Position numbers and translations under genes: made by a program
The notes under the pieces: model-generated
What the model was told of the DNA's origin: nothing
What the model saw: the letters and a program-made list of their open reading frames with translations, nothing else
Database searches by the model: none
In this document: positions 1 through 64,000 of the stretch, piece by piece
Layout: each line of letters starts with the position of its first letter
Numbering within the stretch: position 1 is the first letter of the stretch
Source: a virus
Lineage: Duplodnaviria; Caudoviricetes
DNA: 64,000 nucleotides
IMG/VR virus record: IMGVR_UViG_3300014204_000161
Span: 14,916-78,915 of that record
Direction: 5' to 3' (one strand)

Positions 1-1
1 C

Positions 2-200
2 CGTCACCCAGGAGGCTGATGTGGACGTAGAAAATGGGGAGCTTTATCTTGCGGTCCTTCTTGTCACGGAGCTGCTTGATTTTCACCGTGAAGTGGGTAC
101 CGGATTCGAGGTTACGGAACGTGAGAACTGCGCGTCCGGCCAGGGCCAGGATCGGAAGAGCTCTCGGATTCATGTTCGGGCGGGGGGCTAAGTTTTTCAT
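2..200 (-). CDS. Conserved phage hypothetical protein, runs off left edge (partial)
   Basis: ATG at 200 behind the early promoter at 229-260; reads MKNLAPRPNMNPRALPILALAGRAVLTFRNLESGTHFTVKIKQ with no stop to the edge; AGxAxxTxxNxxxGxHFTxKI motif recalled from small phage proteins. Not in the ORF track. Confidence 0.65.
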   Translation of the reverse strand, partial: MKNLAPRPNMNPRALPILALAGRAVLTFRNLESGTHFTVKIKQLRDKKDRKIKLPIFYVHISLLGD

Positions 201-370
201 GGCGGCGGATGTTTGATTGATTATGGTGTAAATATAATACCGTTTCCGTTCAGGAAAAAATCCTGGTGAAAATAATTGAAACTTTTCCAAACTAGTTTGC
301 AGGTCGGAGTATACCCTCTGCGGTTGCTAGCCGAACTGATGTTGTAAAAGTATCACGAATTCTTGAGAGG

Positions 371-389
371 AAAAAATGGGCCGAAGCCC
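371..389 (-). terminator. Intrinsic terminator GGGC-UUCG-GCCC hairpin plus U-run
   Basis: Minus strand TGGGCTTCGGCCCATTTTTT; its U-run is also the T-run of the next promoter element. Confidence 0.8.
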
Positions 390-394
390 ATTGG

Positions 395-586
395 TCATTC
401 GGTTTTCGCGTAGGCCGGCACCCGCTCGAGGTAGCGGACCATTGCTGCCGAGAGGCGCTTGCCCTTGAGGCCGCATTCCTGGAAGCCATTGATAATTTCG
501 CCAGCGTTACCGTCGTAGCGTTCGATCATTTCCGCGCGTAGCTCGTTGAAGCTCATGGCGGACAGTTTCTTCTTGTCGTTCGGCAT
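395..586 (-). CDS. Hypothetical protein (63 aa)
   Basis: ORF between promoter 609-640 and terminator 371-389; AAAACC-ATG start. Confidence 0.65.
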   Translation of the reverse strand: MPNDKKKLSAMSFNELRAEMIERYDGNAGEIINGFQECGLKGKRLSAAMVRYLERVPAYAKTE

Positions 587-634
587 GGTTTTGGTTTTGA
601 ATGTAAGGCAAATATAGAACTATTCCGCGAAAGG

Positions 635-653
635 AAAAAATGGGCCGAAGCCC
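635..653 (-). terminator. Second identical GGGC-UUCG-GCCC terminator
   Basis: gggccgaagccc at 642-653 next to the A-run 635-640, just after the TAA at 655-657. Confidence 0.8.
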
Positions 654-654
654 C

Positions 655-840
655 TTACGGGGTAACTTCGGCCAGGTCCTGTGAGAGGATCCAATCGTAC
701 ATCAGGTCCATCTGCCTCTCGAAGGGCAGGTCCTTGACGTAGGACTGCTCCATGAAGGTGAGAAGTTGCTCATCGCTCAGCTCCTGGATGTTGACGTAGC
801 CGTAGCGGTCGCGGAAGAAATCACGGATTTTCTTGATCAT
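655..840 (-). CDS. Hypothetical protein (61 aa)
   Basis: ORF between promoter 870-901 and the terminator; GCC-ATG start. Confidence 0.65.
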   Translation of the reverse strand: MIKKIRDFFRDRYGYVNIQELSDEQLLTFMEQSYVKDLPFERQMDLMYDWILSQDLAEVTP

Positions 841-901
841 GGCGGTTAGGTTTTAAGTTTAACGTAAGGCAAATATAATCCTAAACCGCGAAAGGAAAAA
901 A

Positions 902-1156
902 TCAGGAAAGAACTTCGGCGATGAGAGCTCTGACGTGCAGTTCAGCCTCAAGCTCAAGCTCGGCAACTACATGAGCGTCCTCAACTGTCCAAGTCTCGTC
1001 TGGACCCGGAACCAGCTTCTTGGTCCGGCCGAACAGAGTGTAGACGCCGGTAACCGAGCCGGACCTGTCGGTTCTTAACCAGACAGGCCCTAGCTTGGTC
1101 TCGCCCTTTTGGTGCCGATCCGCCAAGACGGCCCAACTTATCTGAGGATTATCCAT
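902..1156 (-). CDS. Hypothetical protein (MDNPQISW..., 84 aa)
   Basis: Start moved to ATG 1156, which overlaps the upstream stop (ATGGATAA); TGA abuts the promoter T-run. Confidence 0.6.
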   Translation of the reverse strand: MDNPQISWAVLADRHQKGETKLGPVWLRTDRSGSVTGVYTLFGRTKKLVPGPDETWTVEDAHVVAELELEAELHVRALIAEVLS

Positions 1157-1463
1157 TGATTCCGAGTTCTCTCTTCGCTTCCTCGTCCCATTCCTCGGGC
1201 TGATGAGCTTCAGCGTAATACGCATAGTCACTGGCCTTCGTGTCCTTTTCGTCGAAGGTTATGACAACATCGTAATAGGTTCCGAGATCGTGAGGATTCG
1301 ATTTGATTTTGAATTCTGCGCCCGGCGGGGGATCGCCAAACACGCGCTTCATTTGGTTAATGAATGCTCTGCACTCTTTGCGAGCCTTGTCCCCGTAATC
1401 GGGGGTACCCACCTGAGCGCAGTCTTCGCCGAATGGGGTTGGGCCTAAATAGAGTTCGTCCAT
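1149..1463 (-). CDS. Conserved phage hypothetical protein
   Basis: LGPTPxxEDCAQVGxxDY...ECRAFI.Q...HDxGTYYDV motif recalled as widespread in phage early regions; own promoter at 1486. Confidence 0.75.
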   Translation of the reverse strand: MDELYLGPTPFGEDCAQVGTPDYGDKARKECRAFINQMKRVFGDPPPGAEFKIKSNPHDLGTYYDVVITFDEKDTKASDYAYYAEAHQPEEWDEEAKRELGING

Positions 1464-1517
1464 GGTTCATGCATTTAATGTAAGGCAAATATACCACTAA
1501 ACTCTGACAGGAAAAAA

Positions 1518-1751
1518 TTAGGCTCGTTTCTTTTCGTACTTGTATCCGTTGGCCATGCAGATCTGTTCGAGCTGAGCAGTTTCGGTTCTGTTACGGGTCT
1601 TAAACACTAACGTGCTCTCGCCGTCAGTAACGGCTACTTCGAACCTAGGCTCGTCTTCGGTCTTAAACCAGTTGGAGATTGCCTTTGCGCCGGCGGCGTC
1701 GATGAGGTCTTCGTTTACGAATTCCTCGCGGGATTTAACGTGCTTCTTCAT
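1518..1751 (-). CDS. Putative internal head protein with capsid-targeting-like leader
   Basis: MKKHVKSREEFVNE leader; late promoter GATAAATA immediately upstream (~1757-1764). Confidence 0.65.
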   Translation of the reverse strand: MKKHVKSREEFVNEDLIDAAGAKAISNWFKTEDEPRFEVAVTDGESTLVFKTRNRTETAQLEQICMANGYKYEKKRA

Positions 1752-1790
1752 TGATTTATTTATCGCATGCTGAGCACAAAAATCTGGCGG

Positions 1791-1982
1791 TTACGATAAC
1801 CAGCCGGTGGTCCAAACGAAGACAACAGAACAGATCAAGATGATAAGTTCTATTACCGCCCAGACAGTCCAACGGATTATGTCCGCATGGTCTTGCCTTG
1901 GTTTGTAAGCGATCGGATGTTTTAATACCCAACCAAATAGGAACACGAGAAGGGCTGTAAGTAAAATCTTAAGAGCTATCAT
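1791..1982 (-). CDS. Small two-TM membrane protein
   Basis: Two hydrophobic stretches in a 63-aa ORF. Confidence 0.65.
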   Translation of the reverse strand: MIALKILLTALLVFLFGWVLKHPIAYKPRQDHADIIRWTVWAVIELIILICSVVFVWTTGWLS

Positions 1983-1993
1983 ATCTAAAAATT

Positions 1994-2086
1994 TGCGGCA
2001 ACAGACGGGATCGAACCGTCATTCTCCCGATTGAGTCGGGATTTACCTGTATATTCCAGCCGTGGTTATCTGAACTCTATACTGCC
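1994..2086 (-). tRNA. Atypical tRNA-like RNA (expanded D region; anticodon loop reads UCA or is a deleted CAU loop)
   Basis: Acceptor GGCAGTA/TGTTGCC, T arm GACGG-TTCGATC-CCGTC, anticodon arm TCCCG-ACTCAAT-CGGGA, D region ~38 nt instead of ~19, no encoded CCA; TATATTTA box directly upstream. Confidence 0.55.
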
Positions 2087-2234
2087 ATAAATATAGTACC
2101 CAAAAAACGAGGCAAGGGACCCGCAAATCAATGGGGTCCCAGCCACTAACCGAGTCTAGGGCGAAACGGTTTCATGTCCCGGAAATCTGGCCGGAACTCC
2201 AATTTTATTTATCCGAATCTAATCGGTAGTTAGC

Positions 2235-2477
2235 TTACGCGCGACCGGCAGTGTTCTTCTGCCTGCCACGTACCATGTTGTAGGCAAAGTTCAAGATCCG
2301 TTTGTTCTCGTACCTGCCATGTAGAACGTTGGACACGTGCTGTTCGCTGTACCCCGTCCAAAAAGCAATCTGATTACCGTCTCCTTGTCTCTTGCGAGAT
2401 GCAATGATAGCTCTCTTTGCTCCGACTGGTAAACAACGGTACTTACTTCCGATTCTGCTCTGATTATCTGTGCTCAT
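2235..2477 (-). CDS. Putative helix-turn-helix DNA-binding protein
   Basis: IAFWTGYSEQHVSNVLHGRYEN fits an HTH pattern. Confidence 0.6.
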   Translation of the reverse strand: MSTDNQSRIGSKYRCLPVGAKRAIIASRKRQGDGNQIAFWTGYSEQHVSNVLHGRYENKRILNFAYNMVRGRQKNTAGRA

Positions 2478-2501
2478 TATAATGTTGGTAATTTTTCGAT
2501 A

Positions 2502-2756
2502 TTATACTACTTTAGTTTCTGGTCCCTTCTGCTCAATCTTGGTGATGGGAAACATCAGTCTAAATAGGAACATCATACCCCAGGCCTGAATGGCTGAGAG
2601 CTCGCCTAGGCCTGCCAGACCAGGCATTATCCAGTTCCAAAGCCATTTGATCGGAAATGCCAGTAACGCGGACGTTAGGAAGCCTATGAAGATCGAGAGA
2701 ATAACTATCTTGATCTGATTGGTAATCAATTGCTTAGGGGTTAACATTGGATTCAT
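2502..2756 (-). CDS. Membrane protein (2 TM)
   Basis: Hydrophobic ORF with WLWN and LSxxQAWG motifs. Confidence 0.65.
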   Translation of the reverse strand: MNPMLTPKQLITNQIKIVILSIFIGFLTSALLAFPIKWLWNWIMPGLAGLGELSAIQAWGMMFLFRLMFPITKIEQKGPETKVV

Positions 2757-2929
2757 GATATAGTTTCTTTTGTATCTTTTACTTGTATTTACCTGACAGT
2801 TTTAACAAGGAAGGCCCGATTTCTCGAGGCCTTCTCAACTGAGTTTGTCTGCCGGGCGTTCGGCACCCAGTAACCATTGCCGCCTCGCGACCCGGCTTGC
2901 GCCGGACTTTACGGTTGGGTTTCGCTTCT

Positions 2930-3178
2930 TTACACGAGCTGCAAAAAGCGAGTCGTGCCAACGTGGGTGCGTCCCACCTTGAATGCTTTCGATACGGGCC
3001 GGCCCTGCTCGTCGAGGATAAGTCCCTGTGATTTGAACACGAGGAATCCTTTCTGGAGTCGTTCCTTTATGGCTTTGTTGACTGACGTGCGCAGCTTCTT
3101 GTACTCGTCGAAGGCCATCTTAGCCGGACGAGCGGTTACGGGATCAGGAGCTGCGGGTAATACGGTTGCGTTTTTCAT
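2930..3178 (-). CDS. Hypothetical basic protein
   Basis: ORF behind promoter 3205-3236; ACC-ATG start. Confidence 0.6.
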   Translation of the reverse strand: MKNATVLPAAPDPVTARPAKMAFDEYKKLRTSVNKAIKERLQKGFLVFKSQGLILDEQGRPVSKAFKVGRTHVGTTRFLQLV

Positions 3179-3236
3179 GGTGCGAGTTTAGATTGTTTGT
3201 ACGGTAAAAGCAATACAGTTTCTTGACAGGAAAAAA

Positions 3237-3455
3237 TCAAGCGAATTTCTTTTTCAGCGTGGCCTGCAGCCGCAAGCGGTCGTCGATCAGGCTCGGCACG
3301 TTGAGGATGCTCATTGCTCTCGACAGCTTCTGCCAGTCGGGCCGGCTGTTGAACAATCTTTTCATTCCGTCTTTGTATGCTGCCTTATGGGTCTTGATCT
3401 CTTGATACTCAGGATTATTCCTACGCAGGGTCTTTGTGGGTTTTTGGTCTTCCAT
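3237..3455 (-). CDS. Hypothetical protein
   Basis: ORF behind GTAGTATAAT (3478-3487); TGA abuts the next promoter T-run. Confidence 0.65.
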   Translation of the reverse strand: MEDQKPTKTLRRNNPEYQEIKTHKAAYKDGMKRLFNSRPDWQKLSRAMSILNVPSLIDDRLRLQATLKKKFA

Positions 3456-3487
3456 TATGGTTTTTTGATTTGGATGTATTATACTAC

Positions 3488-3622
3488 TCAGAAAGAGCTT
3501 ATGGTTTTTATGTCCGAGAATTGGACAGCACTTTCTTCAGAGATCTTCTCGTCTATGAAGATGAACCTGGGCTTCAGTCCGGAGATGCGGCATGATTCTA
3601 CGATAAGTTCATTTCTGTCCAT
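3488..3622 (-). CDS. Small hypothetical protein (44 aa, MDRNELIVES...)
   Basis: Read manually; starts 2 nt after the preceding stop; below the ORF-track cut-off. Confidence 0.45.
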   Translation of the reverse strand: MDRNELIVESCRISGLKPRFIFIDEKISEESAVQFSDIKTISSF

Positions 3623-3624
3623 GG

Positions 3625-3804
3625 TTACTGTGCGATTAAAGAGTAAATGACGAAGCCTACAAGCCACAGGATAAAGAGGCCGAACGTTGCGATCAGGAAC
3701 CAGGTCGAGACGATCAGGTGCTTGGTCTCTTTGGTGGTCCGAACCGGCCTGACTGGTCCGCTCATCATGCGGATGGCCATAAAGTGGGATACAAAATTGT
3801 TCAT
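3625..3804 (-). CDS. Small membrane protein (59 aa, MNNFVSHF...)
   Basis: Read manually; follows promoter 3823; C-terminal TM helix. Confidence 0.55.
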   Translation of the reverse strand: MNNFVSHFMAIRMMSGPVRPVRTTKETKHLIVSTWFLIATFGLFILWLVGFVIYSLIAQ

Positions 3805-3854
3805 GTGGATTGGATTAGAAGGCTAAAGTAATACCTATCCGCGACAGGAAAAAA

Positions 3855-4361
3855 TCAGATGAAAGTCTCTATGCGCATGAATTCCTCGTCCGTCGGAAGT
3901 GGGCAGTCCTCGATCCATTCGATGTTGGACTTTACTTTCCACAAGCTTAGGTCAAGATCGCTCGGTAACGAGACCTCGTCGAACACGTTCAGCCTCAGCG
4001 AAAGCCCATGATAAGCCAAATTCTTGAGTAAGAACTCGTTAAGGGCTATAAAATCTTTCAGGTCCTTCTGTTCGTGGATGGTTAGGGTAACTCCATCGAC
4101 ATGGTTAAGGATCAGCTTGACGTTCCGAGCATGCGCGGTGTAGACATAGAGTTCCGTTTGGACGGAGCCCAGAGCCTTGAGGATCCAAACTGTGTTCAGG
4201 ATCTTTGAATCCATGAGGGGTTCTCCGCCGGTCAGGATTATCTGATCGTAACAGTCGAAGCTCTTCACGATCGGAAGAGCTTCGATGTTCCATTGCTTGT
4301 TGCAACATCCTGCGCAGGAGCGATTGCAATCGGGGGTTATTAACAGTCTAAGTATCTTCAT
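3855..4361 (-). CDS. Radical SAM (4Fe-4S) protein
   Basis: CNRSCAGC (CxxxCxxC) and TGGEPL motifs. Confidence 0.85.
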   Translation of the reverse strand: MKILRLLITPDCNRSCAGCCNKQWNIEALPIVKSFDCYDQIILTGGEPLMDSKILNTVWILKALGSVQTELYVYTAHARNVKLILNHVDGVTLTIHEQKDLKDFIALNEFLLKNLAYHGLSLRLNVFDEVSLPSDLDLSLWKVKSNIEWIEDCPLPTDEEFMRIETFI

Positions 4362-4397
4362 GGTGTAAATGTAATACTCTTTCGCGAAAGGAAAAAA

Positions 4398-5582
4398 TTA
4401 CCAGTCAAAGTATTTCTTGTAGAAGACTTGAGGAACGTCCTTCGCCATCATCTGAAAGGTCAATGCGCTGACAGGTTGAAAGAAACATTTAACGGCCTGT
4501 CCATGATGTACTCTACAGTACTCAGTTATCTTATCGATCTGAATGTCAGTCATGTACACGTTCGGTCCGCGATGGACTCTCTCGTTCATGTGGCCTTCGA
4601 AGTTTATTTCGTTACCGTGGATTCTGACCCAGCCTTTGGCTTGTAACCATCCGTCGGGGTTGGTCTTGTTCTCGTCGGACTCTTCGATCAGTCCTTTTGC
4701 ATAGAGAGCGTCCGCAATCTGGTTATGGAGCATGTTGGCGATCTCGCCGTTGAGAGCGTAGTAGTCTCCGTTAGGAGCGAGCCAGCCAGCATCGTAACCG
4801 GCCATGATGTCGACAGGTTCGATCCCCTTCTTTATCACTTCGTCGATCTCGTTCGCGGCAGTTATGTACCGATCGAGGTCTTCCTGTTCCTTGAGAGCTT
4901 TGGCGAAGTCAAGGTTCATGAGGTCCTTGATCTCTTCCATAACGCTGGTCATCCACAGGCGTGCGTCTGCAGCATGGTCACTGTAGTCTTCAGCTTCGAA
5001 ATCCTGCGGCCATGTACGCTTCATGAAGTCCACGATGGCCATTTCCTCGACCGATTGCTGGATGTATGCTTTGGAAGCACGAATCAGAAGTTCGAGCTCC
5101 GAAACTCTGCTGTCATAGCGAAGCTCGTCGAGGATGGTCTTCTCGTTTCCGTTCAGGAAGTCGAGCACCTGTTCGTAACTGTAATCGATGCTTATGCTCC
5201 GCCCGGATCTTACCTTCGAGCCCATGTTCTTGACCGCAGCTGTCAGGTCCAAGCCAGTCTTGTAGATCTCCTTGGTCTTTCTCTGCACGAATTGCGAGCA
5301 GTCAAGGCGGGTAAACCCGATCTTGTCATGGATACCTTCCACGAACTCGGTCGCTACGAATTGCTGGTGTCCGGTCTGTTCGTCGTTCTCAACGAGCAGG
5401 ACGAGATCGCCGTGCAGGATCTTCATGGCCAAGCCGGTCGGTACCCCGATCAGGGATTCCGTTATGGTCTCAACGGCCTTGCGGGGATTGTGATTGTATT
5501 CTAAATGTTCTTGGGCGATCGTCGCGAGCAGAGCTCCAGCGTTTTCGCCCAAGGTAAAGTGTATGGTTCTTGTTTCTGACAT
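4398..5582 (-). CDS. Hypothetical protein (394 aa)
   Basis: Long ORF with its own promoter; C-terminal AGWLAPNGDYY...H module recalled from phage proteins. Confidence 0.8.
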   Translation of the reverse strand: MSETRTIHFTLGENAGALLATIAQEHLEYNHNPRKAVETITESLIGVPTGLAMKILHGDLVLLVENDEQTGHQQFVATEFVEGIHDKIGFTRLDCSQFVQRKTKEIYKTGLDLTAAVKNMGSKVRSGRSISIDYSYEQVLDFLNGNEKTILDELRYDSRVSELELLIRASKAYIQQSVEEMAIVDFMKRTWPQDFEAEDYSDHAADARLWMTSVMEEIKDLMNLDFAKALKEQEDLDRYITAANEIDEVIKKGIEPVDIMAGYDAGWLAPNGDYYALNGEIANMLHNQIADALYAKGLIEESDENKTNPDGWLQAKGWVRIHGNEINFEGHMNERVHRGPNVYMTDIQIDKITEYCRVHHGQAVKCFFQPVSALTFQMMAKDVPQVFYKKYFDW

Positions 5583-5642
5583 GGCGGTGTTTGGATTATG
5601 CTAGCTAAAGTACCCAATATTCCTGACAGGAAAAAGTCGGGC

Positions 5643-5870
5643 TTACCTGAACACGGACACGGGTCCAGTGTCTCCGTTTCCCTGAACAATAATGTACGTG
5701 TAGCCCTCGCTGGACTTGTACTCGTACACGTTAAGGTTGGAACCGAATCCGCCAGCGGTTTTCTTCAGGGTCGGGGTACCGGCTGCGGGTCCAGGCTTTG
5801 AGCTGGTCAGGAAGATGGTTGCGAATGCCAAGAGGCAGACGGTGAAGCATGCGATCGCTAGTTTTCTCAT
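5643..5870 (-). CDS. Small exported or membrane-anchored protein
   Basis: Start moved to ATG 5870 (MRKLAIACFTVCLLAFA, signal-like), downstream of promoter 5890. Confidence 0.6.
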   Translation of the reverse strand: MRKLAIACFTVCLLAFATIFLTSSKPGPAAGTPTLKKTAGGFGSNLNVYEYKSSEGYTYIIVQGNGDTGPVSVFR

Positions 5871-5915
5871 GATGTTAAGTTTTATGTTGCTAAAGTACCA
5901 CAAAGTCTTGACAGG

Positions 5916-5958
5916 AAAAAATGACTGGCCGGAAGCCCCTACTACGGAGTCCGGCCAG
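5916..5958 (-). terminator. Hairpin ACTGGCCGGA/TCCGGCCAGT plus U-run
   Basis: 10-bp inverted repeat at about 5924-5957 next to the A-run 5916-5921. Confidence 0.65.
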
Positions 5959-5978
5959 TTCATGGTGTATGTCGGGTT

Positions 5979-6179
5979 TTAGCCGACGAGCAGGCCAACG
6001 AAGGCTAACAGCTCGGACATCAGGCCCAGCAGGGCCACGGCTCCGATGGCCGTCAGGAAGGCTCCACCCACCCGTTTCCAGTACCGATCGTACAGTTCCC
6101 GCTCTTCAGCCGTCAGGCCTGTGCGGTAACGATCTGCCCGTTCCCGGGCCGTGCTGAAGTGCCGTGCGTGTCTGCTCAT
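5979..6179 (-). CDS. Small membrane protein
   Basis: C-terminal TM helix; promoter at 6201. Confidence 0.6.
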   Translation of the reverse strand: MSRHARHFSTARERADRYRTGLTAEERELYDRYWKRVGGAFLTAIGAVALLGLMSELLAFVGLLVG

Positions 6180-6238
6180 GCTTATGGATTACTTAGGTTG
6201 CAAATATACCACAAACTCTTGACAGCAGAAAATTGGGC

Positions 6239-6547
6239 TTAAACTTTCTCGGTTTCAAGTACCGAAAGCTGGGCTGAGACATCGGTCTTTCGTAACTGCA
6301 AACGAGCGGCCCATTCGTACTCTTCCCGTTCAACGGCCTGTCCAAGGGCAAGGCCCAATGCTTGGTCAAAGCTCTCGAGAAGAAAGAGGTAGTACTCTTC
6401 CGTCCATTCGGTAGACTTCGGACCCGTCTGCTTCTTCAGCTCGTCCGCAAGCCTGTCCAAAGCCCGGTCTATTTTCCTGCGGTTACGACCTGCCCGTTCG
6501 AGGGCTGCCATTACTTTACCGTGCATTGCTTCCACTTGTTCCCTCAT
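6239..6547 (-). CDS. Hypothetical protein with UvrB/UvrC-type (UVR) motif
   Basis: LGQAVEREEYEWAARLQ matches the UVR coiled-coil pattern. Confidence 0.6.
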   Translation of the reverse strand: MREQVEAMHGKVMAALERAGRNRRKIDRALDRLADELKKQTGPKSTEWTEEYYLFLLESFDQALGLALGQAVEREEYEWAARLQLRKTDVSAQLSVLETEKV

Positions 6548-6928
6548 AGTATACTGATAGTCAATTAGTTGGGCGAGACAGACTCAGTCGGTCTATCTTC
6601 TTGTATTATCTATCGCAGTAACGGTTCTCAAAACGATTCTCGTTACCGTGAGACCACATGTACCAGAAGTACCAGATGTTCCACTTGTACCCAGTAACGA
6701 AAGCTCTTATCAAGAGATAAGAAAGACCAGTACTGGTTCTTCAGCTTCTGAAGCCTGGGTCCTGGCCTTTAGGCCAGGCCCAGGCCGGGCGGGTACGTTG
6801 ACACGGCCGCGCGAGCAAGCCGCTCATATTAACTTTCGTTACTGTGTGATTTGGATTACTGTACTTCAGAACTTGCTAACTTAACCAAAACTCTTGACAG
6901 TAAAAAATGGGATTATTTTTGCCTGCCA

Positions 6929-6970
6929 TTTTTTCCTTTCGCGGATAAGTATTACTTTTACCTTACATTC
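6929..6970 (+). promoter_or_regulatory. Rightward copy of the early promoter element
   Basis: TTTTTTCCTTTCGCGG-ataagtat-TACTTTTA-ccttacattc, nearly the reverse complement of the 600-640 element; a further TATTTTTG at 6914-6921. Confidence 0.75.
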
Positions 6971-7084
6971 AAGCTGCAGATCCAGCCACAAGCCGCGAGG
7001 CCGGTGCACGAGCCAGACGGATGAAGCGGACATAGCCGGCACGAATGACAGACCCAGGGACCGGCCCGGCGACGGCCAGGCTAG

Positions 7085-7205
7085 CCCTGGGTTACTGCAT
7101 CGGGAGTCCTGGACAGTGCCCAGGGTTCACTCCTGGAGGTGCCCTGGGTTAGCCCTGGATGACTCCCGGAGGTGTGCCAGGGTCACTCCTGGAGGTGCCC
7201 CGGGG
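7085..7205. repeat. GC-rich imperfect direct-repeat and palindrome cluster
   Basis: CACTCCTGGAGGTGCCC at 7128 and 7184, variant GACTCCCGGAGGTG at 7161, CCCTGGGTTA at 7085 and 7142. Confidence 0.75.
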
Positions 7206-7468
7206 GCACTATTAGCAGCTATAAATAGTTTACCAGGAGCAATTGCATTGCCTTTTTCCTTTTTTCCCTGGTCCCCCTAGCCAGCTGGCCGATCCCGGAC
7301 CAATGCGGTCTGGGTATCCCGTGTTTCAAGATCTTTCTATAGGGTTTTGGGGTTCAATTAAGTCTGTTTGTGAGCTAGAATGCGATTCCGAATGAGCCAC
7401 ATTTCCTAGTTTAGAATTCTCCCCCCGGGTTTGGGGTGTCGGTAATTAAGGTGGGTAGTTTGGTATAC

Positions 7469-7876
7469 TTATTTCTTTTTCTTGGCATTCTCTGGAAAGT
7501 GTAATTTTCCCGTGGTTTCATTGAGCCATACGTATCCAGGCTTGCCGGCTTTGAATTCCTTTTCAGTAAGGACTTCCTGACCAGGCCCAATCTCTTTCGC
7601 TCTTTCTACGTAATTGAGGGTAAGCGGTTTCTTGTACCGATTTATGTTGGTATCTATGTTCAGAGCTTCTTCTATAGTATGGCCCATGTCTTCTAAGACT
7701 TTCTGGGTTAGCATGAAGATCTCTTCTGCTTCATCATCTCCCTTTTTTAGTATACCGATCAGGACTCCCAATGATTTTGGTTTTCCTTTACGTATAGCAT
7801 CCATTGCTGCAAGCTTATGATTGTCGGACCTTACTGTTATATTCAGGTCTCCGGACTTGACTAGGTATTTGCTCAT
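7469..7876 (-). CDS. Hypothetical protein
   Basis: 135-aa ORF with an ATGA-type overlap with the upstream gene. Confidence 0.7.
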   Translation of the reverse strand: MSKYLVKSGDLNITVRSDNHKLAAMDAIRKGKPKSLGVLIGILKKGDDEAEEIFMLTQKVLEDMGHTIEEALNIDTNINRYKKPLTLNYVERAKEIGPGQEVLTEKEFKAGKPGYVWLNETTGKLHFPENAKKKK

Positions 7877-8142
7877 TTCTCTCCTTTCAGTATTTGTTCT
7901 ATGCGACCTTCTGGGCTTACTCCAGGCCCAATGATCTCTATGTTCTTGAACCCGTTCTCCTCAGTTATTATGGAATCCTTTTCATCGATTGCTCCTGGAT
8001 GCTTTTCACCATAGTGTCCGGTCAGCTTCTTGGAAGCCGGGTCTAGGTCTCCCCATTTGGTTCGGTTTCCGATCAGCGGTTCTATGCAGAACTTTCGTCC
8101 AGTCTTTTGATCTACAATGAAGTACCGTCCAGTATCGCTCAT
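7873..8142 (-). CDS. Conserved hypothetical protein
   Basis: GRKFCIEP...WGD.DP.SKK..G.YG.K..G.I.EK.S.IT.ENGFKNI pattern; overlapping operon. Confidence 0.75.
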   Translation of the reverse strand: MSDTGRYFIVDQKTGRKFCIEPLIGNRTKWGDLDPASKKLTGHYGEKHPGAIDEKDSIITEENGFKNIEIIGPGVSPEGRIEQILKGEK

Positions 8143-8516
8143 TTTAATTTCTTTGAAAGCTTTCCGCGTTCTATGTCAGCCACTACTACCGGGTTCTTTG
8201 GGTCGGTCCATGCATCCAAGTTGACCAGCATGAACCGTCTCTGGAAGAACGGATCGTTCTCGCAAATGATGTCCAGCAGCCTGGTATTGCTTGAATAAGC
8301 GGAGACCAGGGAGTCTGGGCTGCCCTTGATACGACAGATCAGTTCGTCATGGCCCTGGACCCCTAGCCTGCGTATGACGAGCTTGGGCTTGCTGTACCAT
8401 TTAGTCGGGTAGTACGTGACCCGATATAGCCTACGACTTGTGGTGACCTCCTCGGTCATTTTTACGTCTTCCATGCTGAGCTTAAGTTTTGCGTTGAGAA
8501 GTTTTTTACTACTCAT
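8139..8516 (-). CDS. Hypothetical protein
   Basis: 125-aa ORF, first of a three-gene overlapping operon. Confidence 0.65.
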   Translation of the reverse strand: MSSKKLLNAKLKLSMEDVKMTEEVTTSRRLYRVTYYPTKWYSKPKLVIRRLGVQGHDELICRIKGSPDSLVSAYSSNTRLLDIICENDPFFQRRFMLVNLDAWTDPKNPVVVADIERGKLSKKLK

Positions 8517-8628
8517 TGAACCTGCGGTTTTCAGGAGAATTCACTAGTCGGCACACCGGTAGAAACCCCCACGACCGGGCGAATGAGTTCCAGGAAGTCA
8601 ATGATAAATAACCAGAAAAGAACACGGA

Positions 8629-8769
8629 ATGAGCCAAGCTTGCTTAGCGATCGCTGGCCTTCTGGTGGTTCTCGCTTTCTTTCTCTTCACTAGGTGCATG
8701 CACAAATGCAAGAAAGAAAGGAAACGATTGATAACTGACAGGGATGCCAGTCCCACCATGGGTGCGTAA
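8629..8769 (+). CDS. Small single-TM protein (46 aa, MSQACLAIAGLLVV...)
   Basis: Read manually; late promoter GATAAATA at 8603-8610; TM helix followed by a basic tail. Preferred over the minus-strand track ORFs here. Confidence 0.5.
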   Translation: MSQACLAIAGLLVVLAFFLFTRCMHKCKKERKRLITDRDASPTMGA

Positions 8770-8863
8770 TTTGTAAGGGATCCCATACCTAGCCCCTATT
8801 TTAAGATGAAACTTCCCATCCCAAGGCAAGCTCTGTGATAAATAACTAAAACCCTGAAGCCCC

Positions 8864-9004
8864 ATGACGCTCCTCATAATTTTTAATTCGATAGTTGGAA
8901 TTTCGATATTAGCCTGTGCCTACTTGCTGTACAGGCAAATGAGGCTGGAAGGGGACAGGGACTGGATCATGAGAGTCACGAACAAAAAAGGAATCACAGA
9001 CTGA
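8864..9004 (+). CDS. Small single-TM protein (46 aa, MTLLIIFNSIVG...)
   Basis: Read manually; late promoter GATAAATA at 8837-8844; TGATG coupling to the next gene. Confidence 0.55.
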   Translation: MTLLIIFNSIVGISILACAYLLYRQMRLEGDRDWIMRVTNKKGITD

Positions 9005-10380
9005 TGCCGAATTACGAACTTGTCCTGTTTCCTACTGGAACTAAGTACCTTGAACTTGATACTGTCCTTACCTCTCCGTCCAATTGTATACTTCTAAATC
9101 CAATCGGAGGCGGTGGACCTACCATTACTTTTGAACTTATTCCAACCGGCAGCACGTCAGACCTAGGTACATGCTTTTACTTGACCGGAACTACCGGTAA
9201 AACTGTCTACATTGACTGGGGAGATTCTAGCACGGACAGCACCATCTCACTGACGGGAAGCAGCCAGCAAATGACTCATGCCTATGCTTCTGGCGGAACG
9301 TACACCGTGACCATAACCGGAGACACCAATTACCTTTCAGCTTTTTTCCTAAACAGCATATCCACCATAGGGTTTTCGCTAGGAATCACGGCACTTCCGT
9401 CAAACATCACAACTTGGGACATTTACGATTATTCTGGAAATTCAGCATTCACCGGAGCTATCAGCAGCTTTCCAAGCGGACTGGTAAGGCTCTATCATAT
9501 TGAAACTTCGATGCAACTTACTGGGTCGATAGAAAATTTCGGATCGTCGCTAGCTAACTTAATTATGTTCAATGGATCGTCCACGTTAACTGGATCTATA
9601 GCGAACCTGGCATCGACTACTGCTCTTACTTCTATTGACTTAAGGTATCACACTAGCTTAACTGGTAGCATAGAAACTTTCCTAACGAGAAGCACTAACT
9701 TGACGAGCATGTACATCGACGGATGCACCAGCATGTCCGGCAATGTCACGTCCTGGCCAAGCTCATTAAACAGTGCAATATTACTTAACATGTCAGGAGT
9801 CACAGCTTCAGTAAACGGGCTTGGAGGAACTCAGCTGCACCTTGCCTTGAAAAACCTCGGGACTTGTACTGGGTCAATAGCGAATCTGCCGTCTGGAACG
9901 TATTCGATTGACTTGGCCGACATAGGTACCAGCATCACCGGTTCGGTGAACAGCCTACCTTCGTCGGTTCGCGAAGTCACATTAGCTTGCAATGGAGCAG
10001 GTTTCACATGTTCATGCGGCGGAACATTTCCAACTTACTTGTACTCACTTAAATTAAAATACGTTCCGATTTCGGGTGACATTGGAGCCTTGCCAGACTT
10101 ACTGATCTTATGGATAGAGGAAAATTCTTCTACTCTTTCTTACACTGGCGGAAGCACATGGAAAAGTTTAATGAATGATGTCAAGATCCTTCCAGCTACG
10201 AGTTATGGGTTAACTTCAACACAAGTGGATAATATCCTTATTGATTTGAACACCTATGTTACTACTTGGCAAACGCCAAAGACTATAAATTTAGCTGGAA
10301 ATAATGCAGCACGAACTTCAGCTTCGAACGCAGCAGTCACGTCCCTTCAAGGAAAGGAAGTTACCGTAACTACTAACTAA
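9004..10380 (+). CDS. PKD/Ig-like plus leucine-rich-repeat protein (putative virion surface or receptor-binding protein)
   Basis: YIDWGD...HAYASGGTYTVTITG (PKD) followed by ~10 LxGxIxxLPxxLxxL-type repeats. Confidence 0.75.
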   Translation: MPNYELVLFPTGTKYLELDTVLTSPSNCILLNPIGGGGPTITFELIPTGSTSDLGTCFYLTGTTGKTVYIDWGDSSTDSTISLTGSSQQMTHAYASGGTYTVTITGDTNYLSAFFLNSISTIGFSLGITALPSNITTWDIYDYSGNSAFTGAISSFPSGLVRLYHIETSMQLTGSIENFGSSLANLIMFNGSSTLTGSIANLASTTALTSIDLRYHTSLTGSIETFLTRSTNLTSMYIDGCTSMSGNVTSWPSSLNSAILLNMSGVTASVNGLGGTQLHLALKNLGTCTGSIANLPSGTYSIDLADIGTSITGSVNSLPSSVREVTLACNGAGFTCSCGGTFPTYLYSLKLKYVPISGDIGALPDLLILWIEENSSTLSYTGGSTWKSLMNDVKILPATSYGLTSTQVDNILIDLNTYVTTWQTPKTINLAGNNAARTSASNAAVTSLQGKEVTVTTN

Positions 10381-10425
10381 TTTTATCGTAAAGTCACACT
10401 ATAAATACGATAAAACCATCCGTAA

Positions 10426-10821
10426 ATGTTCGTCCCAAATCACCTCCATCTAATAGTTAGGGCCCATGTTGACAAGCCCCCATCCTCAGAAAAAGAGCTC
10501 AATGACTGGCTTGAAGAGCTGGTAGGCCTGGTAGGCATGAAAGTTGTCGCCGGGCCCACTTCCACGTATGTCCATGATGAAGGTAACGAGGGAGTCACAG
10601 GAACTATCACTCTAGCAACATCGCATGCCTCGGTTCACGTATGGGATCATGATAAGCCTTCCCTTGTCCAGTTCGACATTTACTCGTGCAAGGAGTACTC
10701 CATCGAGTCAGTGTTCGCTCACCTAAACAAGTTCGAAATGGTGTCGTACCAATGGCTGTTCATCGATAGAAATGACGGCATTCACATTAGTTCCGGCGGT
10801 CGGTGGGACAGAGCAGATTAA
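10426..10821 (+). CDS. speD: S-adenosylmethionine decarboxylase-family proenzyme (pyruvoyl-dependent)
   Basis: GVTG...LATSHASVHVW...FDIYSCK; self-cleavage Ser-His present; TATAAATA at 10400-10407. Confidence 0.85.
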   Translation: MFVPNHLHLIVRAHVDKPPSSEKELNDWLEELVGLVGMKVVAGPTSTYVHDEGNEGVTGTITLATSHASVHVWDHDKPSLVQFDIYSCKEYSIESVFAHLNKFEMVSYQWLFIDRNDGIHISSGGRWDRAD

Positions 10822-10861
10822 TGCTAACCTTGCGAATAAATAATCCAAATAAGCTATTTGC

Positions 10862-11035
10862 ATGGCAGTTCATACGCATCCAAGCATACCTTGTCCAATC
10901 TGCGGATTCGGGTCGAAGGCCGAGCCCAAGATACTATCCTTTCATAAATTCATGAATGAGAACGAGGAATCCGAAGAGGAAGATTGGACTCAAATGCTAG
11001 AAACGGTTTCACGAAAAGGACAGGGACGATCCTGA
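10862..11035 (+). CDS. Small protein (57 aa) with CPIC and an internal ILSFHKFMNE motif
   Basis: Read manually; AATAAATA late promoter at ~10835. Confidence 0.5.
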   Translation: MAVHTHPSIPCPICGFGSKAEPKILSFHKFMNENEESEEEDWTQMLETVSRKGQGRS

Positions 11036-11089
11036 CGAGATCGACCTGTTGGAATGGTATCTCATCACTCAATAAAAACATAATGACAC

Positions 11090-12688
11090 ATGATCAAAGG
11101 ACCGATTAAGTACTTCAACGATTGGAAATTATTCGAAAGCGAACAGGGTGATCAGCCAGTTCAACCGGTGGATCCTAATTCAGCAGCATCTATCCTTGCC
11201 TCAGTAAAGGCTGAGGACGAAAGAACTGGAGTATCTACTGTTCCTGGGTACGATGCAGTAATGAAATGGTGGAGTGATGGTCACGGACAAAGCACGTTCT
11301 GGGCATCATTCATTAAGTCTCATGCTGAAAGCAAGTACGATAAAATACATTCACTATCTTCTGCTAAGTACTGGGCAGGACAAGGATCTAACCCACAAGC
11401 GGAACAGAAGTTCAATAGTTTCATTAAGGTCGTGGACGCTCTGATCGCAAAGAAAGCTGATCCAACTCTAGCTCCATACCAATTCCTTAACGATCTGGTG
11501 GAAGTGAAGAGACAGTTGGAAGAAAAAAGAAAGGCTGGAGTTCTAATTAGCCAGTATTCTGGAGAGTTCGGAAAGTTCATTCCGGCTTACTTTATGTCTC
11601 AACCTGGCGGAAACGTGGATCCTATCGTTCAGACCATACAGAATGGAACTGCTCAGGACCAGAAGTACATGCAGTACGTTGCCCTTATTAAGAACTTCCA
11701 GGCAAGAATAAATGCTAAACAGTCACCACCTCTCACCCAAGCTTTGTCGGAACTTACTGCTAAATTTCAAAAGGGTCCTGGAGAATTCGCAAAATGGACA
11801 ACGTCCACTACCATTAGTTCGGAAGAAAAGAAACAGTTGCTCGCTAGCATTTCTCAAAAGGCTACCGCGTACTTGGAAAGAATGCAGAAGTACTCTCCAG
11901 AATCAAAGATCACAAATTTGAACTCGGCAATACTTGCGGCTACTGACTTATCGATAGCTCCAAATGGAGACAACATCACAATCATGCCAGCAGCAAAACC
12001 GGTAATTACAACGTCAATAGTGACCGGCCAGTATCCAGCAGTTCCAATAGTCGATGGAGCTTTTGATTCTCATTCAGAAGAGATGACTAAAGCTAAAGCC
12101 CTTTTTCAGGATAACGTTGCTGTTCTAAAACCAGAGAGCATTTCTGCTATCCAGCAATCAGTTGACGAAGCTGTGAAGCTAATAACTGAGCAGGGCGGAA
12201 AAATAAAGAATGTGACTTTATTTGGAGCAGCAAGCACGAGCAAAGTTCCAACGCAGTCGTACGCTGGCGGAAATAAGAAATTAACTACAGATCGTTTCAA
12301 TGCTCTAATTGAAGCATTTAAGAAAGCATTCGAAGGAAAGGCTGAGGCCATAACGGTTGACTCAAGTCGGAGTAAAATAACTCCGGAACAGGGACCAGAC
12401 TGGAACGATCAAGCTAGAGCAAAGTACATGCCAAACGGTCAGAAAACCCCTGAATACGAAACGACTTTCGGTCCATATCGATATGCTATCGGGTATTTTG
12501 AAATCCAATACGTTATAGAAACTCAAGAAGAAAAAACTTTCGAACCTTCAGTTCTTGCGGTTGGAAAATGGAAAGCTTTGATTGGTTGGAGAGGTGAGGG
12601 TATCAAGCTGAGAATTCCGCCAATCCTCACTATTAAATTACGGAACGGCAGCACACCAAGCGTACCAGGTAAATGTTCTCCATGGTAA
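11090..12688 (+). CDS. Putative internal virion protein with an OmpA-like peptidoglycan-binding domain
   Basis: Leader IKYFNDWKLFESE; C-terminal half F.DN.A.LKPES...GAAST...NKKLTTDRFNAL resembles the OmpA-C motif. Confidence 0.6.
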   Translation: MIKGPIKYFNDWKLFESEQGDQPVQPVDPNSAASILASVKAEDERTGVSTVPGYDAVMKWWSDGHGQSTFWASFIKSHAESKYDKIHSLSSAKYWAGQGSNPQAEQKFNSFIKVVDALIAKKADPTLAPYQFLNDLVEVKRQLEEKRKAGVLISQYSGEFGKFIPAYFMSQPGGNVDPIVQTIQNGTAQDQKYMQYVALIKNFQARINAKQSPPLTQALSELTAKFQKGPGEFAKWTTSTTISSEEKKQLLASISQKATAYLERMQKYSPESKITNLNSAILAATDLSIAPNGDNITIMPAAKPVITTSIVTGQYPAVPIVDGAFDSHSEEMTKAKALFQDNVAVLKPESISAIQQSVDEAVKLITEQGGKIKNVTLFGAASTSKVPTQSYAGGNKKLTTDRFNALIEAFKKAFEGKAEAITVDSSRSKITPEQGPDWNDQARAKYMPNGQKTPEYETTFGPYRYAIGYFEIQYVIETQEEKTFEPSVLAVGKWKALIGWRGEGIKLRIPPILTIKLRNGSTPSVPGKCSPW

Positions 12689-13225
12689 CTATTCGACAGT
12701 AGTTAACTGACTACCTACCTTCGTTCCAGCAACCATCGTTGCTACGACCAAGTAGCCAATCCCGTTGTTTACGTATTCGCCGCCAATATCGAAGCCTACG
12801 CTAGTAGTTTCAGGAATAGTCATTGCCATGTTATGACCAGGCGAAGATTTCCAACCATCGAATGCGCACTTAATATCTTCGTCAGTTACTCCGCTAACTC
12901 CGGAGGCTTTTGCATTACTGTGTAAGTCCCCGTAACAATTTTCGACTACTGAATACTGTCGTATCTTATCTCTGTAAAACGGGTCGATGATTTCTAATCT
13001 CGAATGAACACCAATGCCATGGCTGATTTTTTCGAATCTTTTCATCCAAGTAGATTGGACTTTCGCAGCCGAATCAAGAAGCGGATCGTACTGAACTGGT
13101 GTTAATCCCAAACTAATACGATAATCATTGATCAGCTTGAGAAACATTAGATCGTGCTTGTCCTGCGAAAAGGCTAACGATATGCTAGCCAAGACTAAGA
13201 TGATTATAACGAGCGCTTTCTTCAT
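12689..13225 (-). CDS. CAP (SCP/Tpx-1/Ag5) domain exported protein
   Basis: Signal peptide; LINDYR...L..AA..QS..M...H...VENC...W..SPGH..M. Confidence 0.85.
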   Translation of the reverse strand: MKKALVIIILVLASISLAFSQDKHDLMFLKLINDYRISLGLTPVQYDPLLDSAAKVQSTWMKRFEKISHGIGVHSRLEIIDPFYRDKIRQYSVVENCYGDLHSNAKASGVSGVTDEDIKCAFDGWKSSPGHNMAMTIPETTSVGFDIGGEYVNNGIGYLVVATMVAGTKVGSQLTTVE

Positions 13226-13251
13226 GTGATTATTATACTACTACTTAGCCA

Positions 13252-13277
13252 AAAAAAGCCGGATATCCGGCTTTTTT
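13252..13277. terminator. Bidirectional terminator
   Basis: AAAAAAA-GCCGGATATCCGGC-TTTTTT. Confidence 0.8.
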
Positions 13278-13290
13278 CGTTACTGCGAGT

Positions 13291-14001
13291 TTACTTTTTA
13301 ACCGGTGGAATTGGTTTTTCGGTTACCTTTCCTTTTTGATCAGTTTCAGCCATCTTCTTTATGTTCTTCTTGAAAAGTTCTGTCTTGGAAACTGGTTTTT
13401 CCTGTTTAACTGGGGCTTTTCTTGCTACCTCTTTTATTTTCAGGTTAGGAAATCCGCCAGTCTGTTTCTTTTTGCGACCTTCGAACAGAGGATCTTCTTC
13501 GTCGTCCGGTTCAGCTCTGAACGTCTTATCGACGTCTGCTAATGCTTCTGGCTCTTCAGGCACATCTCCGAATTCGTCCTTAGGCTCATTTTCGTACTGA
13601 TCTACGAAATCATCTTCTTCCGTTTCGGTTTTTGATCTTCGAGCTTCCTTAGGTTTGAACTCGATTGAGTACGAAGCTTCCTTGGTAGTAGGATCGGCAT
13701 CGTCCAGCGTTAAATTAACGTCATACGGTTTTCCGCTCCATGTTTCAAAACCGAAGTCCCTTAACGTTAGCTTGTCCGGTGCATACTGGAAGTCCTGATC
13801 GCTCAGCTTTACTCGAATGGTATTTCCTTCAACTCCGAGAATCTTGTGACCTTCAAAGTTTCCGTTGACTATTCCTGCTGCAATTTTGGAAACTTCTTCC
13901 GGCATTGCGGTTCCAACCTCAGCTGCTAAATCAGTACCAATTTCTTCATTTGCAAAATTTTCGTTTACGAATCCTTTGAAGTCGAGAATGAAAGTTTTCA
14001 T
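13291..14001 (-). CDS. Acidic putative internal head protein
   Basis: Leader MKTFILDFKGFVNE; internal LFEG motif. Confidence 0.7.
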   Translation of the reverse strand: MKTFILDFKGFVNENFANEEIGTDLAAEVGTAMPEEVSKIAAGIVNGNFEGHKILGVEGNTIRVKLSDQDFQYAPDKLTLRDFGFETWSGKPYDVNLTLDDADPTTKEASYSIEFKPKEARRSKTETEEDDFVDQYENEPKDEFGDVPEEPEALADVDKTFRAEPDDEEDPLFEGRKKKQTGGFPNLKIKEVARKAPVKQEKPVSKTELFKKNIKKMAETDQKGKVTEKPIPPVKK

Positions 14002-14028
14002 GTGTATCAATGTAATTTTATGGAGAAA

Positions 14029-14403
14029 TTATTTCTTTTTGTCCAAACCGAAGTTCTTTCTAGCTTGTTCGCTTTTTGACAGCTTAGGACCAGTTTTTCC
14101 AGCAGGTTTAGCAGGGTCCTTTTCGTCCTTACCGTTTGGTTTTCCGAATGCGAAAGGCTTACCTTTTTCTGTTGGTTTCTTTGCTCCCTTTTCAAAAGGC
14201 TTTCCGAACGGAGGTTTCTTTGCCTCTGTAATTTCGGGAAACTCGCTAGGCTTATCGAATTCTTGGGCAGCAGCAGTTAACTCTTCCTGTTTGGCGCCGC
14301 ATTCTGCGCAAGTGCCATCTTCCATTATTGCTCCGCCACATTCACATGTAGGTTCTAGCATTTCATTTACGAATTGACCGAAGCCTAATACAAACTGTTT
14401 CAT
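14029..14403 (-). CDS. Putative internal head protein with a small CxCG...CxxCG zinc motif and a K/P-rich tail
   Basis: Leader MKQFVLGFGQFVNE; CECGG...CAECG. Confidence 0.7.
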   Translation of the reverse strand: MKQFVLGFGQFVNEMLEPTCECGGAIMEDGTCAECGAKQEELTAAAQEFDKPSEFPEITEAKKPPFGKPFEKGAKKPTEKGKPFAFGKPNGKDEKDPAKPAGKTGPKLSKSEQARKNFGLDKKK

Positions 14404-14418
14404 TATCGATTTATTATT

Positions 14419-14865
14419 TTACGGCTCTACGTCCGAATCTTCTGATGTTATTCCGAGCATCTCGTCATTGAACTTATCGTATTCGGCCACAGTGTCCTTC
14501 ATCGTTTGATTAAGGGTGGTCAATTCTGCCTTCAACTCTTCAATTTTTTGCGTGTCCTCTTCGGATACTGAGTTTTGCCGAGTTTCAATAGGGATTCCCA
14601 TGTACTCTTTCTGTTTCTCCTTGAATGCTTTTATTGCTTCCTTTCTGGCCTTATCAATTTCATCGAATCGATCGGCTTCGGAAGCAGGCGATTGAGAAGC
14701 ATCTTCAACTGGTGGAACATCAGTAGGTGATGCATCCGATACTCCAGTGGTGTCTGTGACTGGTTGTTCTATTGGAGCAGCAGGAGGCGGAGCGACAGGA
14801 TTAGTCGGATCGACCTGTTCTGATTCCTTTATCCACTCATCGTACATTTTAACTGAAACTGACAT
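14419..14865 (-). CDS. Putative internal head protein (coiled coil)
   Basis: Leader VKMYDEWIKES; late promoter at 14886-14893. Confidence 0.7.
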   Translation of the reverse strand: MSVSVKMYDEWIKESEQVDPTNPVAPPPAAPIEQPVTDTTGVSDASPTDVPPVEDASQSPASEADRFDEIDKARKEAIKAFKEKQKEYMGIPIETRQNSVSEEDTQKIEELKAELTTLNQTMKDTVAEYDKFNDEMLGITSEDSDVEP

Positions 14866-14920
14866 GTCGGTAACTCATTTTGTTTTATTTATCAGAGAGC
14901 CGAGAATAAATAACTGTACG

Positions 14921-15271
14921 ATGAGCATTTTACTATTCGAACAGTGGGTCAATGAAAACTACCGACCTTTGCGTGTGCTTGACGACCTTGACATCAACCG
15001 TCGTTACAAGGGAACCAGGTATGAGTACGAGCTTTTTCCAAGGTTCAGGAGATTGCAATCAAGAATAAAGCAACTGGACAAAAAACCTGGAATAGAAGAA
15101 TGGTTCAAAATGATGCAGAACTCGGACAACGAATTCTACTCAATGGTATTGACTGGCGCATTGGGTCAGCCGGACGTACGGGAACTATGGCGAGATCTAA
15201 CTGGCCAGAGATCCTCAAGAATGAAGAAATACAATTTAGCTGAAAGCAATGAAACCTCGCAATCCACATAG
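14921..15271 (+). CDS. Putative internal head protein
   Basis: Start moved to ATG 14921 (MSILLFEQWVNE), behind AATAAATA at 14905-14912. Confidence 0.7.
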   Translation: MSILLFEQWVNENYRPLRVLDDLDINRRYKGTRYEYELFPRFRRLQSRIKQLDKKPGIEEWFKMMQNSDNEFYSMVLTGALGQPDVRELWRDLTGQRSSRMKKYNLAESNETSQST

Positions 15272-15680
15272 AAAACCGTTACCTCCAGTGAAGAACGACA
15301 GACGGTTATTTTTTGGATGGAAAAATACCAAGTGGTTCATCACAGAAGTGGGAAACATGTACTCGAGCAAACCGTCGTACTTCTCAAAGAAGAGAATTGA
15401 ATCTGGTGTGGCCTTTATCATCGGTCAAGCTGGTATGATCATGTTCTTACTGTTTAAGTACAAAACTCTGGACATGACCGATTTCATAATGTGGGCTTCT
15501 TTGGAATTCGCAGTTGGCGGATACATCACTTACCAAATTCAGAGACAGAGGCGATACGATTCGGATAACGGGTATGGAGATTATTACAATAACAATGGTT
15601 ACTCTGACCAATCTAACGATCACGAACATCACGATCAATACCAACAGGATAATGATGGAACTACGAACGGCCCAATTTAA
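15249..15680 (+). CDS. Two-TM membrane protein with an acidic N/D/Y-rich tail
   Basis: Hydrophobic segments at about aa 53-70 and 80-96. Confidence 0.65.
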   Translation: MKPRNPHRKPLPPVKNDRRLFFGWKNTKWFITEVGNMYSSKPSYFSKKRIESGVAFIIGQAGMIMFLLFKYKTLDMTDFIMWASLEFAVGGYITYQIQRQRRYDSDNGYGDYYNNNGYSDQSNDHEHHDQYQQDNDGTTNGPI

Positions 15681-16390
15681 GGCTGTTTAGTCAGCAGAAT
15701 CCTGTCCAATTCATCAATCCAAGCGAACATTTCTTCTATGAGCATCGGCCCACTGTGAAGGCATGAGTCATCTTTTGCTTGCAAAGATTCGGTTACTTGC
15801 ATGGAAAGTGATACCTGAGAAAGAATGCAATGAATTACTTCGAATAACATCCACTTCATCACTCCGTCCAACAATATTTCTTCGTTCGTTATGTCAGTGT
15901 ATTCCATGAAAAAGTCAATGCCGAAAGGTAGGGAACACCAGGCTCTAACGTCGAACGAGGTCAAATGGTAAACTGATTCTTCTTCTATCTCATCGTCGAT
16001 TTTCAATCCCATCATTACTGGGTAAACGCTAAGGAAGTCAGTATTATCGTCCTTTATTGGAGTTACTTCGCCTATTTTGAAAAGGTAAACGCAATTCATT
16101 GGAACCTTTGGTTTCTTCTCTAGCGGTTTTTGTAAGACAGCATATATGTCCTTTAACTGTATACCTGCTAAACTATTAGAGAATATTTGTTGCAACTGGT
16201 CAGCGTACGGTTCAAGCAATCGTAGTATGTCGCAAGTGGATAGTTCGCCTTCGATTTGAACCGAATACGGTAAGTACCAAGATATTGGCAACTGGGCTTC
16301 AGCAATCTCCTTATCGATCCATGAAGCTGACTGTTCGTCCCAGAAGGAAAAGAAGATCCCCTCCTTTTTTAGAGTTATCTTTTGCATCAA
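15677..16390 (-). CDS. Hypothetical protein (237 aa)
   Basis: Long ORF with late promoter TATAAATA at ~16394-16401. Confidence 0.75.
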   Translation of the reverse strand: MMQKITLKKEGIFFSFWDEQSASWIDKEIAEAQLPISWYLPYSVQIEGELSTCDILRLLEPYADQLQQIFSNSLAGIQLKDIYAVLQKPLEKKPKVPMNCVYLFKIGEVTPIKDDNTDFLSVYPVMMGLKIDDEIEEESVYHLTSFDVRAWCSLPFGIDFFMEYTDITNEEILLDGVMKWMLFEVIHCILSQVSLSMQVTESLQAKDDSCLHSGPMLIEEMFAWIDELDRILLTKQP

Positions 16391-16434
16391 GTTTATTTAT
16401 AAGATCGAATAAATAATCAGAAAGATCAGACCTA

Positions 16435-18354
16435 ATGATCAATTCCTTTATTCAATTGGTTCATGAATCAGCAGAAGTTAGTGAAATGGGGCTAAAGAAT
16501 ATCGAAACTCTTACTAACAGTGAACTTGGTCCAATACGAAAATTCACGTTAGTGTTAAAAGAGCTTCTCACCGCAATGCGAGCAATGAAAGGTTCCGACA
16601 TCGTAATGGAACAACAATCAAACCAAAGAAGATACTATCCAAGGTTACCACAGAATGTAGTTGCTCTGATGAGAGAGCTGCAATCAGTTGATCAAGGAAA
16701 GACCGATGCCACCATCGGTAATTGGAAGGACTTAGACCCAGATAATTGGGACACAATCTATTTCAAAACGGACGCACCTGATTTGTATCAGAGAAGCCAT
16801 TTTCCAAATGGTGGAATTCCAGTTAGTTTGCGTGGAATAGGACTCGGTGGAAAATTATATCGAGCCTTAGTAAAAAAAGTCGGATACATTTCTTCTAATA
16901 CTAGCGGTACTCGAGAGAAGGATAATGCATGGGGAACTCTATTATCATTCAAGGGAAATCCAGACGGAACTCCTTCTAGCGAAGATGTTCATGGAATAGT
17001 CGGGCCTAGCAGTTGGATGGCAATTGATAGGAGTTTGCCTGATAACAAGAAAGCTGAAATTGCCATGAATTTCATAAATGGATCAATTAGGCCTCGCAAT
17101 ACTGACCCAAACGAATTCGACATGGACGATGATTTGCTGGATGTTTTACCTGACGATTTTTTATCCGGCCTGAGTGGAGCTTATTTAAGATCTTTGGTTA
17201 CTCGCGGTAGGCTTACCCAGGAACGCTTGCACCAAATTGAATCTTCACGTGGAGAAGCAGAACGTCGTGAACGCGAAAGAATGGAAACTGCCGCTGCTGC
17301 TGAGAGGGAAAGATTGGCTAGGGAAGAACGACTGACACGAAAGAGACTCATTGCAAGGATTGCACGGTTCGGTGCTGATCCGGACGCCGATTGGGATCTT
17401 AGGGATTACATTGTCGTGAAGCAGTACCTGTACCAAGCAGATTACGAACTGTTGCCAATTCGAAGAGTTGAGGCTATCCGTAATGGCGAGTATGTTGCAG
17501 TTAGTATCAAAGACGCGATTAGACTTCAAAATAACGAAATAACTCTTGACCAGTGCGGTGATACTCGAACTACTCGCGATAAAACGCGTTGGGTAAAAGT
17601 AAATCTTAACGAAATTCCAGATCTTGACAATGTAAACTTGAGTCCACCAGAAAAGAGATACATTGAATCTCAATTGAATCCTGACGTAGCTGCAAGAATA
17701 CAAGCAGAAAGAGACGAAGAAGAAAGATTAAGAAGGGAAAGAGAGCGCGAAGCAAATGCTCCTAGAGTTACTGCGAATAGACCTGCTGAAACTTTTGGAA
17801 TGGTTCCATCTGGCGGAGCAGAAATTAAAGATTGGTTAACTGATCGCCCAAATCATTCAACTTACCAGAACACATTGAGACTGTTCAAGGATCCAAGGTT
17901 CGTTCGTGAAATGCGATTCATTGTTCTTGGCCCTCCACAGAGAGCCGCAATGCGAAATTCTTGGGGAATTCCGGTGTTCATCCCTTGGATAAGAAACGGA
18001 AGAAACGGAATGCGGCCTATCATGACGATCGACGAATTGAATGGGTCAGCTCATCCGCATCTCACGAATGCAGTTACAGGATTCGAACTGGAAGGACCTT
18101 TTTCTGGATTGGGACTGACTGCTTATCCTTTAGCTGAAGTAACGATTGCTGATAAATTGGGAGCTAGAGCTGGAGAACACTTCTATGTCGCTGCTCATCA
18201 GAACACGTACGGAATAATTGCTAAAAGCGATTATGGAGCAGTCAATACGAATCGTCAGAGATTCATCTACATAAAGGCATACGGTTTTGCCGGTCGTAGC
18301 GTATCGGTTAGGCTCGATCTCCTGAGAAAGCTTGGAGCCCCTGTTGAAGTGTAA
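16435..18354 (+). CDS. Putative packaged protein with a GNAT-like acetyltransferase domain
   Basis: Leader MINSFIQLVHES; SLRGIGLGGKLYRAL matches the R/QxxGxG/A acetyl-CoA loop; E/R-rich coiled coils. Confidence 0.6.
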   Translation: MINSFIQLVHESAEVSEMGLKNIETLTNSELGPIRKFTLVLKELLTAMRAMKGSDIVMEQQSNQRRYYPRLPQNVVALMRELQSVDQGKTDATIGNWKDLDPDNWDTIYFKTDAPDLYQRSHFPNGGIPVSLRGIGLGGKLYRALVKKVGYISSNTSGTREKDNAWGTLLSFKGNPDGTPSSEDVHGIVGPSSWMAIDRSLPDNKKAEIAMNFINGSIRPRNTDPNEFDMDDDLLDVLPDDFLSGLSGAYLRSLVTRGRLTQERLHQIESSRGEAERRERERMETAAAAERERLAREERLTRKRLIARIARFGADPDADWDLRDYIVVKQYLYQADYELLPIRRVEAIRNGEYVAVSIKDAIRLQNNEITLDQCGDTRTTRDKTRWVKVNLNEIPDLDNVNLSPPEKRYIESQLNPDVAARIQAERDEEERLRREREREANAPRVTANRPAETFGMVPSGGAEIKDWLTDRPNHSTYQNTLRLFKDPRFVREMRFIVLGPPQRAAMRNSWGIPVFIPWIRNGRNGMRPIMTIDELNGSAHPHLTNAVTGFELEGPFSGLGLTAYPLAEVTIADKLGARAGEHFYVAAHQNTYGIIAKSDYGAVNTNRQRFIYIKAYGFAGRSVSVRLDLLRKLGAPVEV

Positions 18355-19096
18355 TGGGTGGATGTAATTCGTAGAATTTCGTTAACCTATCTTTGAATTG
18401 TAAGTAGTAATCCCTAATGTCACGAGCTTGCATTACGAAAGTTTGAGGCTCGTGAGTCTTTTCGTTAGAGATCAAAATTCGACAAACTGTTGTTTTTATT
18501 TTCATCCTATCCCAAACTGCAATGGCATATGCTGCAACTTGAAGCTTGTAATCGGTGATCCATGCTTCATCCTTTGGTTTCTTTGCAGTCTTGAAATCTA
18601 TGATAGAGTATTCGTTCGTAATTAGTTGGGATAAATTATCGAGAGTTCCTGCATATCCTCCATCTCGAGCAGTCCATAGGAATTTTTCCTGAGCGATCAC
18701 TACGTTAATATCGTTGAACGATCCGGCCCTAATGTAATTGTAAAAGAGAGCTCCACCAACAATCTTTGCACGATTGTCGAATTTATCGATCTCATCGTCC
18801 AATCTTGATAGGGATAGGGTTTCGTTTAATCGGTCAGCAGTGGATAGTGATAAAGGTAGGTTCAAGTAGATTTCACAAAGCCTGTGCATGACAGTTCCGC
18901 GTTTAGTAGCATCAGTGCTTACTTCATGAGCTTTCTTCTCGCCGATCCTGCCCTTCCATTCTTCTAGCCATTCCTTATCTGCAGTCTCTCCGAGGACCGA
19001 GGTCACACTCGGGAACGTTCCGATATATGTATCTCCATCCTTTACTTGATAGTACCTGAAACCATTAAGGGTGACTCTTTTTATTGTCTCACTCAT
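18308..19096 (-). CDS. PD-(D/E)XK Cas4/RecB-like exonuclease
   Basis: FPSVTSVLG...RGT.MH...E.Y...AGTLD...IIDFKT...QVAAY. Confidence 0.85.
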   Translation of the reverse strand: MSETIKRVTLNGFRYYQVKDGDTYIGTFPSVTSVLGETADKEWLEEWKGRIGEKKAHEVSTDATKRGTVMHRLCEIYLNLPLSLSTADRLNETLSLSRLDDEIDKFDNRAKIVGGALFYNYIRAGSFNDINVVIAQEKFLWTARDGGYAGTLDNLSQLITNEYSIIDFKTAKKPKDEAWITDYKLQVAAYAIAVWDRMKIKTTVCRILISNEKTHEPQTFVMQARDIRDYYLQFKDRLTKFYELHPPITLQQGLQAFSGDRA

Positions 19097-19154
19097 TCAA
19101 ATAAATAATTTAGTTAGCAAAGATTCTAGTACAAAAAATAGAGAAATAGTTTAC

Positions 19155-20081
19155 ATGAGCAATCCCTTGATCGAAAAAGAACAGAACAAAAGCTTCGTTG
19201 ACTGGCTTACTGGTAAGAAGGAAGTTGGCGAACCTGCACAAGCCGAACAGGGTAAACCTTCTGGCATGATGGGCGATAACGTAGAGCAATTTTACAAGGA
19301 CCTCGAAGATTTCGCAAGCTCAGGAAAAGCAATGACGGTTCAGAGCAAGGGGCAAATGACCTATTCTAAATTAGTGGAAGAGATTCAGTTGGCTTTGGAA
19401 TTATTAGGTTACAAGCTGCAAAGATTCGGAGTCGATGGGTTATTCGGTCCTGAAACTGCTCAAGCCATTCAGAAATTCAATGAAGACACCAAAGCTAATC
19501 CAGTAGACGAAGCCATCATTAACTTCAAAGATTTTACGTCTCATATTTACGAAGCGACGGAACCAGAAGTAACTGTCATTGACTCCGATTTAATTCGTAG
19601 ATTGATCGTCAACTTAAAGAATCGCAATTTTTCGCAGGCAGCAATCCAGAAACACGCTAGGCCACAGGGAGTTACTTTGACTTCTGAAGAAGACGAAGAA
19701 TTTTACAAGGCAATTCTAAAGGGAATTGGAGCAAATGAAACTCCAGAAAAGATAAAGTTCCTAAAGGCTTGGAGACAGGGCGAAGGTGGAAAGGCCAAGA
19801 ACAATCCGTTCAACACGACTAAGGACGTGAATGCCGGCGGAGTTTCGAATTACAATTCCGTTGGGGTAAAGAACTACCCAGATAGGCAGACCGGATTGAA
19901 TGCTACCATTTCGACATTACTTCTTCCTTACTACAAGAATTTGGTAGCCTTATTGCAGAATGATAACGTAACTGCTGATCAATTAGCAGCATGCCCAGAC
20001 CTTCATACTTGGGGAACTGGCGATAATGCTAGAAATGTTTTGGCTTCACGGAGTATCAATCCTCCGCCAATTTATGCCTGA
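19155..20081 (+). CDS. Peptidoglycan-binding domain plus lysozyme-like domain (endolysin or virion lysin)
   Basis: Start moved to ATG 19155; QLALELLGY...GVDGLFGPETAQAIQKF (PG_binding_1); C-terminal AW...EGG...NNPFNTT...V.NY...G..AT. Confidence 0.75.
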   Translation: MSNPLIEKEQNKSFVDWLTGKKEVGEPAQAEQGKPSGMMGDNVEQFYKDLEDFASSGKAMTVQSKGQMTYSKLVEEIQLALELLGYKLQRFGVDGLFGPETAQAIQKFNEDTKANPVDEAIINFKDFTSHIYEATEPEVTVIDSDLIRRLIVNLKNRNFSQAAIQKHARPQGVTLTSEEDEEFYKAILKGIGANETPEKIKFLKAWRQGEGGKAKNNPFNTTKDVNAGGVSNYNSVGVKNYPDRQTGLNATISTLLLPYYKNLVALLQNDNVTADQLAACPDLHTWGTGDNARNVLASRSINPPPIYA

Positions 20082-20764
20082 GACTCGACAATAATATCGT
20101 CGAAAACTACCGGAACCCTTTTCTTTACTTCGGCCAAAAGCGGTATCATTACCTCTCTCATTTGTGGGTGTGCAGCAGTGGCAGTCCTCTGCTTAAAAAT
20201 AGTTCGCCATTCACGGAAATTAGCAGTGACAACGATCTCAGTTTTTAGAGAATTCGGAAGAACTGCCCTAGCTTGCTGAGGTTGCCAACCGGCAGCTATC
20301 AATTCTAAGTAAGTTTTTTCGCTTTCGAGCAACGATTTTGCCCATTTGAGATCAAGGAGATTGGAGAATTGAACGTCCTTATTCCATTCGAAATTTTCCA
20401 ATGTGACTGAACCTTCCTGAGTATTCGGCATCCAACATGGAATGACGAACGTTATTTCGTTGTCGAATTTATCCTTTGAGTAATTGCAGTACCTCGTACT
20501 TTCCTGGGAAAATGATGCAAGACGATGACGAACGATTTCGTGAGATACTCCACGATCGATTATGAATTTTACGGTCATTGATGCATGTTCTATCACCGAT
20601 TCGTGATGCCTTCCCAGAATCATCTTTATGAAAGCTTTTGCAGATTCTTCGGTCATCTTATCCTCGCTCTTGTAACAGGTTCTTCCTGCCAATTCGATAA
20701 GCTTAAGTAAGTACTCAGTGTTCAGATCGCTGAGGATCTCGTACGATGGTTTAACTAATTTCAT
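20072..20764 (-). CDS. thyX: FAD-dependent thymidylate synthase
   Basis: HESVIEH and RHRLASFSQESTRY signature. Confidence 0.95.
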   Translation of the reverse strand: MKLVKPSYEILSDLNTEYLLKLIELAGRTCYKSEDKMTEESAKAFIKMILGRHHESVIEHASMTVKFIIDRGVSHEIVRHRLASFSQESTRYCNYSKDKFDNEITFVIPCWMPNTQEGSVTLENFEWNKDVQFSNLLDLKWAKSLLESEKTYLELIAAGWQPQQARAVLPNSLKTEIVVTANFREWRTIFKQRTATAAHPQMREVMIPLLAEVKKRVPVVFDDIIVESQA

Positions 20765-21179
20765 TAGGGTTCTGGCTATTTTTTAGACCTATGAATTTGA
20801 AGGTCTTTCCTTTATTTTCGTCGAAGTTCAAGCTTCTGAACGGTTCGCTATTTCCACCAAATTCCCAGATCTCTCCGTCCTTTGGCGCTGGTCTATCGTA
20901 TTCTGCTCTCAGTATTTCTAGCTTACGATTTAGAAATGCAATATCGTGCTGCAATTTCAGAGATTTCCATTCTGCATCCAATTGATCAATTACTGGGTCG
21001 TTGAAATTCTTGGTGACTCCCGTCTTATCGAACATGATCCAGTGATTGGAATTCATTATGTTCCATCTGGTTCCAGTAGTAAGTTGGTAAAGAAACAGAA
21101 GACGAGATTCTGTTATTTCACCGTGATCAGAAATTAGACGATTGAAGACCAGGTTTCCCAGATCGATTAAGTCCTTCAT
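20751..21179 (-). CDS. Hypothetical protein
   Basis: ORF in an overlapping operon; start uncertain. Confidence 0.55.
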   Translation of the reverse strand: MKDLIDLGNLVFNRLISDHGEITESRLLFLYQLTTGTRWNIMNSNHWIMFDKTGVTKNFNDPVIDQLDAEWKSLKLQHDIAFLNRKLEILRAEYDRPAPKDGEIWEFGGNSEPFRSLNFDENKGKTFKFIGLKNSQNPNEIS

Positions 21180-21786
21180 TGTTCTCTTCGATTTTTTTCT
21201 TCAACCAATCGTACTGAACTGGTTTGTAATCAGTTAAACACGCTGCAGCAGAGTAAGCATTCTTGATTGGGTACACGTTCTTGTGAGTGTGCCCATAAAT
21301 GTGATAAGTATCTCGGAAAGCTCCGTTATGTTCAGCTATTGGGTAATGAAATAGGACCAACTTACGAAGGTAATCGTAACCGATTGGATAGTTGGTAACT
21401 TCCTTGCACTTCACAAAGATTTCCTTGTAAGAAGAGAACTCGATTATGTTCGCTACTCTCTTCAGTTCTCGTTGCCAGGCTTCATCCACATGATAATCGT
21501 GATTTCCCCAGATCCATACTATTTTTCCAGGAAGATCCTTGAAACATTCCTTGACGTAACTCAATTTGGTTCGTGGCATTGCTGCATCTCCCAAAAAGAA
21601 TACTGTGTCAGTTGGCTGAACTAGAGAGAACCAGTTACCAATGATAGTCTTATCGTGTTCTTCGATGTTAGCAAATGAATGACGACCTTCTTCAAACTTC
21701 AAAACGTTATCGTGTCCGAAGTGGAGATCGCTAATGAACCAGGTGTCGGCTGGTTCGAATACTTGATTTTCGTTAAAATGTGACAT
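21127..21786 (-). CDS. Calcineurin-like metallophosphoesterase
   Basis: SDLHFGH, LGD, GNHD, HYP and GHTH motifs. Confidence 0.9.
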   Translation of the reverse strand: MSHFNENQVFEPADTWFISDLHFGHDNVLKFEEGRHSFANIEEHDKTIIGNWFSLVQPTDTVFFLGDAAMPRTKLSYVKECFKDLPGKIVWIWGNHDYHVDEAWQRELKRVANIIEFSSYKEIFVKCKEVTNYPIGYDYLRKLVLFHYPIAEHNGAFRDTYHIYGHTHKNVYPIKNAYSAAACLTDYKPVQYDWLKKKIEENNEGLNRSGKPGLQSSNF

Positions 21787-21900
21787 AATACTAACCTTAT
21801 ACTCGGATTTTAGAAATCGGTTTATTGGGATAAATAATATTCCGGTCTAAACCTAGTCAATTAGGCCGAGTAGAATAACAAAATTATAAAAACGAACGAC

Positions 21901-22098
21901 ATGTATTACTTAGTGAAAATCAGGTTCGAAGCGGACCAAGAAAATGGAAAGATCAAAAAAATTCGCGAACAGCATTTGATTCATGCTGAATCGGTTGGTG
22001 CTGCTGAAAAGAGCGCTCTGTCAAGGTTCGGTGGTGGAATCTCTCCGTGTTACATCGAGAGCGTCCAGGAATCGAAGATCATGAGCGTGATAGAATAG
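21901..22098 (+). CDS. DUF4494-family protein
   Basis: VKIRF...ENGKIKKIREQHLIHAES...AE...I.SV.ESKIM resembles Bacteroidota DUF4494. Confidence 0.7.
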   Translation: MYYLVKIRFEADQENGKIKKIREQHLIHAESVGAAEKSALSRFGGGISPCYIESVQESKIMSVIE

Positions 22099-22164
22099 AC
22101 TCTTCGCAATGATCTAAGTTGGTGAACCTGCTTCCATCGAGAAGCTTCTACCCAAAAGCCGGAT

Positions 22165-22207
22165 ATTTGCAAGTAAATCAGTTTACTAATGAATCCGGCT
22201 TTTTTTG
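22165..22207 (+). terminator. Terminator (long hairpin)
   Basis: AAAAGCCGGAT...ATCCGGC-TTTTTTT. Confidence 0.65.
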
Positions 22208-22229
22208 TGTGTGCCGGCTCGAGTGACAT

Positions 22230-22261
22230 AAAAAAAGGTCAGCCTCACGGTGACCTTTTTT
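22230..22261. terminator. Bidirectional terminator at the 3' end of the large RNA
   Basis: A7-GGTCA-N9-TGACC-T6. Confidence 0.75.
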
Positions 22262-22262
22262 A

Positions 22263-22690
22263 ATATCGTTCAGCAGAACGTACGGAAGGAATAGGGTTTA
22301 CCTCCAGTTTGATACTATGCTACAAGTTTACGACGACCTTCAACTCCCTCTGTCGAGGGCGACTCAAAACAGGTTAGCTGCCAGTCTGAATCGCTGTCGT
22401 GTCACCACAACAAATTGAGTGCCTTATCCCACACAGCTGAGAATTATTCGGCCACAAGACGGGGGTCTTGTATACCCGTACGTCGTTTGCAAGATACCAT
22501 TGGATTATGCATCCAGTATATCTAAATCAAAACCTCGAGTTCCGATGGTTAGTCGGTTCACGGCGACCGCTTAGTCACTGTCTTCATGCGGGGCATCCCC
22601 CTAACTCGAACCGTTACTCACTTTTGCAATATGAGTTGTTCCAGCACGCACTAGGACCAGATTCATGACTCCCTGATCCCTCTGCCAAAC
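22263..22690 (-). ncRNA. Large structured non-coding RNA (ROOL/GOLLD-type candidate)
   Basis: No credible CDS; flanked by promoter GGGTATAAT (~22740-22748) and a terminator; multiple hairpins and a long-range ACGTACGG/CCGTACGT helix. Confidence 0.7.
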
Positions 22691-22776
22691 GCAATAAAAT
22701 AAATAACTTAAAAATGTATTTGAAGTATGTTCGGAAGTAATTATACCCAGCTTTTAGAAAACGGTTTTGAAAAAGT

Positions 22777-23004
22777 TTAATTTTTTGTTGGGTAAGGTGA
22801 AGTATCGCCGCGTTCCTTTCTGCGAAGGACTGCCATTTGACGGTCTGATGCTCTACCGTGCTGCTTCTTCATGATCGTGTCAAGAACTTCTCCTAAGTAC
22901 TTATCTCCGTAAACTATGGCGCGCCAGTACTTCTCAGATTTTATTTCATGAGGAAACTTGTTCTCGTTCAAGAATTCTTCTACGGATTTAACTGGATTTC
23001 GCAT
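22777..23004 (-). CDS. Putative internal head protein
   Basis: Leader MRNPVKSVEEFLNE. Confidence 0.65.
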   Translation of the reverse strand: MRNPVKSVEEFLNENKFPHEIKSEKYWRAIVYGDKYLGEVLDTIMKKQHGRASDRQMAVLRRKERGDTSPYPTKN

Positions 23005-23248
23005 GCTCTTCTTCTTTTTTGAGGCGCTTAACGTTTACTCTATACCGATAGCGAGAGTAAAACGATAGTCCAAAGAACAGCCCCGCTATACAGTACATAA
23101 TGAAATTGGCGTACCAAAGACTCCCAGTCTGAACGTAGAACCAATACTGAACGGCATCGAACCCAAATGGATTGAAGAACAGACCGATCATCATCGCCCA
23201 GTTCGCTAGATTGCCCAGTCTCTTTATTTTCTTTTCTTTCAAGGTCAC
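22988..23248 (-). CDS. Two-TM membrane protein
   Basis: GLFFNPFGFDA...LW.ANFIMY..AGLFFG. Confidence 0.65.
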   Translation of the reverse strand: MTLKEKKIKRLGNLANWAMMIGLFFNPFGFDAVQYWFYVQTGSLWYANFIMYCIAGLFFGLSFYSRYRYRVNVKRLKKEEEHAKSS

Positions 23249-23328
23249 TATCCATGGCTAATTACGTTTTCAGAGCTTCCGAAATTTACGGGCTAGGGAG
23301 ATCCATCTCTTGATCTCAATGTTATTTA

Positions 23329-23571
23329 TCACCACTTGCGTTCGCCTTCGTCTAATGCGCAATGAAATCCCTGAAGTCTTGTCTTAGCTTCCAAGAAACA
23401 TCCGCATATTTTGCACTGAACGAAGGTCGCATTGTAATGCTCGCAGGTTTTGCAAATGTTCAGCCTACGAGTTTTCTCCGTTTCGGAAACAAAAACTTTA
23501 TCGAGAATTCGACTTAGGAAAGTTGGTTGAGGTTGGGGTTTTCCGGCTCCTCCGCAGCAGTGATCTGACAT
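23329..23571 (-). CDS. Small Cys-rich (DUF6171-like) protein
   Basis: RLNICKTC...QCKICGCFLEAK...C...KW. Confidence 0.75.
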   Translation of the reverse strand: MSDHCCGGAGKPQPQPTFLSRILDKVFVSETEKTRRLNICKTCEHYNATFVQCKICGCFLEAKTRLQGFHCALDEGERKW

Positions 23572-23948
23572 CAGTATTTGGCGTACATTTTTTCTTCTAC
23601 TAGTTGTGAACCAGTATCTTTATTTATAGCTCTTTTGATTGCAGATCTATCATCATTTGTGAAATAAACTGATCTTGCCAATTCGATGAATTCATTGTCG
23701 AATTCTTGCTTTGCTTCCTTCGTCCTGATCGCATCTTCGATGTCCCATAACTTTTCGTTCACCACCATTAGCTGTATGTAGAACTCGTATATGTCAGGCT
23801 TGTGCCAAAATGGTTTAGCTGATTCCAATAGAAGATCTCTTTCGACTTCGGTATTTTTTAACTGATCAGGATTCGTAAGTTTCTTGAGTTTTAATTCGAG
23901 AATGCTGAGCTTATCAAGCAATTCTCCATTGGAAATTTCGACTAACAT
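23571..23948 (-). CDS. DUF6165-family protein
   Basis: EISNGELLDKLSILELK...VNEKLWDIEDAIR...EFIELARSVYFTNDDR..IK..IN...EEK.Y. Confidence 0.85.
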   Translation of the reverse strand: MLVEISNGELLDKLSILELKLKKLTNPDQLKNTEVERDLLLESAKPFWHKPDIYEFYIQLMVVNEKLWDIEDAIRTKEAKQEFDNEFIELARSVYFTNDDRSAIKRAINKDTGSQLVEEKMYAKY

Positions 23949-23951
23949 TGT

Positions 23952-24833
23952 TTACAACCATTTTTTTATTGACTCCATGACTTTCTCTGGAGTTATTGAC
24001 GTGTGACATTCGAATTGACGTGGCGTGCCCTTATACACTGGACACCAAAACCAGTCCTTACTGACGAAATCGAAATCAACTCCAACTCTATTCCAACACC
24101 CATGGCATACGGCCCTATTGATTATTCTAACGTAAGTATCATCAGCTAAATCGAATTCGTACCAATCTTCCGAAAAATTAGAAATCATCGCAACTCGTTG
24201 CCCAAGACCGTGAGCCAACCACGCTAAACCAGAAGAAAGTCCTACGAAGAATTCTGCATGCTCGATGTAATTTATCGTGTCGAGAAGCGAAAGGCCAAGT
24301 CTTTTCACCGATTTTTTCGGTATTCCATTGTAGTACGGAGGATTACCATACAGTTCGTCCTTTTCCGTGACCACTGGTGTGATGCCAGCCTTGCGTAACA
24401 TATCACATAAGGCGTTCCAATTTGGCGCTTCCTGCATCACCTTTGTACCACCTGGATGATTCCAGTACTTCAGTTGAGATGTTGAATGCACACCGATTAC
24501 TGCGTACTTGCCCTTAATTGGTCTATCCTTCTTGAAACTGTCTACTTTCGGGTGAATATAGACAGGATCAGAATAACCTAGCTGTTCCGCGAAATTTTGC
24601 TGAATTGGTTTGGTCCAACTGTGCATAAGGTTTATTATGCGATCTATGCCAGACGGTATTTCATTCACGTACTTGATGTTAGGAAACGACCTAGCAAAAA
24701 GGTTCTGGTGATAAGAATTTCCAAGCAAAGTTAGAACCTCATCACCAGATTCGATCGTGTACTTATTAACATAGGGCATTGCAGCGATAGCATCGCCCAA
24801 TGGGTACCCCATGTTTATCAAAGTTTTGCTCAT
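23952..24833 (-). CDS. AAH/TibC-like (GT9, autotransporter strand-loop-strand) O-heptosyltransferase
   Basis: LGDAIA, STSQLKYWN, FFVGLSSGLAWLA, ISNFS, CHGCWN...WCP...FEC four-Cys set. Confidence 0.85.
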   Translation of the reverse strand: MSKTLINMGYPLGDAIAAMPYVNKYTIESGDEVLTLLGNSYHQNLFARSFPNIKYVNEIPSGIDRIINLMHSWTKPIQQNFAEQLGYSDPVYIHPKVDSFKKDRPIKGKYAVIGVHSTSQLKYWNHPGGTKVMQEAPNWNALCDMLRKAGITPVVTEKDELYGNPPYYNGIPKKSVKRLGLSLLDTINYIEHAEFFVGLSSGLAWLAHGLGQRVAMISNFSEDWYEFDLADDTYVRIINRAVCHGCWNRVGVDFDFVSKDWFWCPVYKGTPRQFECHTSITPEKVMESIKKWL

Positions 24834-25753
24834 TACATATAGAGACGTTTTTCGTAGTTGTCAGTTGCTGCACGAATTACTCTGATCACGTCAATTGCAT
24901 CCTGCACTGCATCGTGCGTTACTTCTCCGCTCAGTCCAGCCCTGCGAATGCATTCGTTCAGGTTCGGAAGTCTTTCGTCTTCTTTCCAGTGAGTGAAGAA
25001 TTCGGCTGGGTCAATGATGCGCTGAGCGAACTGAATGTAATTCGACCAGCTTGGAAGTTTCTCAAGGAACTTCTTGTCGAACGATGCGAAGTTCTTTCCG
25101 GCAACGTTTACCGTTATCTGCTCAGTCCTCGATCCATGGTTCGGATAGATTCCATTTGCTGTGAGCCATATCCATAGGGATTTTGCGACCATTCCCTCTC
25201 CCATGATGTGATTGGTCTTACGGATCTTTTCGCGATCTTCTTTCCTTGCAGTTTCAAGAGAAGCCAGGATTGCGATAATCCAGTTGTTCATGTTGAGAGC
25301 GAACGGTTGACCCTGATAAAGCTGGTGTTCGACTATGCAGGAAAATCTTGGAAGTTCTTCTAGCGGTTTCAAATCCAGGGTGTCCTCTATCACAGCTCCA
25401 ACTTGGAGAATCTGACAGGTTTCGGGATCCAATCCAGTACTTTCAATATCAATCGATACATATTTCATTGTTCTGTAGTTTTTTATCAGTTCGACAAGGA
25501 TGTCTCCATGACACGATTTCGGTTTGCACCAACAGCCAAGAGTCTTTCCTTCCAATTCTTTAAGATCTTGCAACAGTTGAGGTTGGTTTAGGATCCAATT
25601 CCGATACGCTTCTATTGCTTCTTCCCGAGTTTCCACCCTGAATTCTGCACGAGTGCTATCTTTCAGATGAGTGAACGGATTCCCCCATTTACTAGGGCGC
25701 CCTATGTAAACATCATAGGGCTCCTTTTTGCAGTGTACTACTCGAGTTTCCAT
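24833..25753 (-). CDS. DUF4326 domain fused to a DEDDh 3'-5' exonuclease
   Basis: N-terminal YIGRPSKWGNPF...LGCWCKP..CHGD; C-terminal SIDIESTGLD...GKNFASFD...HDAVQDA. Confidence 0.85.
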   Translation of the reverse strand: METRVVHCKKEPYDVYIGRPSKWGNPFTHLKDSTRAEFRVETREEAIEAYRNWILNQPQLLQDLKELEGKTLGCWCKPKSCHGDILVELIKNYRTMKYVSIDIESTGLDPETCQILQVGAVIEDTLDLKPLEELPRFSCIVEHQLYQGQPFALNMNNWIIAILASLETARKEDREKIRKTNHIMGEGMVAKSLWIWLTANGIYPNHGSRTEQITVNVAGKNFASFDKKFLEKLPSWSNYIQFAQRIIDPAEFFTHWKEDERLPNLNECIRRAGLSGEVTHDAVQDAIDVIRVIRAATDNYEKRLYM

Positions 25754-26148
25754 TAGAAAGGGAGGTCGTCCTCCGGTTCAGCTGGTGCGATTGCTTCCTC
25801 ATTCGCTTGGACCGGATGCGCTTTGTCAGGAAATAAATCCGGATCTTCGAACACGTCGGTAACTTCGGGAGCTGCTTTCTTTTCGCGGAAGATTCTCCAT
25901 GCTTCGAGAGCATTGAAGTACTTTCCGTTCCATTCACGGCCCTTCACTTCGAAGGCAACACGAACAGTGTCACCAACGCCGAATGAATCAATCATATCAC
26001 ACTTGTCCTGAACGAGTTGGAAGATAATTTTTTGCGGGTACTTGCCATCAGTTTCGATGACGAACTCGCGTTTACGGAATCCTTTGTTGAAGGACTGGGC
26101 CGGAAATACTTCAAAGAGAATCCCGGTTAATTCAAGTTGATCTGCCAT
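25753..26148 (-). CDS. DUF3127-family OB-fold (putative ssDNA-binding) protein
   Basis: KREFVIET...YPQ.I.F...QDK...GREWNGKYFN.L.AW; acidic tail ending DDLPF. Confidence 0.85.
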   Translation of the reverse strand: MADQLELTGILFEVFPAQSFNKGFRKREFVIETDGKYPQKIIFQLVQDKCDMIDSFGVGDTVRVAFEVKGREWNGKYFNALEAWRIFREKKAAPEVTDVFEDPDLFPDKAHPVQANEEAIAPAEPEDDLPF

Positions 26149-26151
26149 AAA

Positions 26152-26307
26152 TTAATGTTTTTTCCAAATGAAAGTGTACGCTTGTTTACGAGAGCCTCGT
26201 AAACAAGCAGAAATGTTAGAAGACCATGATGGATGAATTTCTCTACGTTCCATCATATCTTTCCATGTTTTTATTAAAGTTCCATCTATTAAAAATTGAT
26301 CTATTCT
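26152..26307 (-). pseudogene. Homing-endonuclease relic: isolated NUMOD1 DNA-binding domain
   Basis: Frame reads RIDQFLIDGTLIKTWKDMME...SNISACLRGSRKQAYTFIWKKH*, preceded in frame by ATG-ATA-AGA-GAA-TAA-TAA. Confidence 0.7.
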
Positions 26308-26327
26308 TTATTATTCTCTTATCATGA

Positions 26328-27452
26328 TCAAAAATCACTATTACAGATGCGTACATCGTAATCTGTGAAGTTCTTGAAGTCAAGGTCATCTGCTTCTAAC
26401 CTTCTTTGCACGGTATCGCCCGGCATTGCGCGTTTTTCGAGTCGTTCCTTACGAACTTCCCAAGGAATATCCAAGTAAATGACTAGGCTCTGTTTTCTGT
26501 CCTCCGGTTTTACGTGAGACAGTCCAGCAGGAGTCATGATGAATATGTCGTCCGTATTGAACTGATCTTTTGTTGTTCCGTAAAGCCAGTTATTGAAGTA
26601 TACGTACTCGTAAAAGTCTCCGTGGTCAATCATCCTCTGAGCAAGCTCGTTATTGATGAAGTAATAATCCTTTCCGTGAACTTCACCGGGTCTTGGAGGA
26701 CGAGTGGTCATGCTGATAGACTGTTTGAAACCTCTCTCAATGAATTTTTCGCGCAAAAAATCTTTTCCTGAAGCCGCTCTTGCGACTAAAATAATTCTCT
26801 TGTGCATTGACTGTGACGAGATATTTTTTACGAACTCATCGAGTTCCTGTATTCTCTGATCAAGATAGTGATAGTAACGTTTCTGTGCCCAATCCGTATG
26901 GAAATGCATGGACATCATGAACGCTCTCTGCTTCGGAATAAATTCTAGAAGTGGAATCCCAAGTTCTACAGACAGGCCTTTAACAACATGGTCAATGAAC
27001 GTATCCTCCGTCCACTGAAGCAGATCAGCATCTCGGATGATTTGCTGACACTGATTCAGGTCGGAATCGTCAATGACATAAGGGTATTGAGTTGCTGAGA
27101 TTATGGTTTCGACCGCTTCCACATCAATCGGCACTGCACATAGAGGTTCAGTGTTCTTTGTGAATAACGTATGAACTCTGAAAATCTGTTTAGCTTTGAT
27201 GACGTTAAGGTGGTCATTGGTTCCAAAATGCCCGAAGTCATGGTACATCGCCGCAAGCAATAATAATCGAGTATCAGATTCACCCAGGTTAACGGATTTT
27301 GCTATTTCATAGCAATACTTTACCATACAGTGAAGGTGAAACAGGTTATGATACGGTTTCTCGTTTGACGGGTTATTGGTCTCGACCATTTCCCAGTACT
27401 TCTCGATTCCGTACTCTCTTGCTATTGTTGGTATGTTGTACTTTAGTTTCAT
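26328..27452 (-). CDS. HD-domain phosphohydrolase fused to a guanylate kinase
   Basis: YHNLFH...MYHDFGH...DADL (HD); ARAASGKD...TTRPPRPGEVHGKDYYF (GMK). Confidence 0.85.
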   Translation of the reverse strand: MKLKYNIPTIAREYGIEKYWEMVETNNPSNEKPYHNLFHLHCMVKYCYEIAKSVNLGESDTRLLLLAAMYHDFGHFGTNDHLNVIKAKQIFRVHTLFTKNTEPLCAVPIDVEAVETIISATQYPYVIDDSDLNQCQQIIRDADLLQWTEDTFIDHVVKGLSVELGIPLLEFIPKQRAFMMSMHFHTDWAQKRYYHYLDQRIQELDEFVKNISSQSMHKRIILVARAASGKDFLREKFIERGFKQSISMTTRPPRPGEVHGKDYYFINNELAQRMIDHGDFYEYVYFNNWLYGTTKDQFNTDDIFIMTPAGLSHVKPEDRKQSLVIYLDIPWEVRKERLEKRAMPGDTVQRRLEADDLDFKNFTDYDVRICNSDF

Positions 27453-27712
27453 TATGCTCTTGGCTGTGTTTCGATTTGTTCCATTGCTGCAACACCCATC
27501 GTTGTGATCTTGCGAATGATTGTCATAGCTCTTTCTTCATATTCAGGGAATGATTCCCTTGTGCAGATGTGAATGCCTTCGGTCAGGTAATCCTGCATGT
27601 AAAGCAGCCATTCTTCCGGCGAATGCTGATGATTGTTAACGTCATTGACCCATCTTTTATCCTAGTATACTCTTTCACCATCGATGAGTTCGTAAACCTT
27701 ACTCCTTTCCAT
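27452..27712 (-). pseudogene. Conserved small alpha-helical protein (MazG-like fold inferred) interrupted by an in-frame TAG at codon 17
   Basis: MERSKVYELIDGERVY*DKRW...HSPEEWLLYMQDYL...IRKITTMGVAAMEQ; TAG at 27662-27664; TAATG coupling to the next gene. Confidence 0.7.
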
Positions 27713-27726
27713 TGGTATGGATTATT

Positions 27727-29019
27727 TTAGACGGTTCTCTCTCCGTCGTAAATCGCTTTGACAACCGGGAACCTGAGAGAATTTTTTCCGTTCTGGTCCA
27801 CCGTTTCTTCAAAGTACTGAACGGTAATTGTTTTACCTATAAGTTCGTTCGGGTTTTGGAAATAGTGACGTCTTTGTTCGAGCGACCATCCTGAACCGAC
27901 GTCCACCGGACAACCTTTATGCAAGATCTTGGCGTTCTTAAGCATTTCTTCTTCAATTTCTTGACCTTCTACGATTACCCGGCAGAATGCCATTTCGCAA
28001 TCGATGACCTGGTACTCAGCATCGTGCATCTTTTTTACTTTGAGGAGGTTACGTGAACGTTTTCCTTCGTAACCGACGTTCTTACGAAGCATGATACCTT
28101 CGTATCCCATGGCTGCGGCGTCCGCAACGAGAACTTCGAAATGATCCTGGTTCTCAACGAGAATCTGCGGAAGAACTTCGGCATACTTGAGTTCAGCTCC
28201 GAACATCATGCCGTTCAGCATTACTTGGCGGGCAACGAATGTCGTGTCTCCGAATCCGCGTTCGAACTCGTCAAGTGGAATGAAATCGAACATGTAGTAC
28301 TTCGGAGCTTCGATCGTATGATCTTTCTTTCCGATCTGCTTGAGGATTCCCTGGAAGTCTTCATTTCCATTTTCTCCAATTAGACAGATTTCTCCATCAA
28401 GAACTACATTGCGAAGGTTGAGTTTCTTGAGGTCCTCAGCAAGTTTTGACAGGGTGAAGAACTCTTTTCCTTGACGTGAAAAGAACCGAATGCCTCCAGC
28501 TGCATCGATCACGGTAGCGCAACGACAACCGTCGAGCTTACGAGAAGCCCACCAAAGTCCCTCGTAAAAGTTGACTCTCTTTTCGTTTCCTTTGTACTTC
28601 TCAGCCAAAGCGACTTCGAATAGTGGAACGGTTCCGGGCATGATCTCATTGATGATGGTTGCTGTGGCCCTCGTTTTGAGGTTGCGATCGAACACCTGGT
28701 AGATGACGTCAGCGAATTCCGGATAAGAGTTGATGAAACCATTGACTGCTGCTACTACGTCATGCCCTGTGATGCGGCGTGCGCTCAGGTCATTTAAGAG
28801 GGTGAACAGATCTGTGTACCCTGCAGTTGACATGTGGTTGTTCTTGCGGAGGTTGTCCGAGCTGACATAATACTTCTTGAATGGGGTGTAAACGTAATTG
28901 AAAAGGTTTCTCAGGAAAGGAGTGTCGTACTTTTTGAGAATTTCTTTCTTGGCGTTTGTCGATGATGTGGCCTTCATTTCATCGATGAAGTTCGCCACGT
29001 GTCTGAGGTCGTTTTGCAT
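27727..29019 (-). CDS. ATP-dependent DNA ligase (T4 gp30-like)
   Basis: KLDGCRC active-site motif, LDGEI, EGIMLR, LLKVKK, VGSG, LRFPV. Confidence 0.95.
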   Translation of the reverse strand: MQNDLRHVANFIDEMKATSSTNAKKEILKKYDTPFLRNLFNYVYTPFKKYYVSSDNLRKNNHMSTAGYTDLFTLLNDLSARRITGHDVVAAVNGFINSYPEFADVIYQVFDRNLKTRATATIINEIMPGTVPLFEVALAEKYKGNEKRVNFYEGLWWASRKLDGCRCATVIDAAGGIRFFSRQGKEFFTLSKLAEDLKKLNLRNVVLDGEICLIGENGNEDFQGILKQIGKKDHTIEAPKYYMFDFIPLDEFERGFGDTTFVARQVMLNGMMFGAELKYAEVLPQILVENQDHFEVLVADAAAMGYEGIMLRKNVGYEGKRSRNLLKVKKMHDAEYQVIDCEMAFCRVIVEGQEIEEEMLKNAKILHKGCPVDVGSGWSLEQRRHYFQNPNELIGKTITVQYFEETVDQNGKNSLRFPVVKAIYDGERTV

Positions 29020-29090
29020 GTAGGTATTATACTACAAACCGTTCCTTTGAGCACAAAAAAGCCGCATTTTGTGCGACTGATTTGTAAAGT

Positions 29091-29834
29091 TTATAGAGAT
29101 TGGAATTGGCTCCCAATTCCATTCGATTTTAATAATGTATTCAAATGAGCAACTTCGTCTCTATCTAATTCCTGGCCGATCCAGTAAGCTAATGAACAAT
29201 CATTGGTGTATTTTCTGTTTGCTGCTTCGGATTTGAATTTTGCAAAATCTGTTACGTTTCCTGCGCCGTACGTGTTGTACCCCATTTTCAGGCTTCCAAA
29301 GTACTTTGCAAACTTCGTGAATTCATCCTGACTCTTTATTCCAGTGAATACATCAATTATTCCTTCTTCGTCTGTTCCCATGTCCTGCATAGCTTTCAAA
29401 AGTTTAAGAGTCAAATCGTCAAACTTTGCTGGATTTGCAGGTTGCACTGCTGGTTTTGGAGCGGCAGGTTTTGCTTGGCCACCGGCTGCTGGAGTGGCTG
29501 GAGCTCCTTTGCTTCCAGTTGCAGTGAATTTCGTGGCAGTATTCGTGTAAGAAACAATCCCAGTATCTTCAGCAACTTTCCATTCGACTGGAACCTGTGC
29601 GCCCTTTATTGTCAAAGTCAAAGTCCCCGTGTAAACTGGAGGATTAGCATTGACTTTAGCAACAACATCATTTTTCAATTGGTTCCAAGCAGTAGTAGCT
29701 TCTTGGTTGGTTCCTGTTCCGGACTTGGCTGCCAGAACTCCCGATAATGGATCAGCATCTTCTGTGATCATCTCAGAAGATTCGTTTATGAGAGCGAATC
29801 TTTTTAATTCAATGTCTCTGGCATAAGTGCTCAT
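29091..29834 (-). CDS. Putative internal virion protein with an annexin-like repeat
   Basis: Leader ...RFALINES; LLKAMQDMGTDEEGIIDVF matches the annexin endonexin motif. Confidence 0.65.
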   Translation of the reverse strand: MSTYARDIELKRFALINESSEMITEDADPLSGVLAAKSGTGTNQEATTAWNQLKNDVVAKVNANPPVYTGTLTLTIKGAQVPVEWKVAEDTGIVSYTNTATKFTATGSKGAPATPAAGGQAKPAAPKPAVQPANPAKFDDLTLKLLKAMQDMGTDEEGIIDVFTGIKSQDEFTKFAKYFGSLKMGYNTYGAGNVTDFAKFKSEAANRKYTNDCSLAYWIGQELDRDEVAHLNTLLKSNGIGSQFQSL

Positions 29835-29860
29835 GTTTATCATATTCGTGTCGTATGTTT

Positions 29861-30910
29861 TTAGAAGTACAAATTCGGAACTTTAGGGTTATTCGTTTTT
29901 ACCGAAACTACCTGAGCAACCGGAGCTGCCGCAGCGACTGGACCAAGAGCAGCATTTAACTTATCTGAAATTTCCTGAGTGATTGCCGTTATTGGAGTAT
30001 CCGGAGTTCCTATTACTTGTGCGATAGCCTTAGCAGTATTGTCTCCGAATTTACCGTCAGCTCCGCCTCTTTGTTTTAGCGTTTCAGCAGCAGGTCCGCC
30101 CTTAGTAATGATTCTCTGTTGCAATTCTTGAACAGATTTGTTGAACTGCAAATTCTTTGCGATGTTGGCGTAAGATGGGCCAGTCGCAGGAGGAGGTGTT
30201 GCAGGCGGTGGAGTCGCAGGAGGAGGTGTTGCAGGTGGTGGAGTAGCCGGAGGCGGAGTTTCCTGTTTAGGTTCTTCAATTTTAGAAGATGCATCGAGCA
30301 TGGATTGCAAATCGGCTTTCACTTCTGCACTGCCTATTGTCGATGCATCGTAAATCTTTAGATCTTCAAATAGAGGCATCGTAACTTCTTCCTTTACTGT
30401 TGGCACTGGTTGATCAGGAGTTGCGTTTGCTGCAGGGGTTGGAGTTCCATCAGGAATAGTAGCGATCGCAGTAGCCGATTGTAATTGATCCGGCGTGAAA
30501 TGATTTCCCTGATAGAACGAAACAGCACCCGTGTAAACGTAATCACCAACTGCTCTTGTCTGATCCTTCTTAATGTCGATAACCCCAACCATGTCAGATT
30601 TCAATTGACCACCAGTTACTTGGCTGCTAATCATTGATGTGAGTTCATCGATAGCTTTCCTTTTTGCAGCAGTAGGATCGATTTCTTCCGAGTTCACGTA
30701 CTTAAAATCGAATTTCAGAACCTCGCCCTTATTCGTGTCAGGTGTGCCCATTGCGATCTTAATCTTAGTATTGTCTGTGACCTGTTTACCGCGATTGTCA
30801 TTGTACACGGTCTTTTCTTTGTGACGATCCTCTTCCACCGTTGAATTATCAGTCGATTCGTTTAATGACCTCTGATATTCGGCGAAACTTTTTATCTTAA
30901 ACTCGCTCAT
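29861..30910 (-). CDS. Putative internal virion protein with a Pro-rich linker and C-terminal peptidoglycan-binding domain
   Basis: Leader IKSFAEYQRSLNES; (PPPAT)x5; VQELQQRI...GADGKFGDNTAKAIAQ. Confidence 0.7.
   Translation of the reverse strand: MSEFKIKSFAEYQRSLNESTDNSTVEEDRHKEKTVYNDNRGKQVTDNTKIKIAMGTPDTNKGEVLKFDFKYVNSEEIDPTAAKRKAIDELTSMISSQVTGGQLKSDMVGVIDIKKDQTRAVGDYVYTGAVSFYQGNHFTPDQLQSATAIATIPDGTPTPAANATPDQPVPTVKEEVTMPLFEDLKIYDASTIGSAEVKADLQSMLDASSKIEEPKQETPPPATPPPATPPPATPPPATPPPATGPSYANIAKNLQFNKSVQELQQRIITKGGPAAETLKQRGGADGKFGDNTAKAIAQVIGTPDTPITAITQEISDKLNAALGPVAAAAPVAQVVSVKTNNPKVPNLYF
30183..30260 (-). repeat. 15-bp tandem repeat encoding (PPPAT)5
   Basis: Five degenerate 15-nt units read directly. 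Confidence 0.85.
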
Positions 30911-30937
30911 GTATGTTTAGTATTTTTGAAGTTCAGA

Positions 30938-30970
30938 ATTATTTATTCGCGCGAAGTTCGAATAAATAAT
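30938..30970. promoter_or_regulatory. Back-to-back T4-type late promoters (NATAAATA)
   Basis: ATTATTTATTCG-N9-CGAATAAATAAT perfect inverted repeat between divergent genes. The same class occurs at ~1760, 8603, 8837, 10400, 14886/14905, 16394/16409, 19099, 21830, 23323, 45457, 46675, 49280, 56153, 56704, 57364, 58763. Confidence 0.8.
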
Positions 30971-30975
30971 AACCC

Positions 30976-32088
30976 ATGAACAAGTACATATTCGAATTCG
31001 CACAGTACGACAACCGACCTAAAGTTGAACAGTCATTTGGGATCCTCGGTGATATAGGCAGACGCTCCAAGTTTGGAGAACAAACTAGCTACTTCAAACG
31101 TTTGCTTGAACAAGCAGATAAGCTAGGAATAGATGCATTCGTGTTCACGGATTTCAATTCTGCTGGTGTTACTGGTTGGAAACTTCAGCACGGCCAATGG
31201 GTCGCAGAGCAGAGAGCTCTTCCAAAAGTTTTTTACAATCGAAGCTTTAGTAGGAGAAAGAATCTCGGAGGTAAGTCAAGCACACAGTACTTGACAGAAA
31301 TGGGATGCATTCCTTTGAATTCAGCAGGTTTCAGGAAATTAGCCCTAGACAAGCACATGACTTACTCTAGCTTGGTGAGCGAAAAACTTGGAGAACTAGG
31401 TCTTCCGTACACTGAAAAATTCAAACCGGAAAGTTTAGTTCCATTTATGACTGAACGAGCTAATGCAATACTTAAGCCAAGATTCGGTTCTGGAGGAAAG
31501 GGCATTATTAAGCTTAGCAAGAACGGCAAAGGTTATGAGCTTCAGTACAAGGATAACGTTCTTACTTGTCCAGAAGACCAACTGCTCGAAAGAATTGAAT
31601 CCATTAGGCAGAAAATGAAAACAGCGGACCGTCTCTACATAATTCAAGAGTACATTGCCCTCCCTAAATTCCAGGATTCAGTTTTTGACGTTCGAGTAAT
31701 TTACCAGAAAGGGCCAGATGGAAAACCGTATAGGACCGGAATGGCAGCCAGGGTTGCTGCTCCTAACCGAGTGACTGCAAACTTACATCAGGGCGGAGGA
31801 AAAGCTCCATTGAGCTCAATATTAGAAAGTCTATTCAATCAGGACATGAACGGCCCAATCGCAAATTCTATTCGTGAGTATTCAAAAAATATCTTCGAGA
31901 TCCTCGATAAAAAAGTAGGTCCAATCGGAGAGGTCGGAATAGACTTTCTGATCGATCAAGCAGGAAAGGTACACCTAGTGGAAGTAAATTCCGTTCCCGG
32001 GCGGAATCTGTTCAAAATATTGCCGAAAATTCGAGAGGCGGCCATCCGCCGCCCGGTCGAGTACGCTAAGTACTTACTGACCAAATAG
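30976..32088 (+). CDS. YheC/YheD-family ATP-grasp ligase
   Basis: P..FYNR, LDK, LPYT, KP..GSGGKGII, IIQEYI.L...FDVRV..QK, NLHQGG, GIDFLID...L.EVNS.PG. Confidence 0.85.
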   Translation: MNKYIFEFAQYDNRPKVEQSFGILGDIGRRSKFGEQTSYFKRLLEQADKLGIDAFVFTDFNSAGVTGWKLQHGQWVAEQRALPKVFYNRSFSRRKNLGGKSSTQYLTEMGCIPLNSAGFRKLALDKHMTYSSLVSEKLGELGLPYTEKFKPESLVPFMTERANAILKPRFGSGGKGIIKLSKNGKGYELQYKDNVLTCPEDQLLERIESIRQKMKTADRLYIIQEYIALPKFQDSVFDVRVIYQKGPDGKPYRTGMAARVAAPNRVTANLHQGGGKAPLSSILESLFNQDMNGPIANSIREYSKNIFEILDKKVGPIGEVGIDFLIDQAGKVHLVEVNSVPGRNLFKILPKIREAAIRRPVEYAKYLLTK

Positions 32089-32116
32089 AAAAAGAGAGCA
32101 AGTTGCTCTCTTTTTC
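32089..32116. terminator. Bidirectional terminator
   Basis: AAAAA-GAGAGCAAGTTGCTCTC-TTTTT between convergent genes. Confidence 0.8.
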
Positions 32117-32146
32117 TGTTTGAACTGGATGTTCGAACTATCTTCA

Positions 32147-32368
32147 CTATAGAATTTCAATAGCGTCTCCGCTTTTCAGCTTCGTGTGTGCCTGCTTTCT
32201 CTCATTCATGTCCATATCAACGTACTTTTTCCAGTACTTTTCGCAGACATCATTCATAAAATAATAAGCATCGCTGTTGGTCATGTAAAGGTTGAAGGAT
32301 TCAAAATCGGAAATCTTCGCCATGTGACAAATACTTTCCAGTGTCAAGTATCTCTTGTTGAATCCCAT
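32147..32368 (-). CDS. Hypothetical protein (MGFNKRY...)
   Basis: 73-aa ORF in an operon. Confidence 0.6.
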   Translation of the reverse strand: MGFNKRYLTLESICHMAKISDFESFNLYMTNSDAYYFMNDVCEKYWKKYVDMDMNERKQAHTKLKSGDAIEIL

Positions 32369-32373
32369 GTTCC

Positions 32374-32997
32374 TTATTCTTCTTTTTCAGCAGGGGCTTC
32401 CATTGTCTGAGGAGTGGTGTCTGGATTGTGGTCCAGTTTAGCATTCGCTTTTTCCATTTCGCGAAGCATGTTGATCTGTTCGTCAAGCGACCTCAGTTCC
32501 ATCATGACATTGTTCATGTTCATGGCGATACGGAAGAGTCTCTGTGCGGCTTCGAGGCCGGAACAGGTATGACGGTTGATGAAGAATGCGCAAGCTTCGA
32601 TTGCTGCGGCCTGGACAACGATTGCGTCTGTCTGCTTTTCTGCTTCCTGACGGGCAACTGCTGAAGAGAAGCCGAGGAAACAATTCATGAGCATGAAAGC
32701 TTCGTTCGGTCCGGTAACTTCGAATTTTCCCTGACAAGCATTCTTAATCCACTTGGCATCGGCTGCTTCCATTTTGACCTGCCAGAAACCGGTTCTGCGA
32801 GCGATTATTTTTTCGAGTTCGGTCTTTCCTTCATCGGGATCGACTGCTTCAGTTGGAGGAGCATCTCCTGGGTCGGTTGGTAAAATTTCTTCGGCAGAGT
32901 TCTCTGAACCTGGAACGATTTCTGGAATAGTCGCGGTTTCGACAGTATCTTCCTGATCGCCAACTGGAATCTGGTCAGTAATAAGTTGTTCGGACAT
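32374..32997 (-). CDS. Hypothetical protein, acidic N-terminus and helical core
   Basis: 207-aa ORF. Confidence 0.7.
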   Translation of the reverse strand: MSEQLITDQIPVGDQEDTVETATIPEIVPGSENSAEEILPTDPGDAPPTEAVDPDEGKTELEKIIARRTGFWQVKMEAADAKWIKNACQGKFEVTGPNEAFMLMNCFLGFSSAVARQEAEKQTDAIVVQAAAIEACAFFINRHTCSGLEAAQRLFRIAMNMNNVMMELRSLDEQINMLREMEKANAKLDHNPDTTPQTMEAPAEKEE

Positions 32998-33049
32998 GTT
33001 GATTTGAATTTATAAGTTTGTACTTAGAAATGAATTCAAAGTTTTCGAA

Positions 33050-33784
33050 TTACAGCAAGTAAGGACACTTTTTACCGAATTCGTCACGGTTAATGTACTC
33101 TGTCAAGTATGGAATTAGACTATTGGTTTCGATATGGTGTTTGAACCATTCCGGCATGTGTCCTATAAAATTCTCGTACACAGTAAAGTATAGGTGAGCT
33201 AGTTCAGGCTTCTTCAGTTTGAAGTTTTCCATTGCCAATAGTACTGGCCCGTTACTAGTAGTACCAACTCTGAACCGTAATAGGTCGGATTTAAGTGAAC
33301 TGTGTAATGACTCAGCTACTTGCTGTAAGTTACTTAGTTCAGGCAATCTATTCAGATTCAAGTGAACTGCTTTTCCATCAATGATCTTTCTTACTCCGAA
33401 TACTTTCCCCTCATGACAAGCGACCTGGTATTGGTCCTTTATTTTTGGACGATTGAAGTAAAGAGATCCCTTTTGCAAAGGAGCAGCATTGATGTGCCGG
33501 TGAGTTGTGAAAGTCTTGATTTCTGAAACCGGTGAAAGAACCGTAATTGGGGTGCTCAGTCGATTAGTGCTCAATCTGTTCGATACGTATTTTGGAATGA
33601 ATGACGACCCAGGAAAGCGATTGAACACCTGATAAGTTGAGAATGCATTGTCTTTTATTTCGATAACGACCTCAGCTGACCTATCTCCGAACAGTTCAGG
33701 CATGTCATTAGACTCACCAACCATTCCAATTTTTTTCGAAAAGGTCTCGATAGTCGGTTGAAATGTTGCGAAAGTTTCTATCAT
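33050..33784 (-). CDS. Hypothetical protein (possibly a degenerate ATP-grasp fold)
   Basis: 244-aa ORF coupled to the upstream gene; fold call is weak. Confidence 0.6.
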   Translation of the reverse strand: MIETFATFQPTIETFSKKIGMVGESNDMPELFGDRSAEVVIEIKDNAFSTYQVFNRFPGSSFIPKYVSNRLSTNRLSTPITVLSPVSEIKTFTTHRHINAAPLQKGSLYFNRPKIKDQYQVACHEGKVFGVRKIIDGKAVHLNLNRLPELSNLQQVAESLHSSLKSDLLRFRVGTTSNGPVLLAMENFKLKKPELAHLYFTVYENFIGHMPEWFKHHIETNSLIPYLTEYINRDEFGKKCPYLL

Positions 33785-36144
33785 CGTATTGTCGTTAATT
33801 TTCCAATTTTGAGAAATGACTCGTTTGCTTGTGGAGGAGGCTCGCTAGCATTGATTACTTCTGGCGGCATCGTATTATTTTGCCAATGTTCCATTATTCT
33901 CTGTTTGAAACCAGGTCGTTCGGCTTCTGTTAATTCTCCTGCTGCTACCATTTTGTCGAGAGTCACGTCTAATCTAGAACTCTTTTCAGCGTTCGGATCA
34001 ATTTGACCATCGTACGTTACGATGTCAGAAAAGTAAGCCTTAACCACTGGGCTTTCGCTAGCTAGAGGGTGTTGAGCATCGACGTTCGTATCCTGTTTCA
34101 GTACACTTAGAACGCCCTTCGTGTAGTTATTCAAGTTAGATTGTTCCCATTCTTCAGGATTATGTAAAGGAGTTTCAACTGTTCCTTTCTTCCAAGCCAT
34201 GTTATTCGTATCAATGATTGCTCCAACTTGACTCGATTTTACAGTGCTCAAATCCAAGCAAGGATTCTTAGAATCAGTTTTCTGTTTCAGTTCGTTAGCC
34301 GCTCTGTCAGCTTCTTGCTGGGCTTCTATGATCTTCTGGTATGTTGCCGGGTCAGAAGTCTTTAATTGATTCAAATCTTCTTGAGAAATTGCAGTTTCAT
34401 CCTGTTCCAAGATAGGAACGGTGCTAAGTATTTCTGAAATAGCTTGCGTTGCTTTTTTCATTCCGACTTGTCCAACTGTACTAGCCGCATCTCCTAGCGA
34501 ATCAGCAGAGGACACGTACTTACCGCAATCAGTTCCTTTAAGTAAGCTCTTTAATAAAAAGATTGGAAGCCTACTTTTCACGAAGCCTATGTGATATAAG
34601 CTACCGAATTTTAGGGCTTTCCCAGAAAATGATTTGAATGTATCTGCTCCTTTTATGAGAGCTTCTGGAACTTCCTTGAATAAAGTAAGAGTCTTTGCTA
34701 TTTCGGGAGAATTTTTGGAAATCAACTTAAAGAAGGCAGGATCAGCCACCATTTTTTCCATTACCTTTCCGAGTTCCTCTGGACTTCCTTTCTTTATGGC
34801 ATTTGCAAGCATTTTATCCGCGCCCTTCCAAGTTTTACCGGAAGCTAATGTTTGCATTAGTTTCTTGTTCTTGGTGATGCTAAGAAGACCTGTCTTCTTG
34901 CTTAGGATGTTTGCTACGAGGTCTTTTGCTGCATCATTGATGATCCAGTTATCTCTTACTGCTTTGTTCGTAACGTTTGGAAATAGCTTATCGAACTTTG
35001 CAGCAGAATTGGCCATAACTTCGGTTTGAAAGTCAGCGATATTTCCAGCCTTTTTTAGTATTCCTTGTTCAGCAGATGTTCTAGACATAGCTGCTTGACT
35101 TTTGTTTAGAGTACGACCTGCTTGTTTTGCTTTGAGTGCAGCTTGATCAACTGCTGCTTGTCCTACGTCTGTTGCTGCTTTCTGTACGGTCTTTTCTGCG
35201 CCTACTGCTGCTTTTCCAGAAAGAAGTTCTTTACTAGCAATGTCTGCTTCTTTTCCTAATGTCGTAAGTTTGGCAACCATGTTATCGAAAGCTGAAACTA
35301 ATTTGGTAGAATACTTTGTTAAATCGACAGCTCCACCAGTTATTTTCTTAACCGCATTGATCACGGCAGGGACGATGGACTTCATCAGCTTTGCACCGGT
35401 TTGCCCGATCCATTTAGCTACAGTAGCAAGCATATTTCCTAGCATCTTTATGACGCTTGGATTCTTTATTTGCGTTTTTGCAACGTTTGCTGCAGCAGTT
35501 CCTCCACCTGCTCTAACTAATAGACTTCCAATTTTCGCAAGAGCCTTACCGAAAGTTTTTCCAGCGATTTTTAACGGAGCAGCAAATAGAGCTCCAGTAG
35601 GAATTACTGCGACTAAATTTATGAGACCCATTAGGTACTCATTGTTGTAAAAGTAAATACCTGCATTAAGAAGGTTAGCAACGATGTCAGTCGGAATTCC
35701 TACCAATGAAGCTGGAATCAATCCTACTATGTCCAAGAAAAATTGAAATACTCCCAATGGATTGAATCTATCTTCGCTATTGGTCATCTTTTTTAAGAAC
35801 GACCATATTGAGGTTATGAGGTTTTCGTTAATTACTTTCAAGGAAGCTAACGTGGCTTCGTATGTCTTACTCTCGGTCAGAGCTACGGTTGAATAACCTG
35901 CTTGAAGAAGTCGATTTTCGTTGACTGTTATGACTTGAATTGAAGGAAAGGCACTAAGCAGATAGACTTGATGGTCATCAACCCTGTCCTGTTCGCTTTC
36001 GGACAGTTCTTTTCCTGGAAATGAAAATGTTGGAATGCGATCTAGAGCTTCCCATGGCATTTTTAGGAAAGCTTCTCTGATCGGAGCTAGAATTTGGGTA
36101 TCGTCCTGATTGAAAAACTCCTTTACTGATAATACGTGATTCAT
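33781..36144 (-). CDS. Large putative ejected protein with a pre-toxin-TG-like hydrophobic hairpin
   Basis: Leader MNHVLSVKEFFNQ; LDIVGLIP...G...DIVANLLNAGIY...E...GLINLVAVIPTG followed by a long A/K/G-rich helical region. Confidence 0.7.
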   Translation of the reverse strand: MNHVLSVKEFFNQDDTQILAPIREAFLKMPWEALDRIPTFSFPGKELSESEQDRVDDHQVYLLSAFPSIQVITVNENRLLQAGYSTVALTESKTYEATLASLKVINENLITSIWSFLKKMTNSEDRFNPLGVFQFFLDIVGLIPASLVGIPTDIVANLLNAGIYFYNNEYLMGLINLVAVIPTGALFAAPLKIAGKTFGKALAKIGSLLVRAGGGTAAANVAKTQIKNPSVIKMLGNMLATVAKWIGQTGAKLMKSIVPAVINAVKKITGGAVDLTKYSTKLVSAFDNMVAKLTTLGKEADIASKELLSGKAAVGAEKTVQKAATDVGQAAVDQAALKAKQAGRTLNKSQAAMSRTSAEQGILKKAGNIADFQTEVMANSAAKFDKLFPNVTNKAVRDNWIINDAAKDLVANILSKKTGLLSITKNKKLMQTLASGKTWKGADKMLANAIKKGSPEELGKVMEKMVADPAFFKLISKNSPEIAKTLTLFKEVPEALIKGADTFKSFSGKALKFGSLYHIGFVKSRLPIFLLKSLLKGTDCGKYVSSADSLGDAASTVGQVGMKKATQAISEILSTVPILEQDETAISQEDLNQLKTSDPATYQKIIEAQQEADRAANELKQKTDSKNPCLDLSTVKSSQVGAIIDTNNMAWKKGTVETPLHNPEEWEQSNLNNYTKGVLSVLKQDTNVDAQHPLASESPVVKAYFSDIVTYDGQIDPNAEKSSRLDVTLDKMVAAGELTEAERPGFKQRIMEHWQNNTMPPEVINASEPPPQANESFLKIGKLTTIR

Positions 36145-36186
36145 TTACAGATGAGTCATTTGTATTATTTATTAGGAGGACCCCAA

Positions 36187-37254
36187 TTAAAGTGAGCTCG
36201 CTATCTGTGATAGGATTTTGAAATAATCGGCTGGGGAACATTCTGCTAAGAACTTGCAGATTTCGAAGAACTCATCAGCTGTTTCGAATGCCATTGCTGG
36301 ATGATGTGATTTCTTGTAAGAAACAGGGATCACACCTGCGATGATTGATTCATACACTCTTGCTGGAGTGAAGTTCTTTTCAATGTACAGGTCCTTGCTC
36401 ACGTTGACTGATACCAGGGATGATTGTAGCATTGCCCAAATAGCTTCACGATTGGATCTCGGAACCAATTCAACTCTTGGCATCTTTTCGATCCAATCCT
36501 TGAGGTACGGAGTTTCCTTAGCGGCTACCGTCATTTTGAAAGTTGACTGATCGAACATGAAAACGTCGTTCGTACGTTCGATGATCTCATTGATGATTGG
36601 ATTCTTGTAGTGGCCCTGCTTGTAATTTTCGAAGGAAAGGTTTCCGTAGTAAATGATATTTAGACCCTTTTTTGTTGCTCCTTTTTGGTTGACTTCCATG
36701 CACGAGGCAAGGAATTTCTGACCTATTCCAGGAACGTCAATCGATGGAACGATGACAGGTATTTTAAGCTTGAAGATTCTTTCGAGAAATTGTGGGCTCA
36801 ATGACATGTCTGTATCGACAATGATGATGTCCGCTGGAGCATAGCCATTCGACAGAGCGTACTGAATTATGGTTTCAAATCGGTACGCATCGGTGATTTT
36901 CTTTTCGAGTGTTGAGAGATTTCTGAACCTGGCCTTTAAGAAGAGCTTTTGATATACTTTATTGCTGATGTTCTTGAGAACTTCTGAATAAGTCATTCGG
37001 TATTTGTCAATGAGGCGATCAGTATGTGTGGTAAAAATCTGACCGTAAATGCCATCTGGGAATTTTGGTCGGCTGTCAGGTACTGATTCGATGTCCAAAT
37101 AATTGTAGAAATCGAAATTTTCGAATTGATACTTTTCAGCGAGTGCATCCAGTAAACCTACTTGGTAGAATGAATGACCTGGAATATTATTGTTGAAGTA
37201 ACCGAGCTCACCAAAGTAAGTGTATAAGCATTTAGTCTTGTCAAGTTCAAGCAT
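36187..37254 (-). CDS. Putative GT-B glycosyltransferase (T4 beta-glucosyltransferase or CgeB-like)
   Basis: IIYYGNLSF and NFTPARVYESIIAGVIPV resemble GT-B C-terminal motifs. Confidence 0.5.
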   Translation of the reverse strand: MLELDKTKCLYTYFGELGYFNNNIPGHSFYQVGLLDALAEKYQFENFDFYNYLDIESVPDSRPKFPDGIYGQIFTTHTDRLIDKYRMTYSEVLKNISNKVYQKLFLKARFRNLSTLEKKITDAYRFETIIQYALSNGYAPADIIIVDTDMSLSPQFLERIFKLKIPVIVPSIDVPGIGQKFLASCMEVNQKGATKKGLNIIYYGNLSFENYKQGHYKNPIINEIIERTNDVFMFDQSTFKMTVAAKETPYLKDWIEKMPRVELVPRSNREAIWAMLQSSLVSVNVSKDLYIEKNFTPARVYESIIAGVIPVSYKKSHHPAMAFETADEFFEICKFLAECSPADYFKILSQIASSL

Positions 37255-37498
37255 TTGTATTATGATTTTTCTGATGAAACTTCTTTTCTGGAAACATTCG
37301 TCCTGCTAAAAACATGTTTACTAAGCCCTTTTGTAAAAACTTATGCTGAGTTTCATCAGTCACCTGTGCTCTAGTAAGAATGTCATCTGCAATTGAATAG
37401 AGTATAGTGAACTCGGCAGCTTCTCCAGTTACCTGTGGTGCCAATTCAAAAATTAAGTGTCGAACTCGTTCAACTATTCCAAGTAAATCATTTTCCAT
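37247..37498 (-). CDS. Hypothetical protein
   Basis: 83-aa ORF in an operon. Confidence 0.6.
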   Translation of the reverse strand: MENDLLGIVERVRHLIFELAPQVTGEAAEFTILYSIADDILTRAQVTDETQHKFLQKGLVNMFLAGRMFPEKKFHQKNHNTNA

Positions 37499-37502
37499 TC
37501 TA

Positions 37503-38303
37503 TCAGATATTTTTGAAAGCAGCGAAGTGAGTAATGAAATGCTTGTGATTCGCAGCTCTTGTGTTAACGTACACCCTTTCGAAATTATCGGTCATGATCT
37601 GCATGATTTCGGCAAATTTCGATTCGCGATTCTCAAGAAGCCAGCTGTAATGGAAATGGTACTCGACAATGATGAGCTTGATGTTGCTCCAATCGCGTAC
37701 GGCTTTGATAGTTTCGTATTCCATTCCTTCGATGTCCATCTTCACGCAATTGACCTTCTTTAGAACATCATTTATGTTCTCGGCTGGAACGACCATAATT
37801 TCACGGCCTTTGACCGGATGCACACTATGTTTTCCGGAATCGTGGGAAAGGAAGAATTCAACATTTGGAGAATCGTCCACAACGATTGCTTTTTCGACCA
37901 ATTCGCAACGACCTTCAACTCCATTCATTTCTAAATTCTGCTGTGCGAACTCGATGTTGTTATGGAAAGGTTCGTATGCGTACACCTTACGAATACGTGG
38001 AAATTGGGTCAGCATTCTGACTGCGAATATTCCGATGTGAGCACCCGCGTCCAACCAAGTATCTTCCTGATTGAGATCTTCTAGGGTCAATGATGGAAAC
38101 CCCTGAGCATAATGAGGTATGAAGAGAGGTTTGAAGTACTCTCCACTAGTTGGCTTGATTGAAATATTCTGTGAAATGTTGAACTTGATCTCTTCATCCG
38201 ATCTTACGAGAAAGCGATAGTCATGATATTTAGTACGTTTTTCGTACACTTGGAGAGTTCCTGCTAGTCTAGCCTCCTCTATTGAGCATAATACGTCCGC
38301 CAT
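37503..38303 (-). CDS. FkbM-family SAM-dependent methyltransferase
   Basis: WLDAGAHIGIFA, YAYEP...N, VKMDIEGMEY; GTAGTATAAT promoter at 38325-38334. Confidence 0.9.
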   Translation of the reverse strand: MADVLCSIEEARLAGTLQVYEKRTKYHDYRFLVRSDEEIKFNISQNISIKPTSGEYFKPLFIPHYAQGFPSLTLEDLNQEDTWLDAGAHIGIFAVRMLTQFPRIRKVYAYEPFHNNIEFAQQNLEMNGVEGRCELVEKAIVVDDSPNVEFFLSHDSGKHSVHPVKGREIMVVPAENINDVLKKVNCVKMDIEGMEYETIKAVRDWSNIKLIIVEYHFHYSWLLENRESKFAEIMQIMTDNFERVYVNTRAANHKHFITHFAAFKNI

Positions 38304-38336
38304 TACAAATAGGTCTTTAGGACTATTATACTACAT

Positions 38337-38633
38337 TTACTTGTCTGGATCTAAGTCGAACGGTGTTCCCTTGATATTTACCTCGCTTTTGTTCTCTGGG
38401 TTGACTCCAGATTCTTGGTACTTGTCATCTTTTGGCTTTTCTACCTCCTTGATGTCTGTTGCTTTGACTGGAATTGCTCGGTTATCACTAGTCATAATCT
38501 GATACTCATGGTCCATTGGGTCAACGCCAATGATCGTTCCAGATTTTCCGTCTTTAAGGATTACTTTCTGACCAGCTTTGTATTTCGAAGTCTTTGGATG
38601 AACTAAGGTTATGTCCTCAGCTTCATTTAGACT
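38337..38633 (-). CDS. -1 frameshift extension (98 aa, SH3/KOW-like) of the 38627-40165 protein
   Basis: Open -1 frame starting at the A9 run: SLNEAEDITLVHPKTSKYKAGQKVILKDGKSGTIIGVD...; no start codon at its 5' end; missed by the ORF track. Confidence 0.75.
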   Translation of the reverse strand, partial: SLNEAEDITLVHPKTSKYKAGQKVILKDGKSGTIIGVDPMDHEYQIMTSDNRAIPVKATDIKEVEKPKDDKYQESGVNPENKSEVNIKGTPFDLDPDK

Positions 38634-40165
38634 TTTTTTTTGCTTTGGTCAAGTGTGATGTAATGATTCTTGAGATCAACGATGTTCTTTTCGATCGCGC
38701 TCTTAAGGTCTCCTAATTGAACTTGGTATTCAGCAGTAAGAGTCTCGTCAGTCAATGCTTCTTCGAGTTGTTTAACTGAACCTTCCAGTTTTTCGAGGTC
38801 CTTATTGATTAGAGCTTTTTCTTCGTCGATATGCTTGATCGTCATGTCACGTTCTTCTAGCTGAATTGCATAGAGTTCGCTAACATCATAGTTGAAGTTC
38901 TCCATTACGTAACTGTGGAAAGCCAGTCCGTGCATTTTCTTTATGACTCTGGTGTTTCCAAGTTTTTCGAAAACTAACTGCTGATCACCTACTGTGAAAA
39001 CGATTGCATCTTTATCGAGGCGTTCGTTGATGATACGCTTAGCGAATTCGAGGTTTCCGATAAGTTCGAGGCCGTTGAACACCTTCACTAAGTTAGCTCT
39101 GATGTCAACTTGTTCCATCATGAACACTTGAGCAAGGTCGATCTTCGTGAGGTCTTCGATCGTTTTGTTGTTTATCTTGAGCTGTAGGTTGTTTGCTTCG
39201 TTGATTGCGAAAGCAATTTCGAGGTTCCTACCACGGCAGAAAATTTCGTTGTTTCTTTCCTGGAAATTCAATCTTGCGAAAGCTTCGCACAGTGCATAGA
39301 ATTCCGGATACTTCTGAGCTTCTTCTACTGGAACGGAAACGGGATCCTGATCTTCAGTTAACTTAACGAATGCATTGTCAATCAGAACGATTGCAGAAGA
39401 TTCATCTAACTTGAAGAAAGGAGCGATTACCGGCTTAACTTTTACTTCAGAATTTCCAAGGCCAATGTTGAACTTACCCTGAGTCTTAGCTTCTACCATG
39501 CTCAAGGTATTGACTAATCTTTTTACCACAGGCATTTCAACGTGACCACGCATCTTCATTTTGATGGTATCAGATTCAAACTGCTGCGCAAGAAGAGTTT
39601 CTTCAAGAATAGCAATAGGTTCCTTGTACATCATTCCGCTGGTCTGACGCATTTCGAAAATAGCGTTCATGATTTCCAGCTTTGCTCTGTTTTCGTTCAC
39701 GTATTTGGTCAAGTCAGTTAGAACCTGAGCAACTTCTGGCGAATACGAGTACGGGTTGAGTGCTTCATACACCTGGCCAATTGCCCTGAATTCAGGAACG
39801 TTATTGAGCAAGTTATCGATTCCGTTCAGAATGTGAGTGAAAGTAGGATCTTTTGCGACGTTAGCTTCTTTGAGCATGGTCATCTTCATCTTAATCCCAG
39901 CTTCTTTTGCCATGTTCTGAAGACGTTTGGTTGGTTTTTCAGCTAATTTTCTGAAATTCGCAACAACTTCCTTTAGGTCCTCGTTAACCATAGCAGTAGC
40001 GAGATCGTCCAGATTGGTTAGAGCAGTTTCCAATATTTGGTCGGACGGAACTCCAAGGAGAGTGGAATTGTTAATCGATTCGAGTATTACTCGTACGACT
40101 GCACTATCCTTAAGTTTAGGATTAGTTTTGAGCTCGGTTGTTAAATCTTGTATTAGGCCGTTCAT
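38627..40165 (-). CDS. Putative prohead core/scaffold-like protein
   Basis: 512 aa, helical; many (I/L/V)xE motifs (ILES, ILET, VNED, LKEA, INEA) of the T4 gp21-cleavage type; late promoter upstream. Confidence 0.6.
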   Translation of the reverse strand: MNGLIQDLTTELKTNPKLKDSAVVRVILESINNSTLLGVPSDQILETALTNLDDLATAMVNEDLKEVVANFRKLAEKPTKRLQNMAKEAGIKMKMTMLKEANVAKDPTFTHILNGIDNLLNNVPEFRAIGQVYEALNPYSYSPEVAQVLTDLTKYVNENRAKLEIMNAIFEMRQTSGMMYKEPIAILEETLLAQQFESDTIKMKMRGHVEMPVVKRLVNTLSMVEAKTQGKFNIGLGNSEVKVKPVIAPFFKLDESSAIVLIDNAFVKLTEDQDPVSVPVEEAQKYPEFYALCEAFARLNFQERNNEIFCRGRNLEIAFAINEANNLQLKINNKTIEDLTKIDLAQVFMMEQVDIRANLVKVFNGLELIGNLEFAKRIINERLDKDAIVFTVGDQQLVFEKLGNTRVIKKMHGLAFHSYVMENFNYDVSELYAIQLEERDMTIKHIDEEKALINKDLEKLEGSVKQLEEALTDETLTAEYQVQLGDLKSAIEKNIVDLKNHYITLDQSKKKV

Positions 40166-40222
40166 TCAATTAGCTATCTTTTTTTATTTATTAGCACTGA
40201 GTACGCTAACTTTATTTATCCT

Positions 40223-42193
40223 TTAATCCTGCGCAGTTTGTTGAGAGGCAGGAGGTTTGGTAGCGACTGTCGAATTTATGGTTTTTGCAGTCTGATTCTG
40301 AGTATTTTCTTTAACAGCTATGCCATCGATCTTTTTCGTCACGAGTCCTTCGTTTTCTTTCGTTAAATTAGTCACCTTTTCCTTCAATCCGGAAATTGTC
40401 TTGTCCTTCTTTGCTGAGATCTCTGCATCCTGCTTGGAAGTAAGAACGCTGTTGTAATTCGCAGATGAAATCCATGTCCCAGTGTAGAACAGAGTTTCAG
40501 TTCCGTCAGTTTTTGATACTAGAGTCAGCATGAATAAGTTATCATTAGTCATCTGGAGAATCTGCAGAGCAGTTTCCTTTGGAATTCTGAATGCAACTTC
40601 TCCTCGGCTAGGACTCGTTAAGGTAGGGTCTATCAAGGAATCGAACGTGAATTTCGAAGTTTGGCCGAAATTCAGCTTGAAAACGGAACCGTTGTTCAAG
40701 TCGATTCGTTTCTGGTTCGTAGAATCTACCGGGTTCGCTTCGTAGGCCGTGAACTTTACGAAATTATCTACTGGGTCGATTGGCAGAATCAATCTACCTT
40801 GCCCATAAACGACAGAATCGGTTTCGTTTCCAATCTTGTTCAAAGCATTACCGTGGCTCAACATTATGTCCATCTGCTTGATAGGCACGTATTCCTGAAT
40901 CACCACCTTCTTGATTACTTTTTCGATTATTGGAACCGGCGGAACTGGAGTAACCGTGACCTGCGTTGATTTTGGAGCGAACAGGTTGGAAATTTCGAAG
41001 TTCTTCTGGACGATCTTGTTGTATACTTTCATTGACTGCGGACCTTCCGGGAGGTTGATCTTCGTCAATTTCTTTCCGTACTTATTTGGATTTATGACGC
41101 TTAACGAAGCGGTCTTTATGACCTGATCTCCATTGAGAGTATTCATTAGTCTCAATGTGTAATCTATTGACATTGAAACTGCAAATCCTGCTTCTTTTAG
41201 GATTGGTCGATAGGTAAGAACTTCATCGAATTTATCGTCCTGGTAAATTATAGCATTGCCAGTTGGGTAAAGAGTTGAACCGATTTGCTCGTAAACTTGT
41301 AATTGATGTGAGAATATCCAGTTTTGGTCAGATCCGCTTTCGTTCAATGATGCGATTAGTGAATCAGGAAATGCTCCATTCCATGTAGCAAAGAATTCGA
41401 TGTAATCTCCATCTGCTGCTTCCGCTATTTGACAACCAAGAGCATCGAACTTATTTACTTGAGCAACTGACCCCTCATAGTAGTTGACGAACTTGTAACG
41501 ATCGTAGGTAACATTGTTCGGAGCATTGTACTCTTCGTAATTAGCTTCAGCCAAGAAGACAGTTACTGGTGCGTTCTTGATGAATCCAACGCCATTAGTG
41601 ATAGCGTATTCGAGTGAGGCTGACCCAAATTGATCGAAATCTGCATCCATCCGTGGAATTGCTGGGATTTTTACGTCAATGTATCGATCGTAAATGGTAT
41701 TCGCAATGAATAACGGATGATTGTTGTAAGTCAATAGGTCGAGGGAAGTTGCGGCATCTAACAGTATCGTAGCTAACTGAATCTGCTTGAGATCGTTCAT
41801 CTTGTGCTTTGCACCAACGACAACGTTCTCGACTTCCGTAAAATTGAAACCTGAAGCAAAATGGAAACGCAGAGTGTCCATCACCAAGTTTGCGCTTAAC
41901 GATGGACTTAATTCTGTTTCCGTGATGTTAGGGTCGTAATCCGTGTAAATTGGAACGAGGGTTGTGTCAACGTAAATGACCTTTGACCCACCAAGAGACA
42001 CGACGCTCAGGTTCCTTGAGTTATGAGTGGTAGCTGAAAACCCATCAGTATTGTAAATTTGAGCAGTATTGACATTTTTGTTGTCCACCAAGTAGAATTC
42101 GGTCGACAATACCGTTGGAGACGGATCGCCAAGCGGATTGGCCCGGTACTCAAGGATACAATAGCTAGAAAGGTTTACGAAGCTAGAATTCAT
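40223..42193 (-). CDS. Virion structural protein (656 aa)
   Basis: Long beta-rich ORF in the late structural operon. Confidence 0.65.
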   Translation of the reverse strand: MNSSFVNLSSYCILEYRANPLGDPSPTVLSTEFYLVDNKNVNTAQIYNTDGFSATTHNSRNLSVVSLGGSKVIYVDTTLVPIYTDYDPNITETELSPSLSANLVMDTLRFHFASGFNFTEVENVVVGAKHKMNDLKQIQLATILLDAATSLDLLTYNNHPLFIANTIYDRYIDVKIPAIPRMDADFDQFGSASLEYAITNGVGFIKNAPVTVFLAEANYEEYNAPNNVTYDRYKFVNYYEGSVAQVNKFDALGCQIAEAADGDYIEFFATWNGAFPDSLIASLNESGSDQNWIFSHQLQVYEQIGSTLYPTGNAIIYQDDKFDEVLTYRPILKEAGFAVSMSIDYTLRLMNTLNGDQVIKTASLSVINPNKYGKKLTKINLPEGPQSMKVYNKIVQKNFEISNLFAPKSTQVTVTPVPPVPIIEKVIKKVVIQEYVPIKQMDIMLSHGNALNKIGNETDSVVYGQGRLILPIDPVDNFVKFTAYEANPVDSTNQKRIDLNNGSVFKLNFGQTSKFTFDSLIDPTLTSPSRGEVAFRIPKETALQILQMTNDNLFMLTLVSKTDGTETLFYTGTWISSANYNSVLTSKQDAEISAKKDKTISGLKEKVTNLTKENEGLVTKKIDGIAVKENTQNQTAKTINSTVATKPPASQQTAQD

Positions 42194-42194
42194 T

Positions 42195-43016
42195 TCATTT
42201 GTTGTGTATTTTAATTGTTAGCCACCTAGGTGACAGGTACGCCGCCACGCCGAGGTACGGCAAAAGCTGCGGTTGTTTTTCTAGAGTAGCCCCATATCCC
42301 ACCACGAATGCCAAACCTAAGTACATTGATGGTTTCTTATTGAGCTCTTCCTCTATTTTTGTTATTCCTCCCAAGCTTACTTTTGCTGGGAATGCAGTTC
42401 GAGAAGTTACGCTGGCCATTCCAGTTTTCTTATCTCTACTTACTCCAAGTTCAAGTCCCAATCCTACAGTTGTAGTCAGATCAACCTTACCTGCTGTTAT
42501 CTTATTGTCTTTTATCGAAGTCACAACACATCCGTTCACCGAGTAATAGTTCAATGAGTCGTATTTTTTCCCAACGTCGATGACTACTGTTGAATCGTTT
42601 AGTATGTAACTTCCCTGTCCAGCAATCCTATCCTTAAGGTACTGAATCATTTGATCCTTAAGAACGATTTGAGCAGTTAAGTATGCTATGAGATCCTGAT
42701 TCTTTGCATCCTTACCGAGCAAGCTCTTGTATTTAGCATTGATGTCAGAGTACTGATTCTTCAGCATGTCGTTTGTTGCAGTCAGAACTGAAATTTCGGA
42801 CATACTATTACCTGCTTTATCCTTCCAATAACGCATGGTGTCATTTGCCACCTTCAAATTATTCGAAAGAATTGATTCTGTTTGTTTTAGCTTCTGGTTT
42901 TCTCTTGCCAGATCATCATTCTTGCTGCACTGCTGCAAGGAAAAGAGTACGAGTATCACGATTATTCCCAACGCGATGAACTTGGAGTACTTATTGAACC
43001 ATTGTAATGCTTTCAT
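42195..43016 (-). CDS. Membrane-anchored or lipoprotein coiled-coil protein (spanin-like candidate)
   Basis: N-terminal hydrophobic helix ending SLQQC, coiled coil, C-terminal amphipathic beta-hairpin. Confidence 0.55.
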   Translation of the reverse strand: MKALQWFNKYSKFIALGIIVILVLFSLQQCSKNDDLARENQKLKQTESILSNNLKVANDTMRYWKDKAGNSMSEISVLTATNDMLKNQYSDINAKYKSLLGKDAKNQDLIAYLTAQIVLKDQMIQYLKDRIAGQGSYILNDSTVVIDVGKKYDSLNYYSVNGCVVTSIKDNKITAGKVDLTTTVGLGLELGVSRDKKTGMASVTSRTAFPAKVSLGGITKIEEELNKKPSMYLGLAFVVGYGATLEKQPQLLPYLGVAAYLSPRWLTIKIHNK

Positions 43017-43037
43017 TTCGATGTGTGTTTAGTGGTT

Positions 43038-43289
43038 TTATACTTGCTTTTGCCCTTCAGGTTCAGAATTCATTGCCTGCATCAATGCATAGAAGTCCGG
43101 GCTTTCTCCAGTTTCGCTCTTTATTTTATCTATTAGGGTTCTCTCTTCTTCCCTTACCTTCATGAGTTCCAATTCGATTTGCTGTTTTCTAAGCAATAAC
43201 AATTTGGTCTGTTCTTCGAGGAGTTTCATGTCCTTGGCGATCTTCGCGTACTTGTCAACGATGATCTTTGCTTCATTTGTGTATTTCAT
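43038..43289 (-). CDS. Small coiled-coil protein
   Basis: 83-aa heptad-rich ORF. Confidence 0.7.
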   Translation of the reverse strand: MKYTNEAKIIVDKYAKIAKDMKLLEEQTKLLLLRKQQIELELMKVREEERTLIDKIKSETGESPDFYALMQAMNSEPEGQKQV

Positions 43290-45436
43290 TAGTACGATTT
43301 TATCTTGATTCCTTGACTTACTAAAGCATCGTAAATTTCGTGAAGATAGAATTCTGTCAATTCGTTTGAATTTTGTTTAGGCTGTTCAGCTTTTTCCTTT
43401 TCCGTTTTCTTTTCTTCTCGTTGTTCAGCTTGGGACAATTTGCGATTGTCTTCGTTGTTTACTGTGCTGGTATGATTATTGACTGTATTCGAATTGTTTG
43501 CATTAGTTATTTGGGTTTGACCAATCGTTGATAACGTGCTTTGTACTTTTGCTAAAGTTTCATTGACTGTGGTCATAGCCTTAGTTTCTGGACTGTTTTG
43601 CATGATGCCCTTAGCTATTTCCGGAGTCAATTGCTTTTCGGCTGTTTTTACTTTAACGCCAATAGATTCTTGGTCAGATCCTTTGTTGGCAATTACATTG
43701 TGATCGCCGGTTGGAGTAGTTTTAACCGTTGCTCCAATTTGAGATCTTTCGGCCTTTCCTTCATCGATTATTTTTGCCAACAGATCCTTTTTGTCTTTGC
43801 TAGGATCATGTGGCTCAGAATCAGCCATTGCCTTCTTATCTACGGTCGGCGATTTTGATAGAATGTTAGTGACTGGAGCAGAACTTACTTTATTGATCAC
43901 TTGTGTTTTGTCTTCTGCTTTTTGTTCTTTCGCCTTTTCTTTTTCTTCAACTGCAGTTCCTGTCTGACCTGGCGTAGTTGGAGTAGCCTTATCCCCAAAA
44001 TATCCGACCTCTTCTAACATTTGCAATTTGAGCAAGGTTGCTTTAAGTTCGGTGTAATCGTACTTCTGTTCAGGTTTTTCCTTTTCATCAGCTACGATTT
44101 TGGTTGCTGAACTAGGAGTAGTTGTAGCATTTTTATTTACAGTAGTTGCTTCTGGTTTCAAAGCTTTACTTTGATCAGTCGGTACTTCCTTTTCTTTTTT
44201 AATGACCTTTCCATTTTCGTCAACCTGTTGATAGCTGATTGGTTTGAAATTCGACCCTACTGATTCGATTGCACTTATACTTTTTTCCTTTGGTACTAAG
44301 GACTCGTGTATTACTGCTAATGATGATGCTGCTGGCGAACTGTTTCCAACGTTAGCTTTGTCATCCTTTGCTGAGCCGTCTGGGTTCAGACCGTGTTCAG
44401 CATAGTACTTAGCTAGGGCCAATTCAACAGTCAGGACTTCTCCAGGAAGAGTCGTTTGCTTGTTAGTTTTATTCTCTTCCTTTGACTGATCTACTGGGAC
44501 CTTTGGATTATTTTGGACCACAGTTGCTTCCTTAACCGCTTCCTTCTTTTCTTGTTTGCCTGGATCGACTATCGTTGTACTGGGTGTAGTATTTTCAGGT
44601 TTGCTAGTTATTACTGGTTCAACTTTATCTGCTTGACTAGTGACCGTGCTTCCCGGAGTCAATTCGGTGTTCTTCTCTTTCGTTAAATCTGTAGTACTGG
44701 TCGACTTTTCGATCAGAGTTTCTTTGCCGCCTTTTGATTCTGGAACATTCACGTTAACCGTGACAGTTGGAGGTTCAGTTTTTTCCTTTAGACTTTCCTT
44801 TACTTGATTAACATCAGTTTCCTTAGATCCATCGCCAGACGTAACGTACGGTTCCTTATTTGTTAGAGCTGGATCGTTTTTGGTGGCTGCACTTTCTGCT
44901 AATTTAGCTGGAGTAGGTTCGACCTTTTTATTTCGATCTCCTGCCTTTTCTAAATCTTCAATAGAGCCGCTTATTGAATCTTCTCCGTTCTTTAATATTT
45001 CAGTGATTGCTCGTTCCTTAGCTGCTTCTGGCGAAGTTTCGGCCATTGGCGTTTCGGAATAAAGTTCATTTTCCCAATGTCCCTTATTCAAGTTATGGCC
45101 AATTTCGTAAAGGTAGAAATTCTTGGTGGATCCATCATCCAATGATATAACTTCGTACTCGTAGGTGTAAGTAGTTGGATTAGAATCACCTAGCATAGCA
45201 TTCTCAGCTTCTGCCTGCTTTTGAAAACTTGACTTCTTTGGAGGTTCGCCAGTGGCATCGATCACATCACGTATCGATTTTTCAGCATCATTCATTTCCT
45301 TCTTTTGATCATCTGCTGTTTTGGCATAGCTTGCGAATTTCCTAGTTGCATTAAGAATAATTTTGCCAGCAGCATCGAACGTTTCTACGTAAATCGTGTT
45401 GCCATCTATCCTACTTTTAACTGTGTATGTTGCCAA
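43289..45436 (-). CDS. Tape-measure-like or low-complexity tail protein
   Basis: 715 aa, K/E/T-rich, directly downstream of gp26/gp51-like genes; late promoter at ~45457. Confidence 0.5.
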   Translation of the reverse strand: MATYTVKSRIDGNTIYVETFDAAGKIILNATRKFASYAKTADDQKKEMNDAEKSIRDVIDATGEPPKKSSFQKQAEAENAMLGDSNPTTYTYEYEVISLDDGSTKNFYLYEIGHNLNKGHWENELYSETPMAETSPEAAKERAITEILKNGEDSISGSIEDLEKAGDRNKKVEPTPAKLAESAATKNDPALTNKEPYVTSGDGSKETDVNQVKESLKEKTEPPTVTVNVNVPESKGGKETLIEKSTSTTDLTKEKNTELTPGSTVTSQADKVEPVITSKPENTTPSTTIVDPGKQEKKEAVKEATVVQNNPKVPVDQSKEENKTNKQTTLPGEVLTVELALAKYYAEHGLNPDGSAKDDKANVGNSSPAASSLAVIHESLVPKEKSISAIESVGSNFKPISYQQVDENGKVIKKEKEVPTDQSKALKPEATTVNKNATTTPSSATKIVADEKEKPEQKYDYTELKATLLKLQMLEEVGYFGDKATPTTPGQTGTAVEEKEKAKEQKAEDKTQVINKVSSAPVTNILSKSPTVDKKAMADSEPHDPSKDKKDLLAKIIDEGKAERSQIGATVKTTPTGDHNVIANKGSDQESIGVKVKTAEKQLTPEIAKGIMQNSPETKAMTTVNETLAKVQSTLSTIGQTQITNANNSNTVNNHTSTVNNEDNRKLSQAEQREEKKTEKEKAEQPKQNSNELTEFYLHEIYDALVSQGIKIKSY

Positions 45437-45479
45437 GGGCTGAGAATCTTTTTGTTATTTATTAGAAAGAGAAAAGGCC

Positions 45480-45656
45480 TTAGTCTTTCGACTCGGCCCT
45501 ATCTAATTCCATCTTTTCATTTACCTGCGTTCCAGATTCCTGGATCAGCAAGTTCAAGTAGTAAATGTATTCGTAATACGGTAATGCATACAGACTGTCG
45601 AAAGATTGATTAAGCTTCACTGCTAGAATCCGGTTAATCTCAAATAAGTTCGTCAA
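45480..45656 (-). CDS. gp51-like baseplate/tail assembly protein
   Basis: LTNLFEINRILAVKLNQSFDSLYALPYYEYIYYLNLL resembles gp51; only a TTG (45656) is available near the expected start. Confidence 0.6.
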   Translation of the reverse strand: MTNLFEINRILAVKLNQSFDSLYALPYYEYIYYLNLLIQESGTQVNEKMELDRAESKD

Positions 45657-46650
45657 GTCCGCCTGAAATAAAGAAAAGATCTTTGATCGTGAAGCCGAAC
45701 TTTGAAAAAAGAGGAGTTGACACTGGTTTTCCACACTTTGGACACGATGTTCCAACCATGGATAACCTAGCGTCCTCCAGCATCTTTACGAATTTCGTAA
45801 CGAATGTGAACTTATTGATGTGCCATGAGTAATTCTCAGTGGCCAAATCCTGGTATTTTTGCTGCGTGAAGTTCTGCCAGTCCTGAATGAGGTACGGGGC
45901 AATCGGAATGAAAGCTTTATCGATCTTCCTGCCGTCTGCTCTAGCTTGAGTTATCCTAGCTCTGAGCTTTTCTACTGCTCCAATAGTTGGCATGTAAATG
46001 TAGAAAGTTTCGTTTAGCTTCTGGGATTCGATCTCGAAGCATTTGTACTGTGGAGAGTAGTACTTCATCACGTCATCCGGAAAATCGATGAAACTGAGCA
46101 TCGGGCTCTTCACCTGAAGTTCGTCGGTCCATTTTTCCTGATCAACGCATGGACCTGGACAAGTGAATCTCACGAAGATTGCATTCTGGTCGTCAGGGAA
46201 AGTAATTTCCTGAATAAGGAAAATGAGAGCAAGACGATCGAGTTCGGAAACATCTCGCCAAGTAAGCCAAGCACGTCCTCCCTTAATTTTTATCCTGCAA
46301 CATTTTTCGATAATGAAGTTCAGGGTATCGTCGACGTCCAATCTGTCGTCCTCGTCCATGGTGGACCATTGCCTGATTTCACTAACTCCTGCTGAGCGTA
46401 TGGTGATTTCTGTTCCGTCTGGGTAGAATAGTCCCCTAGACGGAAGGTTTTCTAACGGAACGTTTTTCCAATGGGAGTCGTTAGATCCTCCAATTGTGGA
46501 TTCTGTCATTGGCGTTATTGCTCTGCCTAGATTGGGCGGAACTTGATTTACGACAGGTTGCGGAGTTTCTTGGTTCTTTCCGAACTTCCTGTCCTGTTCT
46601 TCCAAAAAATCACGGCCAGCAGATTCCAGGTTATCACCCTTTTCTTGCAT
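45640..46650 (-). CDS. gp26-like baseplate hub or tail assembly chaperone
   Basis: LPSRGLFYPDG...IR...E...N.I...C motif and C-terminal CPKCG. Confidence 0.75.
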   Translation of the reverse strand: MQEKGDNLESAGRDFLEEQDRKFGKNQETPQPVVNQVPPNLGRAITPMTESTIGGSNDSHWKNVPLENLPSRGLFYPDGTEITIRSAGVSEIRQWSTMDEDDRLDVDDTLNFIIEKCCRIKIKGGRAWLTWRDVSELDRLALIFLIQEITFPDDQNAIFVRFTCPGPCVDQEKWTDELQVKSPMLSFIDFPDDVMKYYSPQYKCFEIESQKLNETFYIYMPTIGAVEKLRARITQARADGRKIDKAFIPIAPYLIQDWQNFTQQKYQDLATENYSWHINKFTFVTKFVKMLEDARLSMVGTSCPKCGKPVSTPLFSKFGFTIKDLFFISGGLDELI

Positions 46651-46686
46651 GGGACTAAATTATTTTACTAATTTATTTATTAGATT

Positions 46687-47139
46687 TTATATCAGGAACT
46701 CCAGGAAGGTTTTTGCTCGGTGATTCCTGGACTCGGTGAGTCGGTTCAGGGTCTGAGGATAGACCTCGATAAGCTTTCTGGTTTTAGGATCCCTAATGAA
46801 AGCTCTAATGGTTTGAGTTGGGCGGTCGATTTTAAGGGAATCGAAGATCCCGAAAACTACTGTTGGCTGACTTTTTTCGTTAGTAAATACTGAGTTCACC
46901 TTTACGCCACTAATCCGTGACCCCTTCTTAAACATTTGGCTAAGCTTATTGATCTCATCAGCGAATGAATCTACGTTCACAGGAGCCACCCTAGAGAGAT
47001 CTGCGAGTGGCAGGATCTTAATAGCGATGCCATTACTGTAAGGAGACCGTGAAGCAGCAAAATTGAAATTTGATCTTCCGTAAAATGGAAGACCTTGCAT
47101 GGCCTGCTGCCTCTGTCCAAATGTCATGATTGGTATCAT
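46687..47139 (-). CDS. Hypothetical protein
   Basis: 150-aa ORF with a C-terminal LTES motif. Confidence 0.7.
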   Translation of the reverse strand: MIPIMTFGQRQQAMQGLPFYGRSNFNFAASRSPYSNGIAIKILPLADLSRVAPVNVDSFADEINKLSQMFKKGSRISGVKVNSVFTNEKSQPTVVFGIFDSLKIDRPTQTIRAFIRDPKTRKLIEVYPQTLNRLTESRNHRAKTFLEFLI

Positions 47140-47474
47140 TAGACCATAGTAGGTAAGTTTGTCGTTCCTAGAAGAACGATAGTTCCATCAACTGCTGCCG
47201 TTAACTTAGCAACTTGACAGTAGAAAGTGCCGCCTGCTGGGATCTTGATCGTTACTCCGGTTCCACTAGTTCCCTGAACAACGGTCCATACTGTAACGTC
47301 CTGTGCTGAGGCTGCGCAATTATGAACCCCAAACCAAGTTGGTGACATGGTTCCAATTGAACCAGGAATACCATCATTAAGGATAGCTCCACTAGGATTC
47401 GTGTCAGTAAACACCGGCGTATAGATTGTGGCATTATTTGCGTGTTTCTGTACGTATTTTGCAATTACATTCAT
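47139..47474 (-). CDS. Small beta-rich structural protein
   Basis: 111-aa ORF coupled in the operon. Confidence 0.65.
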   Translation of the reverse strand: MNVIAKYVQKHANNATIYTPVFTDTNPSGAILNDGIPGSIGTMSPTWFGVHNCAASAQDVTVWTVVQGTSGTGVTIKIPAGGTFYCQVAKLTAAVDGTIVLLGTTNLPTMV

Positions 47475-47488
47475 TGGTTACAATATTT

Positions 47489-48208
47489 TTAGCAAGCGCA
47501 ATCGCTAACGCTGGCATTGCTCTTAGTATAAACGATCAATCCATTTACTGTAGCACAACCTTTAGTATTGTTCGTTATCTCTATTCTATTTATCAGTTTG
47601 ACGGCTGACATACTTGTCGGATTCGAAAAGTGAGCGAAAAATGATTCTAACGGCATAGTATTGACCTGTTCGACATAATTTCCAGAACCATCATCTTTCA
47701 TGCAAGTTATAGTCAATGTGCAATTGTTATCTTCTATCAGAGTTTCATCGCCTTCTGAATCAGTTGAAGAATAAGTTACATATAGTAGGATTCCCCTGGC
47801 ATAATTCTTGGTGTTCGTCAAAAGGTAGTAAGCCGGTAAACTGGAAGCTCCGCCTGCTCCGATCGGTTCGATGTATTCCGTTCCATTTCCCAATGGATAA
47901 TTAACTGGAGTGTTTGCTGGCTGATAGGTTGGTACAATCGTGTCCAATGAGTTATCGAACAATTGAAGGGTATCACCGGAGCATATTTCAAAATTTATCT
48001 GATTCTGTGTATCGACCGGGTAAATGAAATTCTGTAGGGCGCACCATGATGCGTCAGTCTGTGCCTGATTGAAGACCATGAAGCACTTATCGACCAGCCT
48101 AAGTGTCTTTTTTCCACTTGTTTGAGAAGCGCAAAGATTTGCAAAAGCAGCGCTGGTTCTCTTTTTTAATGGGTCGTCATTGTATTGAATGTATGCCATG
48201 TCAGTCAA
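47489..48208 (-). CDS. Putative structural protein
   Basis: 239-aa beta-rich ORF. Confidence 0.65.
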   Translation of the reverse strand: MTDMAYIQYNDDPLKKRTSAAFANLCASQTSGKKTLRLVDKCFMVFNQAQTDASWCALQNFIYPVDTQNQINFEICSGDTLQLFDNSLDTIVPTYQPANTPVNYPLGNGTEYIEPIGAGGASSLPAYYLLTNTKNYARGILLYVTYSSTDSEGDETLIEDNNCTLTITCMKDDGSGNYVEQVNTMPLESFFAHFSNPTSMSAVKLINRIEITNNTKGCATVNGLIVYTKSNASVSDCAC

Positions 48209-48214
48209 CTATTT

Positions 48215-48961
48215 TTACGGATCGTGAGGCCGTTTTAACACTGGGAAGTGTTCTCCCCTAGCAACTATTTCGTCAACGGTTTTAGTATGGCGAGTAGTTT
48301 CATCTATGTTATTTAATTGCGGAGTGACGGCAAGTTGTTCCGTAGTCGCAGGTATTACTTCCGGTTCGGTGGTAGTTGTGACAGATTCTTCAATCGGTTG
48401 ACTTGGTTCTGGTATTTTCTCTGCGATTGTAGTTGTTGCGGTTTCAAGTTGAGGTAATTCTTCCGGCTCCGAAGGTGGAAGACTAACTGGCTTCTCTTCA
48501 GTTATTTCAGCCGGTTCATTTTTGGTTTCGTCCGGTTTGATGTAATCGACTAGGGCTTTGATGAAGCCTAATGCTACCATTGGTAGGATTGCTCCACTGA
48601 TTAGACCGAGGATTCGTTTCTGATAAATTATATCCTCGTCCACCAGACCAAACAGTTCTATCCATTGCTGGTAATCCTTTGCGTGAGAGTATGCGAAGTA
48701 AGTATTTCCCATTGCCTGCATTGCCGTTAGAACAATGAACAGGGCCCAAACTATAGTCTTATTCATCTTGCGCAATGCAACGATAGAAGCCAATGAAGCC
48801 GCAGCTCCAACTTCGTAAGCCACAGCAAGGCCAATTGCCAACCACATCGGGTTAGTTAACGCGAAAAAATCAACGACGTGAACCGTTGATATGAGGGAAG
48901 TAATTACGTAGAGCAACGTGAATGCACTTATTACGAAATAGTGCACCGTTTTCTTTTTCAT
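48215..48961 (-). CDS. Four-TM membrane protein with a P/E/T-rich tail (holin-like candidate)
   Basis: Four hydrophobic helices in the first 145 aa. Confidence 0.7.
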   Translation of the reverse strand: MKKKTVHYFVISAFTLLYVITSLISTVHVVDFFALTNPMWLAIGLAVAYEVGAAASLASIVALRKMNKTIVWALFIVLTAMQAMGNTYFAYSHAKDYQQWIELFGLVDEDIIYQKRILGLISGAILPMVALGFIKALVDYIKPDETKNEPAEITEEKPVSLPPSEPEELPQLETATTTIAEKIPEPSQPIEESVTTTTEPEVIPATTEQLAVTPQLNNIDETTRHTKTVDEIVARGEHFPVLKRPHDP

Positions 48962-48964
48962 CTA

Positions 48965-49261
48965 TTATTTGCTTCCAATTTTTTTAAGCTCCTCGTCAAT
49001 AGCAGTTTGACGATTAACATCTAGCATTTTTCGATCGGTTGCCTGAATCATACGTTTTTCTGCTTTTAGACCTTCGATCGTGAGAGCTTTAGTCAATTCA
49101 TCACGAGTTGCGATAGACTCTAACCTGGCATTCGTTATCTTATCCTGCTTCTCCAGTTTGTCCAACTTACGAGAAGTGGAACAGTTCTGGACGAATAGAA
49201 TGGCGAAGACGAAGCCAAAAGCTACTAGGATCTTGATGATGTGTTGTTCAATGAATTTCAT
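48965..49261 (-). CDS. Single-TM or lipoprotein coiled-coil protein
   Basis: ILVAFGFVFAILFVQNC followed by a coiled coil. Confidence 0.7.
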   Translation of the reverse strand: MKFIEQHIIKILVAFGFVFAILFVQNCSTSRKLDKLEKQDKITNARLESIATRDELTKALTIEGLKAEKRMIQATDRKMLDVNRQTAIDEELKKIGSK

Positions 49262-49282
49262 CGATGTTCGTCTTTTAGTTAT

Positions 49283-49795
49283 TTATTTCGAAGTCATTGT
49301 GTTGCTAATCCAATCGGCTATGCTCTGATAGTTAAATCCCAATTGAATCAGGAAATAAAGAGCGAACCCAGCAACGGCTCCCCAAGTCATAACGTATAGG
49401 ACGTCCCATATTGTAGCGATCGGGCGATACTTTATCTGAATCAAGTACGCATAGTAATCAGCGTTCTTTATTCTTTCGGTCTGAGCTTCAATGATTTCTC
49501 CCAATCCTGCCTTTTCGAACAAAGGTTTCTTTTTGGATAGAGATTCGTACACTCGACTCTTTTCTAAGTCGAGAACTTCATCACCCATCATTAGCGTTTC
49601 AGGTTCCAGATTGAGAACGTAATACGCTCGGTATCGTTTGTCCAGGCGCATTCCGTTCGTCTTTAAGGAACCATCGACGAGCAGGATCTTCAACTGTTTC
49701 TGGTAGAATTTCCTGTTCGCAAAATTACGAAGCACCTTGGTCAAGGTTTCGTAAAAAGTTCGTGGTTTTAATGCCTCAAGTAATGTCATACTCAA
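49283..49795 (-). CDS. Hypothetical protein with a C-terminal TM helix
   Basis: 170-aa ORF. Confidence 0.7.
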   Translation of the reverse strand: MSMTLLEALKPRTFYETLTKVLRNFANRKFYQKQLKILLVDGSLKTNGMRLDKRYRAYYVLNLEPETLMMGDEVLDLEKSRVYESLSKKKPLFEKAGLGEIIEAQTERIKNADYYAYLIQIKYRPIATIWDVLYVMTWGAVAGFALYFLIQLGFNYQSIADWISNTMTSK

Positions 49796-50430
49796 AAATA
49801 TTCGTTAATTTGTTCCCTCATGTGCGGGTTGTTTTCTAACACACGGTCTCTTAACATTTTACGAGCCTTACGGATCTTGGTTTTAACCGTGTTGAGATTC
49901 ATGTCGTACTTGACTGCAATATCATTTCCCTTCATCTGGTTTATTTCTTTATCTATAAGGATGTCCTTTTCGATGCATTCTGGTAAAGCGAACATTTCAG
50001 CATGGGTCATTGCGAATAAAGAGTTGAGGTACTCCTCACGTTCCAAGTTAGAACTTGAATTGTCTTCGATTACCGGAGGATGAGTTAAACTGTCAAGCTT
50101 TACTGTGATTTGCCTGGTAATCTTGTGCTTGTGAAGTAGGGCTTCATTCCTGGCGATTGTGTAAATCCAAGTAGTGAAGCGGTAATCGTCATTGTAGGAT
50201 TCGAGGCCTTTGAAAATTTTGAATAGTGTGTTGTGAAGGGCCTCTTCTGTTTCGATGCTTGCCTCTGGTTGATCCTTAAAAAACTTCCAAATGAAAAATT
50301 TGAGCTTCGGGTACATTATTGATGCTAACCGATTTCTGTCTTTCTCCGTGTAATTTTTTCCGTTGATTTTTTCAGCGAGTGCTTGCATTTCGTCGTTAAG
50401 TTGCTTGTTGATTTCATCGTACGCGTTCAT
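49792..50430 (-). CDS. ECF-type sigma-70 family RNA polymerase sigma factor
   Basis: Region 2 TEEAL..T..KIF...Y..D..FTTWIYTIARN; region 4 IA.KYDMNLNTVKTKIRKAR. Confidence 0.9.
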   Translation of the reverse strand: MNAYDEINKQLNDEMQALAEKINGKNYTEKDRNRLASIMYPKLKFFIWKFFKDQPEASIETEEALHNTLFKIFKGLESYNDDYRFTTWIYTIARNEALLHKHKITRQITVKLDSLTHPPVIEDNSSSNLEREEYLNSLFAMTHAEMFALPECIEKDILIDKEINQMKGNDIAVKYDMNLNTVKTKIRKARKMLRDRVLENNPHMREQINEYF

Positions 50431-50446
50431 ATTAAGTTGGTTATTT

Positions 50447-51175
50447 TTACTTTAAGAATTGATGGTTCGGATTTTTGTCTTTCCATTCTTCGTATCTCTT
50501 TATTATCTGGATCAGAATGTCTTTTCTCATAACGTCTTCTTCTCCAAACTTATGCACTGCTAAGCCGGCAAGTCCTTTCATCAGCTTAATAAAGTCAGGA
50601 AGCGCTACCTGTTCTCTGGCGATGTCAGATTGACTGACGTCTCCACAGACCACGGCCTTCGATTCCTTACCCAATCTTGTGATGAATAGCATAAGCTGTT
50701 TGAAGTTAGCATTTTGCGCTTCATCAAGGACCATCAAGCAGTCGTCGAACGTTGACCCACGCATGTAGGCCAATGGACGGTACTCAATTACTCCCATCTG
50801 CTCGAGCCAGCTCACAAGATGAGGGTTTTTCAGCAATTTTACTAAATTGGACCGATAACTTTCCATGAAAGGATCAATTTTCTCCTTTATGTCACCTGGG
50901 AGGAATCCCAGCTTCTCGCCCGATTCTTGGATGGGCTTGGAGAGAATTATCTTATTGATCTTTCCTGCAGTGTAAAGTTTGAGGGCAGCCAGGCAAGCAG
51001 TAAATGTTTTACTGGTTCCAGCTGGCCCGTAACAAAATGTAATGTCATTCTCTGCGATTAAGTTTAAGTACTTAGTTTGCGAATGATTTAATGTGATGTG
51101 TTGTAGGTCGTTCTCTGTGATTTCAAGACCAATGATTCTTTTTGGTTTACGTGGTTCTCTGGGTTGTTTAGCCAT
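50447..51175 (-). CDS. phoH: PhoH-family ATPase
   Basis: GPAGTSKT, LGFLPGD..EK..P, LAYMRGSTF, LDEAQN, GD.SQSD; start moved to ATG 51175. Confidence 0.95.
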   Translation of the reverse strand: MAKQPREPRKPKRIIGLEITENDLQHITLNHSQTKYLNLIAENDITFCYGPAGTSKTFTACLAALKLYTAGKINKIILSKPIQESGEKLGFLPGDIKEKIDPFMESYRSNLVKLLKNPHLVSWLEQMGVIEYRPLAYMRGSTFDDCLMVLDEAQNANFKQLMLFITRLGKESKAVVCGDVSQSDIAREQVALPDFIKLMKGLAGLAVHKFGEEDVMRKDILIQIIKRYEEWKDKNPNHQFLK

Positions 51176-51464
51176 TCGATTTCTTTTTTTTCTTACTCTC
51201 ATTCAGTTTGTCCTGAACGCTCTTGCATTTCTGACACATTTCGTAATCCTCAATGCTTTCAAAAAATGTGCGAGCCTTTTCAAGGACAGTTTCCCATTCG
51301 TCTTTTTTTGCTATTACATCGATTTCCTCCTCCATTATTTTTATCTTCTTCAAGTAGATCTGCTTCTTGCTTCCGACGATCGATTCTTCTATCGCTTCGA
51401 TCAACTGTGAAAATATTTGCTTCTTATTGATTAGGTAATTCTTGGCATCATCGATTGGTTTCAT
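51168..51464 (-). CDS. Hypothetical protein
   Basis: 98-aa ORF with a C-terminal EDYEMCQKC (UVR-like) motif. Confidence 0.7.
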   Translation of the reverse strand: MKPIDDAKNYLINKKQIFSQLIEAIEESIVGSKKQIYLKKIKIMEEEIDVIAKKDEWETVLEKARTFFESIEDYEMCQKCKSVQDKLNESKKKKKSNG

Positions 51465-53469
51465 TCATTTGTCGATATTTTTCAACAGACTCAACGTACT
51501 GTTTCAATTCTTCAGAATTACTTCCATAGAATCTTTCCGATATTTCACGGTAGTTCTTTATGTAATCTTCTCCCATTGCTGGATTAACACCAGCGCTTCT
51601 TGCTATTCCAAGGCCAGAACCATTAAGCTCATTAAGGATGCCGTAATCGTAATTAGTTCCCTTGTTGAAGTACAAGTCCTTCAAGTACTTTTCATGCACT
51701 TCTGCCATGTACTCGGCTGGCATCCTATCGAGTTCAGCATTAGCTATTTCCCAGAAATTAGGAGATTCAAAGAACACTGCAGTATTCACGCAAGTCATAG
51801 CAAGGTCATCATTGCCGCTTTGACCACGATACGTACCGTTTCTGGTCCTACCGAAAGACCCAAGCTCGTGAATAGTCTTAAACTCGTTCGGTAAGATCTT
51901 ATTGACTGCGGTTAGGTACTTAAACCTTTCGCAGAACTTGATCTTATTGTTCACGTTCAGTTTCAATCCAGGCTTCCAAGCTTGAGCAGCTTCGGTATGC
52001 TTAGAAAATATTAACATACCACTCCAGTAGTTTTCGTTCTGCATTATTTTGTCCATGATGTACTCACCCTTGTGGTTCAATTCGACGAGAAGTCGAACTT
52101 TTTCCGGATTGAACACCTTGTAAATCAAATGTGACAGAGCATTGCAATACTGGTTGATGTCCTTAGTGTTCGTTCTGAATGCTGCTACTTGAACTAGGGC
52201 AAAAATATCAGTCTCGTTCTTGATGAATTCTTTTACGAGTTCTAACATTTTAACTGGCAAAGCAACGAACTTGAAAACGTTGATGATGGAATAGTTTTGA
52301 TTCAAACCGTCTGCTGTGTCCACAGAGAACACGTACATGTGAGGGTCTAACTTGATCTCTTCCATCGTTAATTTTGCAAAGTTTGGATGAGCTGAGAACC
52401 CTTCCAATAATGAAAGAACATCGGGCTCTTCTGCCCATGATGGAGTAACGTACGGCAACCTCAACTTGAATATCTTCTTGAGAGTCTTTGATGACAACAA
52501 GAGAACGTCGGACGAGAAGAACTGCAACCCGTATTCCTGGTTGAAGTCTTCCTCAGAACCTAAGTCGGAGATAGTACGTCTCTTCCATTCTTCATCCCTT
52601 CCTGGGACCTGCCACCAATCGACACGTAATGCCGTGTACTGGTTCTTTCCGTTCAATGCATCCATGTAAATGTCATAGAACTTATTCATACCGTTAGGAG
52701 TCGAGGTGATGATGATCTTAGATTTCGACGTGGAAGCTGAAATAGTAGGATAAATAGCACGATAGAAGAAGTTCAAGTAAGATGGGTTGATATGGGCGAA
52801 CTCGTCGATGTACAGAAGGTGAACCGTAAAACCGATACCAGTATTTTTCGTGGTGGTACGACCGATCAGTCTGCATCCATTATCGAACCTCATCGACATG
52901 ACATTGTTCGAAACGCAACCAGGCTTTAAGAAGAAAGGCAAATGTTCGAGCACGGACTTGATCTTGTCCATGACTTCCTTGGTGGTGGTAGCGATGTTAG
53001 CTACGGTGAGGACATTCTTTTCAGTTTGGAATATCAGGAACCATGCAATGAAGATTGCAGCAGTGACGGACTTACCGATCTGACGAGAAGCGTTCAGAAT
53101 GTTCATTCGATTCTTCTTGAATGCAGATAGGATTTCCTCTTGATAATCTCTTAATGTGATCTGTTGGACACCATCATCCGTCATTACCTGCGCGTAAGTA
53201 TTCGCGAAGTACAGAACGTCATTCTTGCATTTTCGTATTTCCTCAACCTCTTCCGGGGTGTACTCGAATATGAGGTTGGGTTTCTTCCATACTGGGTCAT
53301 TGTCCTTGAAAGGAGAACTTTTTATCGTCTTGATGTCAATGACCCCGTCTTCGACGTCTTGCAATAACCTAGCGACTCGTTCCGAGGTCCATATTGCTAA
53401 GTTCTCCTGGTCGAGGTTTGATAGTTTTATTCTGGAAGATCCGCCAGTTTCGGTTAGAAAATCTTTCAT
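51448..53469 (-). CDS. terL: Terminase large subunit (T4 gp17-like)
   Basis: QITLRDYQ, ASRQIGKS (Walker A), LYIDEFAHI (Walker B), ITSTPNG, D.ADG, NDDLAM. Confidence 0.95.
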   Translation of the reverse strand: MKDFLTETGGSSRIKLSNLDQENLAIWTSERVARLLQDVEDGVIDIKTIKSSPFKDNDPVWKKPNLIFEYTPEEVEEIRKCKNDVLYFANTYAQVMTDDGVQQITLRDYQEEILSAFKKNRMNILNASRQIGKSVTAAIFIAWFLIFQTEKNVLTVANIATTTKEVMDKIKSVLEHLPFFLKPGCVSNNVMSMRFDNGCRLIGRTTTKNTGIGFTVHLLYIDEFAHINPSYLNFFYRAIYPTISASTSKSKIIITSTPNGMNKFYDIYMDALNGKNQYTALRVDWWQVPGRDEEWKRRTISDLGSEEDFNQEYGLQFFSSDVLLLSSKTLKKIFKLRLPYVTPSWAEEPDVLSLLEGFSAHPNFAKLTMEEIKLDPHMYVFSVDTADGLNQNYSIINVFKFVALPVKMLELVKEFIKNETDIFALVQVAAFRTNTKDINQYCNALSHLIYKVFNPEKVRLLVELNHKGEYIMDKIMQNENYWSGMLIFSKHTEAAQAWKPGLKLNVNNKIKFCERFKYLTAVNKILPNEFKTIHELGSFGRTRNGTYRGQSGNDDLAMTCVNTAVFFESPNFWEIANAELDRMPAEYMAEVHEKYLKDLYFNKGTNYDYGILNELNGSGLGIARSAGVNPAMGEDYIKNYREISERFYGSNSEELKQYVESVEKYRQMNETNR

Positions 53470-54203
53470 ACGAGTGAGTTAACATCGTCCGATATATCAT
53501 CGACCTTATCCTCGATGATGTCTTGAGAAATACCGAACTTCTGAATGAGTTCAGCCTTTTTCCCCGGATTAGTTCGAGAATCATCGACTTCTGGGTTGTC
53601 GACTTCCTCCGCTGTTATCTCTTTCATGATATTTTTAGTCCCAGCAGTTATGTAGAATTGCTTCTCATTTCCTAAGAGAGGGGTGACTGAAGTATTGCCG
53701 GTTCCTTTCTGGTTAACGTCTTGATTGATTTTCTTGTAAGTGTCTTCAAGAAAAAGCATGTAATTCGCTTGGGTCTTCACGACAGTTGTCAACTTATCCT
53801 GCAACTGACCGAAAACTTCGAAAAGGCGAGGATGCGTGTTTCCTTGATTTATTTCCTCGGCTATCTTTTCAATCGCCATGCGCAGGGTCTTTAATTGGAA
53901 GAATATGTTCGAGATGCTGGTGTTGTCCAATATCTGTTTCTGTTTTAAGTACTCGACGTTATCGATGACTCCTAGATCGACGTAAAACTTTAGCATTGAA
54001 CCAGTTATGTCTTTTGCTTGTTTTTCGAACTTCCTATTCATTTCGTCGAAATCTATCGGAGGAGCGGCCGCGATTTCACCCATCTGTTCGTCGACGATGT
54101 CTTCCTCAGCGCTAGGTCCACCAGAATATCCCCTTAACAGATCCTCAAGTTCTCCGCGAATCTGCTGCTTCTTTTCCTTATTGAAAACTTGTTGACCTGC
54201 CAT
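53466..54203 (-). CDS. terS: Terminase small subunit (gp16-like)
   Basis: Directly upstream of terL; HPRLFEVFGQLQ resembles the gp16 HPRAYEV motif. Confidence 0.65.
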   Translation of the reverse strand: MAGQQVFNKEKKQQIRGELEDLLRGYSGGPSAEEDIVDEQMGEIAAAPPIDFDEMNRKFEKQAKDITGSMLKFYVDLGVIDNVEYLKQKQILDNTSISNIFFQLKTLRMAIEKIAEEINQGNTHPRLFEVFGQLQDKLTTVVKTQANYMLFLEDTYKKINQDVNQKGTGNTSVTPLLGNEKQFYITAGTKNIMKEITAEEVDNPEVDDSRTNPGKKAELIQKFGISQDIIEDKVDDISDDVNSLV

Positions 54204-54448
54204 TAGTTTATTCTATTTTCGTTCTTGTCCAACGCAGGGTTGGCGAAGATTTTTACTTGCTTTATCGCTTCGATATGTTCGTAAATGAATTGTTCCATGT
54301 AAGCAAGGAACTGATCCATCATCGAATTCGCACCGAACATCTGATTGGACAAGGTTTTCTTCAGAACATTATCCTTGTATCTGAACCCTAAATGTAGTCG
54401 CTTGTCCTTTCGATTGTACACTGTCCAGTAAATGGAGTTTCTTATCAT
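54203..54448 (-). CDS. Small baseplate wedge-associated protein
   Basis: 81-aa ORF coupled to the gp6-like gene. Confidence 0.6.
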   Translation of the reverse strand: MIRNSIYWTVYNRKDKRLHLGFRYKDNVLKKTLSNQMFGANSMMDQFLAYMEQFIYEHIEAIKQVKIFANPALDKNENRIN

Positions 54449-56130
54449 AATAGGGTCAATTTTTTACGTGAAGCTTTCTGTGCTTTTATTTCGATATTAA
54501 CTGCACCAAGCGAACTTTCTGAAATTCCTTCTCGGTAAACGTTTCCGTAACGATCCTTCCAACCACCACGAATGACTGGGAATTCGTCGATCTTCATTAT
54601 GATGTCGTTGAACTCGTCGAGACCGATGTAAAGGTTAGGATCTCTTGCTGGATCAGCAATGAATATATTTTCGTTAAGTTCGGAAACTATTGATATGCTA
54701 ACGGAGTCAACCCCATTAACCGATTCAATGACAGAAATAAGGTCACTCTTTGGAACTCTATCGTTTCTTGAAAGCTTGATGAAGTAATTTCCAATGGCGT
54801 CAGTTATGTCAGTTTTTATGATTTCGTTTTCGACATCGTCGAATGCGATTATGCTGACGTTCAGAACGTATTTTATCAGGATCGGATCGAGCAAAGTTAT
54901 GTCCGTTGATACTAATTTCGTTCCGGACCGTTCCACATACTTCAAAAGTTCGTTCTTTTGGAACTGAGTCAACGAGAAGTTCGATAATGGCAGCTTAAAG
55001 TAATCTGAGCTTTGTAGGAATAACTGAGTAACGTCTGGAATTAAGAATACGTTGATCATTCGTGTATCGGTTTCGCTCAAGAACACTCTCACAGTTGAAA
55101 ACATTTGCATCTTGTGGAAAAGAACCTCGTAATTGTCAACATTCACTAGGGCGAAATTCTTAGAAGCCTTTGGCCCTATTAACCTGGTGAGTTCGATTTC
55201 TTCTGGGTCAACTCCAAAGCTAGGCGGACTGATCGTAACGATGTCGAAGTACTCGTTCAAGTTTATTTCGTCTCCCAACGGGGAGAATGCAGTTTCCGCA
55301 AATGTGAATTGAACTTGCTTAGCATCGTCAATTCTGATGTTTCCGCCAGCTCCTTCGGACACTAAGTACTCGACTATGATCTCGCTTCCAGCATCTGGAA
55401 TTTTTCCCATTGAACCATTTCCAAAATAGAGGTCCAAACCATTAGTGATTCCGGTCTTCGTTATGAAGCCTTTAGCGTTCCTAGGAATGTCCAACATCGA
55501 TTCGTACTTAGTCCACTGTTCGCCATTCACGTAAACGTTCACTCTGAACTGGTCAATGTAAAAGTTATTAGGATAACCTAAACTGAAACTATCGATCGGT
55601 TTTCCCTTTGCTGTTACTGTCTGGCTTTCGATGTCTCCCTGGCGAAGGCTGAACACTGCTAATGTTTCTGGCCCAGTTAAATTCAAGCGTACTTCATCTT
55701 GTGGTAATTCCATCACGTAGGTTAACCCGTTGTTAGTACACGTGAGCCTGAACATGTTGTTTAAGATTACCTTATTTGTAGGAGCGAGTACTCCAGGTTT
55801 CCTCATGATCCGTATCTGAGCGGTTGCTCCGATTGCTCGGCTAGGGTTATGTCCAGCCAATGAAACTAGACTATAGATAGACGATGGCCTTGAAGCCTCG
55901 TAAACGTTCAATTCGGTGATTGCATCTTCGAGGTAGTAGAATATGAGCTGACTTAGGTTCTCAAAAACTATCAGAAGCTGGCCGAACGGAGAAGCTGCGG
56001 TGAATATTGCTCTGCCTTGCTTATAGGTATCTTGTAGGAAAGTAATCGTCTCACCAAGAATATCACCGATCCTTATTTTAAGGCTGGTGAAGAGCCTGAG
56101 CGATGTATTTTGACTTGTGGTGCTGGCCAT
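54445..56130 (-). CDS. Baseplate wedge protein (T4 gp6-like)
   Basis: A...SS..SL..L.G.NP.R; FG.G..G.IP..G..I.VEYL.S.G..GN; D.Y. Confidence 0.85.
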   Translation of the reverse strand: MASTTSQNTSLRLFTSLKIRIGDILGETITFLQDTYKQGRAIFTAASPFGQLLIVFENLSQLIFYYLEDAITELNVYEASRPSSIYSLVSLAGHNPSRAIGATAQIRIMRKPGVLAPTNKVILNNMFRLTCTNNGLTYVMELPQDEVRLNLTGPETLAVFSLRQGDIESQTVTAKGKPIDSFSLGYPNNFYIDQFRVNVYVNGEQWTKYESMLDIPRNAKGFITKTGITNGLDLYFGNGSMGKIPDAGSEIIVEYLVSEGAGGNIRIDDAKQVQFTFAETAFSPLGDEINLNEYFDIVTISPPSFGVDPEEIELTRLIGPKASKNFALVNVDNYEVLFHKMQMFSTVRVFLSETDTRMINVFLIPDVTQLFLQSSDYFKLPLSNFSLTQFQKNELLKYVERSGTKLVSTDITLLDPILIKYVLNVSIIAFDDVENEIIKTDITDAIGNYFIKLSRNDRVPKSDLISVIESVNGVDSVSISIVSELNENIFIADPARDPNLYIGLDEFNDIIMKIDEFPVIRGGWKDRYGNVYREGISESSLGAVNIEIKAQKASRKKLTLL

Positions 56131-56217
56131 TTCTGGAGTATTTCTTTTTTATTATTTATCTGCTGCGTAAATGGCCGAGAGAAATTTGCATCTACTTGAA
56201 GCCTAAGGATAGATAAT

Positions 56218-56227
56218 GTAGTATAAT
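56218..56227 (+). promoter_or_regulatory. GTAGTATAAT promoter class (putative middle)
   Basis: Exact copies at 56218 (+) and at 3478, 13232, 29026, 38325 (-); variants at ~21796, 22740, 61122. Confidence 0.7.
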
Positions 56228-56268
56228 ATATACAAGGGCGTGAGAACTAATTTCGAAAGCCAAACCAT

Positions 56269-56677
56269 GGGGGTGAACGGCATTGACGTGAGCGATCGGG
56301 TTAAACTTGCATGCCGAGAATGATACCATCTCGCTAACTGTATCAAAACTGTAAGTGGCAACACTACAATCTGGGATCTCATCAATGGCACCGCTGTTGC
56401 TGAGAGCGTTGACGAGCTAGCACTAGTTGCGTAAACCGTTGGCCACACTTGCCAACGACCATAGAAGAAAGGTGTACGTGCGGGAAAAATCGGCAATAGT
56501 ACCGCTTTCGAAATCGTGGAGCCGAAATCATCCACAACAGGTTCGCTGACTGGCCCCTAAGTCAGTTCAAAAAAGAAGGGAAAAAGTTTTGTTGGCTTCG
56601 TAAAACCAACTAAGCATGTGAACGAACGTTTAGTCAGGCACTAAACGGACATGGGTTCGAGTCCCATCACCTCCACT
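56269..56677 (+). ncRNA. ssrA: tmRNA
   Basis: 5' GGGGGTG pairs with 3' CACCTCC-A including the G3:U70 Ala identity pair; T arm ATGGG-TTCGAGT-CCCAT; tag ORF at 56357-56434 reads GNTTIWDLINGTAVAESVDELALVA*. Confidence 0.9.
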
Positions 56678-56684
56678 CCGGCAC

Positions 56685-56736
56685 AAAATGTACCTCAGCG
56701 ATAGATAAATAACTCTAAAACTGAGGTACATTTTTT
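56685..56736 (+). terminator. tmRNA terminator hairpin with a late promoter in its loop
   Basis: AAAATGTACCTCAG (56685-98) / CTGAGGTACATTTT (56721-34) plus U-run; GATAAATA at 56704-56711; ATG at 56737. Confidence 0.8.
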
Positions 56737-57372
56737 ATGCCTAGAAGAGAACGCAAATTTCATTACATTTATAAGATCGATTGTAAAGTAACGGGCCGAT
56801 ACTATATTGGAATGCATGCAACTGATAATATGGAAGATGGATATTTCGGTAGCGGCAAACGTATTAAGTATTCTGTTAAAAAACACGGAAAAGAAAATCA
56901 CATAAAGGAAATACTTGAATTTTGCGAGAATCGCGAAGCTCTACAAAATAGAGAACGTGAAATCGTAAATGAAACCGTTTTGCTTGATCCGCTATGCATG
57001 AATCTTCAAATAGGCGGTGAAGGAGGATTTTGTTCTAAAGAGCATCAATTAAAATGTTCAGCCGCAGGCGGGAGAACCACTAATCCCGAGAAATCGAGGA
57101 AAGCTAGCGAGAAGATGAAGGAATCGAATCGTAAGATGATGGAATTAGGAACTCACCACACTCCGAATTGGACAGGCAAGCACCATAGACCGGAAATTCG
57201 AGAGCTGATAGGTGAAAATAGTTCAATAAAACAGAAAGGATCTGGCAACTCTCAGTTCGGAACCAAATGGATGACTCACCCTGAACACGGAACGATCAAA
57301 GTAAAAGCAGAAGAGAGACCTCAATTCTTAATATTGGGTTACCGTGATGGTAGAAAAATAATGGATAAATAA
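56737..57372 (+). mobile_element. Free-standing GIY-YIG homing endonuclease (Seg-like, NUMOD3)
   Basis: HYIYKI...RYYIGMH...Y.GSG...E; GKHH..E.R..I NUMOD3 and GSGNSQFG motifs. Confidence 0.85.
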
Positions 57373-57376
57373 AGGT

Positions 57377-58141
57377 ATGAAAACCTTAAACACTGACGAC
57401 ATTTTTCTCAGGAACTTATCGATCTCCTTCCTAGAGCTCCTGAACTCAACGATGAACATTAGCATCTCTCGCAACGATACTAAAGAAATTCATCCAGTTC
57501 CATTCATGTACAATTACGGAACCGACGAGGGTTTCCTAAAGGACTTCTACATTGGACTTCCGGATAACTGCAACATTCCTGTATCAGAGGGAACGTATGA
57601 CATGATTCCTAGGGGTATAATCACATTATCCTCTTTCCAAGTAAAGAATTCCGACATCACTAATCGGTTCGTTAGGGGTCAGTACACAGAAGTAGAAAAA
57701 GGATCTCAAGAAGAGAACGTTCTGACTGGGTATTCAGCTCAATTGTACTCTCTTCCGTTAGCAGTCAGGTTTGACATAAAGGTCATTACTGGAAGTATCA
57801 ATCAGGCTTTCAAAACTGCAGAAAATATCCTTGACTTGGTGTATTCAAATCGAGTCATGTACTTCCAATACAAGGGAATACGGGTTCCGGCACAATTCCA
57901 TTTTCCTGAGCAAGAAACTATTGATAAGAAATACGTGTTCACCTATGCAGACAACAATAAATTGCACGTGAATGCTGCAGTAGAGGTGGAAACGTACTTT
58001 CTGAGCTTCGAACAATCGTCGAAACGCCATAGCAGAAATGTCATGGAAAGAATTCTCGTCAGAGAATTCGATGCGGATGATCATCTTCTTAATAAAGTTT
58101 GGGTTGACGAGAACACTGCTCCAGTTCCACCAGAAGAGTAA
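57377..58141 (+). CDS. Tail terminator/sheath stabiliser (T4 gp15-like)
   Basis: R...I.F..L.N...I.R...VPF.Y...FL...PR pattern. Confidence 0.7.
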   Translation: MKTLNTDDIFLRNLSISFLELLNSTMNISISRNDTKEIHPVPFMYNYGTDEGFLKDFYIGLPDNCNIPVSEGTYDMIPRGIITLSSFQVKNSDITNRFVRGQYTEVEKGSQEENVLTGYSAQLYSLPLAVRFDIKVITGSINQAFKTAENILDLVYSNRVMYFQYKGIRVPAQFHFPEQETIDKKYVFTYADNNKLHVNAAVEVETYFLSFEQSSKRHSRNVMERILVREFDADDHLLNKVWVDENTAPVPPEE

Positions 58142-58756
58142 TTAGCTGAACTCCGGTTCCAGATCGAAATTGTAATACTGGAAAGTAACTGCGAATGATT
58201 TGAACTCACTCTTCACAGCAGCATAAGACAACTGAAAATCAGTAAGTCCCTTTATCATTGGCCTATTGAATATTAGAGAAGTAAAGGCATAGCCTTCATT
58301 GTTCAGAATGGTTAGCCTGATTGGCCCAAAGAATGGATGGTTGACGCTTGCTACTGGAGGAACACTCAATGCCTGTCCCAAAGAATTCTGAGTATTATGT
58401 GGATTGACGTTGGCGAAATCCAAATAGTTCAACATATTGTCCAAGAAAATAAAGTAGTTCATCCAACCATCCGTCAGCTTAAACGATATTTTCAGTTCTC
58501 TTGTGAACTGGTCTGCAATTGGCACAGCACTTTGACTTTCCTGTCTCTTTCCCAATACCCTAACCTGCTGAGGAAGTTGACTTTGAAATCCTGGAAAGTT
58601 CACAGTCTGTATGGTAGATGCCATGAAATCAGACAATGATCTGTATGGAGTCATCAAATTCCGATAGTACTTCTCATACTTCTTATCGATTTCTGGATTG
58701 AAAAAATCTTGTGGTAGGTTTATGAGGAACCCATTCTGTCTGGCGTTTAGTATCAT
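58142..58756 (-). CDS. Tail-tube-fold structural protein (gp54/gp3-like candidate)
   Basis: IQ.VNFPG...L.I.F.L.DG..NY...D...F.VTF.Y pattern. Confidence 0.55.
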   Translation of the reverse strand: MILNARQNGFLINLPQDFFNPEIDKKYEKYYRNLMTPYRSLSDFMASTIQTVNFPGFQSQLPQQVRVLGKRQESQSAVPIADQFTRELKISFKLTDGWMNYFIFLDNMLNYLDFANVNPHNTQNSLGQALSVPPVASVNHPFFGPIRLTILNNEGYAFTSLIFNRPMIKGLTDFQLSYAAVKSEFKSFAVTFQYYNFDLEPEFS

Positions 58757-58766
58757 AGATTATTAT

Positions 58767-61100
58767 TTATCCATTGTCCAACGCGAGCTTGAGTTGGTCG
58801 ATCACCATCTTAGGAGTTATTGACCTAGTACATTCGAATGCTCGTTCGGTTCCCTTGTGATCAGGACACCACATCCAATCGTCAGTCGACAGTCTGTGAC
58901 GATTGAAACATCCCGTGCATTTTCCTTCAGGAGTTATCACCCTGTACGTTTTATCTTGCGTTTCGGTGTACGGATACGAGAAACCCGAAATGATTACAGT
59001 AGGAACGTTAAGAGCCCATGATAACCAACTAAGGCCGCTTCCAATTCCTACGAAAGCTTGAGATGCTGAAAGTTCCTTCATCACCCCTTCAATTGGACCA
59101 TCTGGGTGCTTGCGTATTCCAGCTGGATGGTAGTTTCCCATGAATCCATCCTCTTCTTTTGATAACAGAACCACTTCGTATCCGTTGCTCTTGCACCAGT
59201 CAACTACATCCTGCCAACCCTTTGCTTTGTTCCAATACTTAGCTTGACAAGTTGCATGAATTGCAATAGCTATCTGCTTCTTTTTCTTTATTTTCGGGAT
59301 CTTGATCTTCGGCTTTATTTCTTGGTATTCCAATCCGAGAATGTCGAATTGCGATTTCTGCATTGGCATCGGCCTGGGATTGGTAGGGTTCTTTCCGTAA
59401 TCGATCGTGTCATCCTTTGCCTCCTTGTAGAACCAGCCTAACATGTACATCGCTGTAAGATCTTGAACTGGAATTCCTGGAGTGACGAATTCTATTTCTG
59501 GATAGTTATCCTTGAACCAATCATTGTGGAACGTTGAGCATATCATCTTGCAATTGTGCTTCTTTCTGAATTCTTCAATCGGAGGAAACCAGCCAAGAGT
59601 ATCGCCCAACGATTGGGATTCCAAAGAAACGTAAACTCTCTGGCCGTTCAAGTTTATGTCTCGATCCAAAAAGACCTCGCCAGTACTAGCATCGGTGAGC
59701 TTAACTTTCCAATCGACATAGTACTTTTTCGCTGCTGTAACCCACATGTTGTTCTTGATTACTTCCTCATGCTCTATCTTTCCTGTAGCATTGTCTATGA
59801 ATTGAACTCTGAACGTACCAGGATCGCCCCCCGTGATCTCCAGGTGAGGACCACCGACGAAATGATAAGATATTTTAAGAATGTTCGGATCATTCCGGAT
59901 CACATTAGTAATGAGATCCTTCCTACTTTCTAAATGATCTGCTGCTAGCTTTGCTACTCTGTCCCAATTGTAAAGTTCGTGAATTTCTTTAGCTTCGACC
60001 AGAGCACGTTCCTTATGTTCTGCGTACTTCTCGTAAGCATTGCGCATCACTTTTCCGAGATCTTCGAAATCTGGTTCGTAGTAATTTCCTACCGTTTCAT
60101 TGAAATGATTGTATGAGCTGGCATTTGCTGGCTTTTCTCCAAGGATTTTCACAGGTAAACCACGGCCCTCAGCAAATTCAAGTTGAGCACAGCAATCCGA
60201 ATAGATCGAAGGCGTTCCACATGCCATTGCTTCTATGAGAGGAAGGTTCCAACCTTCGGATCTCGAACACGATACAAAAACGTTCATCGATTTCATTAGA
60301 GCCACGTAATCTTCTCTTGGTGGAAGGTGCAGGATCTTTATCCTATCGTCGAGAAGGCCGTAATGTTTCAACCGATCCTCAGTACTTTTCATCTTATCTC
60401 CAGAGAATGGATTGTCAATGGACACGATCAGGTCAACAGGTTCTTTCTTGTCGAACGTTTTTAGGAAAGTTTCGATGATTTCCTCGGTGGACTTACGATA
60501 GTCCCATCTTCCGAATAGGCCGAACGTGAACCTCTTAGCATTGCTCGTCAGAACATGATAAGATTTGTCTGGATAGAACGTTGTCGTATCTACTCCCTCA
60601 GGAATCACGAATATCTTATCCTCTGGGTATCCCTGCTTTACTGAGCATTCTTTCTGCCATTTTGAAGGGACCCATAGTTCGTTAAATTCGAGAAGCTTCT
60701 TGAAAAATTCTTCTGGTTGAAGAGTCGATTCCCATACATTGAACGCAATCTTGTATCCTGAGTAAGGGCGATAGAAATAATGATGGTTCGTTTCGTTCAG
60801 AACCAAATTTATTCCGCACTTTCCTGGGTTTGGGTAGTTCTGGTATATCGGAAAATCTACGAGCTCTCGCTTATCGTCCCATAATGACTGTTCCGTCATT
60901 AGAGTCTTAAGCTGATCGTCTATGTACGGCTCATAATTATGAGGTTCTTCTGAATATCCTGTCCAAGTCTTGCCTATCGTGAAGTTACGTATTTCCAGAG
61001 GAACGTATTGTGAAAGAGCCCGGAAGAAAGATTGAGCGTGATTGTTATATCCTGTAGTGCCTATCAGTGAAGTAGACACGCGCATCTTGATGTCAAACAT
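58767..61100 (-). CDS. GT4-like glycosyltransferase fused to an AAH/TibC-like O-heptosyltransferase
   Basis: N half FGRWDYRKS...SRSEGWNLPLIEAMACG; C half SLGDTLGW...HATCQAKYWN...GSGLSWL...CTGCFN...WCP...FEC. Confidence 0.9.
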   Translation of the reverse strand: MFDIKMRVSTSLIGTTGYNNHAQSFFRALSQYVPLEIRNFTIGKTWTGYSEEPHNYEPYIDDQLKTLMTEQSLWDDKRELVDFPIYQNYPNPGKCGINLVLNETNHHYFYRPYSGYKIAFNVWESTLQPEEFFKKLLEFNELWVPSKWQKECSVKQGYPEDKIFVIPEGVDTTTFYPDKSYHVLTSNAKRFTFGLFGRWDYRKSTEEIIETFLKTFDKKEPVDLIVSIDNPFSGDKMKSTEDRLKHYGLLDDRIKILHLPPREDYVALMKSMNVFVSCSRSEGWNLPLIEAMACGTPSIYSDCCAQLEFAEGRGLPVKILGEKPANASSYNHFNETVGNYYEPDFEDLGKVMRNAYEKYAEHKERALVEAKEIHELYNWDRVAKLAADHLESRKDLITNVIRNDPNILKISYHFVGGPHLEITGGDPGTFRVQFIDNATGKIEHEEVIKNNMWVTAAKKYYVDWKVKLTDASTGEVFLDRDINLNGQRVYVSLESQSLGDTLGWFPPIEEFRKKHNCKMICSTFHNDWFKDNYPEIEFVTPGIPVQDLTAMYMLGWFYKEAKDDTIDYGKNPTNPRPMPMQKSQFDILGLEYQEIKPKIKIPKIKKKKQIAIAIHATCQAKYWNKAKGWQDVVDWCKSNGYEVVLLSKEEDGFMGNYHPAGIRKHPDGPIEGVMKELSASQAFVGIGSGLSWLSWALNVPTVIISGFSYPYTETQDKTYRVITPEGKCTGCFNRHRLSTDDWMWCPDHKGTERAFECTRSITPKMVIDQLKLALDNG

Positions 61101-61148
61101 TAAGCGAATGCGATTTTAGGATTTTATACTTGACAAGGTCACATGGTT

Positions 61149-62318
61149 CTAACTCTCTTGCCTACAGCTAACGGTTACTAGTTTAAGAGTATCGTTGCGT
61201 ATAACCTGAAACTGCAGTCCATTAAAATTATCGTCGGCTGTTATCTGAAATCCAGTTTGAGTAATAGTACCGCTGGTATTTGCCGGAATTGTGCTTATTA
61301 AGTCTGACGGAACGCCATTTGCCCATACGTAAATTGAACCATCATTTGAACAGTTAGTAGCATCGTATTCTACTATTATGTTATACGTATGACTTAATGC
61401 GTCAGTTACAGCAAAGTCATTGGATAATATGTAGCCATCGTCTCCCGTCGGGTTGATCCACTGGGTTGATCCTTTTATAGCGTAATTAGAAATTCCGCCG
61501 TCATCAATCCAATAATCAGCAAGCCCGTCAAGATTACTATCAGTCCATAACGATTCGCCGCTTCCTCCAGCATTTCTAACCATGTCAGATGCGGGAACGT
61601 AACTTGTAACTTCTGGGTCGAAGAACAACATCATTGGGATGTTGTCCGGCCAATCTACTTGTAAGTAAACTGCTCCATCTGCTCCATCTGCTCCAGTGCC
61701 ACCGATACTAGTACCAGCGAACACTCGCGATGCACCGCCTCCGCCGCCGCCATAGGTAGTTCCATTATTACCTGCACTGTTACCTATTACTCCAGTTCCA
61801 CCAGCTCCTCCGCCAACTGTCCCGCCAACTCCAGCCTTTCCTCCTGCCGCGTTTCCGCCTACTTGTGAATCTCCTGCTCCGCCGCCGCCTCCACCAGAAG
61901 TCGTCGTTCCGCTAGATGCTCCAGTTCCTCCAGCATAACCGGTTCCAGTAATAACGCTTCCTCCATTTCCGCCGGTAGTAGTTTGCCCAGCTAGACCCAA
62001 TCCTCCACCCGCTTCGACCACTACGGTATAACTCTTTTCTCCGACTCTCTGAAAAGCAACGGAACTATTTCCTCCGTCAACGTTAGTATCATTTCCTCCT
62101 GCTCCGACAATTATTCTAAGTGTAGCATTCCCAAGATTGCTGTACCTTGCGGTTGGCGTAGCGAATGCTCCTCCTCCTGCTCCACCGCCTCTACCAGAAG
62201 TCATAGTTGCTCCATGACCGCCTGCTGCCCAACAGTCCGCTTGTGATATTGTGGCACCATACGGAAGTATGAGCGTTGAAGTTCCAGGAGATGTGAATCG
62301 TCCAGATGTTGATCCCAT
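61149..62318 (-). CDS. Glycine-rich-domain tail fibre/appendage protein with a C-terminal beta-sandwich
   Basis: CWAAGGHG...GGGAGGGA...IIVGAGG...GG.S...AGGG...GGGGGG module. Confidence 0.75.
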   Translation of the reverse strand: MGSTSGRFTSPGTSTLILPYGATISQADCWAAGGHGATMTSGRGGGAGGGAFATPTARYSNLGNATLRIIVGAGGNDTNVDGGNSSVAFQRVGEKSYTVVVEAGGGLGLAGQTTTGGNGGSVITGTGYAGGTGASSGTTTSGGGGGGAGDSQVGGNAAGGKAGVGGTVGGGAGGTGVIGNSAGNNGTTYGGGGGGASRVFAGTSIGGTGADGADGAVYLQVDWPDNIPMMLFFDPEVTSYVPASDMVRNAGGSGESLWTDSNLDGLADYWIDDGGISNYAIKGSTQWINPTGDDGYILSNDFAVTDALSHTYNIIVEYDATNCSNDGSIYVWANGVPSDLISTIPANTSGTITQTGFQITADDNFNGLQFQVIRNDTLKLVTVSCRQES

Positions 62319-62337
62319 TGTGCTGAATTAGAATATT

Positions 62338-63999
62338 TTACGTTCCTGATACGGTTACTGTTATCATAGTCGGAGTACCTGACGTGCTTGCAACGTTCAT
62401 CACTAACCAGTTTTCACTAGCGATAGATGTGCCGTTTACTGTTCTAGTAGTACCTGCGGTACCCGACGTTGTTGACTGTACTGCCGTTCCAGCATAAGTT
62501 CCAGGAGTAGTTCCGTAGAGAACTGTGAATATTACGTTAGTGTCAGCTGATGTGAACGTATCACATCTAACTGGTGTGAAAGCTACTTTCAACTTAGGTC
62601 CTAAAATTACACCAGGCGCAGGATTTGCAACTACCCAGGTGAAAGTTCTTTCAGGAGCTGCTCCAGATGTTCCAGATGTACCTGCTGCTCCAGACGTTCC
62701 ACTCGAACCTGATGTACCAGAAGATCCAGAAGATCCGGAACTTACTGAGGTCGTACTTAATGCTCCAGTTGCACTAGCTGTTACTAATCTAACGCCATCG
62801 CCAGATAGAGTCGAAAGTGTAGCATTTCCAGCATAAAGTATATCGTTTGTTGTATCGTAATACAGAGTAGTATCAGTCGTGAAATTAGGGTTACCATCAA
62901 CGCCAGAGGTTCCAGAAGAACCGCTTGTTCCTGATGTACCAGACGGCCATGAGGTTCCAGAAGAACCGCTAGATCCAGAAGTTCCTGATGACCCCGACGT
63001 TCCAGAATTTCCACTTGAGCCTGAGGTACCGGAAGAACCTGATGTTCCAGAATTTCCTGAGGATCCACTTGTTCCAGAAGAACCGCTTGTGCCTGAAGAA
63101 CCAGAAGTTCCCGAGTTTCCAGAAGAACCCGATGTTCCAGATTTACCAGACGATCCACTAGATCCTGAAGTTCCAGAGCTTCCACTTGTTCCAGAAGAAC
63201 CTGACGTTCCAGATTTACCAGACGATCCACTTGAGCCTGAGGTACCAGAGCTTCCACTTGTTCCTGAACTTCCAGAAGTTCCTGAGTTACCAGATGATCC
63301 TGACGTTCCGCTTGACCCGGATTTACCAGAGGATCCGCTTGAACCTGAGGTTCCGCTTGAGCCGGAGGATCCACTTGAGCCTGAAGATCCACTTGTTCCG
63401 CTTGAGCCTGAAGTTCCAGAAGAGCCTGAAGTTCCTGAATTACCAGAAGAACCTGAGGTTCCGCTTGAGCCAGAGGATCCAGATGAGCCAGATGTGCCTG
63501 AGTTACCTGAAGAACCTGAAGTACCGCTAGAACCGGATGTTCCGGAAGATCCAGAGGTACCGCTAGAACCTGATGTTCCAGAGTTTCCAGATGAACCGCT
63601 AGAACCTGATGTTCCAGAGTTTCCAGATGAACCGCTTGTGCCTGAGGAACCTGACGTTCCTGAAGAACCCGATTTTCCGGAAGATCCGCTTGAACCCGAA
63701 GATCCCGAAGATCCTGAGGTACCGGAAGAACCTGAAGTTCCTGAGCTTCCACTTGTTCCTGAAGAACCGGAAGTTCCGCTAGAACCGCTTGTTCCAGAAC
63801 TACCAGAAGAACCTGATGTTCCTGAACTACCACTTGTTCCAGAAGAACCAGATGTGCCGGAAGAACCGGAAGTTCCTGAATTTCCAGACGAACCTGATGT
63901 TCCTGAGCTACCGCTTGTTCCTGAAGAACCAGATGTACCACTTGACCCAGATTTGCCAGAAGATCCACTTGATCCAGAAGATCCAGAAGATCCTGAGGT
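62338..63999 (-). CDS. Collagen-like (Gly-Ser/Thr-Ser) fibre protein, 5'-partial (at least 553 aa)
   Basis: The frame beginning at 63999 reads TSGSSGSSGSSGSSGKSGSSGTSG... and continues into the 62338-62592 track ORF; no stop was seen in the stretches read by hand. The track's 62784-63968 ORF is an off-frame shadow. Confidence 0.85.
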   Translation of the reverse strand, partial: TSGSSGSSGSSGSSGKSGSSGTSGSSGTSGSSGTSGSSGNSGTSGSSGTSGSSGTSGSSGTSGSSGSSGTSGSSGTSGSSGTSGSSGTSGSSGTSGSSGSSGSSGSSGKSGSSGTSGSSGTSGSSGNSGTSGSSGSSGNSGTSGSSGTSGSSGTSGSSGTSGSSGNSGTSGSSGSSGSSGTSGSSGNSGTSGSSGTSGSSGTSGSSGSSGSSGSSGTSGSSGSSGKSGSSGTSGSSGNSGTSGSSGTSGSSGTSGSSGSSGKSGTSGSSGTSGSSGTSGSSGSSGKSGTSGSSGNSGTSGSSGTSGSSGTSGSSGNSGTSGSSGTSGSSGNSGTSGSSGTSGSSGSSGTSWPSGTSGTSGSSGTSGVDGNPNFTTDTTLYYDTTNDILYAGNATLSTLSGDGVRLVTASATGALSTTSVSSGSSGSSGTSGSSGTSGAAGTSGTSGAAPERTFTWVVANPAPGVILGPKLKVAFTPVRCDTFTSADTNVIFTVLYGTTPGTYAGTAVQSTTSGTAGTTRTVNGTSIASENWLVMNVASTSGTPTMITVTVSGT

Positions 64000-64000
64000 A

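Follow-up and report, generated by a model that had tools for sequence, protein, structure and literature searches.

A shared N-terminal leader is carried by 11-12 otherwise unrelated proteins encoded in the window (the whole stretch of DNA analysed, 64,000 nucleotides). These proteins start with [IVL]-x-x-[FYV]-x-x-[FWYL]-[VILF]-x-E, mostly 1-5 residues past Met. The family is confirmed as real. The shared N-termini are likely to be capsid-targeting propeptides of the T4 type, for which we infer packaging, cleavage and injection; the proteins that bear them are probably virion-packaged cargo. Read from sequence are the leader family, its strict N-terminal placement, its conservation in orthologues, its association with late boxes and the T4-type head machinery of complete relatives. 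The window lies on a contig of ~79 kb, a 29% genome fragment of an uncultured ~270-kb-class phage. Orthologue comparison and statistics used G002, a complete 271-kb relative; head machinery was looked for in four complete relatives (94-100% complete) and in five more distant ones.

The strict 10-position pattern follows Met directly in seven proteins (a slash marks the end of the leader or a cut site), all with F/Y/V at motif position 4 and F/W/Y/L at position 7. On the minus strand these are a 77-aa protein (1518-1751; MKKHVKSREEFVNE/D) with no Pfam or PHROG match and no G002 orthologue; a 236-aa protein (13291-14001; MKTFILDFKGFVNE/N) with no family or PDB match; a 124-aa protein (14029-14403; MKQFVLGFGQFVNE/M, then a CxC...CxxC motif); a 148-aa protein (14419-14865; MSVSVKMYDEWIKE/S, then a Pro-rich linker), the G002 orthologue of which (41% identity) begins MIHKYQQWLDE/S; and a 75-aa protein (22777-23004; MRNPVKSVEEFLNE/N). 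On the plus strand they are a 116-aa protein (14921-15271; MSILLFEQWVNE/N), whose G002 orthologue (63% identity) begins MKLLSTYSDWLNE/N, and a conserved putative cargo protein of 639 aa (16435-18354; MINSFIQLVHE/S). In the latter, M1, S4, E11 and S12 are invariant across 10 orthologues. Its AF2 model has a low-confidence helix at residues 2-13 (leader-helix pLDDT about 40), then disorder up to residue 31; the predicted structure has no PDB fold match.

Four looser leaders either gain 3-4 residues by insertion or have an extended stretch ahead of the motif; all still close with [LIVF]-x-E, and three of the four have leader-bearing G002 homologues. The 532-aa protein (11090-12688, plus; MIKGPIKYFNDWKLFE/S, then an acidic/Pro linker; no family match) has a full-length G002 orthologue (28% identity) that begins MKHSIIKGYSSWLNE/N. 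The other two matches are partial. The homologue of the 349-aa protein (29861-30910, minus; MSEFKIKSFAEYQRSLNE/S with a 3-residue insertion) begins MTFVKTFESFRATSLTE/A (77 aa aligned, E 4e-12). In the 308-aa protein (19155-20081, plus) the leader-like INFKDFTSHIYE/A is internal, at about residues 121-132, and the segment after it (residues 141-194) matches a VanY protein of G002 that has the N-terminal leader MENKILNFKQFLTE/A. The fourth is a 250-aa protein (29091-29843, minus) with a 21-aa leader ending KRFALINE/S; its gene starts 17 nt downstream of 29861-30910, with which it is probably co-transcribed.

Membership is uncertain for a 57-aa ORF (10862-11035, plus), in which the leader-like ILSFHKFMNE/N occupies residues 24-33, after a CPIC motif. 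Terminal Glu is missing at two listed sites. The 787-aa protein (33781-36144, minus; N-terminus MNHVLSVKEFFNQ) has Gln in the expected Glu position (FFNQ); in its G002 orthologue, which is 28% identical, Glu is present (FFES; MSYVVSSQQFFE/S). In the 370-aa YheC/D-type ATP-grasp enzyme (30976-32088, plus; N-terminus MNKYIFEFAQYD, FAQYD), the aromatic spacing is retained and [LIV]-x-E is missing. This enzyme is of doubtful membership or else a decayed member; the RimK-type ATP-grasp protein of G005 has a clear leader. Of the 14 listed sites, 11-12 end in [V/I/L/F]-x-E, and leader length is 11-21 residues. All N-termini listed in the preliminary description were found again at the positions given there. 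Two additional members are encoded upstream of the window on the contig (contig positions 2138-2920 and 13483-14091, both minus).

Of the 16 strict-pattern matches in the six frames of the contig, eight belong to long ORFs and sit 1-5 aa past the first Met or the nearest one. The minimal core, aromatic-x-x-aromatic-[ILV]-x-Glu, is found at the N-termini of five contig proteins versus 0.23 in shuffles (odds ratio 22, p=7.5e-5) and of 17 G002 proteins versus 0.57 (odds ratio 10, p=1e-10). PSSM matches in 20 related loci lie within 6 residues of Met in 66 cases out of 70. When the first 22 residues are cut off, no pair of cargo parts gives a mutual BLASTP match at E<0.01; the leaders are kept in orthologues otherwise just 28-63% identical. 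Those window genes to which a replication or nucleotide role is assigned (ThyX, ligase, HD-guanylate kinase, exonuclease, PhoH, TerL) do not carry the leader. Two relatives in culture, PTm1 and PAU, have no N-terminal enrichment of the F..F.NE form, so the comparison yielded no tractable model phage that bears the tag.

The claim that most leader genes lie behind late promoters holds at the level of consensus matches: of 13 leader genes, 8 have ATAAATA no more than 60 nt upstream, and 11 have the relaxed box ATAAA[AT][ATC], with its last two positions loosened. Boxes are located at -12 (1518-1751), -26 (10862-11035), -27 (14419-14865), -15 (14921-15271, divergent from the preceding one), -26 (16435-18354), -36 (29861-30910), -14 (30976-32088) and -28 (33781-36144); the gene at 22777-23004 is without a late box of its own. 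The gene at 1518-1751 lies among early-type small genes. Among called genes, ATAAATA precedes 5 of 7 leader genes versus 19 of 111 others (p=0.004); in G002, 11 of 19 versus 47 of 306 (p=6e-5). By analogy with T4 gp55, a phage sigma-factor-like protein (49792-50430, minus; phrog_1740) is a candidate reader of these boxes.

In T4, the capsid-targeting sequence (CTS) is carried by IPI, IPII, IPIII and Alt, and the gp21 prohead protease cleaves it off (Mullaney and Black 1996, via PMC9026906, PMC3012670, PMC5694885). Targeting depends on its residues 4 and 7, processing on residues 8 and 10, and these four positions suffice for head targeting (PMC9026906). The likeness to this sequence proposed at the outset is real and specific: the four conserved positions in the window are T4 CTS residues 4, 7, 8 and 10. 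As read from NC_000866, IPII and IPIII begin MKTYQEFIAE/A and IPI begins MKTFKEF...ITE/A; the core also recurs at the maturation site of T4 gp23. On the clade's own position matrix the T4 CTS scores 5 bits only, owing to position 9 (Asn here, Ala in T4). Both systems have a short N-terminal propeptide (11-21 aa here, 10-20 in T4) on otherwise unrelated proteins; aromatics three apart, then aliphatic-x-Glu; late-promoter sequences of TATAAATA type; within the lineage, a portal of T4 type, a capsid protein of gp23 type and an S77 protease; and a cargo set that turns over fast. They differ in P2, which is Asn (or Lys, His, Thr) here and Ala in T4, in the 1-5 extra residues that usually precede the motif here, and in the carriers: about 12-14 on 79 kb and about 20 in the 271-kb relative, some of them recognisable enzymes, versus four in T4. 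The relatives' protease is fused to motif-carrying scaffold-like repeats, whereas T4 gp22 has none. Propeptide removal is established in T4; here it is predicted from sequence.

No protease, capsid or portal gene was found on the 79-kb contig, so the link to head machinery rests on relatives whose TerL is 68-71% identical to that of the contig. All complete relatives encode a T4-type portal (match at 1.3e-67), a gp23-like capsid protein with I/L-N-E sites (1.5e-41) and an S77 protease; PF03420 (Peptidase_S77, gp21 family) exceeds its cut-off in all four complete relatives and in all five of the more distant ones. The N-terminus of the capsid protein has ASINE/T and GS(I/L)NE/S, both conserved in G004, and the gene right after the capsid gene encodes a leader-bearing basic repeat protein in G002 and G004 alike. 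The S77 protease of the relatives continues, as a fusion, into a scaffold-like tail in which a 14-residue repeat with the core of the leaders (consensus I-x-Y-S-E-Y-[LVI]-[AG]-E-[NK]) occurs 8-14 times in tandem; relatives at 45-49% TerL identity have 12-14 repeats. In the 271-kb genome, 8 of the 30 internal core matches are within the protease ORF.

Two other systems were compared. In phiKZ-like giant phages (phiKZ gp175, SPN3US gp245), propeptides of head and ejection proteins are cleaved at S/A-x-E (PMC5694885, PMC9026906). Like this lineage, these phages have a jumbo genome, a protease related to gp21 whose C-terminal extension is long, and many internal head proteins that are processed (as predicted here). 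Assignment to their propeptide system (S/A/G-x-E, >80 aa; PMC5694885) was rejected: P3 is Leu/Ile/Val/Phe here and Ser/Ala/Gly there, and the propeptides are short and T4-like (11-21 aa), whereas theirs are mostly 80-130 residues without a common short leader. TerL, capsid and portal here also match T4-type Pfam families directly, unlike those of the phiKZ-like phages. P2 gpO is a protease-scaffold fusion protein: a single polypeptide joins an N-terminal protease to a C-terminal scaffolding part, and its gene comes immediately before the capsid gene, as in this lineage; its protease belongs to a different family. Fusions of the gpO type are not known to have a 14-residue repeat array that carries a cleavage or targeting motif.

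According to the capsid-targeting reading, the leader would form a short helix, amphipathic and about 12 residues long, with a flexible linker, acidic or rich in Pro, after it in most cases. The leader would bind the scaffolding core during prohead assembly; in this phage group that core would be the C-terminal half of the prohead protease, with its 8-14 repeats. Once the shell closes, the S77 (gp21-family) protease would cut after Glu, freeing the cargo within the head, and would chop the scaffold repeats into peptides of about 14 residues. The analogy with T4 IPI-III and Alt suggests that the cargo would exit together with the DNA when the phage infects.

The tag could instead be a propeptide that a protease removes, a handle for the assembly of virion proteins at large (head shell, neck, tail, lysins) or a zymogen-type lock, and not a loader of injected cargo. 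The leader core is indeed found at the T4 gp23 maturation site (FGSFLTE/A) and, inside a 512-aa structural-region protein (38627-40165), at sites that are conserved, and tagged proteins in the relatives include lysozyme and VanY cell-wall enzymes. Cell-wall enzymes such as these are tail-associated in many phages. This explanation is nevertheless unlikely: most tagged proteins are small, turn over fast and have neither an assigned function nor a G002 orthologue, which fits accessory cargo better, and in T4 the same four positions suffice for head targeting (PMC9026906).

The nature of the cargo bears on a second alternative. The domains ascribed to it in the preliminary description are retained in part. 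The ATP-grasp assignment is solid (PF14398, 5.5e-55), yet on the weakest leader (30976-32088, no Glu). PG_binding_1 is found in 19155-20081 (residues 73-109) and weakly in 29861-30910, which also has a weak endolysin match; the annexin-like stretch of 29091-29843 (residues 130-183) is weak (E 4e-5 versus PDB annexin VI). GNAT, pre-toxin-TG (PT-TG) and OmpA had no Pfam match at E<=1 in the leader proteins tested (14921-15271 to E 0.01 only). That the cargo is far more varied than that of T4 is fair by count, but in the relatives the tag is also on enzymes that look metabolic: adenylate kinase, a NUDIX hydrolase and a hydrolase of HAD type (match below the Pfam cut-off). Their domains, and that of RimK, start just past the leader (ADK at residue 27, NUDIX 18, HAD 19, RimK preATP-grasp 23), a modular layout that favours the propeptide reading. 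A motif equally frequent in early and metabolic proteins had been named beforehand as evidence against packaging, and these enzymes touch on that point; they would be unusual as virion cargo and count against the head-loading reading. Together with the ATP-grasp enzymes, they would suit a docking or recognition helix for a non-head phage factor (modifying enzyme, chaperone, degradation or timing system, intracellular compartment). Such a role is improbable, since the tag closes with the motif cut by the protease family that the phage itself has and matches the protease scaffold repeats, heads the basic protein encoded beside the capsid gene, and is tied to an ATAAATA late box also found upstream of the baseplate-wedge gene (54445-56130) and other structural-region genes; moreover, a search of the contig and three relatives turned up no Radical_SAM domain.

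A nucleotide-level constraint (AU-rich translation start in a host without Shine-Dalgarno, or a recombination cassette) would account for the A/T-rich N-terminal codons, for TTCGTAAACGAA in two leaders and its one-base synonymous variant TTCGTAAATGAA in a third, and for the lack of apparent upstream Shine-Dalgarno sequences, but is very improbable, as the conserved positions survive synonymous or conservative changes (GTA/GTC/TTG/ATA, AAC/AAT, GAA/GAG, F/Y/W interchange), the motif also forms protein-level tandem repeats within the protease ORF, and the sequences upstream of start codons differ.

Under the preferred reading, T4-type capsid targeting, the leader may tentatively be regarded as a mimic of the scaffold, that is, as one copy of the 14-residue protease-scaffold repeat: the cargo would co-assemble with the core and be freed by the cut that dismantles it. 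If true, this would explain how a 10-residue tag is enough for loading. These Bacteroidota-type jumbo phages would then bring a large 'starter kit' into the host at infection, one that evolves fast and includes cell-wall enzymes, ligases of the ATP-grasp type, enzymes that handle nucleotides and many proteins without assigned function.

All the N-terminal leaders quoted in the preliminary description lie where it had placed them. The strict pattern [ILVM]xx[FYWVLI]xx[FWYL][ILVFMK][NKHQ]E, scanned in six frames over the whole contig, gives 16 matches: 8 of the 16 sit 1-5 residues past the Met (first or nearest) of a long ORF, and only 1 lies inside a real gene. Two of the eight N-terminal matches are upstream of the window on the same contig, so the family exceeds what that description could see. 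Strict members in the window: 1518-1751 (-), 13291-14001 (-), 14029-14403 (-), 14419-14865 (-), 14921-15271 (+), 16435-18354 (+) and 22777-23004 (-). Looser leaders, still ending in aliphatic-x-Glu, are found in 11090-12688 (+), 29091-29843 (-) and 29861-30910 (-). An internal leader-like site, INFKDFTSHIYE/A (slash: predicted cut), is present in 19155-20081 (+); the part after it matches a protein of G002, a complete 271-kb relative, whose own N-terminus carries the leader. Doubtful members are 33781-36144 (-), with Gln in place of Glu (the orthologue reads FFE/S); 30976-32088 (+), an ATP-grasp protein in which the aromatic spacing is kept and the cut motif is absent; and a 57-aa ORF (10862-11035) with a leader-like stretch 23 residues in. 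Without their first 22 residues, the window leader proteins show no mutual similarity by BLASTP at E<0.01; they are thus unrelated except for the tag.

The window covers bases 14916-78915 of the source contig (78,915 bp, IMG/VR), whose estimated completeness is 29% (CheckV). About 107 uncultured viral contigs carry relatives of the TerL encoded here (window 51448-53469, -), including three complete genomes of 270-271 kb (TerL 68% identical; one with direct terminal repeats) and a fourth relative of 253 kb, 94% complete (TerL 71% identical). The cultured phages nearest by TerL are only 29-34% identical (Sphingomonas phage PAU; Tenacibaculum phages PTm1, PTm5 and pT24; Flavobacterium phage MaF61), and megablast against cultured phages gave no match. 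Phages of this clade are freshwater and probably have a Bacteroidota host. Window genes include a T4 gp6-like baseplate wedge protein, PhoH, a phage sigma-like protein (49792-50430), ThyX, DNA ligase and two enzyme fusions, one joining an HD domain to a guanylate kinase (26328-27452, -), the other DUF4326 to an RNase T-type exonuclease (24833-25753, -). The G002 counterparts of both fusions consist of the C-terminal domains only, as separate shorter genes. An early-region gene, 3855-4361 (-), encodes a 168-aa protein with a CxxxCxxC motif (DCNRSCAGCC) close to its N-terminus and with neither a Pfam match nor a G002 orthologue.

The leader is also found at protein starts in the relatives. A position matrix built from the strict members and run on G002 retrieved about 20 proteins in which the motif follows Met by 1-5 residues, 9 of them outside the training set, and only about 7 internal matches. 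A two-sequence alignment of the 639-aa leader protein (a single sequence found none) led to 20 loci with orthologues of it, about 400 kb in total. At a matrix threshold of at least 12 bits, 66 of 70 matches in these loci are within 6 residues of a Met, with the ORF continuing for at least 50 residues; 36 distinct leaders are represented. The minimal four-position core, [FYW]xx[FYW][ILV]xE, occurs at protein starts 5 times in the contig (0.23 ± 0.46 in shuffles) and 17 times in G002 (0.57 ± 0.71); the odds ratios of N-terminal versus internal position are 22 and 10, respectively. The motif F..F.NE is not enriched in cultured Tenacibaculum phage PTm1 (7 matches versus 6 in the control). Five of the 12 matches in Sphingomonas phage PAU fall in the 36-kb stretch inspected, and none of these is N-terminal: each is either internal to a gene or in a frame that does not code. 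Between homologues of the contig and G002, the leader is kept while the aligned parts are only 28-63% identical overall; in ten orthologues of the 639-aa protein, M1, S4, E11 and S12 are invariant. About half of the leader genes lack a G002 counterpart, which points to fast turnover. The CAP/SCP-domain protein 12689-13225 (-) (PF00188; N-terminus signal-peptide-like) adjoins the 532-aa leader protein in G002 too, as a conserved neighbour.

The proposed link of leader genes with late promoters holds in the contig and in G002, as counted by consensus matches: ATAAATA precedes 5/7 leader genes versus 19/111 other called genes in the contig (p=0.004), and 11/19 versus 47/306 in G002 (p=6e-5). Among the N-terminal candidates, 8/13 have ATAAATA within 60 nt upstream, and 11/13 when the last two positions are relaxed (ATAAA[AT][ATC]). 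The gene 29091-29843 lacks its own box and lies 17 nt behind the box-bearing 29861-30910. ATAAATA is also found upstream of the baseplate-wedge gene and other genes in the window's structural part. Two divergent pairs of leader genes, at 14865-14921 and 30910-30976, are separated by 55 and 65 nt carrying back-to-back AATAAATAA boxes. An exact TATAAATA box also precedes 10426-10821 (+), an S-adenosylmethionine decarboxylase-like gene (PF02675, 1.5e-11) without a leader.

Most window leader proteins have no match in Pfam, PHROGs, PDB sequences or the ESM Atlas. From the list first proposed, a solid YheC/D ATP-grasp domain (30976-32088), PG_binding_1 (in 19155-20081; weak in 29861-30910, which also matches endolysin families weakly) and an annexin-like stretch (29091-29843; E 4e-5 versus annexin VI) were recovered, unlike GNAT, pre-toxin-TG and OmpA. 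For the 639-aa and 787-aa proteins, no useful lead emerged from the ESM Atlas, where the PT-TG cluster came up only at rank 26 with a score of 0.80, the noise level; PDB sequence searches gave no match for the proteins starting at 11090, 14001 and 30910. The 639-aa protein as modelled with AF2 (mean pLDDT 72) has a helix at residues 2-13 (low confidence), then disorder to residue 31, and no PDB fold match at E<=0.001. Domains behind clear leaders in relatives: T4-lysozyme family, VanY peptidase, NUDIX hydrolase, RimK-type ATP-grasp and adenylate kinase; below the Pfam cut-off, a HAD-type hydrolase and a possible nucleotidyltransferase. The Pfam domain starts about 10 residues or less past the leader in ADK, NUDIX, HAD and RimK, and further in for VanY and lysozyme; the tag is thus an add-on ahead of complete domains. 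Two tagged enzymes of the relative G005 (TerL 45% identical) are unexpected candidates for virion cargo: an adenylate kinase with leader MESKIKAFNEFLNE (L133:14125-14754; PF00406, 6e-37) and a RimK-type ATP-grasp protein with leader ...VLNFVSFLNE (L133:1394-2854; PF08443, 3.6e-35).

Capsid targeting is textbook T4 biology, known since 1996. In T4 (NC_000866), IPII and IPIII start with MKTYQEFIAE/A and IPI with MKTFKEFTSTTTPVSTITE/A. The first ten residues of IPIII are enough to bring a protein into the head; residues 4 and 7 are the main determinants of targeting, residues 8 and 10 those of processing, and gp21 cleaves after L/I-x-E (PMC9026906). T4 residues 4/7/8/10 (Y/F/I/E) correspond, with equal spacing, to the conserved aromatic/aromatic/aliphatic/Glu of the family. 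The resemblance first noted therefore stands at the four functional positions and in their spacing, without full identity: the matrix of the clade gives the T4 tag only 5 bits, mainly because of P2 (Asn here, Ala in T4). Leader lengths are 11-21 residues here versus 10-20 in T4 (PMC5694885). The gp23 maturation site of T4, FGSFLTE/A (NC_000866, gene 23), has the same core as the CTS (YQEFIAE/A) and the leaders here; the "targeting" and "cleavage" determinants of T4 may form one extended recognition element. In the literature searched, the clade has no description, and CTS-like families appear only in T4-like, phiKZ-like and P1 systems.

The contig has no match to Peptidase_S77, gp23 or the T4 portal, as expected for a 29% fragment. 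Peptidase_S77 exceeds the Pfam cut-off in 4/4 near-complete relatives, within a 674-aa open frame (in G002, L082:1354-3336 = C1 about 99.9-101.9 kb). In G002, the relative searched for gp23 and portal, a gp23-family capsid gene is directly downstream (1.5e-41) and a T4-type portal is present (1.3e-67); the gp23-like protein of another relative, G004, was identified by eye. The capsid N-termini contain ...ASINE/T... and ...GSINE/SAVAPG (G002), ASVTE/T and GSLNE/S (G004): the aliphatic-Asn-Glu ending is also used at the would-be capsid maturation site. Next to the capsid gene, on its downstream side, is a gene for a basic, repetitive protein headed by a leader, MSNTVLNYAQFLLE/KK (G002) or MKSVLSYEEYLFE/KK (G004), which recalls the basic internal proteins of T4. 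Two candidate protease sites within the 512-aa structural-region protein 38627-40165 (-), the internal cores LTDLTKYVNE/N (149-158) and AFHSYVME/N (about 416-422), are kept in its G002 orthologue.

In its C-terminal half, the protease ORF consists of 8-14 tandem 14-residue repeats, I-x-Y-S-E-Y-[LVI]-[AG]-E-[NK]-x-x-x-x, each ending in the predicted cleavage motif (G002, likewise L126-L129 and L125). The G002 array has 8 exact-core copies, i.e. 8 of the 30 internal core matches in its 271 kb; relatives at 45-49% TerL identity have 12-14 copies, Tenacibaculum phage PTm1 has a looser version, and T4 gp22 lacks repeats of this type. The protease thus probably brings its own scaffold, one that dismantles itself; no description of such a repeat-bearing protease-scaffold fusion was found in the literature searched. 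The leader core being the repeat core, the tag could mimic one scaffold unit of this protein, a tentative idea, less likely than not. In the more distant clade G005, leaders keep x-N-E and scaffold repeats read L-A-E-N (consensus compared).

At the level of sequence, the family is established, as are the leader position, its conservation, the link to the promoter and, in relatives, the machinery. The leader is fairly likely to be a tag for capsid targeting and maturation of the T4 type. By inference, it would bind cargo to the scaffolding core, the S77 protease would cleave after the leader Glu, and the freed cargo would remain packaged in the head and be injected along with the DNA. A rival reading is a general propeptide of virion proteins or a zymogen lock, not a signal for free cargo. 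The tag could also be a docking helix for a non-head factor, as metabolic-type enzymes occur among the carriers. A nucleotide-level constraint behind the shared leaders is unlikely: conserved positions use different codons and F/Y/W interchange, so conservation is at the protein level, and the repeats are protein-level as well. A radical-SAM recognition tag was rejected, no Radical_SAM domain being found in the contig or three relatives.

If the capsid-targeting reading is right, the T4 rule aromatic-x-x-aromatic-aliphatic-x-Glu is kept far beyond Straboviridae, and the leader would mark, from sequence alone, the virion "ejectome" of an abundant uncultured group of freshwater jumbo phages. Per genome, it would single out about 12-20 proteins acting within the first seconds of infection, which would be prime candidates for anti-defence and host takeover, almost all without a known fold or family. 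The protease repeat array would give a testable idea of the binding partner of the tag, and the leader could be a handle to load foreign proteins into such phages.

What the first reader, a model, noticed from the sequence alone, without database searches (positions are those of the whole stretch)
22263..22770. About 430-nt highly structured orphan RNA with its own promoter and terminator
Seen helices: CCCTC/GAGGG (22346-59), CAAGAC/GTCTTG (22455-70), TGGAT/ATCCA (22501-15), CCGA/TCGG (22542-56), TCGAGTT/AACTCGA (22535/22603) enclosing a multiloop, ACTCA/TGAGT (22616-36), and a long-range ACGTACGG/CCGTACGT (22278/22476). No tRNA, tmRNA or intron hallmarks were seen. Known: ROOL and GOLLD are large phage-associated RNAs of unknown function. 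Inference: a ROOL/GOLLD relative or a new ornate RNA class.
Basis: partly seen in the sequence, partly recalled or inferred. Interest (0 to 1): 0.75.

Follow-up and report, generated by a model that had tools for sequence, protein, structure and literature searches.

The report
Interlocked double manA phage RNA gene
The flagged stretch is a real, conserved, roughly 425-base folded RNA gene of an uncultured giant phage, read from the opposite (minus) strand; it is built from two interlocked copies of the known "manA" RNA, which a 2026 preprint reports to self-assemble into RNA-only cages, and it stands alone instead of sitting in front of a gene.

Summary
Window 22267-22691 encodes a highly structured RNA, but on the minus strand. 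In 12 homologs, 114 base pairs in 20 helices are 98.8% paired, and 37 pairs carry compensatory changes (shuffles give 15). The opposite strand would pair only 85.9%.

It is not an orphan and not a ROOL or GOLLD relative. Rfam's manA model (RF01745) hits twice in tandem, at 40.2 and 36.4 bits, below the gathering score of 55.2. The orthologous module in a relative scores 59.6.

The two modules are interlocked. The closing stem and the two helices that stand in for manA's P8 stem form between module A and module B (99-100% paired), not within each module (40-71%). An extra 11-bp helix clamps the ends.

A conserved TATAAT-type box lies upstream and an intrinsic terminator lies downstream. The next gene converges, so there is no gene to regulate. 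Short contigs covering only the RNA occur in RNA libraries of three studies.

Most likely it is a free-standing RNA that self-assembles. The ACCA loop survives only in module A and its UGGU partner only in module B.

This scan earlier noted double-module manA-like RNAs in marine giant phages, on unrelated DNA. I rate it a new variant of a known kind.

The parts
22740..22747 (-). Promoter-like box GGTATAAT (the TATAAT is at 22745-22740). The transcription start is inferred near 22733.
   Evidence: An (A/G)GTATA(A/G/T)T box lies 24-49 nt upstream of the first helix in all homologs shown, inside an otherwise variable spacer. RGTATAAT occurs 8 times in the window against 2.8 expected, and 0 of 100 shuffles reach 8. 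One copy lies 41 nt upstream of the tmRNA gene. The start site is not mapped.
22681..22691 (-). 5' strand of end-clamping helix H0 (CGUUUGGCAGA)
   Evidence: It pairs with 22267-22277. The helix has 11 pairs, 99.2% paired, 3 of them with compensatory changes (helix 1).
22653..22680 (-). Hairpin P1 of module A
   Evidence: 9 pairs, 100% paired, 4 with compensatory changes (helix 2).
22647..22651 (-). 5' strand of the manA-type closing stem (GUGCG), followed by the conserved UG
   Evidence: It pairs with 22280-22284, which lie after module B's last hairpin. 5 pairs, 100% paired, 1 compensatory and 3 wobble-type changes (helix 3). The within-module alternatives pair only 40% and 48%.
22610..22645 (-). 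Module A stem with the GGAACAA / UAAC internal loop (manA P3). Its apical loop carries an invariant UGCAA.
   Evidence: helices 4 and 5: 10 pairs, 5 with compensatory changes. Aligned to the GAAUAA / UAAG loop of RF01745.
22535..22609 (-). Module A three-hairpin junction. The hairpins lie at 22590-22601 (loop GAUG), 22564-22577 and 22542-22556 (loop CUAACCA).
   Evidence: helices 6-9: the closing stem has 5 of 7 pairs with compensatory changes. The UAACCA loop is invariant in 12 homologs while its stem covaries.
22526..22533 (-). 5' strand of inter-module helix H4 (G-UUUUGAU, one bulged U)
   Evidence: It pairs with 22307-22313 in module B. 7 pairs, 98.8% paired, 3 with independent compensatory changes (helix 10).
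22494..22525 (-). Small variable hairpin (stem AUAC/GUAU; tip UGGAU/AUCCA only in the window's closest kin). The conserved UUGCAA lies just 3' of it.
   Evidence: A 4-5 bp stem is predicted in 9 of the 12 homologs. Length varies from 16 to 35 nt. Not scored for covariation because the alignment is poor here.
22481..22486 (-). 5' strand of inter-module helix H3 (ACGACG)
   Evidence: It pairs with 22330-22335 (CGUCGU). 6 pairs, 98.6% paired, 2 independent compensatory changes, in L059 and L077 (helix 11).
22459..22479 (-). Hairpin ACGGG-UAUACAAGACC-CCCGU (manA P9-like, 11-nt loop) of module A
   Evidence: The stem is invariant in all 12, so covariation says nothing (helix 12). The loop UAUACAA matches the RF01745 consensus UAuacA.
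22421..22452 (-). Module B stem with the CGAAUAAU / UAAG internal loop
   Evidence: helices 13 and 14: 7 pairs, 3 with compensatory changes. It matches the GAAUAA / UAAG signature of RF01745.
22341..22417 (-). Module B three-arm junction. The arms are a hairpin with the GUGGUG loop (22396-22411), a long arm 22359-22394 ending in the loop GCUAACC, and the hairpin 22347-22358.
   Evidence: helices 15-19. UGGU is invariant in 12 homologs. The register of the first two arms is ambiguous, because two registers both fit the substitutions.
22330..22335 (-). 3' strand of H3
   Evidence: See H3 (helix 11).
22307..22313 (-). 3' strand of H4 (AUCAAAC)
   Evidence: See H4 (helix 10).
22285..22305 (-). Hairpin GGAGG-UAAACCCUAUU-CCUUC (manA P9-like, 11-nt loop) of module B
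   Evidence: 5 pairs, 100% paired, one-sided changes only (helix 20).
22280..22284 (-). 3' strand of the closing stem (CGUAC)
   Evidence: See the closing stem (helix 3).
22267..22277 (-). 3' strand of H0
   Evidence: See H0 (helix 1).
22231..22262 (-). Intrinsic terminator: GGUCACCGUGAGGCUGACC followed by a run of U. It has an A-run on the other side, so it could also act for the plus strand.
   Evidence: All 12 homologs have a G+C-rich hairpin followed by U6-U8 here. Stem sequences differ between lineages, and folding energies are -12 to -17 kcal/mol. The consensus scan missed it because of one stem mismatch.

Best explanation
This is a free-standing non-coding RNA gene on the minus strand.

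Shown: A TATAAT-type box at 22745-22740 lies upstream, and an intrinsic terminator at 22262-22231 lies downstream. Between them sits a 425-nt core (22691-22267) made of two manA-family modules in one chain. The modules are interlocked, not merely tandem. The manA closing stem forms between the strand after module A's first hairpin and the strand after module B's last hairpin. Where a single manA has its P8 stem, two helices (H4 and H3) each join a strand of module A to a strand of module B. An additional 11-bp helix clamps the 5' and 3' ends. The next gene on the other side of the terminator converges, so the RNA has no reading frame to control.

Inferred: The RNA works in trans as a structural particle. 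Single-module manA RNAs build pentamers, decamers and a 60-mer cage in vitro through loop-loop contacts (L5-L7', L8-L9'). I read L5 as GUGGUG and L7 as uaACCA. Here the ACCA loop is kept only in module A and the UGGU loop only in module B. Both are invariant, so one A-B loop contact either locks the pseudo-dimer or links molecules head to tail into larger assemblies. What such an assembly does in infection (scaffold, enclosure or sequestration) is unknown.
For: Family:
- Two full-length RF01745 hits on the minus strand, 22679-22449 (40.2 bits, E 3.7e-9) and 22480-22277 (36.4 bits, E 1.3e-7).
- All eight homologous loci give manA hits on the same strand. L059 scores 59.6 bits, above the gathering score of 55.2.

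Structure and strand:
- 98.8% of cells are paired and 37 of 114 pairs are compensatory, against 15 in shuffles.
- The plus strand would pair only 85.9%.

Interlocking:
- H4 is 99% paired, H3 99% and the closing stem 100%.
- The within-module versions pair 71%, 40% and 48%.
- H4 has three independent compensatory pairs and H3 has two.

Stand-alone gene:
- A promoter-like box is conserved in all homologs, and the motif class is enriched in the window.
- A terminator is present in 12 of 12 homologs with differing stem sequences.
- The downstream neighbour is the convergent DUF4494 gene at 21901-22098.
- The cassette is absent from related phages that keep both flanking genes, leaving gaps of 72-160 nt (L060, L068, L078, L079).

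Conservation and RNA libraries:
- In a relative about 93% identical (51.7-kb contig), 22262-22690 carries few changes while 22694-22770 is dense with them.
- In three libraries labelled metatranscriptomic, from three studies, the only contig laid is 377-385 nt long and lies wholly inside the RNA.

Assembly:
- Cryo-EM of manA oligomers held by kissing loops (bioRxiv 10.64898/2026.07.01.735769).
- UAACCA (module A) and UGGU (module B) are invariant while their stems covary.
Against: - The strand, 5' end and 3' end of the transcript were not seen directly. The runs laid are contigs. RNA libraries can hold DNA, one of the three laid is flagged as probably DNA, and assembly graphs break where strains differ. 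The short contigs are therefore only a hint.
- The promoter is a motif match with no mapped start, and no -35 element was recognised.
- Both window modules score below Rfam's gathering threshold.
- Self-assembly is transferred from in-vitro work on single-module manA RNAs in a preprint. My equation of L5 and L7 with the GUGGUG and ACCA loops rests on helix order, on the GNRA loop of L6 and on complementarity. I could not see the preprint's figures.
- The two loops are invariant, so no covariation tests their contact.
- The register of module B's first two arms is ambiguous. In one register part of UGGU is base-paired.
- Classical manA RNAs sit upstream of genes on the same strand, which fits cis-regulation for those members.
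Confidence: 0.6

Rival explanations
1. It is a cis-acting regulator, a tandem riboswitch or attenuator. The two manA modules sense a metabolite and set how often transcription passes the terminator at 22262-22231. Read-through would run antisense across the small DUF4494 gene and into the nucleotide-metabolism genes further along the minus strand (Metallophos 21786-21127, ThyX 20764-20072).
For: manA was proposed as a riboswitch candidate upstream of nucleotide-synthesis and other genes (PMC2864571). In P-SSM2 it precedes purL-hsp20-purM on the same strand. Here the order RNA, then DUF4494 (opposite strand), then Metallophos, then a thymidylate synthase recurs in relatives.
Against: The terminator does not overlap the conserved fold. 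It lies about 5 nt past helix H0. Its stem sequence differs between lineages while the fold stays the same, so no conserved anti-terminator pairing is visible. About 480 nt and a convergent gene separate the RNA from the next same-strand gene. Relatives without the RNA keep the same flanking genes. No ligand for manA has ever been reported in the papers found.
Confidence: 0.15
2. It is a processed 3' end of the upstream operon. The RNA is co-transcribed with the 75-aa gene (23004-22777) and the genes before it, and then persists as a nuclease-resistant 3' fragment. The TATAAT-like box would then be incidental. Its role could still be structural or in trans.
For: Only 85 nt separate the stop codon at 22777 from helix H0, and no terminator lies between them. 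The clamped, compact fold would resist exonucleases.
Against: The (A/G)GTATA(A/G/T)T box is conserved in every homolog within a spacer that otherwise varies freely in sequence and length. The same box stands 41 nt upstream of the tmRNA gene. The cassette comes and goes between relatives as a unit.
Confidence: 0.15
3. It is a new RNA class that only resembles manA by convergence or chance, or a relative of ROOL or GOLLD.
For: Both window modules fall below Rfam's gathering score. The overall topology, with interlocked modules and an end clamp, is not that of the Rfam model.
Against: There are two independent full-length hits with E 1e-7 to 1e-9 side by side on one strand. An ortholog scores above the gathering score. 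The signature loops are shared (GAAUAA/UAAG, GUGGUG, uaACCA, the 11-nt UAUACA loop). There is no ROOL, GOLLD, OLE, raiA or RNase P hit even at E 10.
Confidence: 0.05

Closest known systems
manA RNA motif (Rfam RF01745; Weinberg et al. 2010, PMC2864571; cryo-EM assemblies in bioRxiv 10.64898/2026.07.01.735769)
   Same: Each module has these manA features:
- a stem with a GAAYAA / UAAS internal loop
- a three-arm junction
- a 5-bp hairpin with an 11-nt loop

Module A keeps the uaACCA loop and the UAUACA loop. Module B keeps the GAAUAA/UAAG loop and the GUGGUG loop. There is a 5-bp closing stem followed by UG. Like classical manA, it is phage-borne. The Rfam model matches end to end.
   Different: - There are two modules in one chain, against a single copy in all 37 cyanophage records checked.
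- The closing stem and the P8-position helices form between modules instead of within one.
- An extra 11-bp helix clamps the ends.
- Each module has lost one partner of the ACCA/UGGU loop pair.
- There is no GNRA loop on the middle arm.
- It is a stand-alone gene with a terminator and a convergent neighbour, not a 5' leader.
- The phage is a distant T4-like jumbo phage from landfill, groundwater, freshwater and wastewater samples, not a marine cyanophage.
- Scores are 36-40 bits, against 182-184 bits for P-SSM2 and P-SSM4.
Double-module and free-standing manA-like RNAs noted earlier by this scan in marine giant phages (e1-5366135, e1-5366153, e1-5690000, e1-5700537; AI notes, not publications)
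   Same: They are about 400 nt long, carry two manA-type cores or an end clamp, behave as genes of their own, and are abundant in environmental RNA libraries, according to those notes.
   Different: The DNA is unrelated; no shared words were found with this stretch. Those RNAs are marine and lie beside tRNA genes. I could not see their sequences, so I cannot say whether their modules are interlocked in the same way.
ROOL and GOLLD large phage-associated RNAs (Rfam families; their cage-like multimers are from my own knowledge of 2024-2025 cryo-EM reports, not checked here)
   Same: They are large, ornate, phage-associated and non-coding, with no known function. By analogy through manA, they are candidates for RNA-only multimeric particles.
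   Different: There is no sequence or structure homology; no Rfam hit appears at E up to 10. This RNA is smaller, 425 nt against roughly 600-800 nt.
Tandem-aptamer riboswitches such as glycine (from my own knowledge)
   Same: Two homologous folded modules in one transcript contact each other.
   Different: Those precede a regulated gene and carry an expression platform that overlaps the aptamer. Here there is no downstream gene, and the terminator is independent of the fold.

Membership tests
manA RNA (RF01745) | Covariance-model score at or above Rfam's gathering score (55.2 bits) | tested here: inconclusive
   The window modules score 40.2 and 36.4 bits, below the cut-off but with E 3.7e-9 and 1.3e-7. 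The orthologous module A in L059 scores 59.6 bits, above the cut-off. L061 scores 49.6.
manA RNA (RF01745) | Stem with an asymmetric internal loop UGAAUAA... / UAAG after a conserved GUG | tested here: met
   Module B has GUG-GC-CGAAUAAU ... UAAG-GC. Module A has GUG-CU-GGAACAA ... UAAC-GG. The stems covary (helices 4, 5, 13, 14).
manA RNA (RF01745) | Three-hairpin junction whose loops are GUGGUG, a GNRA tetraloop and uaACCA | tested here: inconclusive
   The junction is present and covaries in both modules (helices 6-9 and 15-19). Module A keeps only uaACCA and module B keeps only GUGGUG. Neither has a GNRA loop on the middle arm.
manA RNA (RF01745) | P8 hairpin (7-bp stem, inner stem, loop UaCUguA) formed within one module | tested here: not met
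   The within-module pairing of module A is 71% paired. The strands instead pair across modules: H4 is 99% paired with 3 compensatory pairs, and H3 is 99% paired with 2.
manA RNA (RF01745) | Terminal 5-bp hairpin with an 11-nt loop UAuacAguAAU | tested here: met
   Module A has ACGGG-UAUACAAGACC-CCCGU and module B has GGAGG-UAAACCCUAUU-CCUUC. Both have 5 bp and 11 nt. The stems are 100% paired but show no compensatory change (helices 12, 20).
manA RNA (RF01745) | 5-bp stem that closes the fold between the strand after P1 and the strand after the last hairpin | tested here: met
   It is present once for the whole RNA: 22651-22647 pairs with 22284-22280, 100% paired with 1 compensatory pair (helix 3). 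The per-module versions pair only 40% and 48%.
manA RNA (RF01745) | Position in the 5' untranslated region of a protein gene (the basis of the cis-regulatory label) | tested here: not met
   The RNA is followed by a terminator and then a convergent gene. Contrast P-SSM2 and P-SSM4.
manA RNA (RF01745) | Homo-oligomerisation through kissing loops (preprint 2026) | not testable with these tools
   Only complementarity and invariance of the ACCA and UGGU loops can be shown. No RNA 3D or multimer tool was available.
ROOL / GOLLD | Match to the Rfam covariance models of these families | tested here: not met
   cmscan of 22000-22900 on both strands at E up to 10 lists manA and five chance-level hits. 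It lists no ROOL, GOLLD, OLE, raiA or RNase P. The gathering-score scan of the whole window gives only tmRNA.

The most novel reading that the evidence does not exclude
The RNA is a natural, covalently fused manA pseudo-dimer that assembles in infected cells into an RNA-only shell or ring with half as many chains as single-module manA particles. The fusion, together with the complementary loss of one kissing-loop partner in each module, would be evolutionary evidence that manA oligomers are the working form in vivo. It would also imply that the manA family as a whole is a set of structural, trans-acting phage RNAs and not riboswitches.
Probability: 0.25. Interest if true: 0.85.

Novelty: new variant of a known kind. 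Interest (0 to 1): 0.62.

Why it matters
manA has been an unexplained riboswitch candidate since 2010. A 2026 preprint reports that it builds RNA-only cages in vitro, but gives no evidence that this matters in cells.

Here the same fold appears as a gene of its own, with nothing to regulate. It is duplicated and interlocked. The two halves of the reported loop-loop contact are divided between the modules and kept invariant. That is the pattern expected if module-to-module contact is the selected function.

The variant also takes the family out of marine cyanophages and into distant T4-like jumbo phages of fresh water, groundwater, landfill and wastewater. Its apparent abundance in RNA libraries suggests it is a major phage transcript.

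It offers a compact, well-defined construct (22691-22267) for testing whether manA assemblies exist and what they do.

Tried and rejected
- Plus-strand reading: rejected.
- ROOL, GOLLD, OLE, raiA and RNase P: no Rfam hit.
- tRNA or tmRNA at this site: none.
- Protein coding: only ORFs of 66 aa or less overlap the core. The substitution pattern is that of base-paired RNA.
- Simple side-by-side tandem manA: rejected in favour of interlocked helices.
- RNAalifold's long-range helix (alignment A1 columns 70-73 with 414-417): three unpaired cells, and it crosses the better-supported H4.
- L8(B)-L9(A) loop contact (CUUGUA/UACAAG in the window): not conserved in seven of the 12 homologs.
- GTTCTTWA upstream motif as a general promoter element: not enriched, 10 against 6.4 expected.
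- blastn against the phage collection: no match.
- 37 related viral records reached through neighbouring proteins: no manA hit.
- Pattern scans of viral contigs: two were chance hits in coding DNA (L057 and L081), and one found nothing.
- GTDB genomes: no match.
- Apparent 575-nt gaps upstream of the 75-aa gene in L061-L065: these are uncalled protein genes, not further RNAs.
- Absence of cover on the flanks in the RNA-library contigs: treated only as a hint, as the tool advises.

Full report
**What is at the site.** The finding lies in a 680-nt gap between two convergent genes. One is a 65-aa DUF4494-like gene on the plus strand (21901-22098). The other is a 75-aa gene of no known family on the minus strand (23004-22777). 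The window is part of a 78.9-kb viral record estimated to be 29% complete. Its large terminase is a distant T4-type. The nearest cultured relatives, at about 30% identity, are Sphingomonas phage PAU and jumbo phages of Tenacibaculum and Flavobacterium.

**Rfam.** At gathering thresholds the window holds only a tmRNA, at 56269-56678. With E-value thresholds, the region gives two full-length matches to manA (RF01745) on the minus strand. They are 22679-22449 (40.2 bits) and 22480-22277 (36.4 bits). Nothing resembling ROOL, GOLLD, OLE, raiA or RNase P appears even at E = 10. Classical members in the cyanophages P-SSM4 and P-SSM2 score 184 and 182 bits. They are single-copy in all 37 cyanophage records found. 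They sit upstream of same-strand genes.

**Homologs.** Proteins related to the 75-aa neighbour led to contigs from JGI, ENA and Logan assemblies. An invariant 22-nt pattern found three more. Eleven loci carry the RNA at 74-92% identity. Related phages that keep both flanking genes but have only 72-160 nt between them lack it (L060, L068, L078, L079). The RNA is therefore an accessory cassette. On the homologs, Rfam again reports manA on the gene strand. L059 scores 59.6 bits, above the gathering score of 55.2.

**Structure.** RNAalifold on nine sequences gave most helices. Inspection of substitutions corrected three long-range ones. The final model was scored on 12 sequences (A2). It has 114 pairs in 20 helices, with 98.8% of cells paired. 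37 pairs have changes on both sides, against 15.0 +/- 2.3 in shuffles (0 of 500 reach it) and 3-5 when partners are slid.

Read on the plus strand, the same pairs would be only 85.9% standard. In the window itself the count is 94 of 114 against 114 of 114. This fixes the strand, together with the folding z-scores and a terminator hairpin with U6-U8 in all 12 homologs whose stem sequences differ between lineages.

**Architecture.** The order along the RNA is:
- clamp helix H0
- hairpin P1
- 5' strand of the closing stem
- module A stem with its internal loop
- module A three-hairpin junction
- H4 5' strand
- small variable hairpin
- H3 5' strand
- P9-like hairpin
- module B stem with its internal loop
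- module B junction
- H3 3' strand
- H4 3' strand
- second P9-like hairpin
- 3' strand of the closing stem
- H0

The helices that a lone manA forms within itself are here formed between the modules. H4 is 99% paired, H3 99% and the closing stem 100%. The within-module alternatives are 71%, 40% and 48% paired. H4 has three independent compensatory changes and H3 has two. The RNA is thus one closed fold containing two manA cores, not two beads on a string.

The register of module B's first two arms stays ambiguous.

**A gene of its own.** An (A/G)GTATA(A/G/T)T box is conserved 24-49 nt upstream of H0 in every homolog, within an otherwise free-varying spacer. RGTATAAT is enriched in the window, 8 against 2.8 expected. 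One copy stands 41 nt before the tmRNA gene. The terminator is separate from the fold and followed by a convergent gene.

23 public runs from 15 studies hold the stretch or part of it. Two, the possible sources of this DNA, hold all of it, and the rest hold 22-32% of the sampled words. The habitats are landfill, groundwater, fresh water, sediment, sludge, wastewater and a bioreactor, and 11 runs are on record as RNA. I laid four runs. In a DNA run, a 51.7-kb contig of a relative about 93% identical is much better conserved over 22262-22690 than beside it. In three libraries labelled metatranscriptomic, from three studies, the only contig laid is 377-385 nt long and lies wholly inside the RNA. 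One of the three is flagged as probably DNA. These are contigs, so strand, ends and level are not shown. I count this as a hint of an abundant discrete RNA, not proof.

**Mechanism.** The riboswitch proposal of 2010 (PMC2864571) does not fit this member. There is nothing to regulate, and the terminator shares no conserved pairing with the fold.

A 2026 preprint (10.64898/2026.07.01.735769) reports by cryo-EM that manA RNAs form octamers, decamers and a 60-mer icosahedral cage. These are built from pentamers held by intermolecular kissing loops L5-L7', plus L8-L9' or L3-L8', and a GNRA-receptor contact of L6.

Counting helices in the Rfam consensus, L6 is the GAAA loop. L5 is then GUGGUG and L7 is uaACCA, which are complementary. 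That assignment is my inference.

In this RNA, UAACCA survives only in module A and UGGU only in module B. Both are invariant in 12 homologs while their stems covary. A palindromic UUGCAA is likewise conserved, both in module A's apical loop and in the junction before H3.

The best-supported reading is therefore a free-standing, self-associating structural RNA. It is a fused manA pseudo-dimer whose one retained ACCA-UGGU contact either locks the two cores or chains molecules together. Fold, strand, cassette nature and family are shown. Promoter use, transcript ends, assembly and biological role are inferred.

**Novelty.** Neither the papers found nor Rfam describe a double or interlocked manA. 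This scan itself has already noted double-module and free-standing manA-like RNAs in marine giant phages, on unrelated DNA. This is therefore a new variant of a known kind. The new points are the interlocked topology demonstrated by covariation, the split loop pair, and the non-marine, non-cyanophage setting.

Noticed in passing
window 56269-56678 (+), with 56220-56227: A phage-encoded tmRNA. Rfam RF00023 scores 94.6 bits, E 1.3e-35, over the full model, but ARAGORN does not report it. An AGTATAAT box lies 41 nt upstream.
   Followed up: partly
window 2501, 3478, 13232, 22740, 29026, 38325 (-); 56220, 57614 (+): RGTATAAT occurs 8 times against 2.8 expected, and 0 of 100 shuffles reach 8. Copies lie 6-21 nt upstream of the start codons at 13225, 29019 (DNA ligase) and 38303. 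This may be a promoter class of this phage.
   Followed up: partly
window 21901-22098 (+): A 65-aa gene that matches only the C-terminal half of Pfam DUF4494 (profile positions 74-137 of 139). It is kept at 65-67 aa and in the same convergent position in all relatives, whether or not they carry the RNA cassette.
   Followed up: no
L060:2729-2800, L068:2831-2913, L078:1277-1435, L079:871-1029: Related phages keep the 75-aa-type gene and the DUF4494 gene but lack the RNA cassette, with gaps of 72-160 nt. L048, L069 and L070 have different genes here. The RNA is an accessory insertion of about 500-600 nt.
   Followed up: partly
window 22476-22483 and 22278-22285 (-): Two near-palindromic segments, ACGUACGG and CCGUACGU, could pair with each other (99% of cells paired, one-sided changes only) or each with its own copy in a second molecule. 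The pairing excludes H3, the P9-like hairpin and the closing stem, so it may be an alternative conformer or an intermolecular contact.
   Followed up: partly
window about 22624-22629 and 22488-22493 (-): The palindrome UUGCAA is conserved in the apical loop of module A's first stem and again in the junction before H3. They are candidate partners for a loop contact comparable to the L3-L8' contact named in the preprint. The sequences are invariant, so covariation cannot test this.
   Followed up: no
L066:1007-1325: This relative has about 320 nt of extra unassigned sequence between the RNA's terminator and the DUF4494 gene. It has no similarity to the window.
   Followed up: no
window 22170-22206 (+): A second hairpin with a T-run (ccggat...atccggcttttttt) lies just after the DUF4494 gene. 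That gene therefore has its own terminator, in addition to the possibly two-way hairpin at 22240-22262.
   Followed up: no

What the first reader, a model, noticed from the sequence alone, without database searches (positions are those of the whole stretch)
38337..38641. Programmed -1 ribosomal frameshift extending a head-core-like protein, with a new protease site right after the shift
Seen: the 512-aa gene ends AGC AAA AAA AAA GTC TAA (A9 run, 38633-38641), a canonical A-AAA-AAA slippery heptamer. Six nt downstream an 11-bp hairpin begins (AUGAAGCUGAGG-acauaa-CCUUAGUUCAU, 38598-38626, one bulge). The -1 frame is open for 98 codons without its own start, begins S-L-N-E (the same LNE motif as the leaders) and encodes an SH3/KOW-like barrel, filling the otherwise empty gap. 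Known: slippery site, 5-9-nt spacer and hairpin is the standard -1 PRF layout; phage examples are mostly tail chaperones and some capsid proteins. Inference: 512-aa and ~609-aa isoforms, the longer one releasing a small domain on prohead maturation.
Basis: partly seen in the sequence, partly recalled or inferred. Interest (0 to 1): 0.85.

Follow-up and report, generated by a model that had tools for sequence, protein, structure and literature searches.

The report
Conserved poly-A frame-shift site, jumbo phage
A run of nine A's at the end of a 512-residue gene of an uncultured ~270-kb freshwater phage is a conserved recoding site.

Summary
The 512-aa ORF (38627-40165, minus strand) ends AGC AAA AAA AAA GTC TAA. 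The -1 frame then stays open for 98 codons with no usable start. A stable hairpin begins 6 nt after the run.

The split is not an assembly error. All 43 IMG/VR relatives, further assemblies, and a second clade at ~26% identity keep an A8-A11 run followed by the same out-of-frame extension. The three Lys codons show no synonymous change, while neighbouring codons vary normally. The extension evolves as a protein and folds as a Tudor/SH3/KOW-like barrel behind a disordered linker carrying an invariant [LI]-x-E.

The proposed mechanism is only partly supported:
- The hairpin is lineage-specific and shows no covariation.
- A10 lineages are in frame (609 aa) and arose at least twice.
- One A11 lineage needs the +1 frame.
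- A metatranscriptome contig carries A10 where the matching metagenome contigs carry A9.

I therefore favour transcriptional slippage (about 0.55) over ribosomal -1 frameshifting (about 0.3). The protease-site idea is plausible but untested. The "head-core" label is unsupported. This is a new member of a known kind.

The parts
38627..40165 (-). 0-frame ORF of 512 aa (P0001), the short isoform. It has an N-terminal helical region, a beta-rich middle, and a C-terminal long helical hairpin (residues 428-511).
   Evidence: There are 89 homolog clusters, 71 of them 511-520 aa.
38633..38641 (-). A9 run (AAA AAA AAA = KKK), the slippage site. It also contains the in-frame heptamer A_AAA_AAA.
   Evidence: Zero synonymous variation in 23 diverged sequences. 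Only run of 9 or more in the window.
38627..38629 (-). 0-frame stop TAA, one codon after the run. The +1 frame also stops within 3 codons.
   Evidence: TAA or TGA sits at this place in all A9 relatives of the family.
38598..38626 (-). Local 11-bp hairpin starting 6 nt 3' of the run. It is lineage-specific and not conserved.
   Evidence: z -4.72. Searches show no covariation and no consensus structure.
38337..38633 (-). -1 frame extension of 98 codons plus stop (P0002). Joined to residues 1-511 it gives the 609-aa long isoform.
   Evidence: Coding signature: synonymous/nonsynonymous 8005/14103 against 2461/20276 and 1430/21078 in the other two frames.
38622..38630 (-). L-N-E (extension residues 2-4) in a disordered linker. 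Candidate T4-type prohead-protease cleavage site (inferred).
   Evidence: [LI] at position 2 and E at position 4 in all 24 aligned extensions. pLDDT below 50 for extension residues 1-3 and 6-13. S77 protease in complete relatives.
38439..38585 (-). Small five-stranded beta-barrel (extension residues about 17-65), Tudor/SH3/KOW-like.
   Evidence: pLDDT 88-91. PHF1 Tudor 6wav_B, E 5e-3, TM 0.45/0.73, rmsd 2.7 over 55 columns; Spt5/NusG KOW also listed.

Best explanation
The A9 run at the end of the 512-aa gene is a programmed recoding site that yields two proteins from one gene. Templated decoding gives the 512-aa form (...SKKKV). Messages or ribosomes displaced by one base continue into the -1 frame and give a 609-aa form (...SKKK-SLNE...). 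That form adds a disordered linker and a Tudor/SH3-like barrel. The long form restores the domain order that distant relatives encode in one frame.

The most likely main mechanism is RNA-polymerase slippage on the homopolymer. The host multi-subunit RNAP, directed by phage sigma factors, would add a non-templated A to a fraction of transcripts. The stops close by in both other frames make every other transcript class give a short form, as in Thermus thermophilus dnaX. Ribosomal -1 slippage on A_AAA_AAA may contribute.

Shown: the conservation of the run, of the split frame and of the extension as a protein, and one RNA contig with A10.

Inferred: the mechanism, the isoform ratio, and cleavage of the long form at [LI]-x-E by the S77 prohead protease.
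For: 1. Conservation of the split.
- 38 of 43 IMG/VR loci have A9+G, 4 have A8GG, 1 has A11, and all carry an out-of-frame extension.
- The most distant family member (46% identity) also has A9.
- A second clade at about 26% identity has A8-A10 runs with a -1 extension holding the same barrel in 14 loci.

2. The constraint lies on the run alone.
- The three Lys codons show 0.00 synonymous difference, against a gene mean of 0.45.
- Codons 5' and 3' of the run vary normally.
- AAA makes up only 45-85% of Lys codons elsewhere in the gene.

3. The run is never shorter than 8, although 7 nt would be enough for a ribosomal heptamer.

4. Run length and frame relation co-vary.
- A10 lineages are in frame and arose at least twice; an A11 lineage needs the +1 frame.
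- Stops lie within 2-5 codons in both non-extension frames.

5. DNA against RNA.
- L026 comes from IMG 3300010885, a metagenome co-assembly, and has A9.
- L055 comes from IMG 3300013295, the metatranscriptome co-assembly of the same lakes, and has A10.
- They are 99.9% identical over 3194 nt, and the only indel lies in the run. Sample types are from bioRxiv 10.1101/324970.
- All 15 listed members of that strain's 16-member cluster are short forms (13 of 512 aa, plus 502 and 382 aa), none 609 aa.

6. No conserved 3' structure.

7. Runs of 9 or more A are otherwise absent from coding sequence in two complete relatives of 253 and 271 kb.

8. Literature.
- Bacterial RNAP slips efficiently on 9 A or T, and T. 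thermophilus dnaX uses this (PMC5009743).
- IS elements keep runs of 8 or 9 A of variable length (PMC1088944).

9. Polymerase.
- No RNAP beta-subunit gene was found in complete relatives. The T7-type RNAP search had no working control and is uninformative.
- A sigma-70-like gene lies in the window.
Against: - The RNA evidence is a single co-assembled contig. It differs from the DNA contigs by 2 substitutions as well, so an expressed A10 DNA variant, or reverse-transcriptase or PCR slippage, is not excluded.
- Every split relative keeps an in-frame X_XXY_YYZ heptamer (A_AAA_AAA, A_AAA_AAG or A_AAA_AAC). The A8GG lineages keep exactly the dnaX-type A_AAA_AAG.
- In the window the hairpin is at the canonical distance and is highly stable.
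- In about 20 of 33 unique sequences of the close family, the 45 nt after the run rank in the lowest ~10% of the gene for folding energy.
- E. coli RNAP is reported to need more A's than T's to slip (PMC6260861 abstract). The host polymerase here is unknown.
- No isoform has been observed as protein.
Confidence: 0.55

Rival explanations
1. Classical -1 programmed ribosomal frameshifting. Ribosomes slip on A_AAA_AAA (A_AAA_AAG in some relatives), helped in this phage by the hairpin 6 nt downstream and perhaps by the adjacent stop codon. The mRNA stays A9.
For: - An in-frame slippery heptamer is present in every split relative.
- The A8GG lineages keep A_AAA_AAG.
- The window hairpin has z -4.72 and canonical spacing.
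- Folding after the run is stronger than the gene background in many close relatives, median percentile 0.09.
- A lineage-specific second hairpin shows a few compensatory synonymous changes.
- Some tailed-phage frameshifts work without stimulators (PMC5009743).
Against: - No conserved or covarying 3' structure. Structure is absent in 11 or more lineages and in the whole second clade.
- No synonymous constraint beyond the run.
- The run is never shorter than 8 A.
- The A11 lineage, found in two independent assemblies, needs +1 or -2.
- The RNA-derived contig carries A10.
Confidence: 0.3
2. DNA-level length variation (replication slippage, like phase variation). The phage population is a mix of A9 and A10 genomes, and each genome makes only one isoform.
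For: - A10 genomes exist and are assembled reproducibly, in 24 contigs read from 39 index blocks, including samples labelled METAG.
- Homopolymers are hypermutable (PMC1088944).
- The A10 RNA contig could stem from such a variant.
Against: - Run state follows lineage on the tree. The split state is found throughout, and A10 and A11 occur only at tips.
- A9 and A10 sister lineages differ by synonymous changes next to the run.
- All 15 listed members of the P0018 strain's 16-member cluster are short forms, none 609 aa.
- Deep conservation of the out-of-frame state with an intact extension requires that the extension be expressed from A9 genomes.
Confidence: 0.07
3. Artefact or decay: the A9 is a homopolymer assembly error for A10, or the gene is a recent pseudogene and the extension is not made.
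For: Homopolymers are error-prone. 13 of 89 homolog clusters are in frame at 609 aa.
Against: - 71 of 89 clusters and all 43 IMG/VR loci are split, across independent assemblies and 46-90% identity.
- The extension keeps a coding signature and a foldable domain.
- A second clade repeats the arrangement.
Confidence: 0.03
4. The extension is a separate small gene translated from its own start or by termination-reinitiation.
For: - Gene callers call a 59-aa ORF from codon 40 here and 85-aa products in relatives.
- In the distant locus L093 the 0-frame stop overlaps an ATG in the extension frame (TAATG).
Against: - 9 of 33 unique sequences have no ATG, GTG or TTG in the first 45 extension codons, and positions differ in the rest.
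- Conservation starts at extension codon 2, directly at the run.
- In-frame fusions exist in nature.
Confidence: 0.03

Closest known systems
Thermus thermophilus dnaX (tau/gamma) transcriptional slippage at A9
   Same: [quoted passage not shown] Stops lie close by in the alternative frames, so two C-terminally different isoforms come from one gene. No RNA structure is needed (PMC5009743, PMC1088944).
   Different: In dnaX the long form is the templated one and slippage gives the short form. Here, in most lineages, the short form is templated and the long form needs +1 A. The A10 lineages here have the dnaX polarity. This case is in a phage, the protein is of unknown function, and slippage has not been shown experimentally.
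Shigella mxiE and spa13, and IS-element ORF fusions, by RNAP slippage on A/T runs
   Same: The long product needs a non-templated base. In Deinococcus IS elements the run is conserved while its length varies between 8 and 9 (PMC1088944). Here the range is A8-A11.
   Different: Different proteins and biology. Those cases were verified on RNA and protein; this one rests on comparative data plus one metatranscriptome contig.
E. coli dnaX -1 PRF at A_AAA_AAG
   Same: The A8GG relatives carry exactly this heptamer, and the window carries A_AAA_AAA. The product is a two-isoform set.
   Different: dnaX needs an upstream SD-like element and a conserved 3' stem-loop. Here no conserved flanking element exists.
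Frameshift-extended phage structural proteins (T7/T3 gene 10A/10B, Lactobacillus phage A2 head protein, Listeria phages, lambda G/GT)
   Same: A minor C-terminally extended isoform adds a small domain at fixed stoichiometry to a phage morphogenesis protein (PMC5009743).
   Different: Those are ribosomal shifts in identified capsid or chaperone genes. Here the protein's role is unknown, the added domain is a Tudor/SH3-like barrel rather than an Ig-like domain, and the signal is a bare homopolymer.
T4 capsid-targeting sequences and gp21 cleavage at (L/I)-x-E
   Same: Complete relatives encode an S77 (gp21-like) protease and a gp23-like capsid protein. Several window ORFs start with leaders ending in VNE, LNE or INE. 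The junction reads S-L-N-E.
   Different: The T4 targeting sequence is a short N-terminal leader. Here the motif lies between a 511-aa module and a C-terminal domain. Cleavage and head location are untested, and the motif is not enriched in distant relatives. The T4 motif itself is quoted from my own knowledge.

Membership tests
Canonical -1 programmed ribosomal frameshift signal | X_XXY_YYZ slippery heptamer in the 0 frame | tested here: met
   A_AAA_AAA in the window; A_AAA_AAG or A_AAA_AAC in relatives.
Canonical -1 programmed ribosomal frameshift signal | Stable 3' structure 5-9 nt after the heptamer | tested here: met
   In the window only: -12.7 kcal/mol, z -4.72, spacer 6 nt.
Canonical -1 programmed ribosomal frameshift signal | Stimulatory structure conserved or covarying among homologs | tested here: not met
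   69.9% of cells paired against 70.0% in shuffles. No RNAalifold consensus. No synonymous constraint 3' of the run. No structure in the second clade.
Canonical -1 programmed ribosomal frameshift signal | The same (-1) shift direction suffices in all homologs | tested here: not met
   The A11 lineage (L044, L052) has the extension in the +1 frame. A10 lineages need no shift.
Programmed transcriptional slippage at an A/T homopolymer | Uninterrupted run of about 8-9 or more A/T, conserved at nucleotide level | tested here: met
   A8-A11 in every split locus of two clades. Zero synonymous change in the run.
Programmed transcriptional slippage at an A/T homopolymer | Stops close by in the non-productive frames, so all transcript classes give defined products | tested here: met
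   The 0 and +1 frames stop within 2-5 codons of the run.
Programmed transcriptional slippage at an A/T homopolymer | mRNA population carries non-templated extra bases | tested here: inconclusive
   One metatranscriptome co-assembly contig has A10, against A9 in the metagenome contigs of the same lakes. No read-level counts are available.
Programmed transcriptional slippage at an A/T homopolymer | Transcribed by a slippage-prone polymerase (bacterial multi-subunit RNAP) | tested here: inconclusive
   No RNAP beta-subunit gene in two complete relatives. The T7-type search had no working control. A sigma-70-like ORF is in the window. The host is unknown.
Substrates of the T4-type (S77, gp21-like) prohead protease | Protease encoded by the phage | tested here: met
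   PF03420 above cut-off in G001 and G002, which are complete relatives. It is not in the 79-kb record of the window itself.
Substrates of the T4-type (S77, gp21-like) prohead protease | Accessible (L/I)-x-E motif conserved at the proposed site | tested here: met
   [LI] and E are invariant at extension positions 2 and 4. [LIV]-x-E-[SE] is present in the second clade. The linker has pLDDT below 50.
Substrates of the T4-type (S77, gp21-like) prohead protease | Motif more frequent at the module boundary than chance in the wider family | tested here: not met
   49 of 65 against a background of 73%. [LIVM]NE is found in 14 of 65 against 13.5%, p 0.05.
Substrates of the T4-type (S77, gp21-like) prohead protease | Protein present in proheads and cleaved there | not testable with these tools
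   Needs virion or prohead proteomics of a cultured relative.
T4-like head core or scaffold proteins | Sequence or fold similarity to a known core or scaffold protein | tested here: inconclusive
   No PHROG, Pfam or PDB sequence hit. No convincing fold match; only generic helical hairpins. BFVD relatives are all uncharacterised.
Tudor/SH3/KOW small beta-barrels | Five-stranded small barrel fold | tested here: met
   AF2 model. Foldseek probability 1.0 to PHF1/PHF19 Tudor and Spt5/NusG KOW, TM to target about 0.7. This is fold level only; no sequence family was hit.

The most novel reading that the evidence does not exclude
A deeply conserved case of productive RNA-polymerase slippage in a tailed-phage morphogenesis-region gene. 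The poly-A run would set the fraction of a ~510-aa carrier module that bears a C-terminal Tudor-like barrel. The T4-type prohead protease would then cut the barrel off at the invariant [LI]-x-E, so a small domain is delivered into or released within the capsid in sub-stoichiometric amounts. Lineages would tune the ratio by changing the run length (A8, A9, A10, A11).
Probability: 0.25. Interest if true: 0.7.

Novelty: new member of a known kind. Interest (0 to 1): 0.55.

Why it matters
- Annotation: gene callers split this gene into a 512-aa protein plus a spurious 59-85-aa ORF or an empty gap, in well over a hundred clusters of uncultured jumbo-phage proteins. The correct annotation is one gene with two isoforms.
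- Mechanism: the natural series A8/A9/A10/A11, with frames that shift accordingly, is a ready-made comparative test for telling transcriptional from ribosomal frameshifting. The paired public metagenomes and metatranscriptomes make this directly testable at read level.
- Scope: if the RNA-level mechanism holds, it would extend productive transcriptional slippage from cellular genes, IS elements and RNA viruses to large dsDNA phages. The phage frameshifts covered in the review read here (PMC5009743) are ribosomal.
- Protein family: the work defines a widespread phage protein family, a ~510-aa module followed by a small barrel, whose function is unknown.

Tried and rejected
- Phage-collection searches by DNA and protein with the gene and the extension found nothing.
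- PHROG and Pfam found nothing for either part. The PDB profile search found nothing useful. The ESM Atlas look-up of the extension gave no usable hit.
- Foldseek against PDB for the 512-aa model gave no match at E <= 1e-3. VIA wide search matched only the C-terminal helical hairpin to generic coiled coils, Z about 10-12, which is within the noise for helical models.
- BFVD gave only uncharacterised phage proteins, including Tenacibaculum phages PTm1 and pT24. A profile search of the PTm1 genome with A1 found nothing, so no virion-proteomics annotation could be transferred.
- The metagenome-contig scan with the extension profile gave only 10 loci, all split, and no further RNA-derived contig.
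- Two more strain-cluster members (P0095, P0098) came from samples whose type I could not establish.
- A search for fused forms of the second clade found no DNA/RNA pair.
- I tested and rejected enrichment of [LIVM]-x-E at the module boundary in 65 distant relatives.
- The search for a T7-like RNAP had no working control and is uninformative.
Full report
**1. The observation**

The feature lies on the minus strand.
- The 512-aa ORF 38627-40165 ends GAC CAA AGC AAA AAA AAA GTC TAA.
- Starting at the last A of the run (38633), the -1 frame reads SLNEAEDITLVHPK... for 98 codons to a stop at 38337-38339.
- The first possible start codon in that frame is at codon 40.
- The extension fills the space before the next gene, an FkbM-type methyltransferase at 37503-38303.
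It folds at -12.7 kcal/mol, z = -4.72, and none of 200 dinucleotide shuffles fold as well.
- The run is the only homopolymer of 9 or more A or T in the window. Runs of 8 or more are depleted: 3 overlapping matches against 16 +/- 6 expected.

**2. Context**

- The window is part of a 78.9-kb IMG/VR virus record estimated to be 29% complete.
- Complete relatives are 253-271 kb, one with terminal repeats.
- The window holds a T4-type large terminase, a baseplate wedge protein, a DNA ligase, PhoH and a sigma-70-like protein.
- Complete relatives encode a T4 gp23-like capsid protein and an S77 (gp21-like) prohead protease domain, about 100 kb away from this gene.
- They have no RNAP beta-subunit gene. 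The T7-type RNAP search had no working control.
- The 512-aa protein has no PHROG, Pfam or PDB relative.
- Its model (pLDDT 80) has a helical N-terminal part, a beta-rich middle and a long C-terminal helical hairpin. The only structural relatives are uncharacterised phage proteins.
- 'Head-core-like' is therefore unsupported.

**3. The split frame is conserved, not an error**

- A search of 5.8 billion proteins gave 89 clusters. Of these, 71 are 511-520 aa and 13 are 609 aa, exactly the predicted fusion, reading ...DQSKKKSLNE....
- All 43 IMG/VR loci carry the split: 38 with A9+G, 4 with A8GG, 1 with A11.
- The most distant family member (46% identity) also has A9 and a -1 extension.
- The extension is conserved as protein at 26-93% identity, with G21, L26, Y44 and D50 invariant.
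- It shows a coding signature only in that frame. Synonymous/nonsynonymous codon differences are 8005/14103, against 2461/20276 and 1430/21078 in the other two frames.
- It has no conserved start codon. Nine of 33 unique sequences have none in the first 45 codons.
- It folds as a five-stranded barrel behind a disordered 13-residue linker. Foldseek matches are Tudor and KOW domains.

**4. The wider family**

A profile search of 1.84 billion representatives found 182 relatives.
- The ~510-aa module is the N-terminal part of proteins of 526-1820 aa.
- In most long ones the same small barrel follows directly in frame, for example P0106, P0114 and P0124.
- The long isoform therefore restores the family's usual domain order.
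- A second clade at about 26% identity again ends in KKK. In 14 IMG/VR loci it has an A8-A10 run followed by a -1 frame extension of 78-115 residues, with [LIV]-x-E-[SE] and the barrel.
- Nearly all 63 clusters of that clade are short forms.

**5. Which mechanism?**

Several results bear on this.
- (a) The constraint is on the run alone. The three Lys codons have zero synonymous differences in 23 diverged sequences, against a gene mean of 0.45. Codons on both sides vary normally.
69.9% of cells pair, against 70.0% in shuffles, and RNAalifold predicts no consensus structure.
  - In fairness, in about 20 of 33 unique close relatives the 45 nt after the run fold better than 90% of windows of the same gene. 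The helices differ between lineages, however, and 11 or more lineages have none.
  - The second clade has none either (z -1.6 to +1.2).
- (c) The run is never shorter than 8 A.
- (d) Run length and frame co-vary. A10 lineages are in frame, are reproducibly assembled from many samples and arose at least twice. An A11 lineage, seen in two independent assemblies, has the extension in the +1 frame.
- (e) Both non-extension frames stop within 2-5 codons, the same layout as T. thermophilus dnaX (PMC5009743).
- (f) One DNA/RNA comparison exists.
  - The 38-kb contig L026 comes from IMG 3300010885 and has A9.
  - The 3.2-kb contig L055 comes from IMG 3300013295 and has A10.
  - They are otherwise 99.9% identical. 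They differ by two substitutions, and the single indel lies in the run.
  - bioRxiv 10.1101/324970 states that 3300010885 is the metagenome co-assembly and 3300013295 the metatranscriptome co-assembly of the same Quebec lakes.
  - All 15 listed members of that strain's 16-member cluster are short forms (13 of 512 aa, plus 502 and 382 aa), none 609 aa.
- (g) All other runs of 9 or more A in two complete relatives are intergenic.

Known biology fits. Bacterial RNAP slips efficiently on 9 A or T, and IS elements keep runs of 8 or 9 A of varying length (PMC5009743, PMC1088944).

Ribosomal slippage stays possible. An in-frame heptamer is kept everywhere, including dnaX-type A_AAA_AAG. The window's hairpin sits at the canonical distance. 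The review notes that both processes may act at one site. The RNA evidence is a single co-assembled contig, so an expressed A10 variant or a reverse-transcriptase artefact cannot be excluded.

My odds:
- Recoding is real: above 0.9.
- Mainly transcriptional: about 0.55.
- Mainly ribosomal: about 0.3.
- DNA-level variation: about 0.07.
- Error, or a separate gene: about 0.03 each.

**6. The protease-site idea**

For:
- [LI] and E at extension positions 2 and 4 are invariant in an otherwise variable, disordered linker.
- The second clade keeps [LIV]-x-E-[SE] at the equivalent place.
- Relatives have an S77 protease.
- Several window ORFs begin with T4 capsid-targeting-like leaders ending VNE, LNE or INE (following the scan's own notes).

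Against:
- In 65 distant in-frame relatives the motif is no more frequent at the module boundary than elsewhere (75% against 73%). [LIVM]NE is only marginally enriched.
- Nothing shows that the protein is in the head.

I rate it plausible and untested.

**7. Comparison and novelty**

The closest known systems are:
- T. thermophilus dnaX (A9, two isoforms, nearby stops);
- Shigella mxiE and spa13, and IS-element fusions, where the long form needs an added base;
- E. coli dnaX (A_AAA_AAG);
- frameshift-extended phage structural proteins such as T7/T3 10A/10B, phage A2 and lambda G/GT.

The present case is a new member of that kind. It is notable for its depth of conservation in an uncultured jumbo-phage group, for the natural A8-A11 series, and for public paired DNA/RNA data that make the mechanism directly testable.

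Noticed in passing
window 13291-14010(-), 14029-14403(-), 14419-14865(-), 16435-18354(+), 29091-29843(-), 29861-30910(-): Several unrelated ORFs start with leaders resembling the T4 capsid-targeting sequence and ending in [LIV]-[NKH]-E. Examples: MKTFILDFKGFVNE, MKQFVLGFGQFVNE, ...SFAEYQRSLNE. This agrees with the scan's earlier notes.
   Followed up: partly
window, whole; G001 and G002 (L072-L075): A/T runs of 8 or more are strongly depleted: 3 matches against 16 expected in the window. In two complete relatives every other run of 9 or more A is intergenic, lying before start codons or next to terminator-like hairpins.
   Followed up: yes
P0106-P0254: The ~510-aa module is the N-terminal part of proteins up to 1820 aa. 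After the small barrel come long acidic or other C-terminal regions. One has a Fusellovirus VP2-like domain (P0112) and two have DUF6926 (P0135, P0137). This is a large uncharacterised phage protein family.
   Followed up: partly
L093:3050-3100: In the most distant split locus the 0-frame stop overlaps an ATG of the extension frame (TAATG). There the barrel protein might also be made by translational coupling.
   Followed up: no
L084:3060-3100: One member of the second clade ends ...SKK*, with AAA AAG TAA TAA and no run of 8 or more A. It has no extension ORF, so it appears to have lost the barrel.
   Followed up: no
G001:C1:100030-100365 and G002:C1:65965-66306 (L067, L068): The S77 prohead-protease domain of complete relatives lies inside a 674-aa open frame. 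That is much longer than T4 gp21, suggesting a protease fused to another region.
   Followed up: no
L048:5166-6243: In one A10 relative the 353-aa gene after the methyltransferase is called as two pieces of 191 and 156 aa. This could be a frameshift, an assembly error or a real split.
   Followed up: no
L066:339-379: One relative uses TCA for the preceding Ser, so the physical run is A10 while the frame relation is still that of the A9 forms. The physical run length can change without changing the coding frames.
   Followed up: partly
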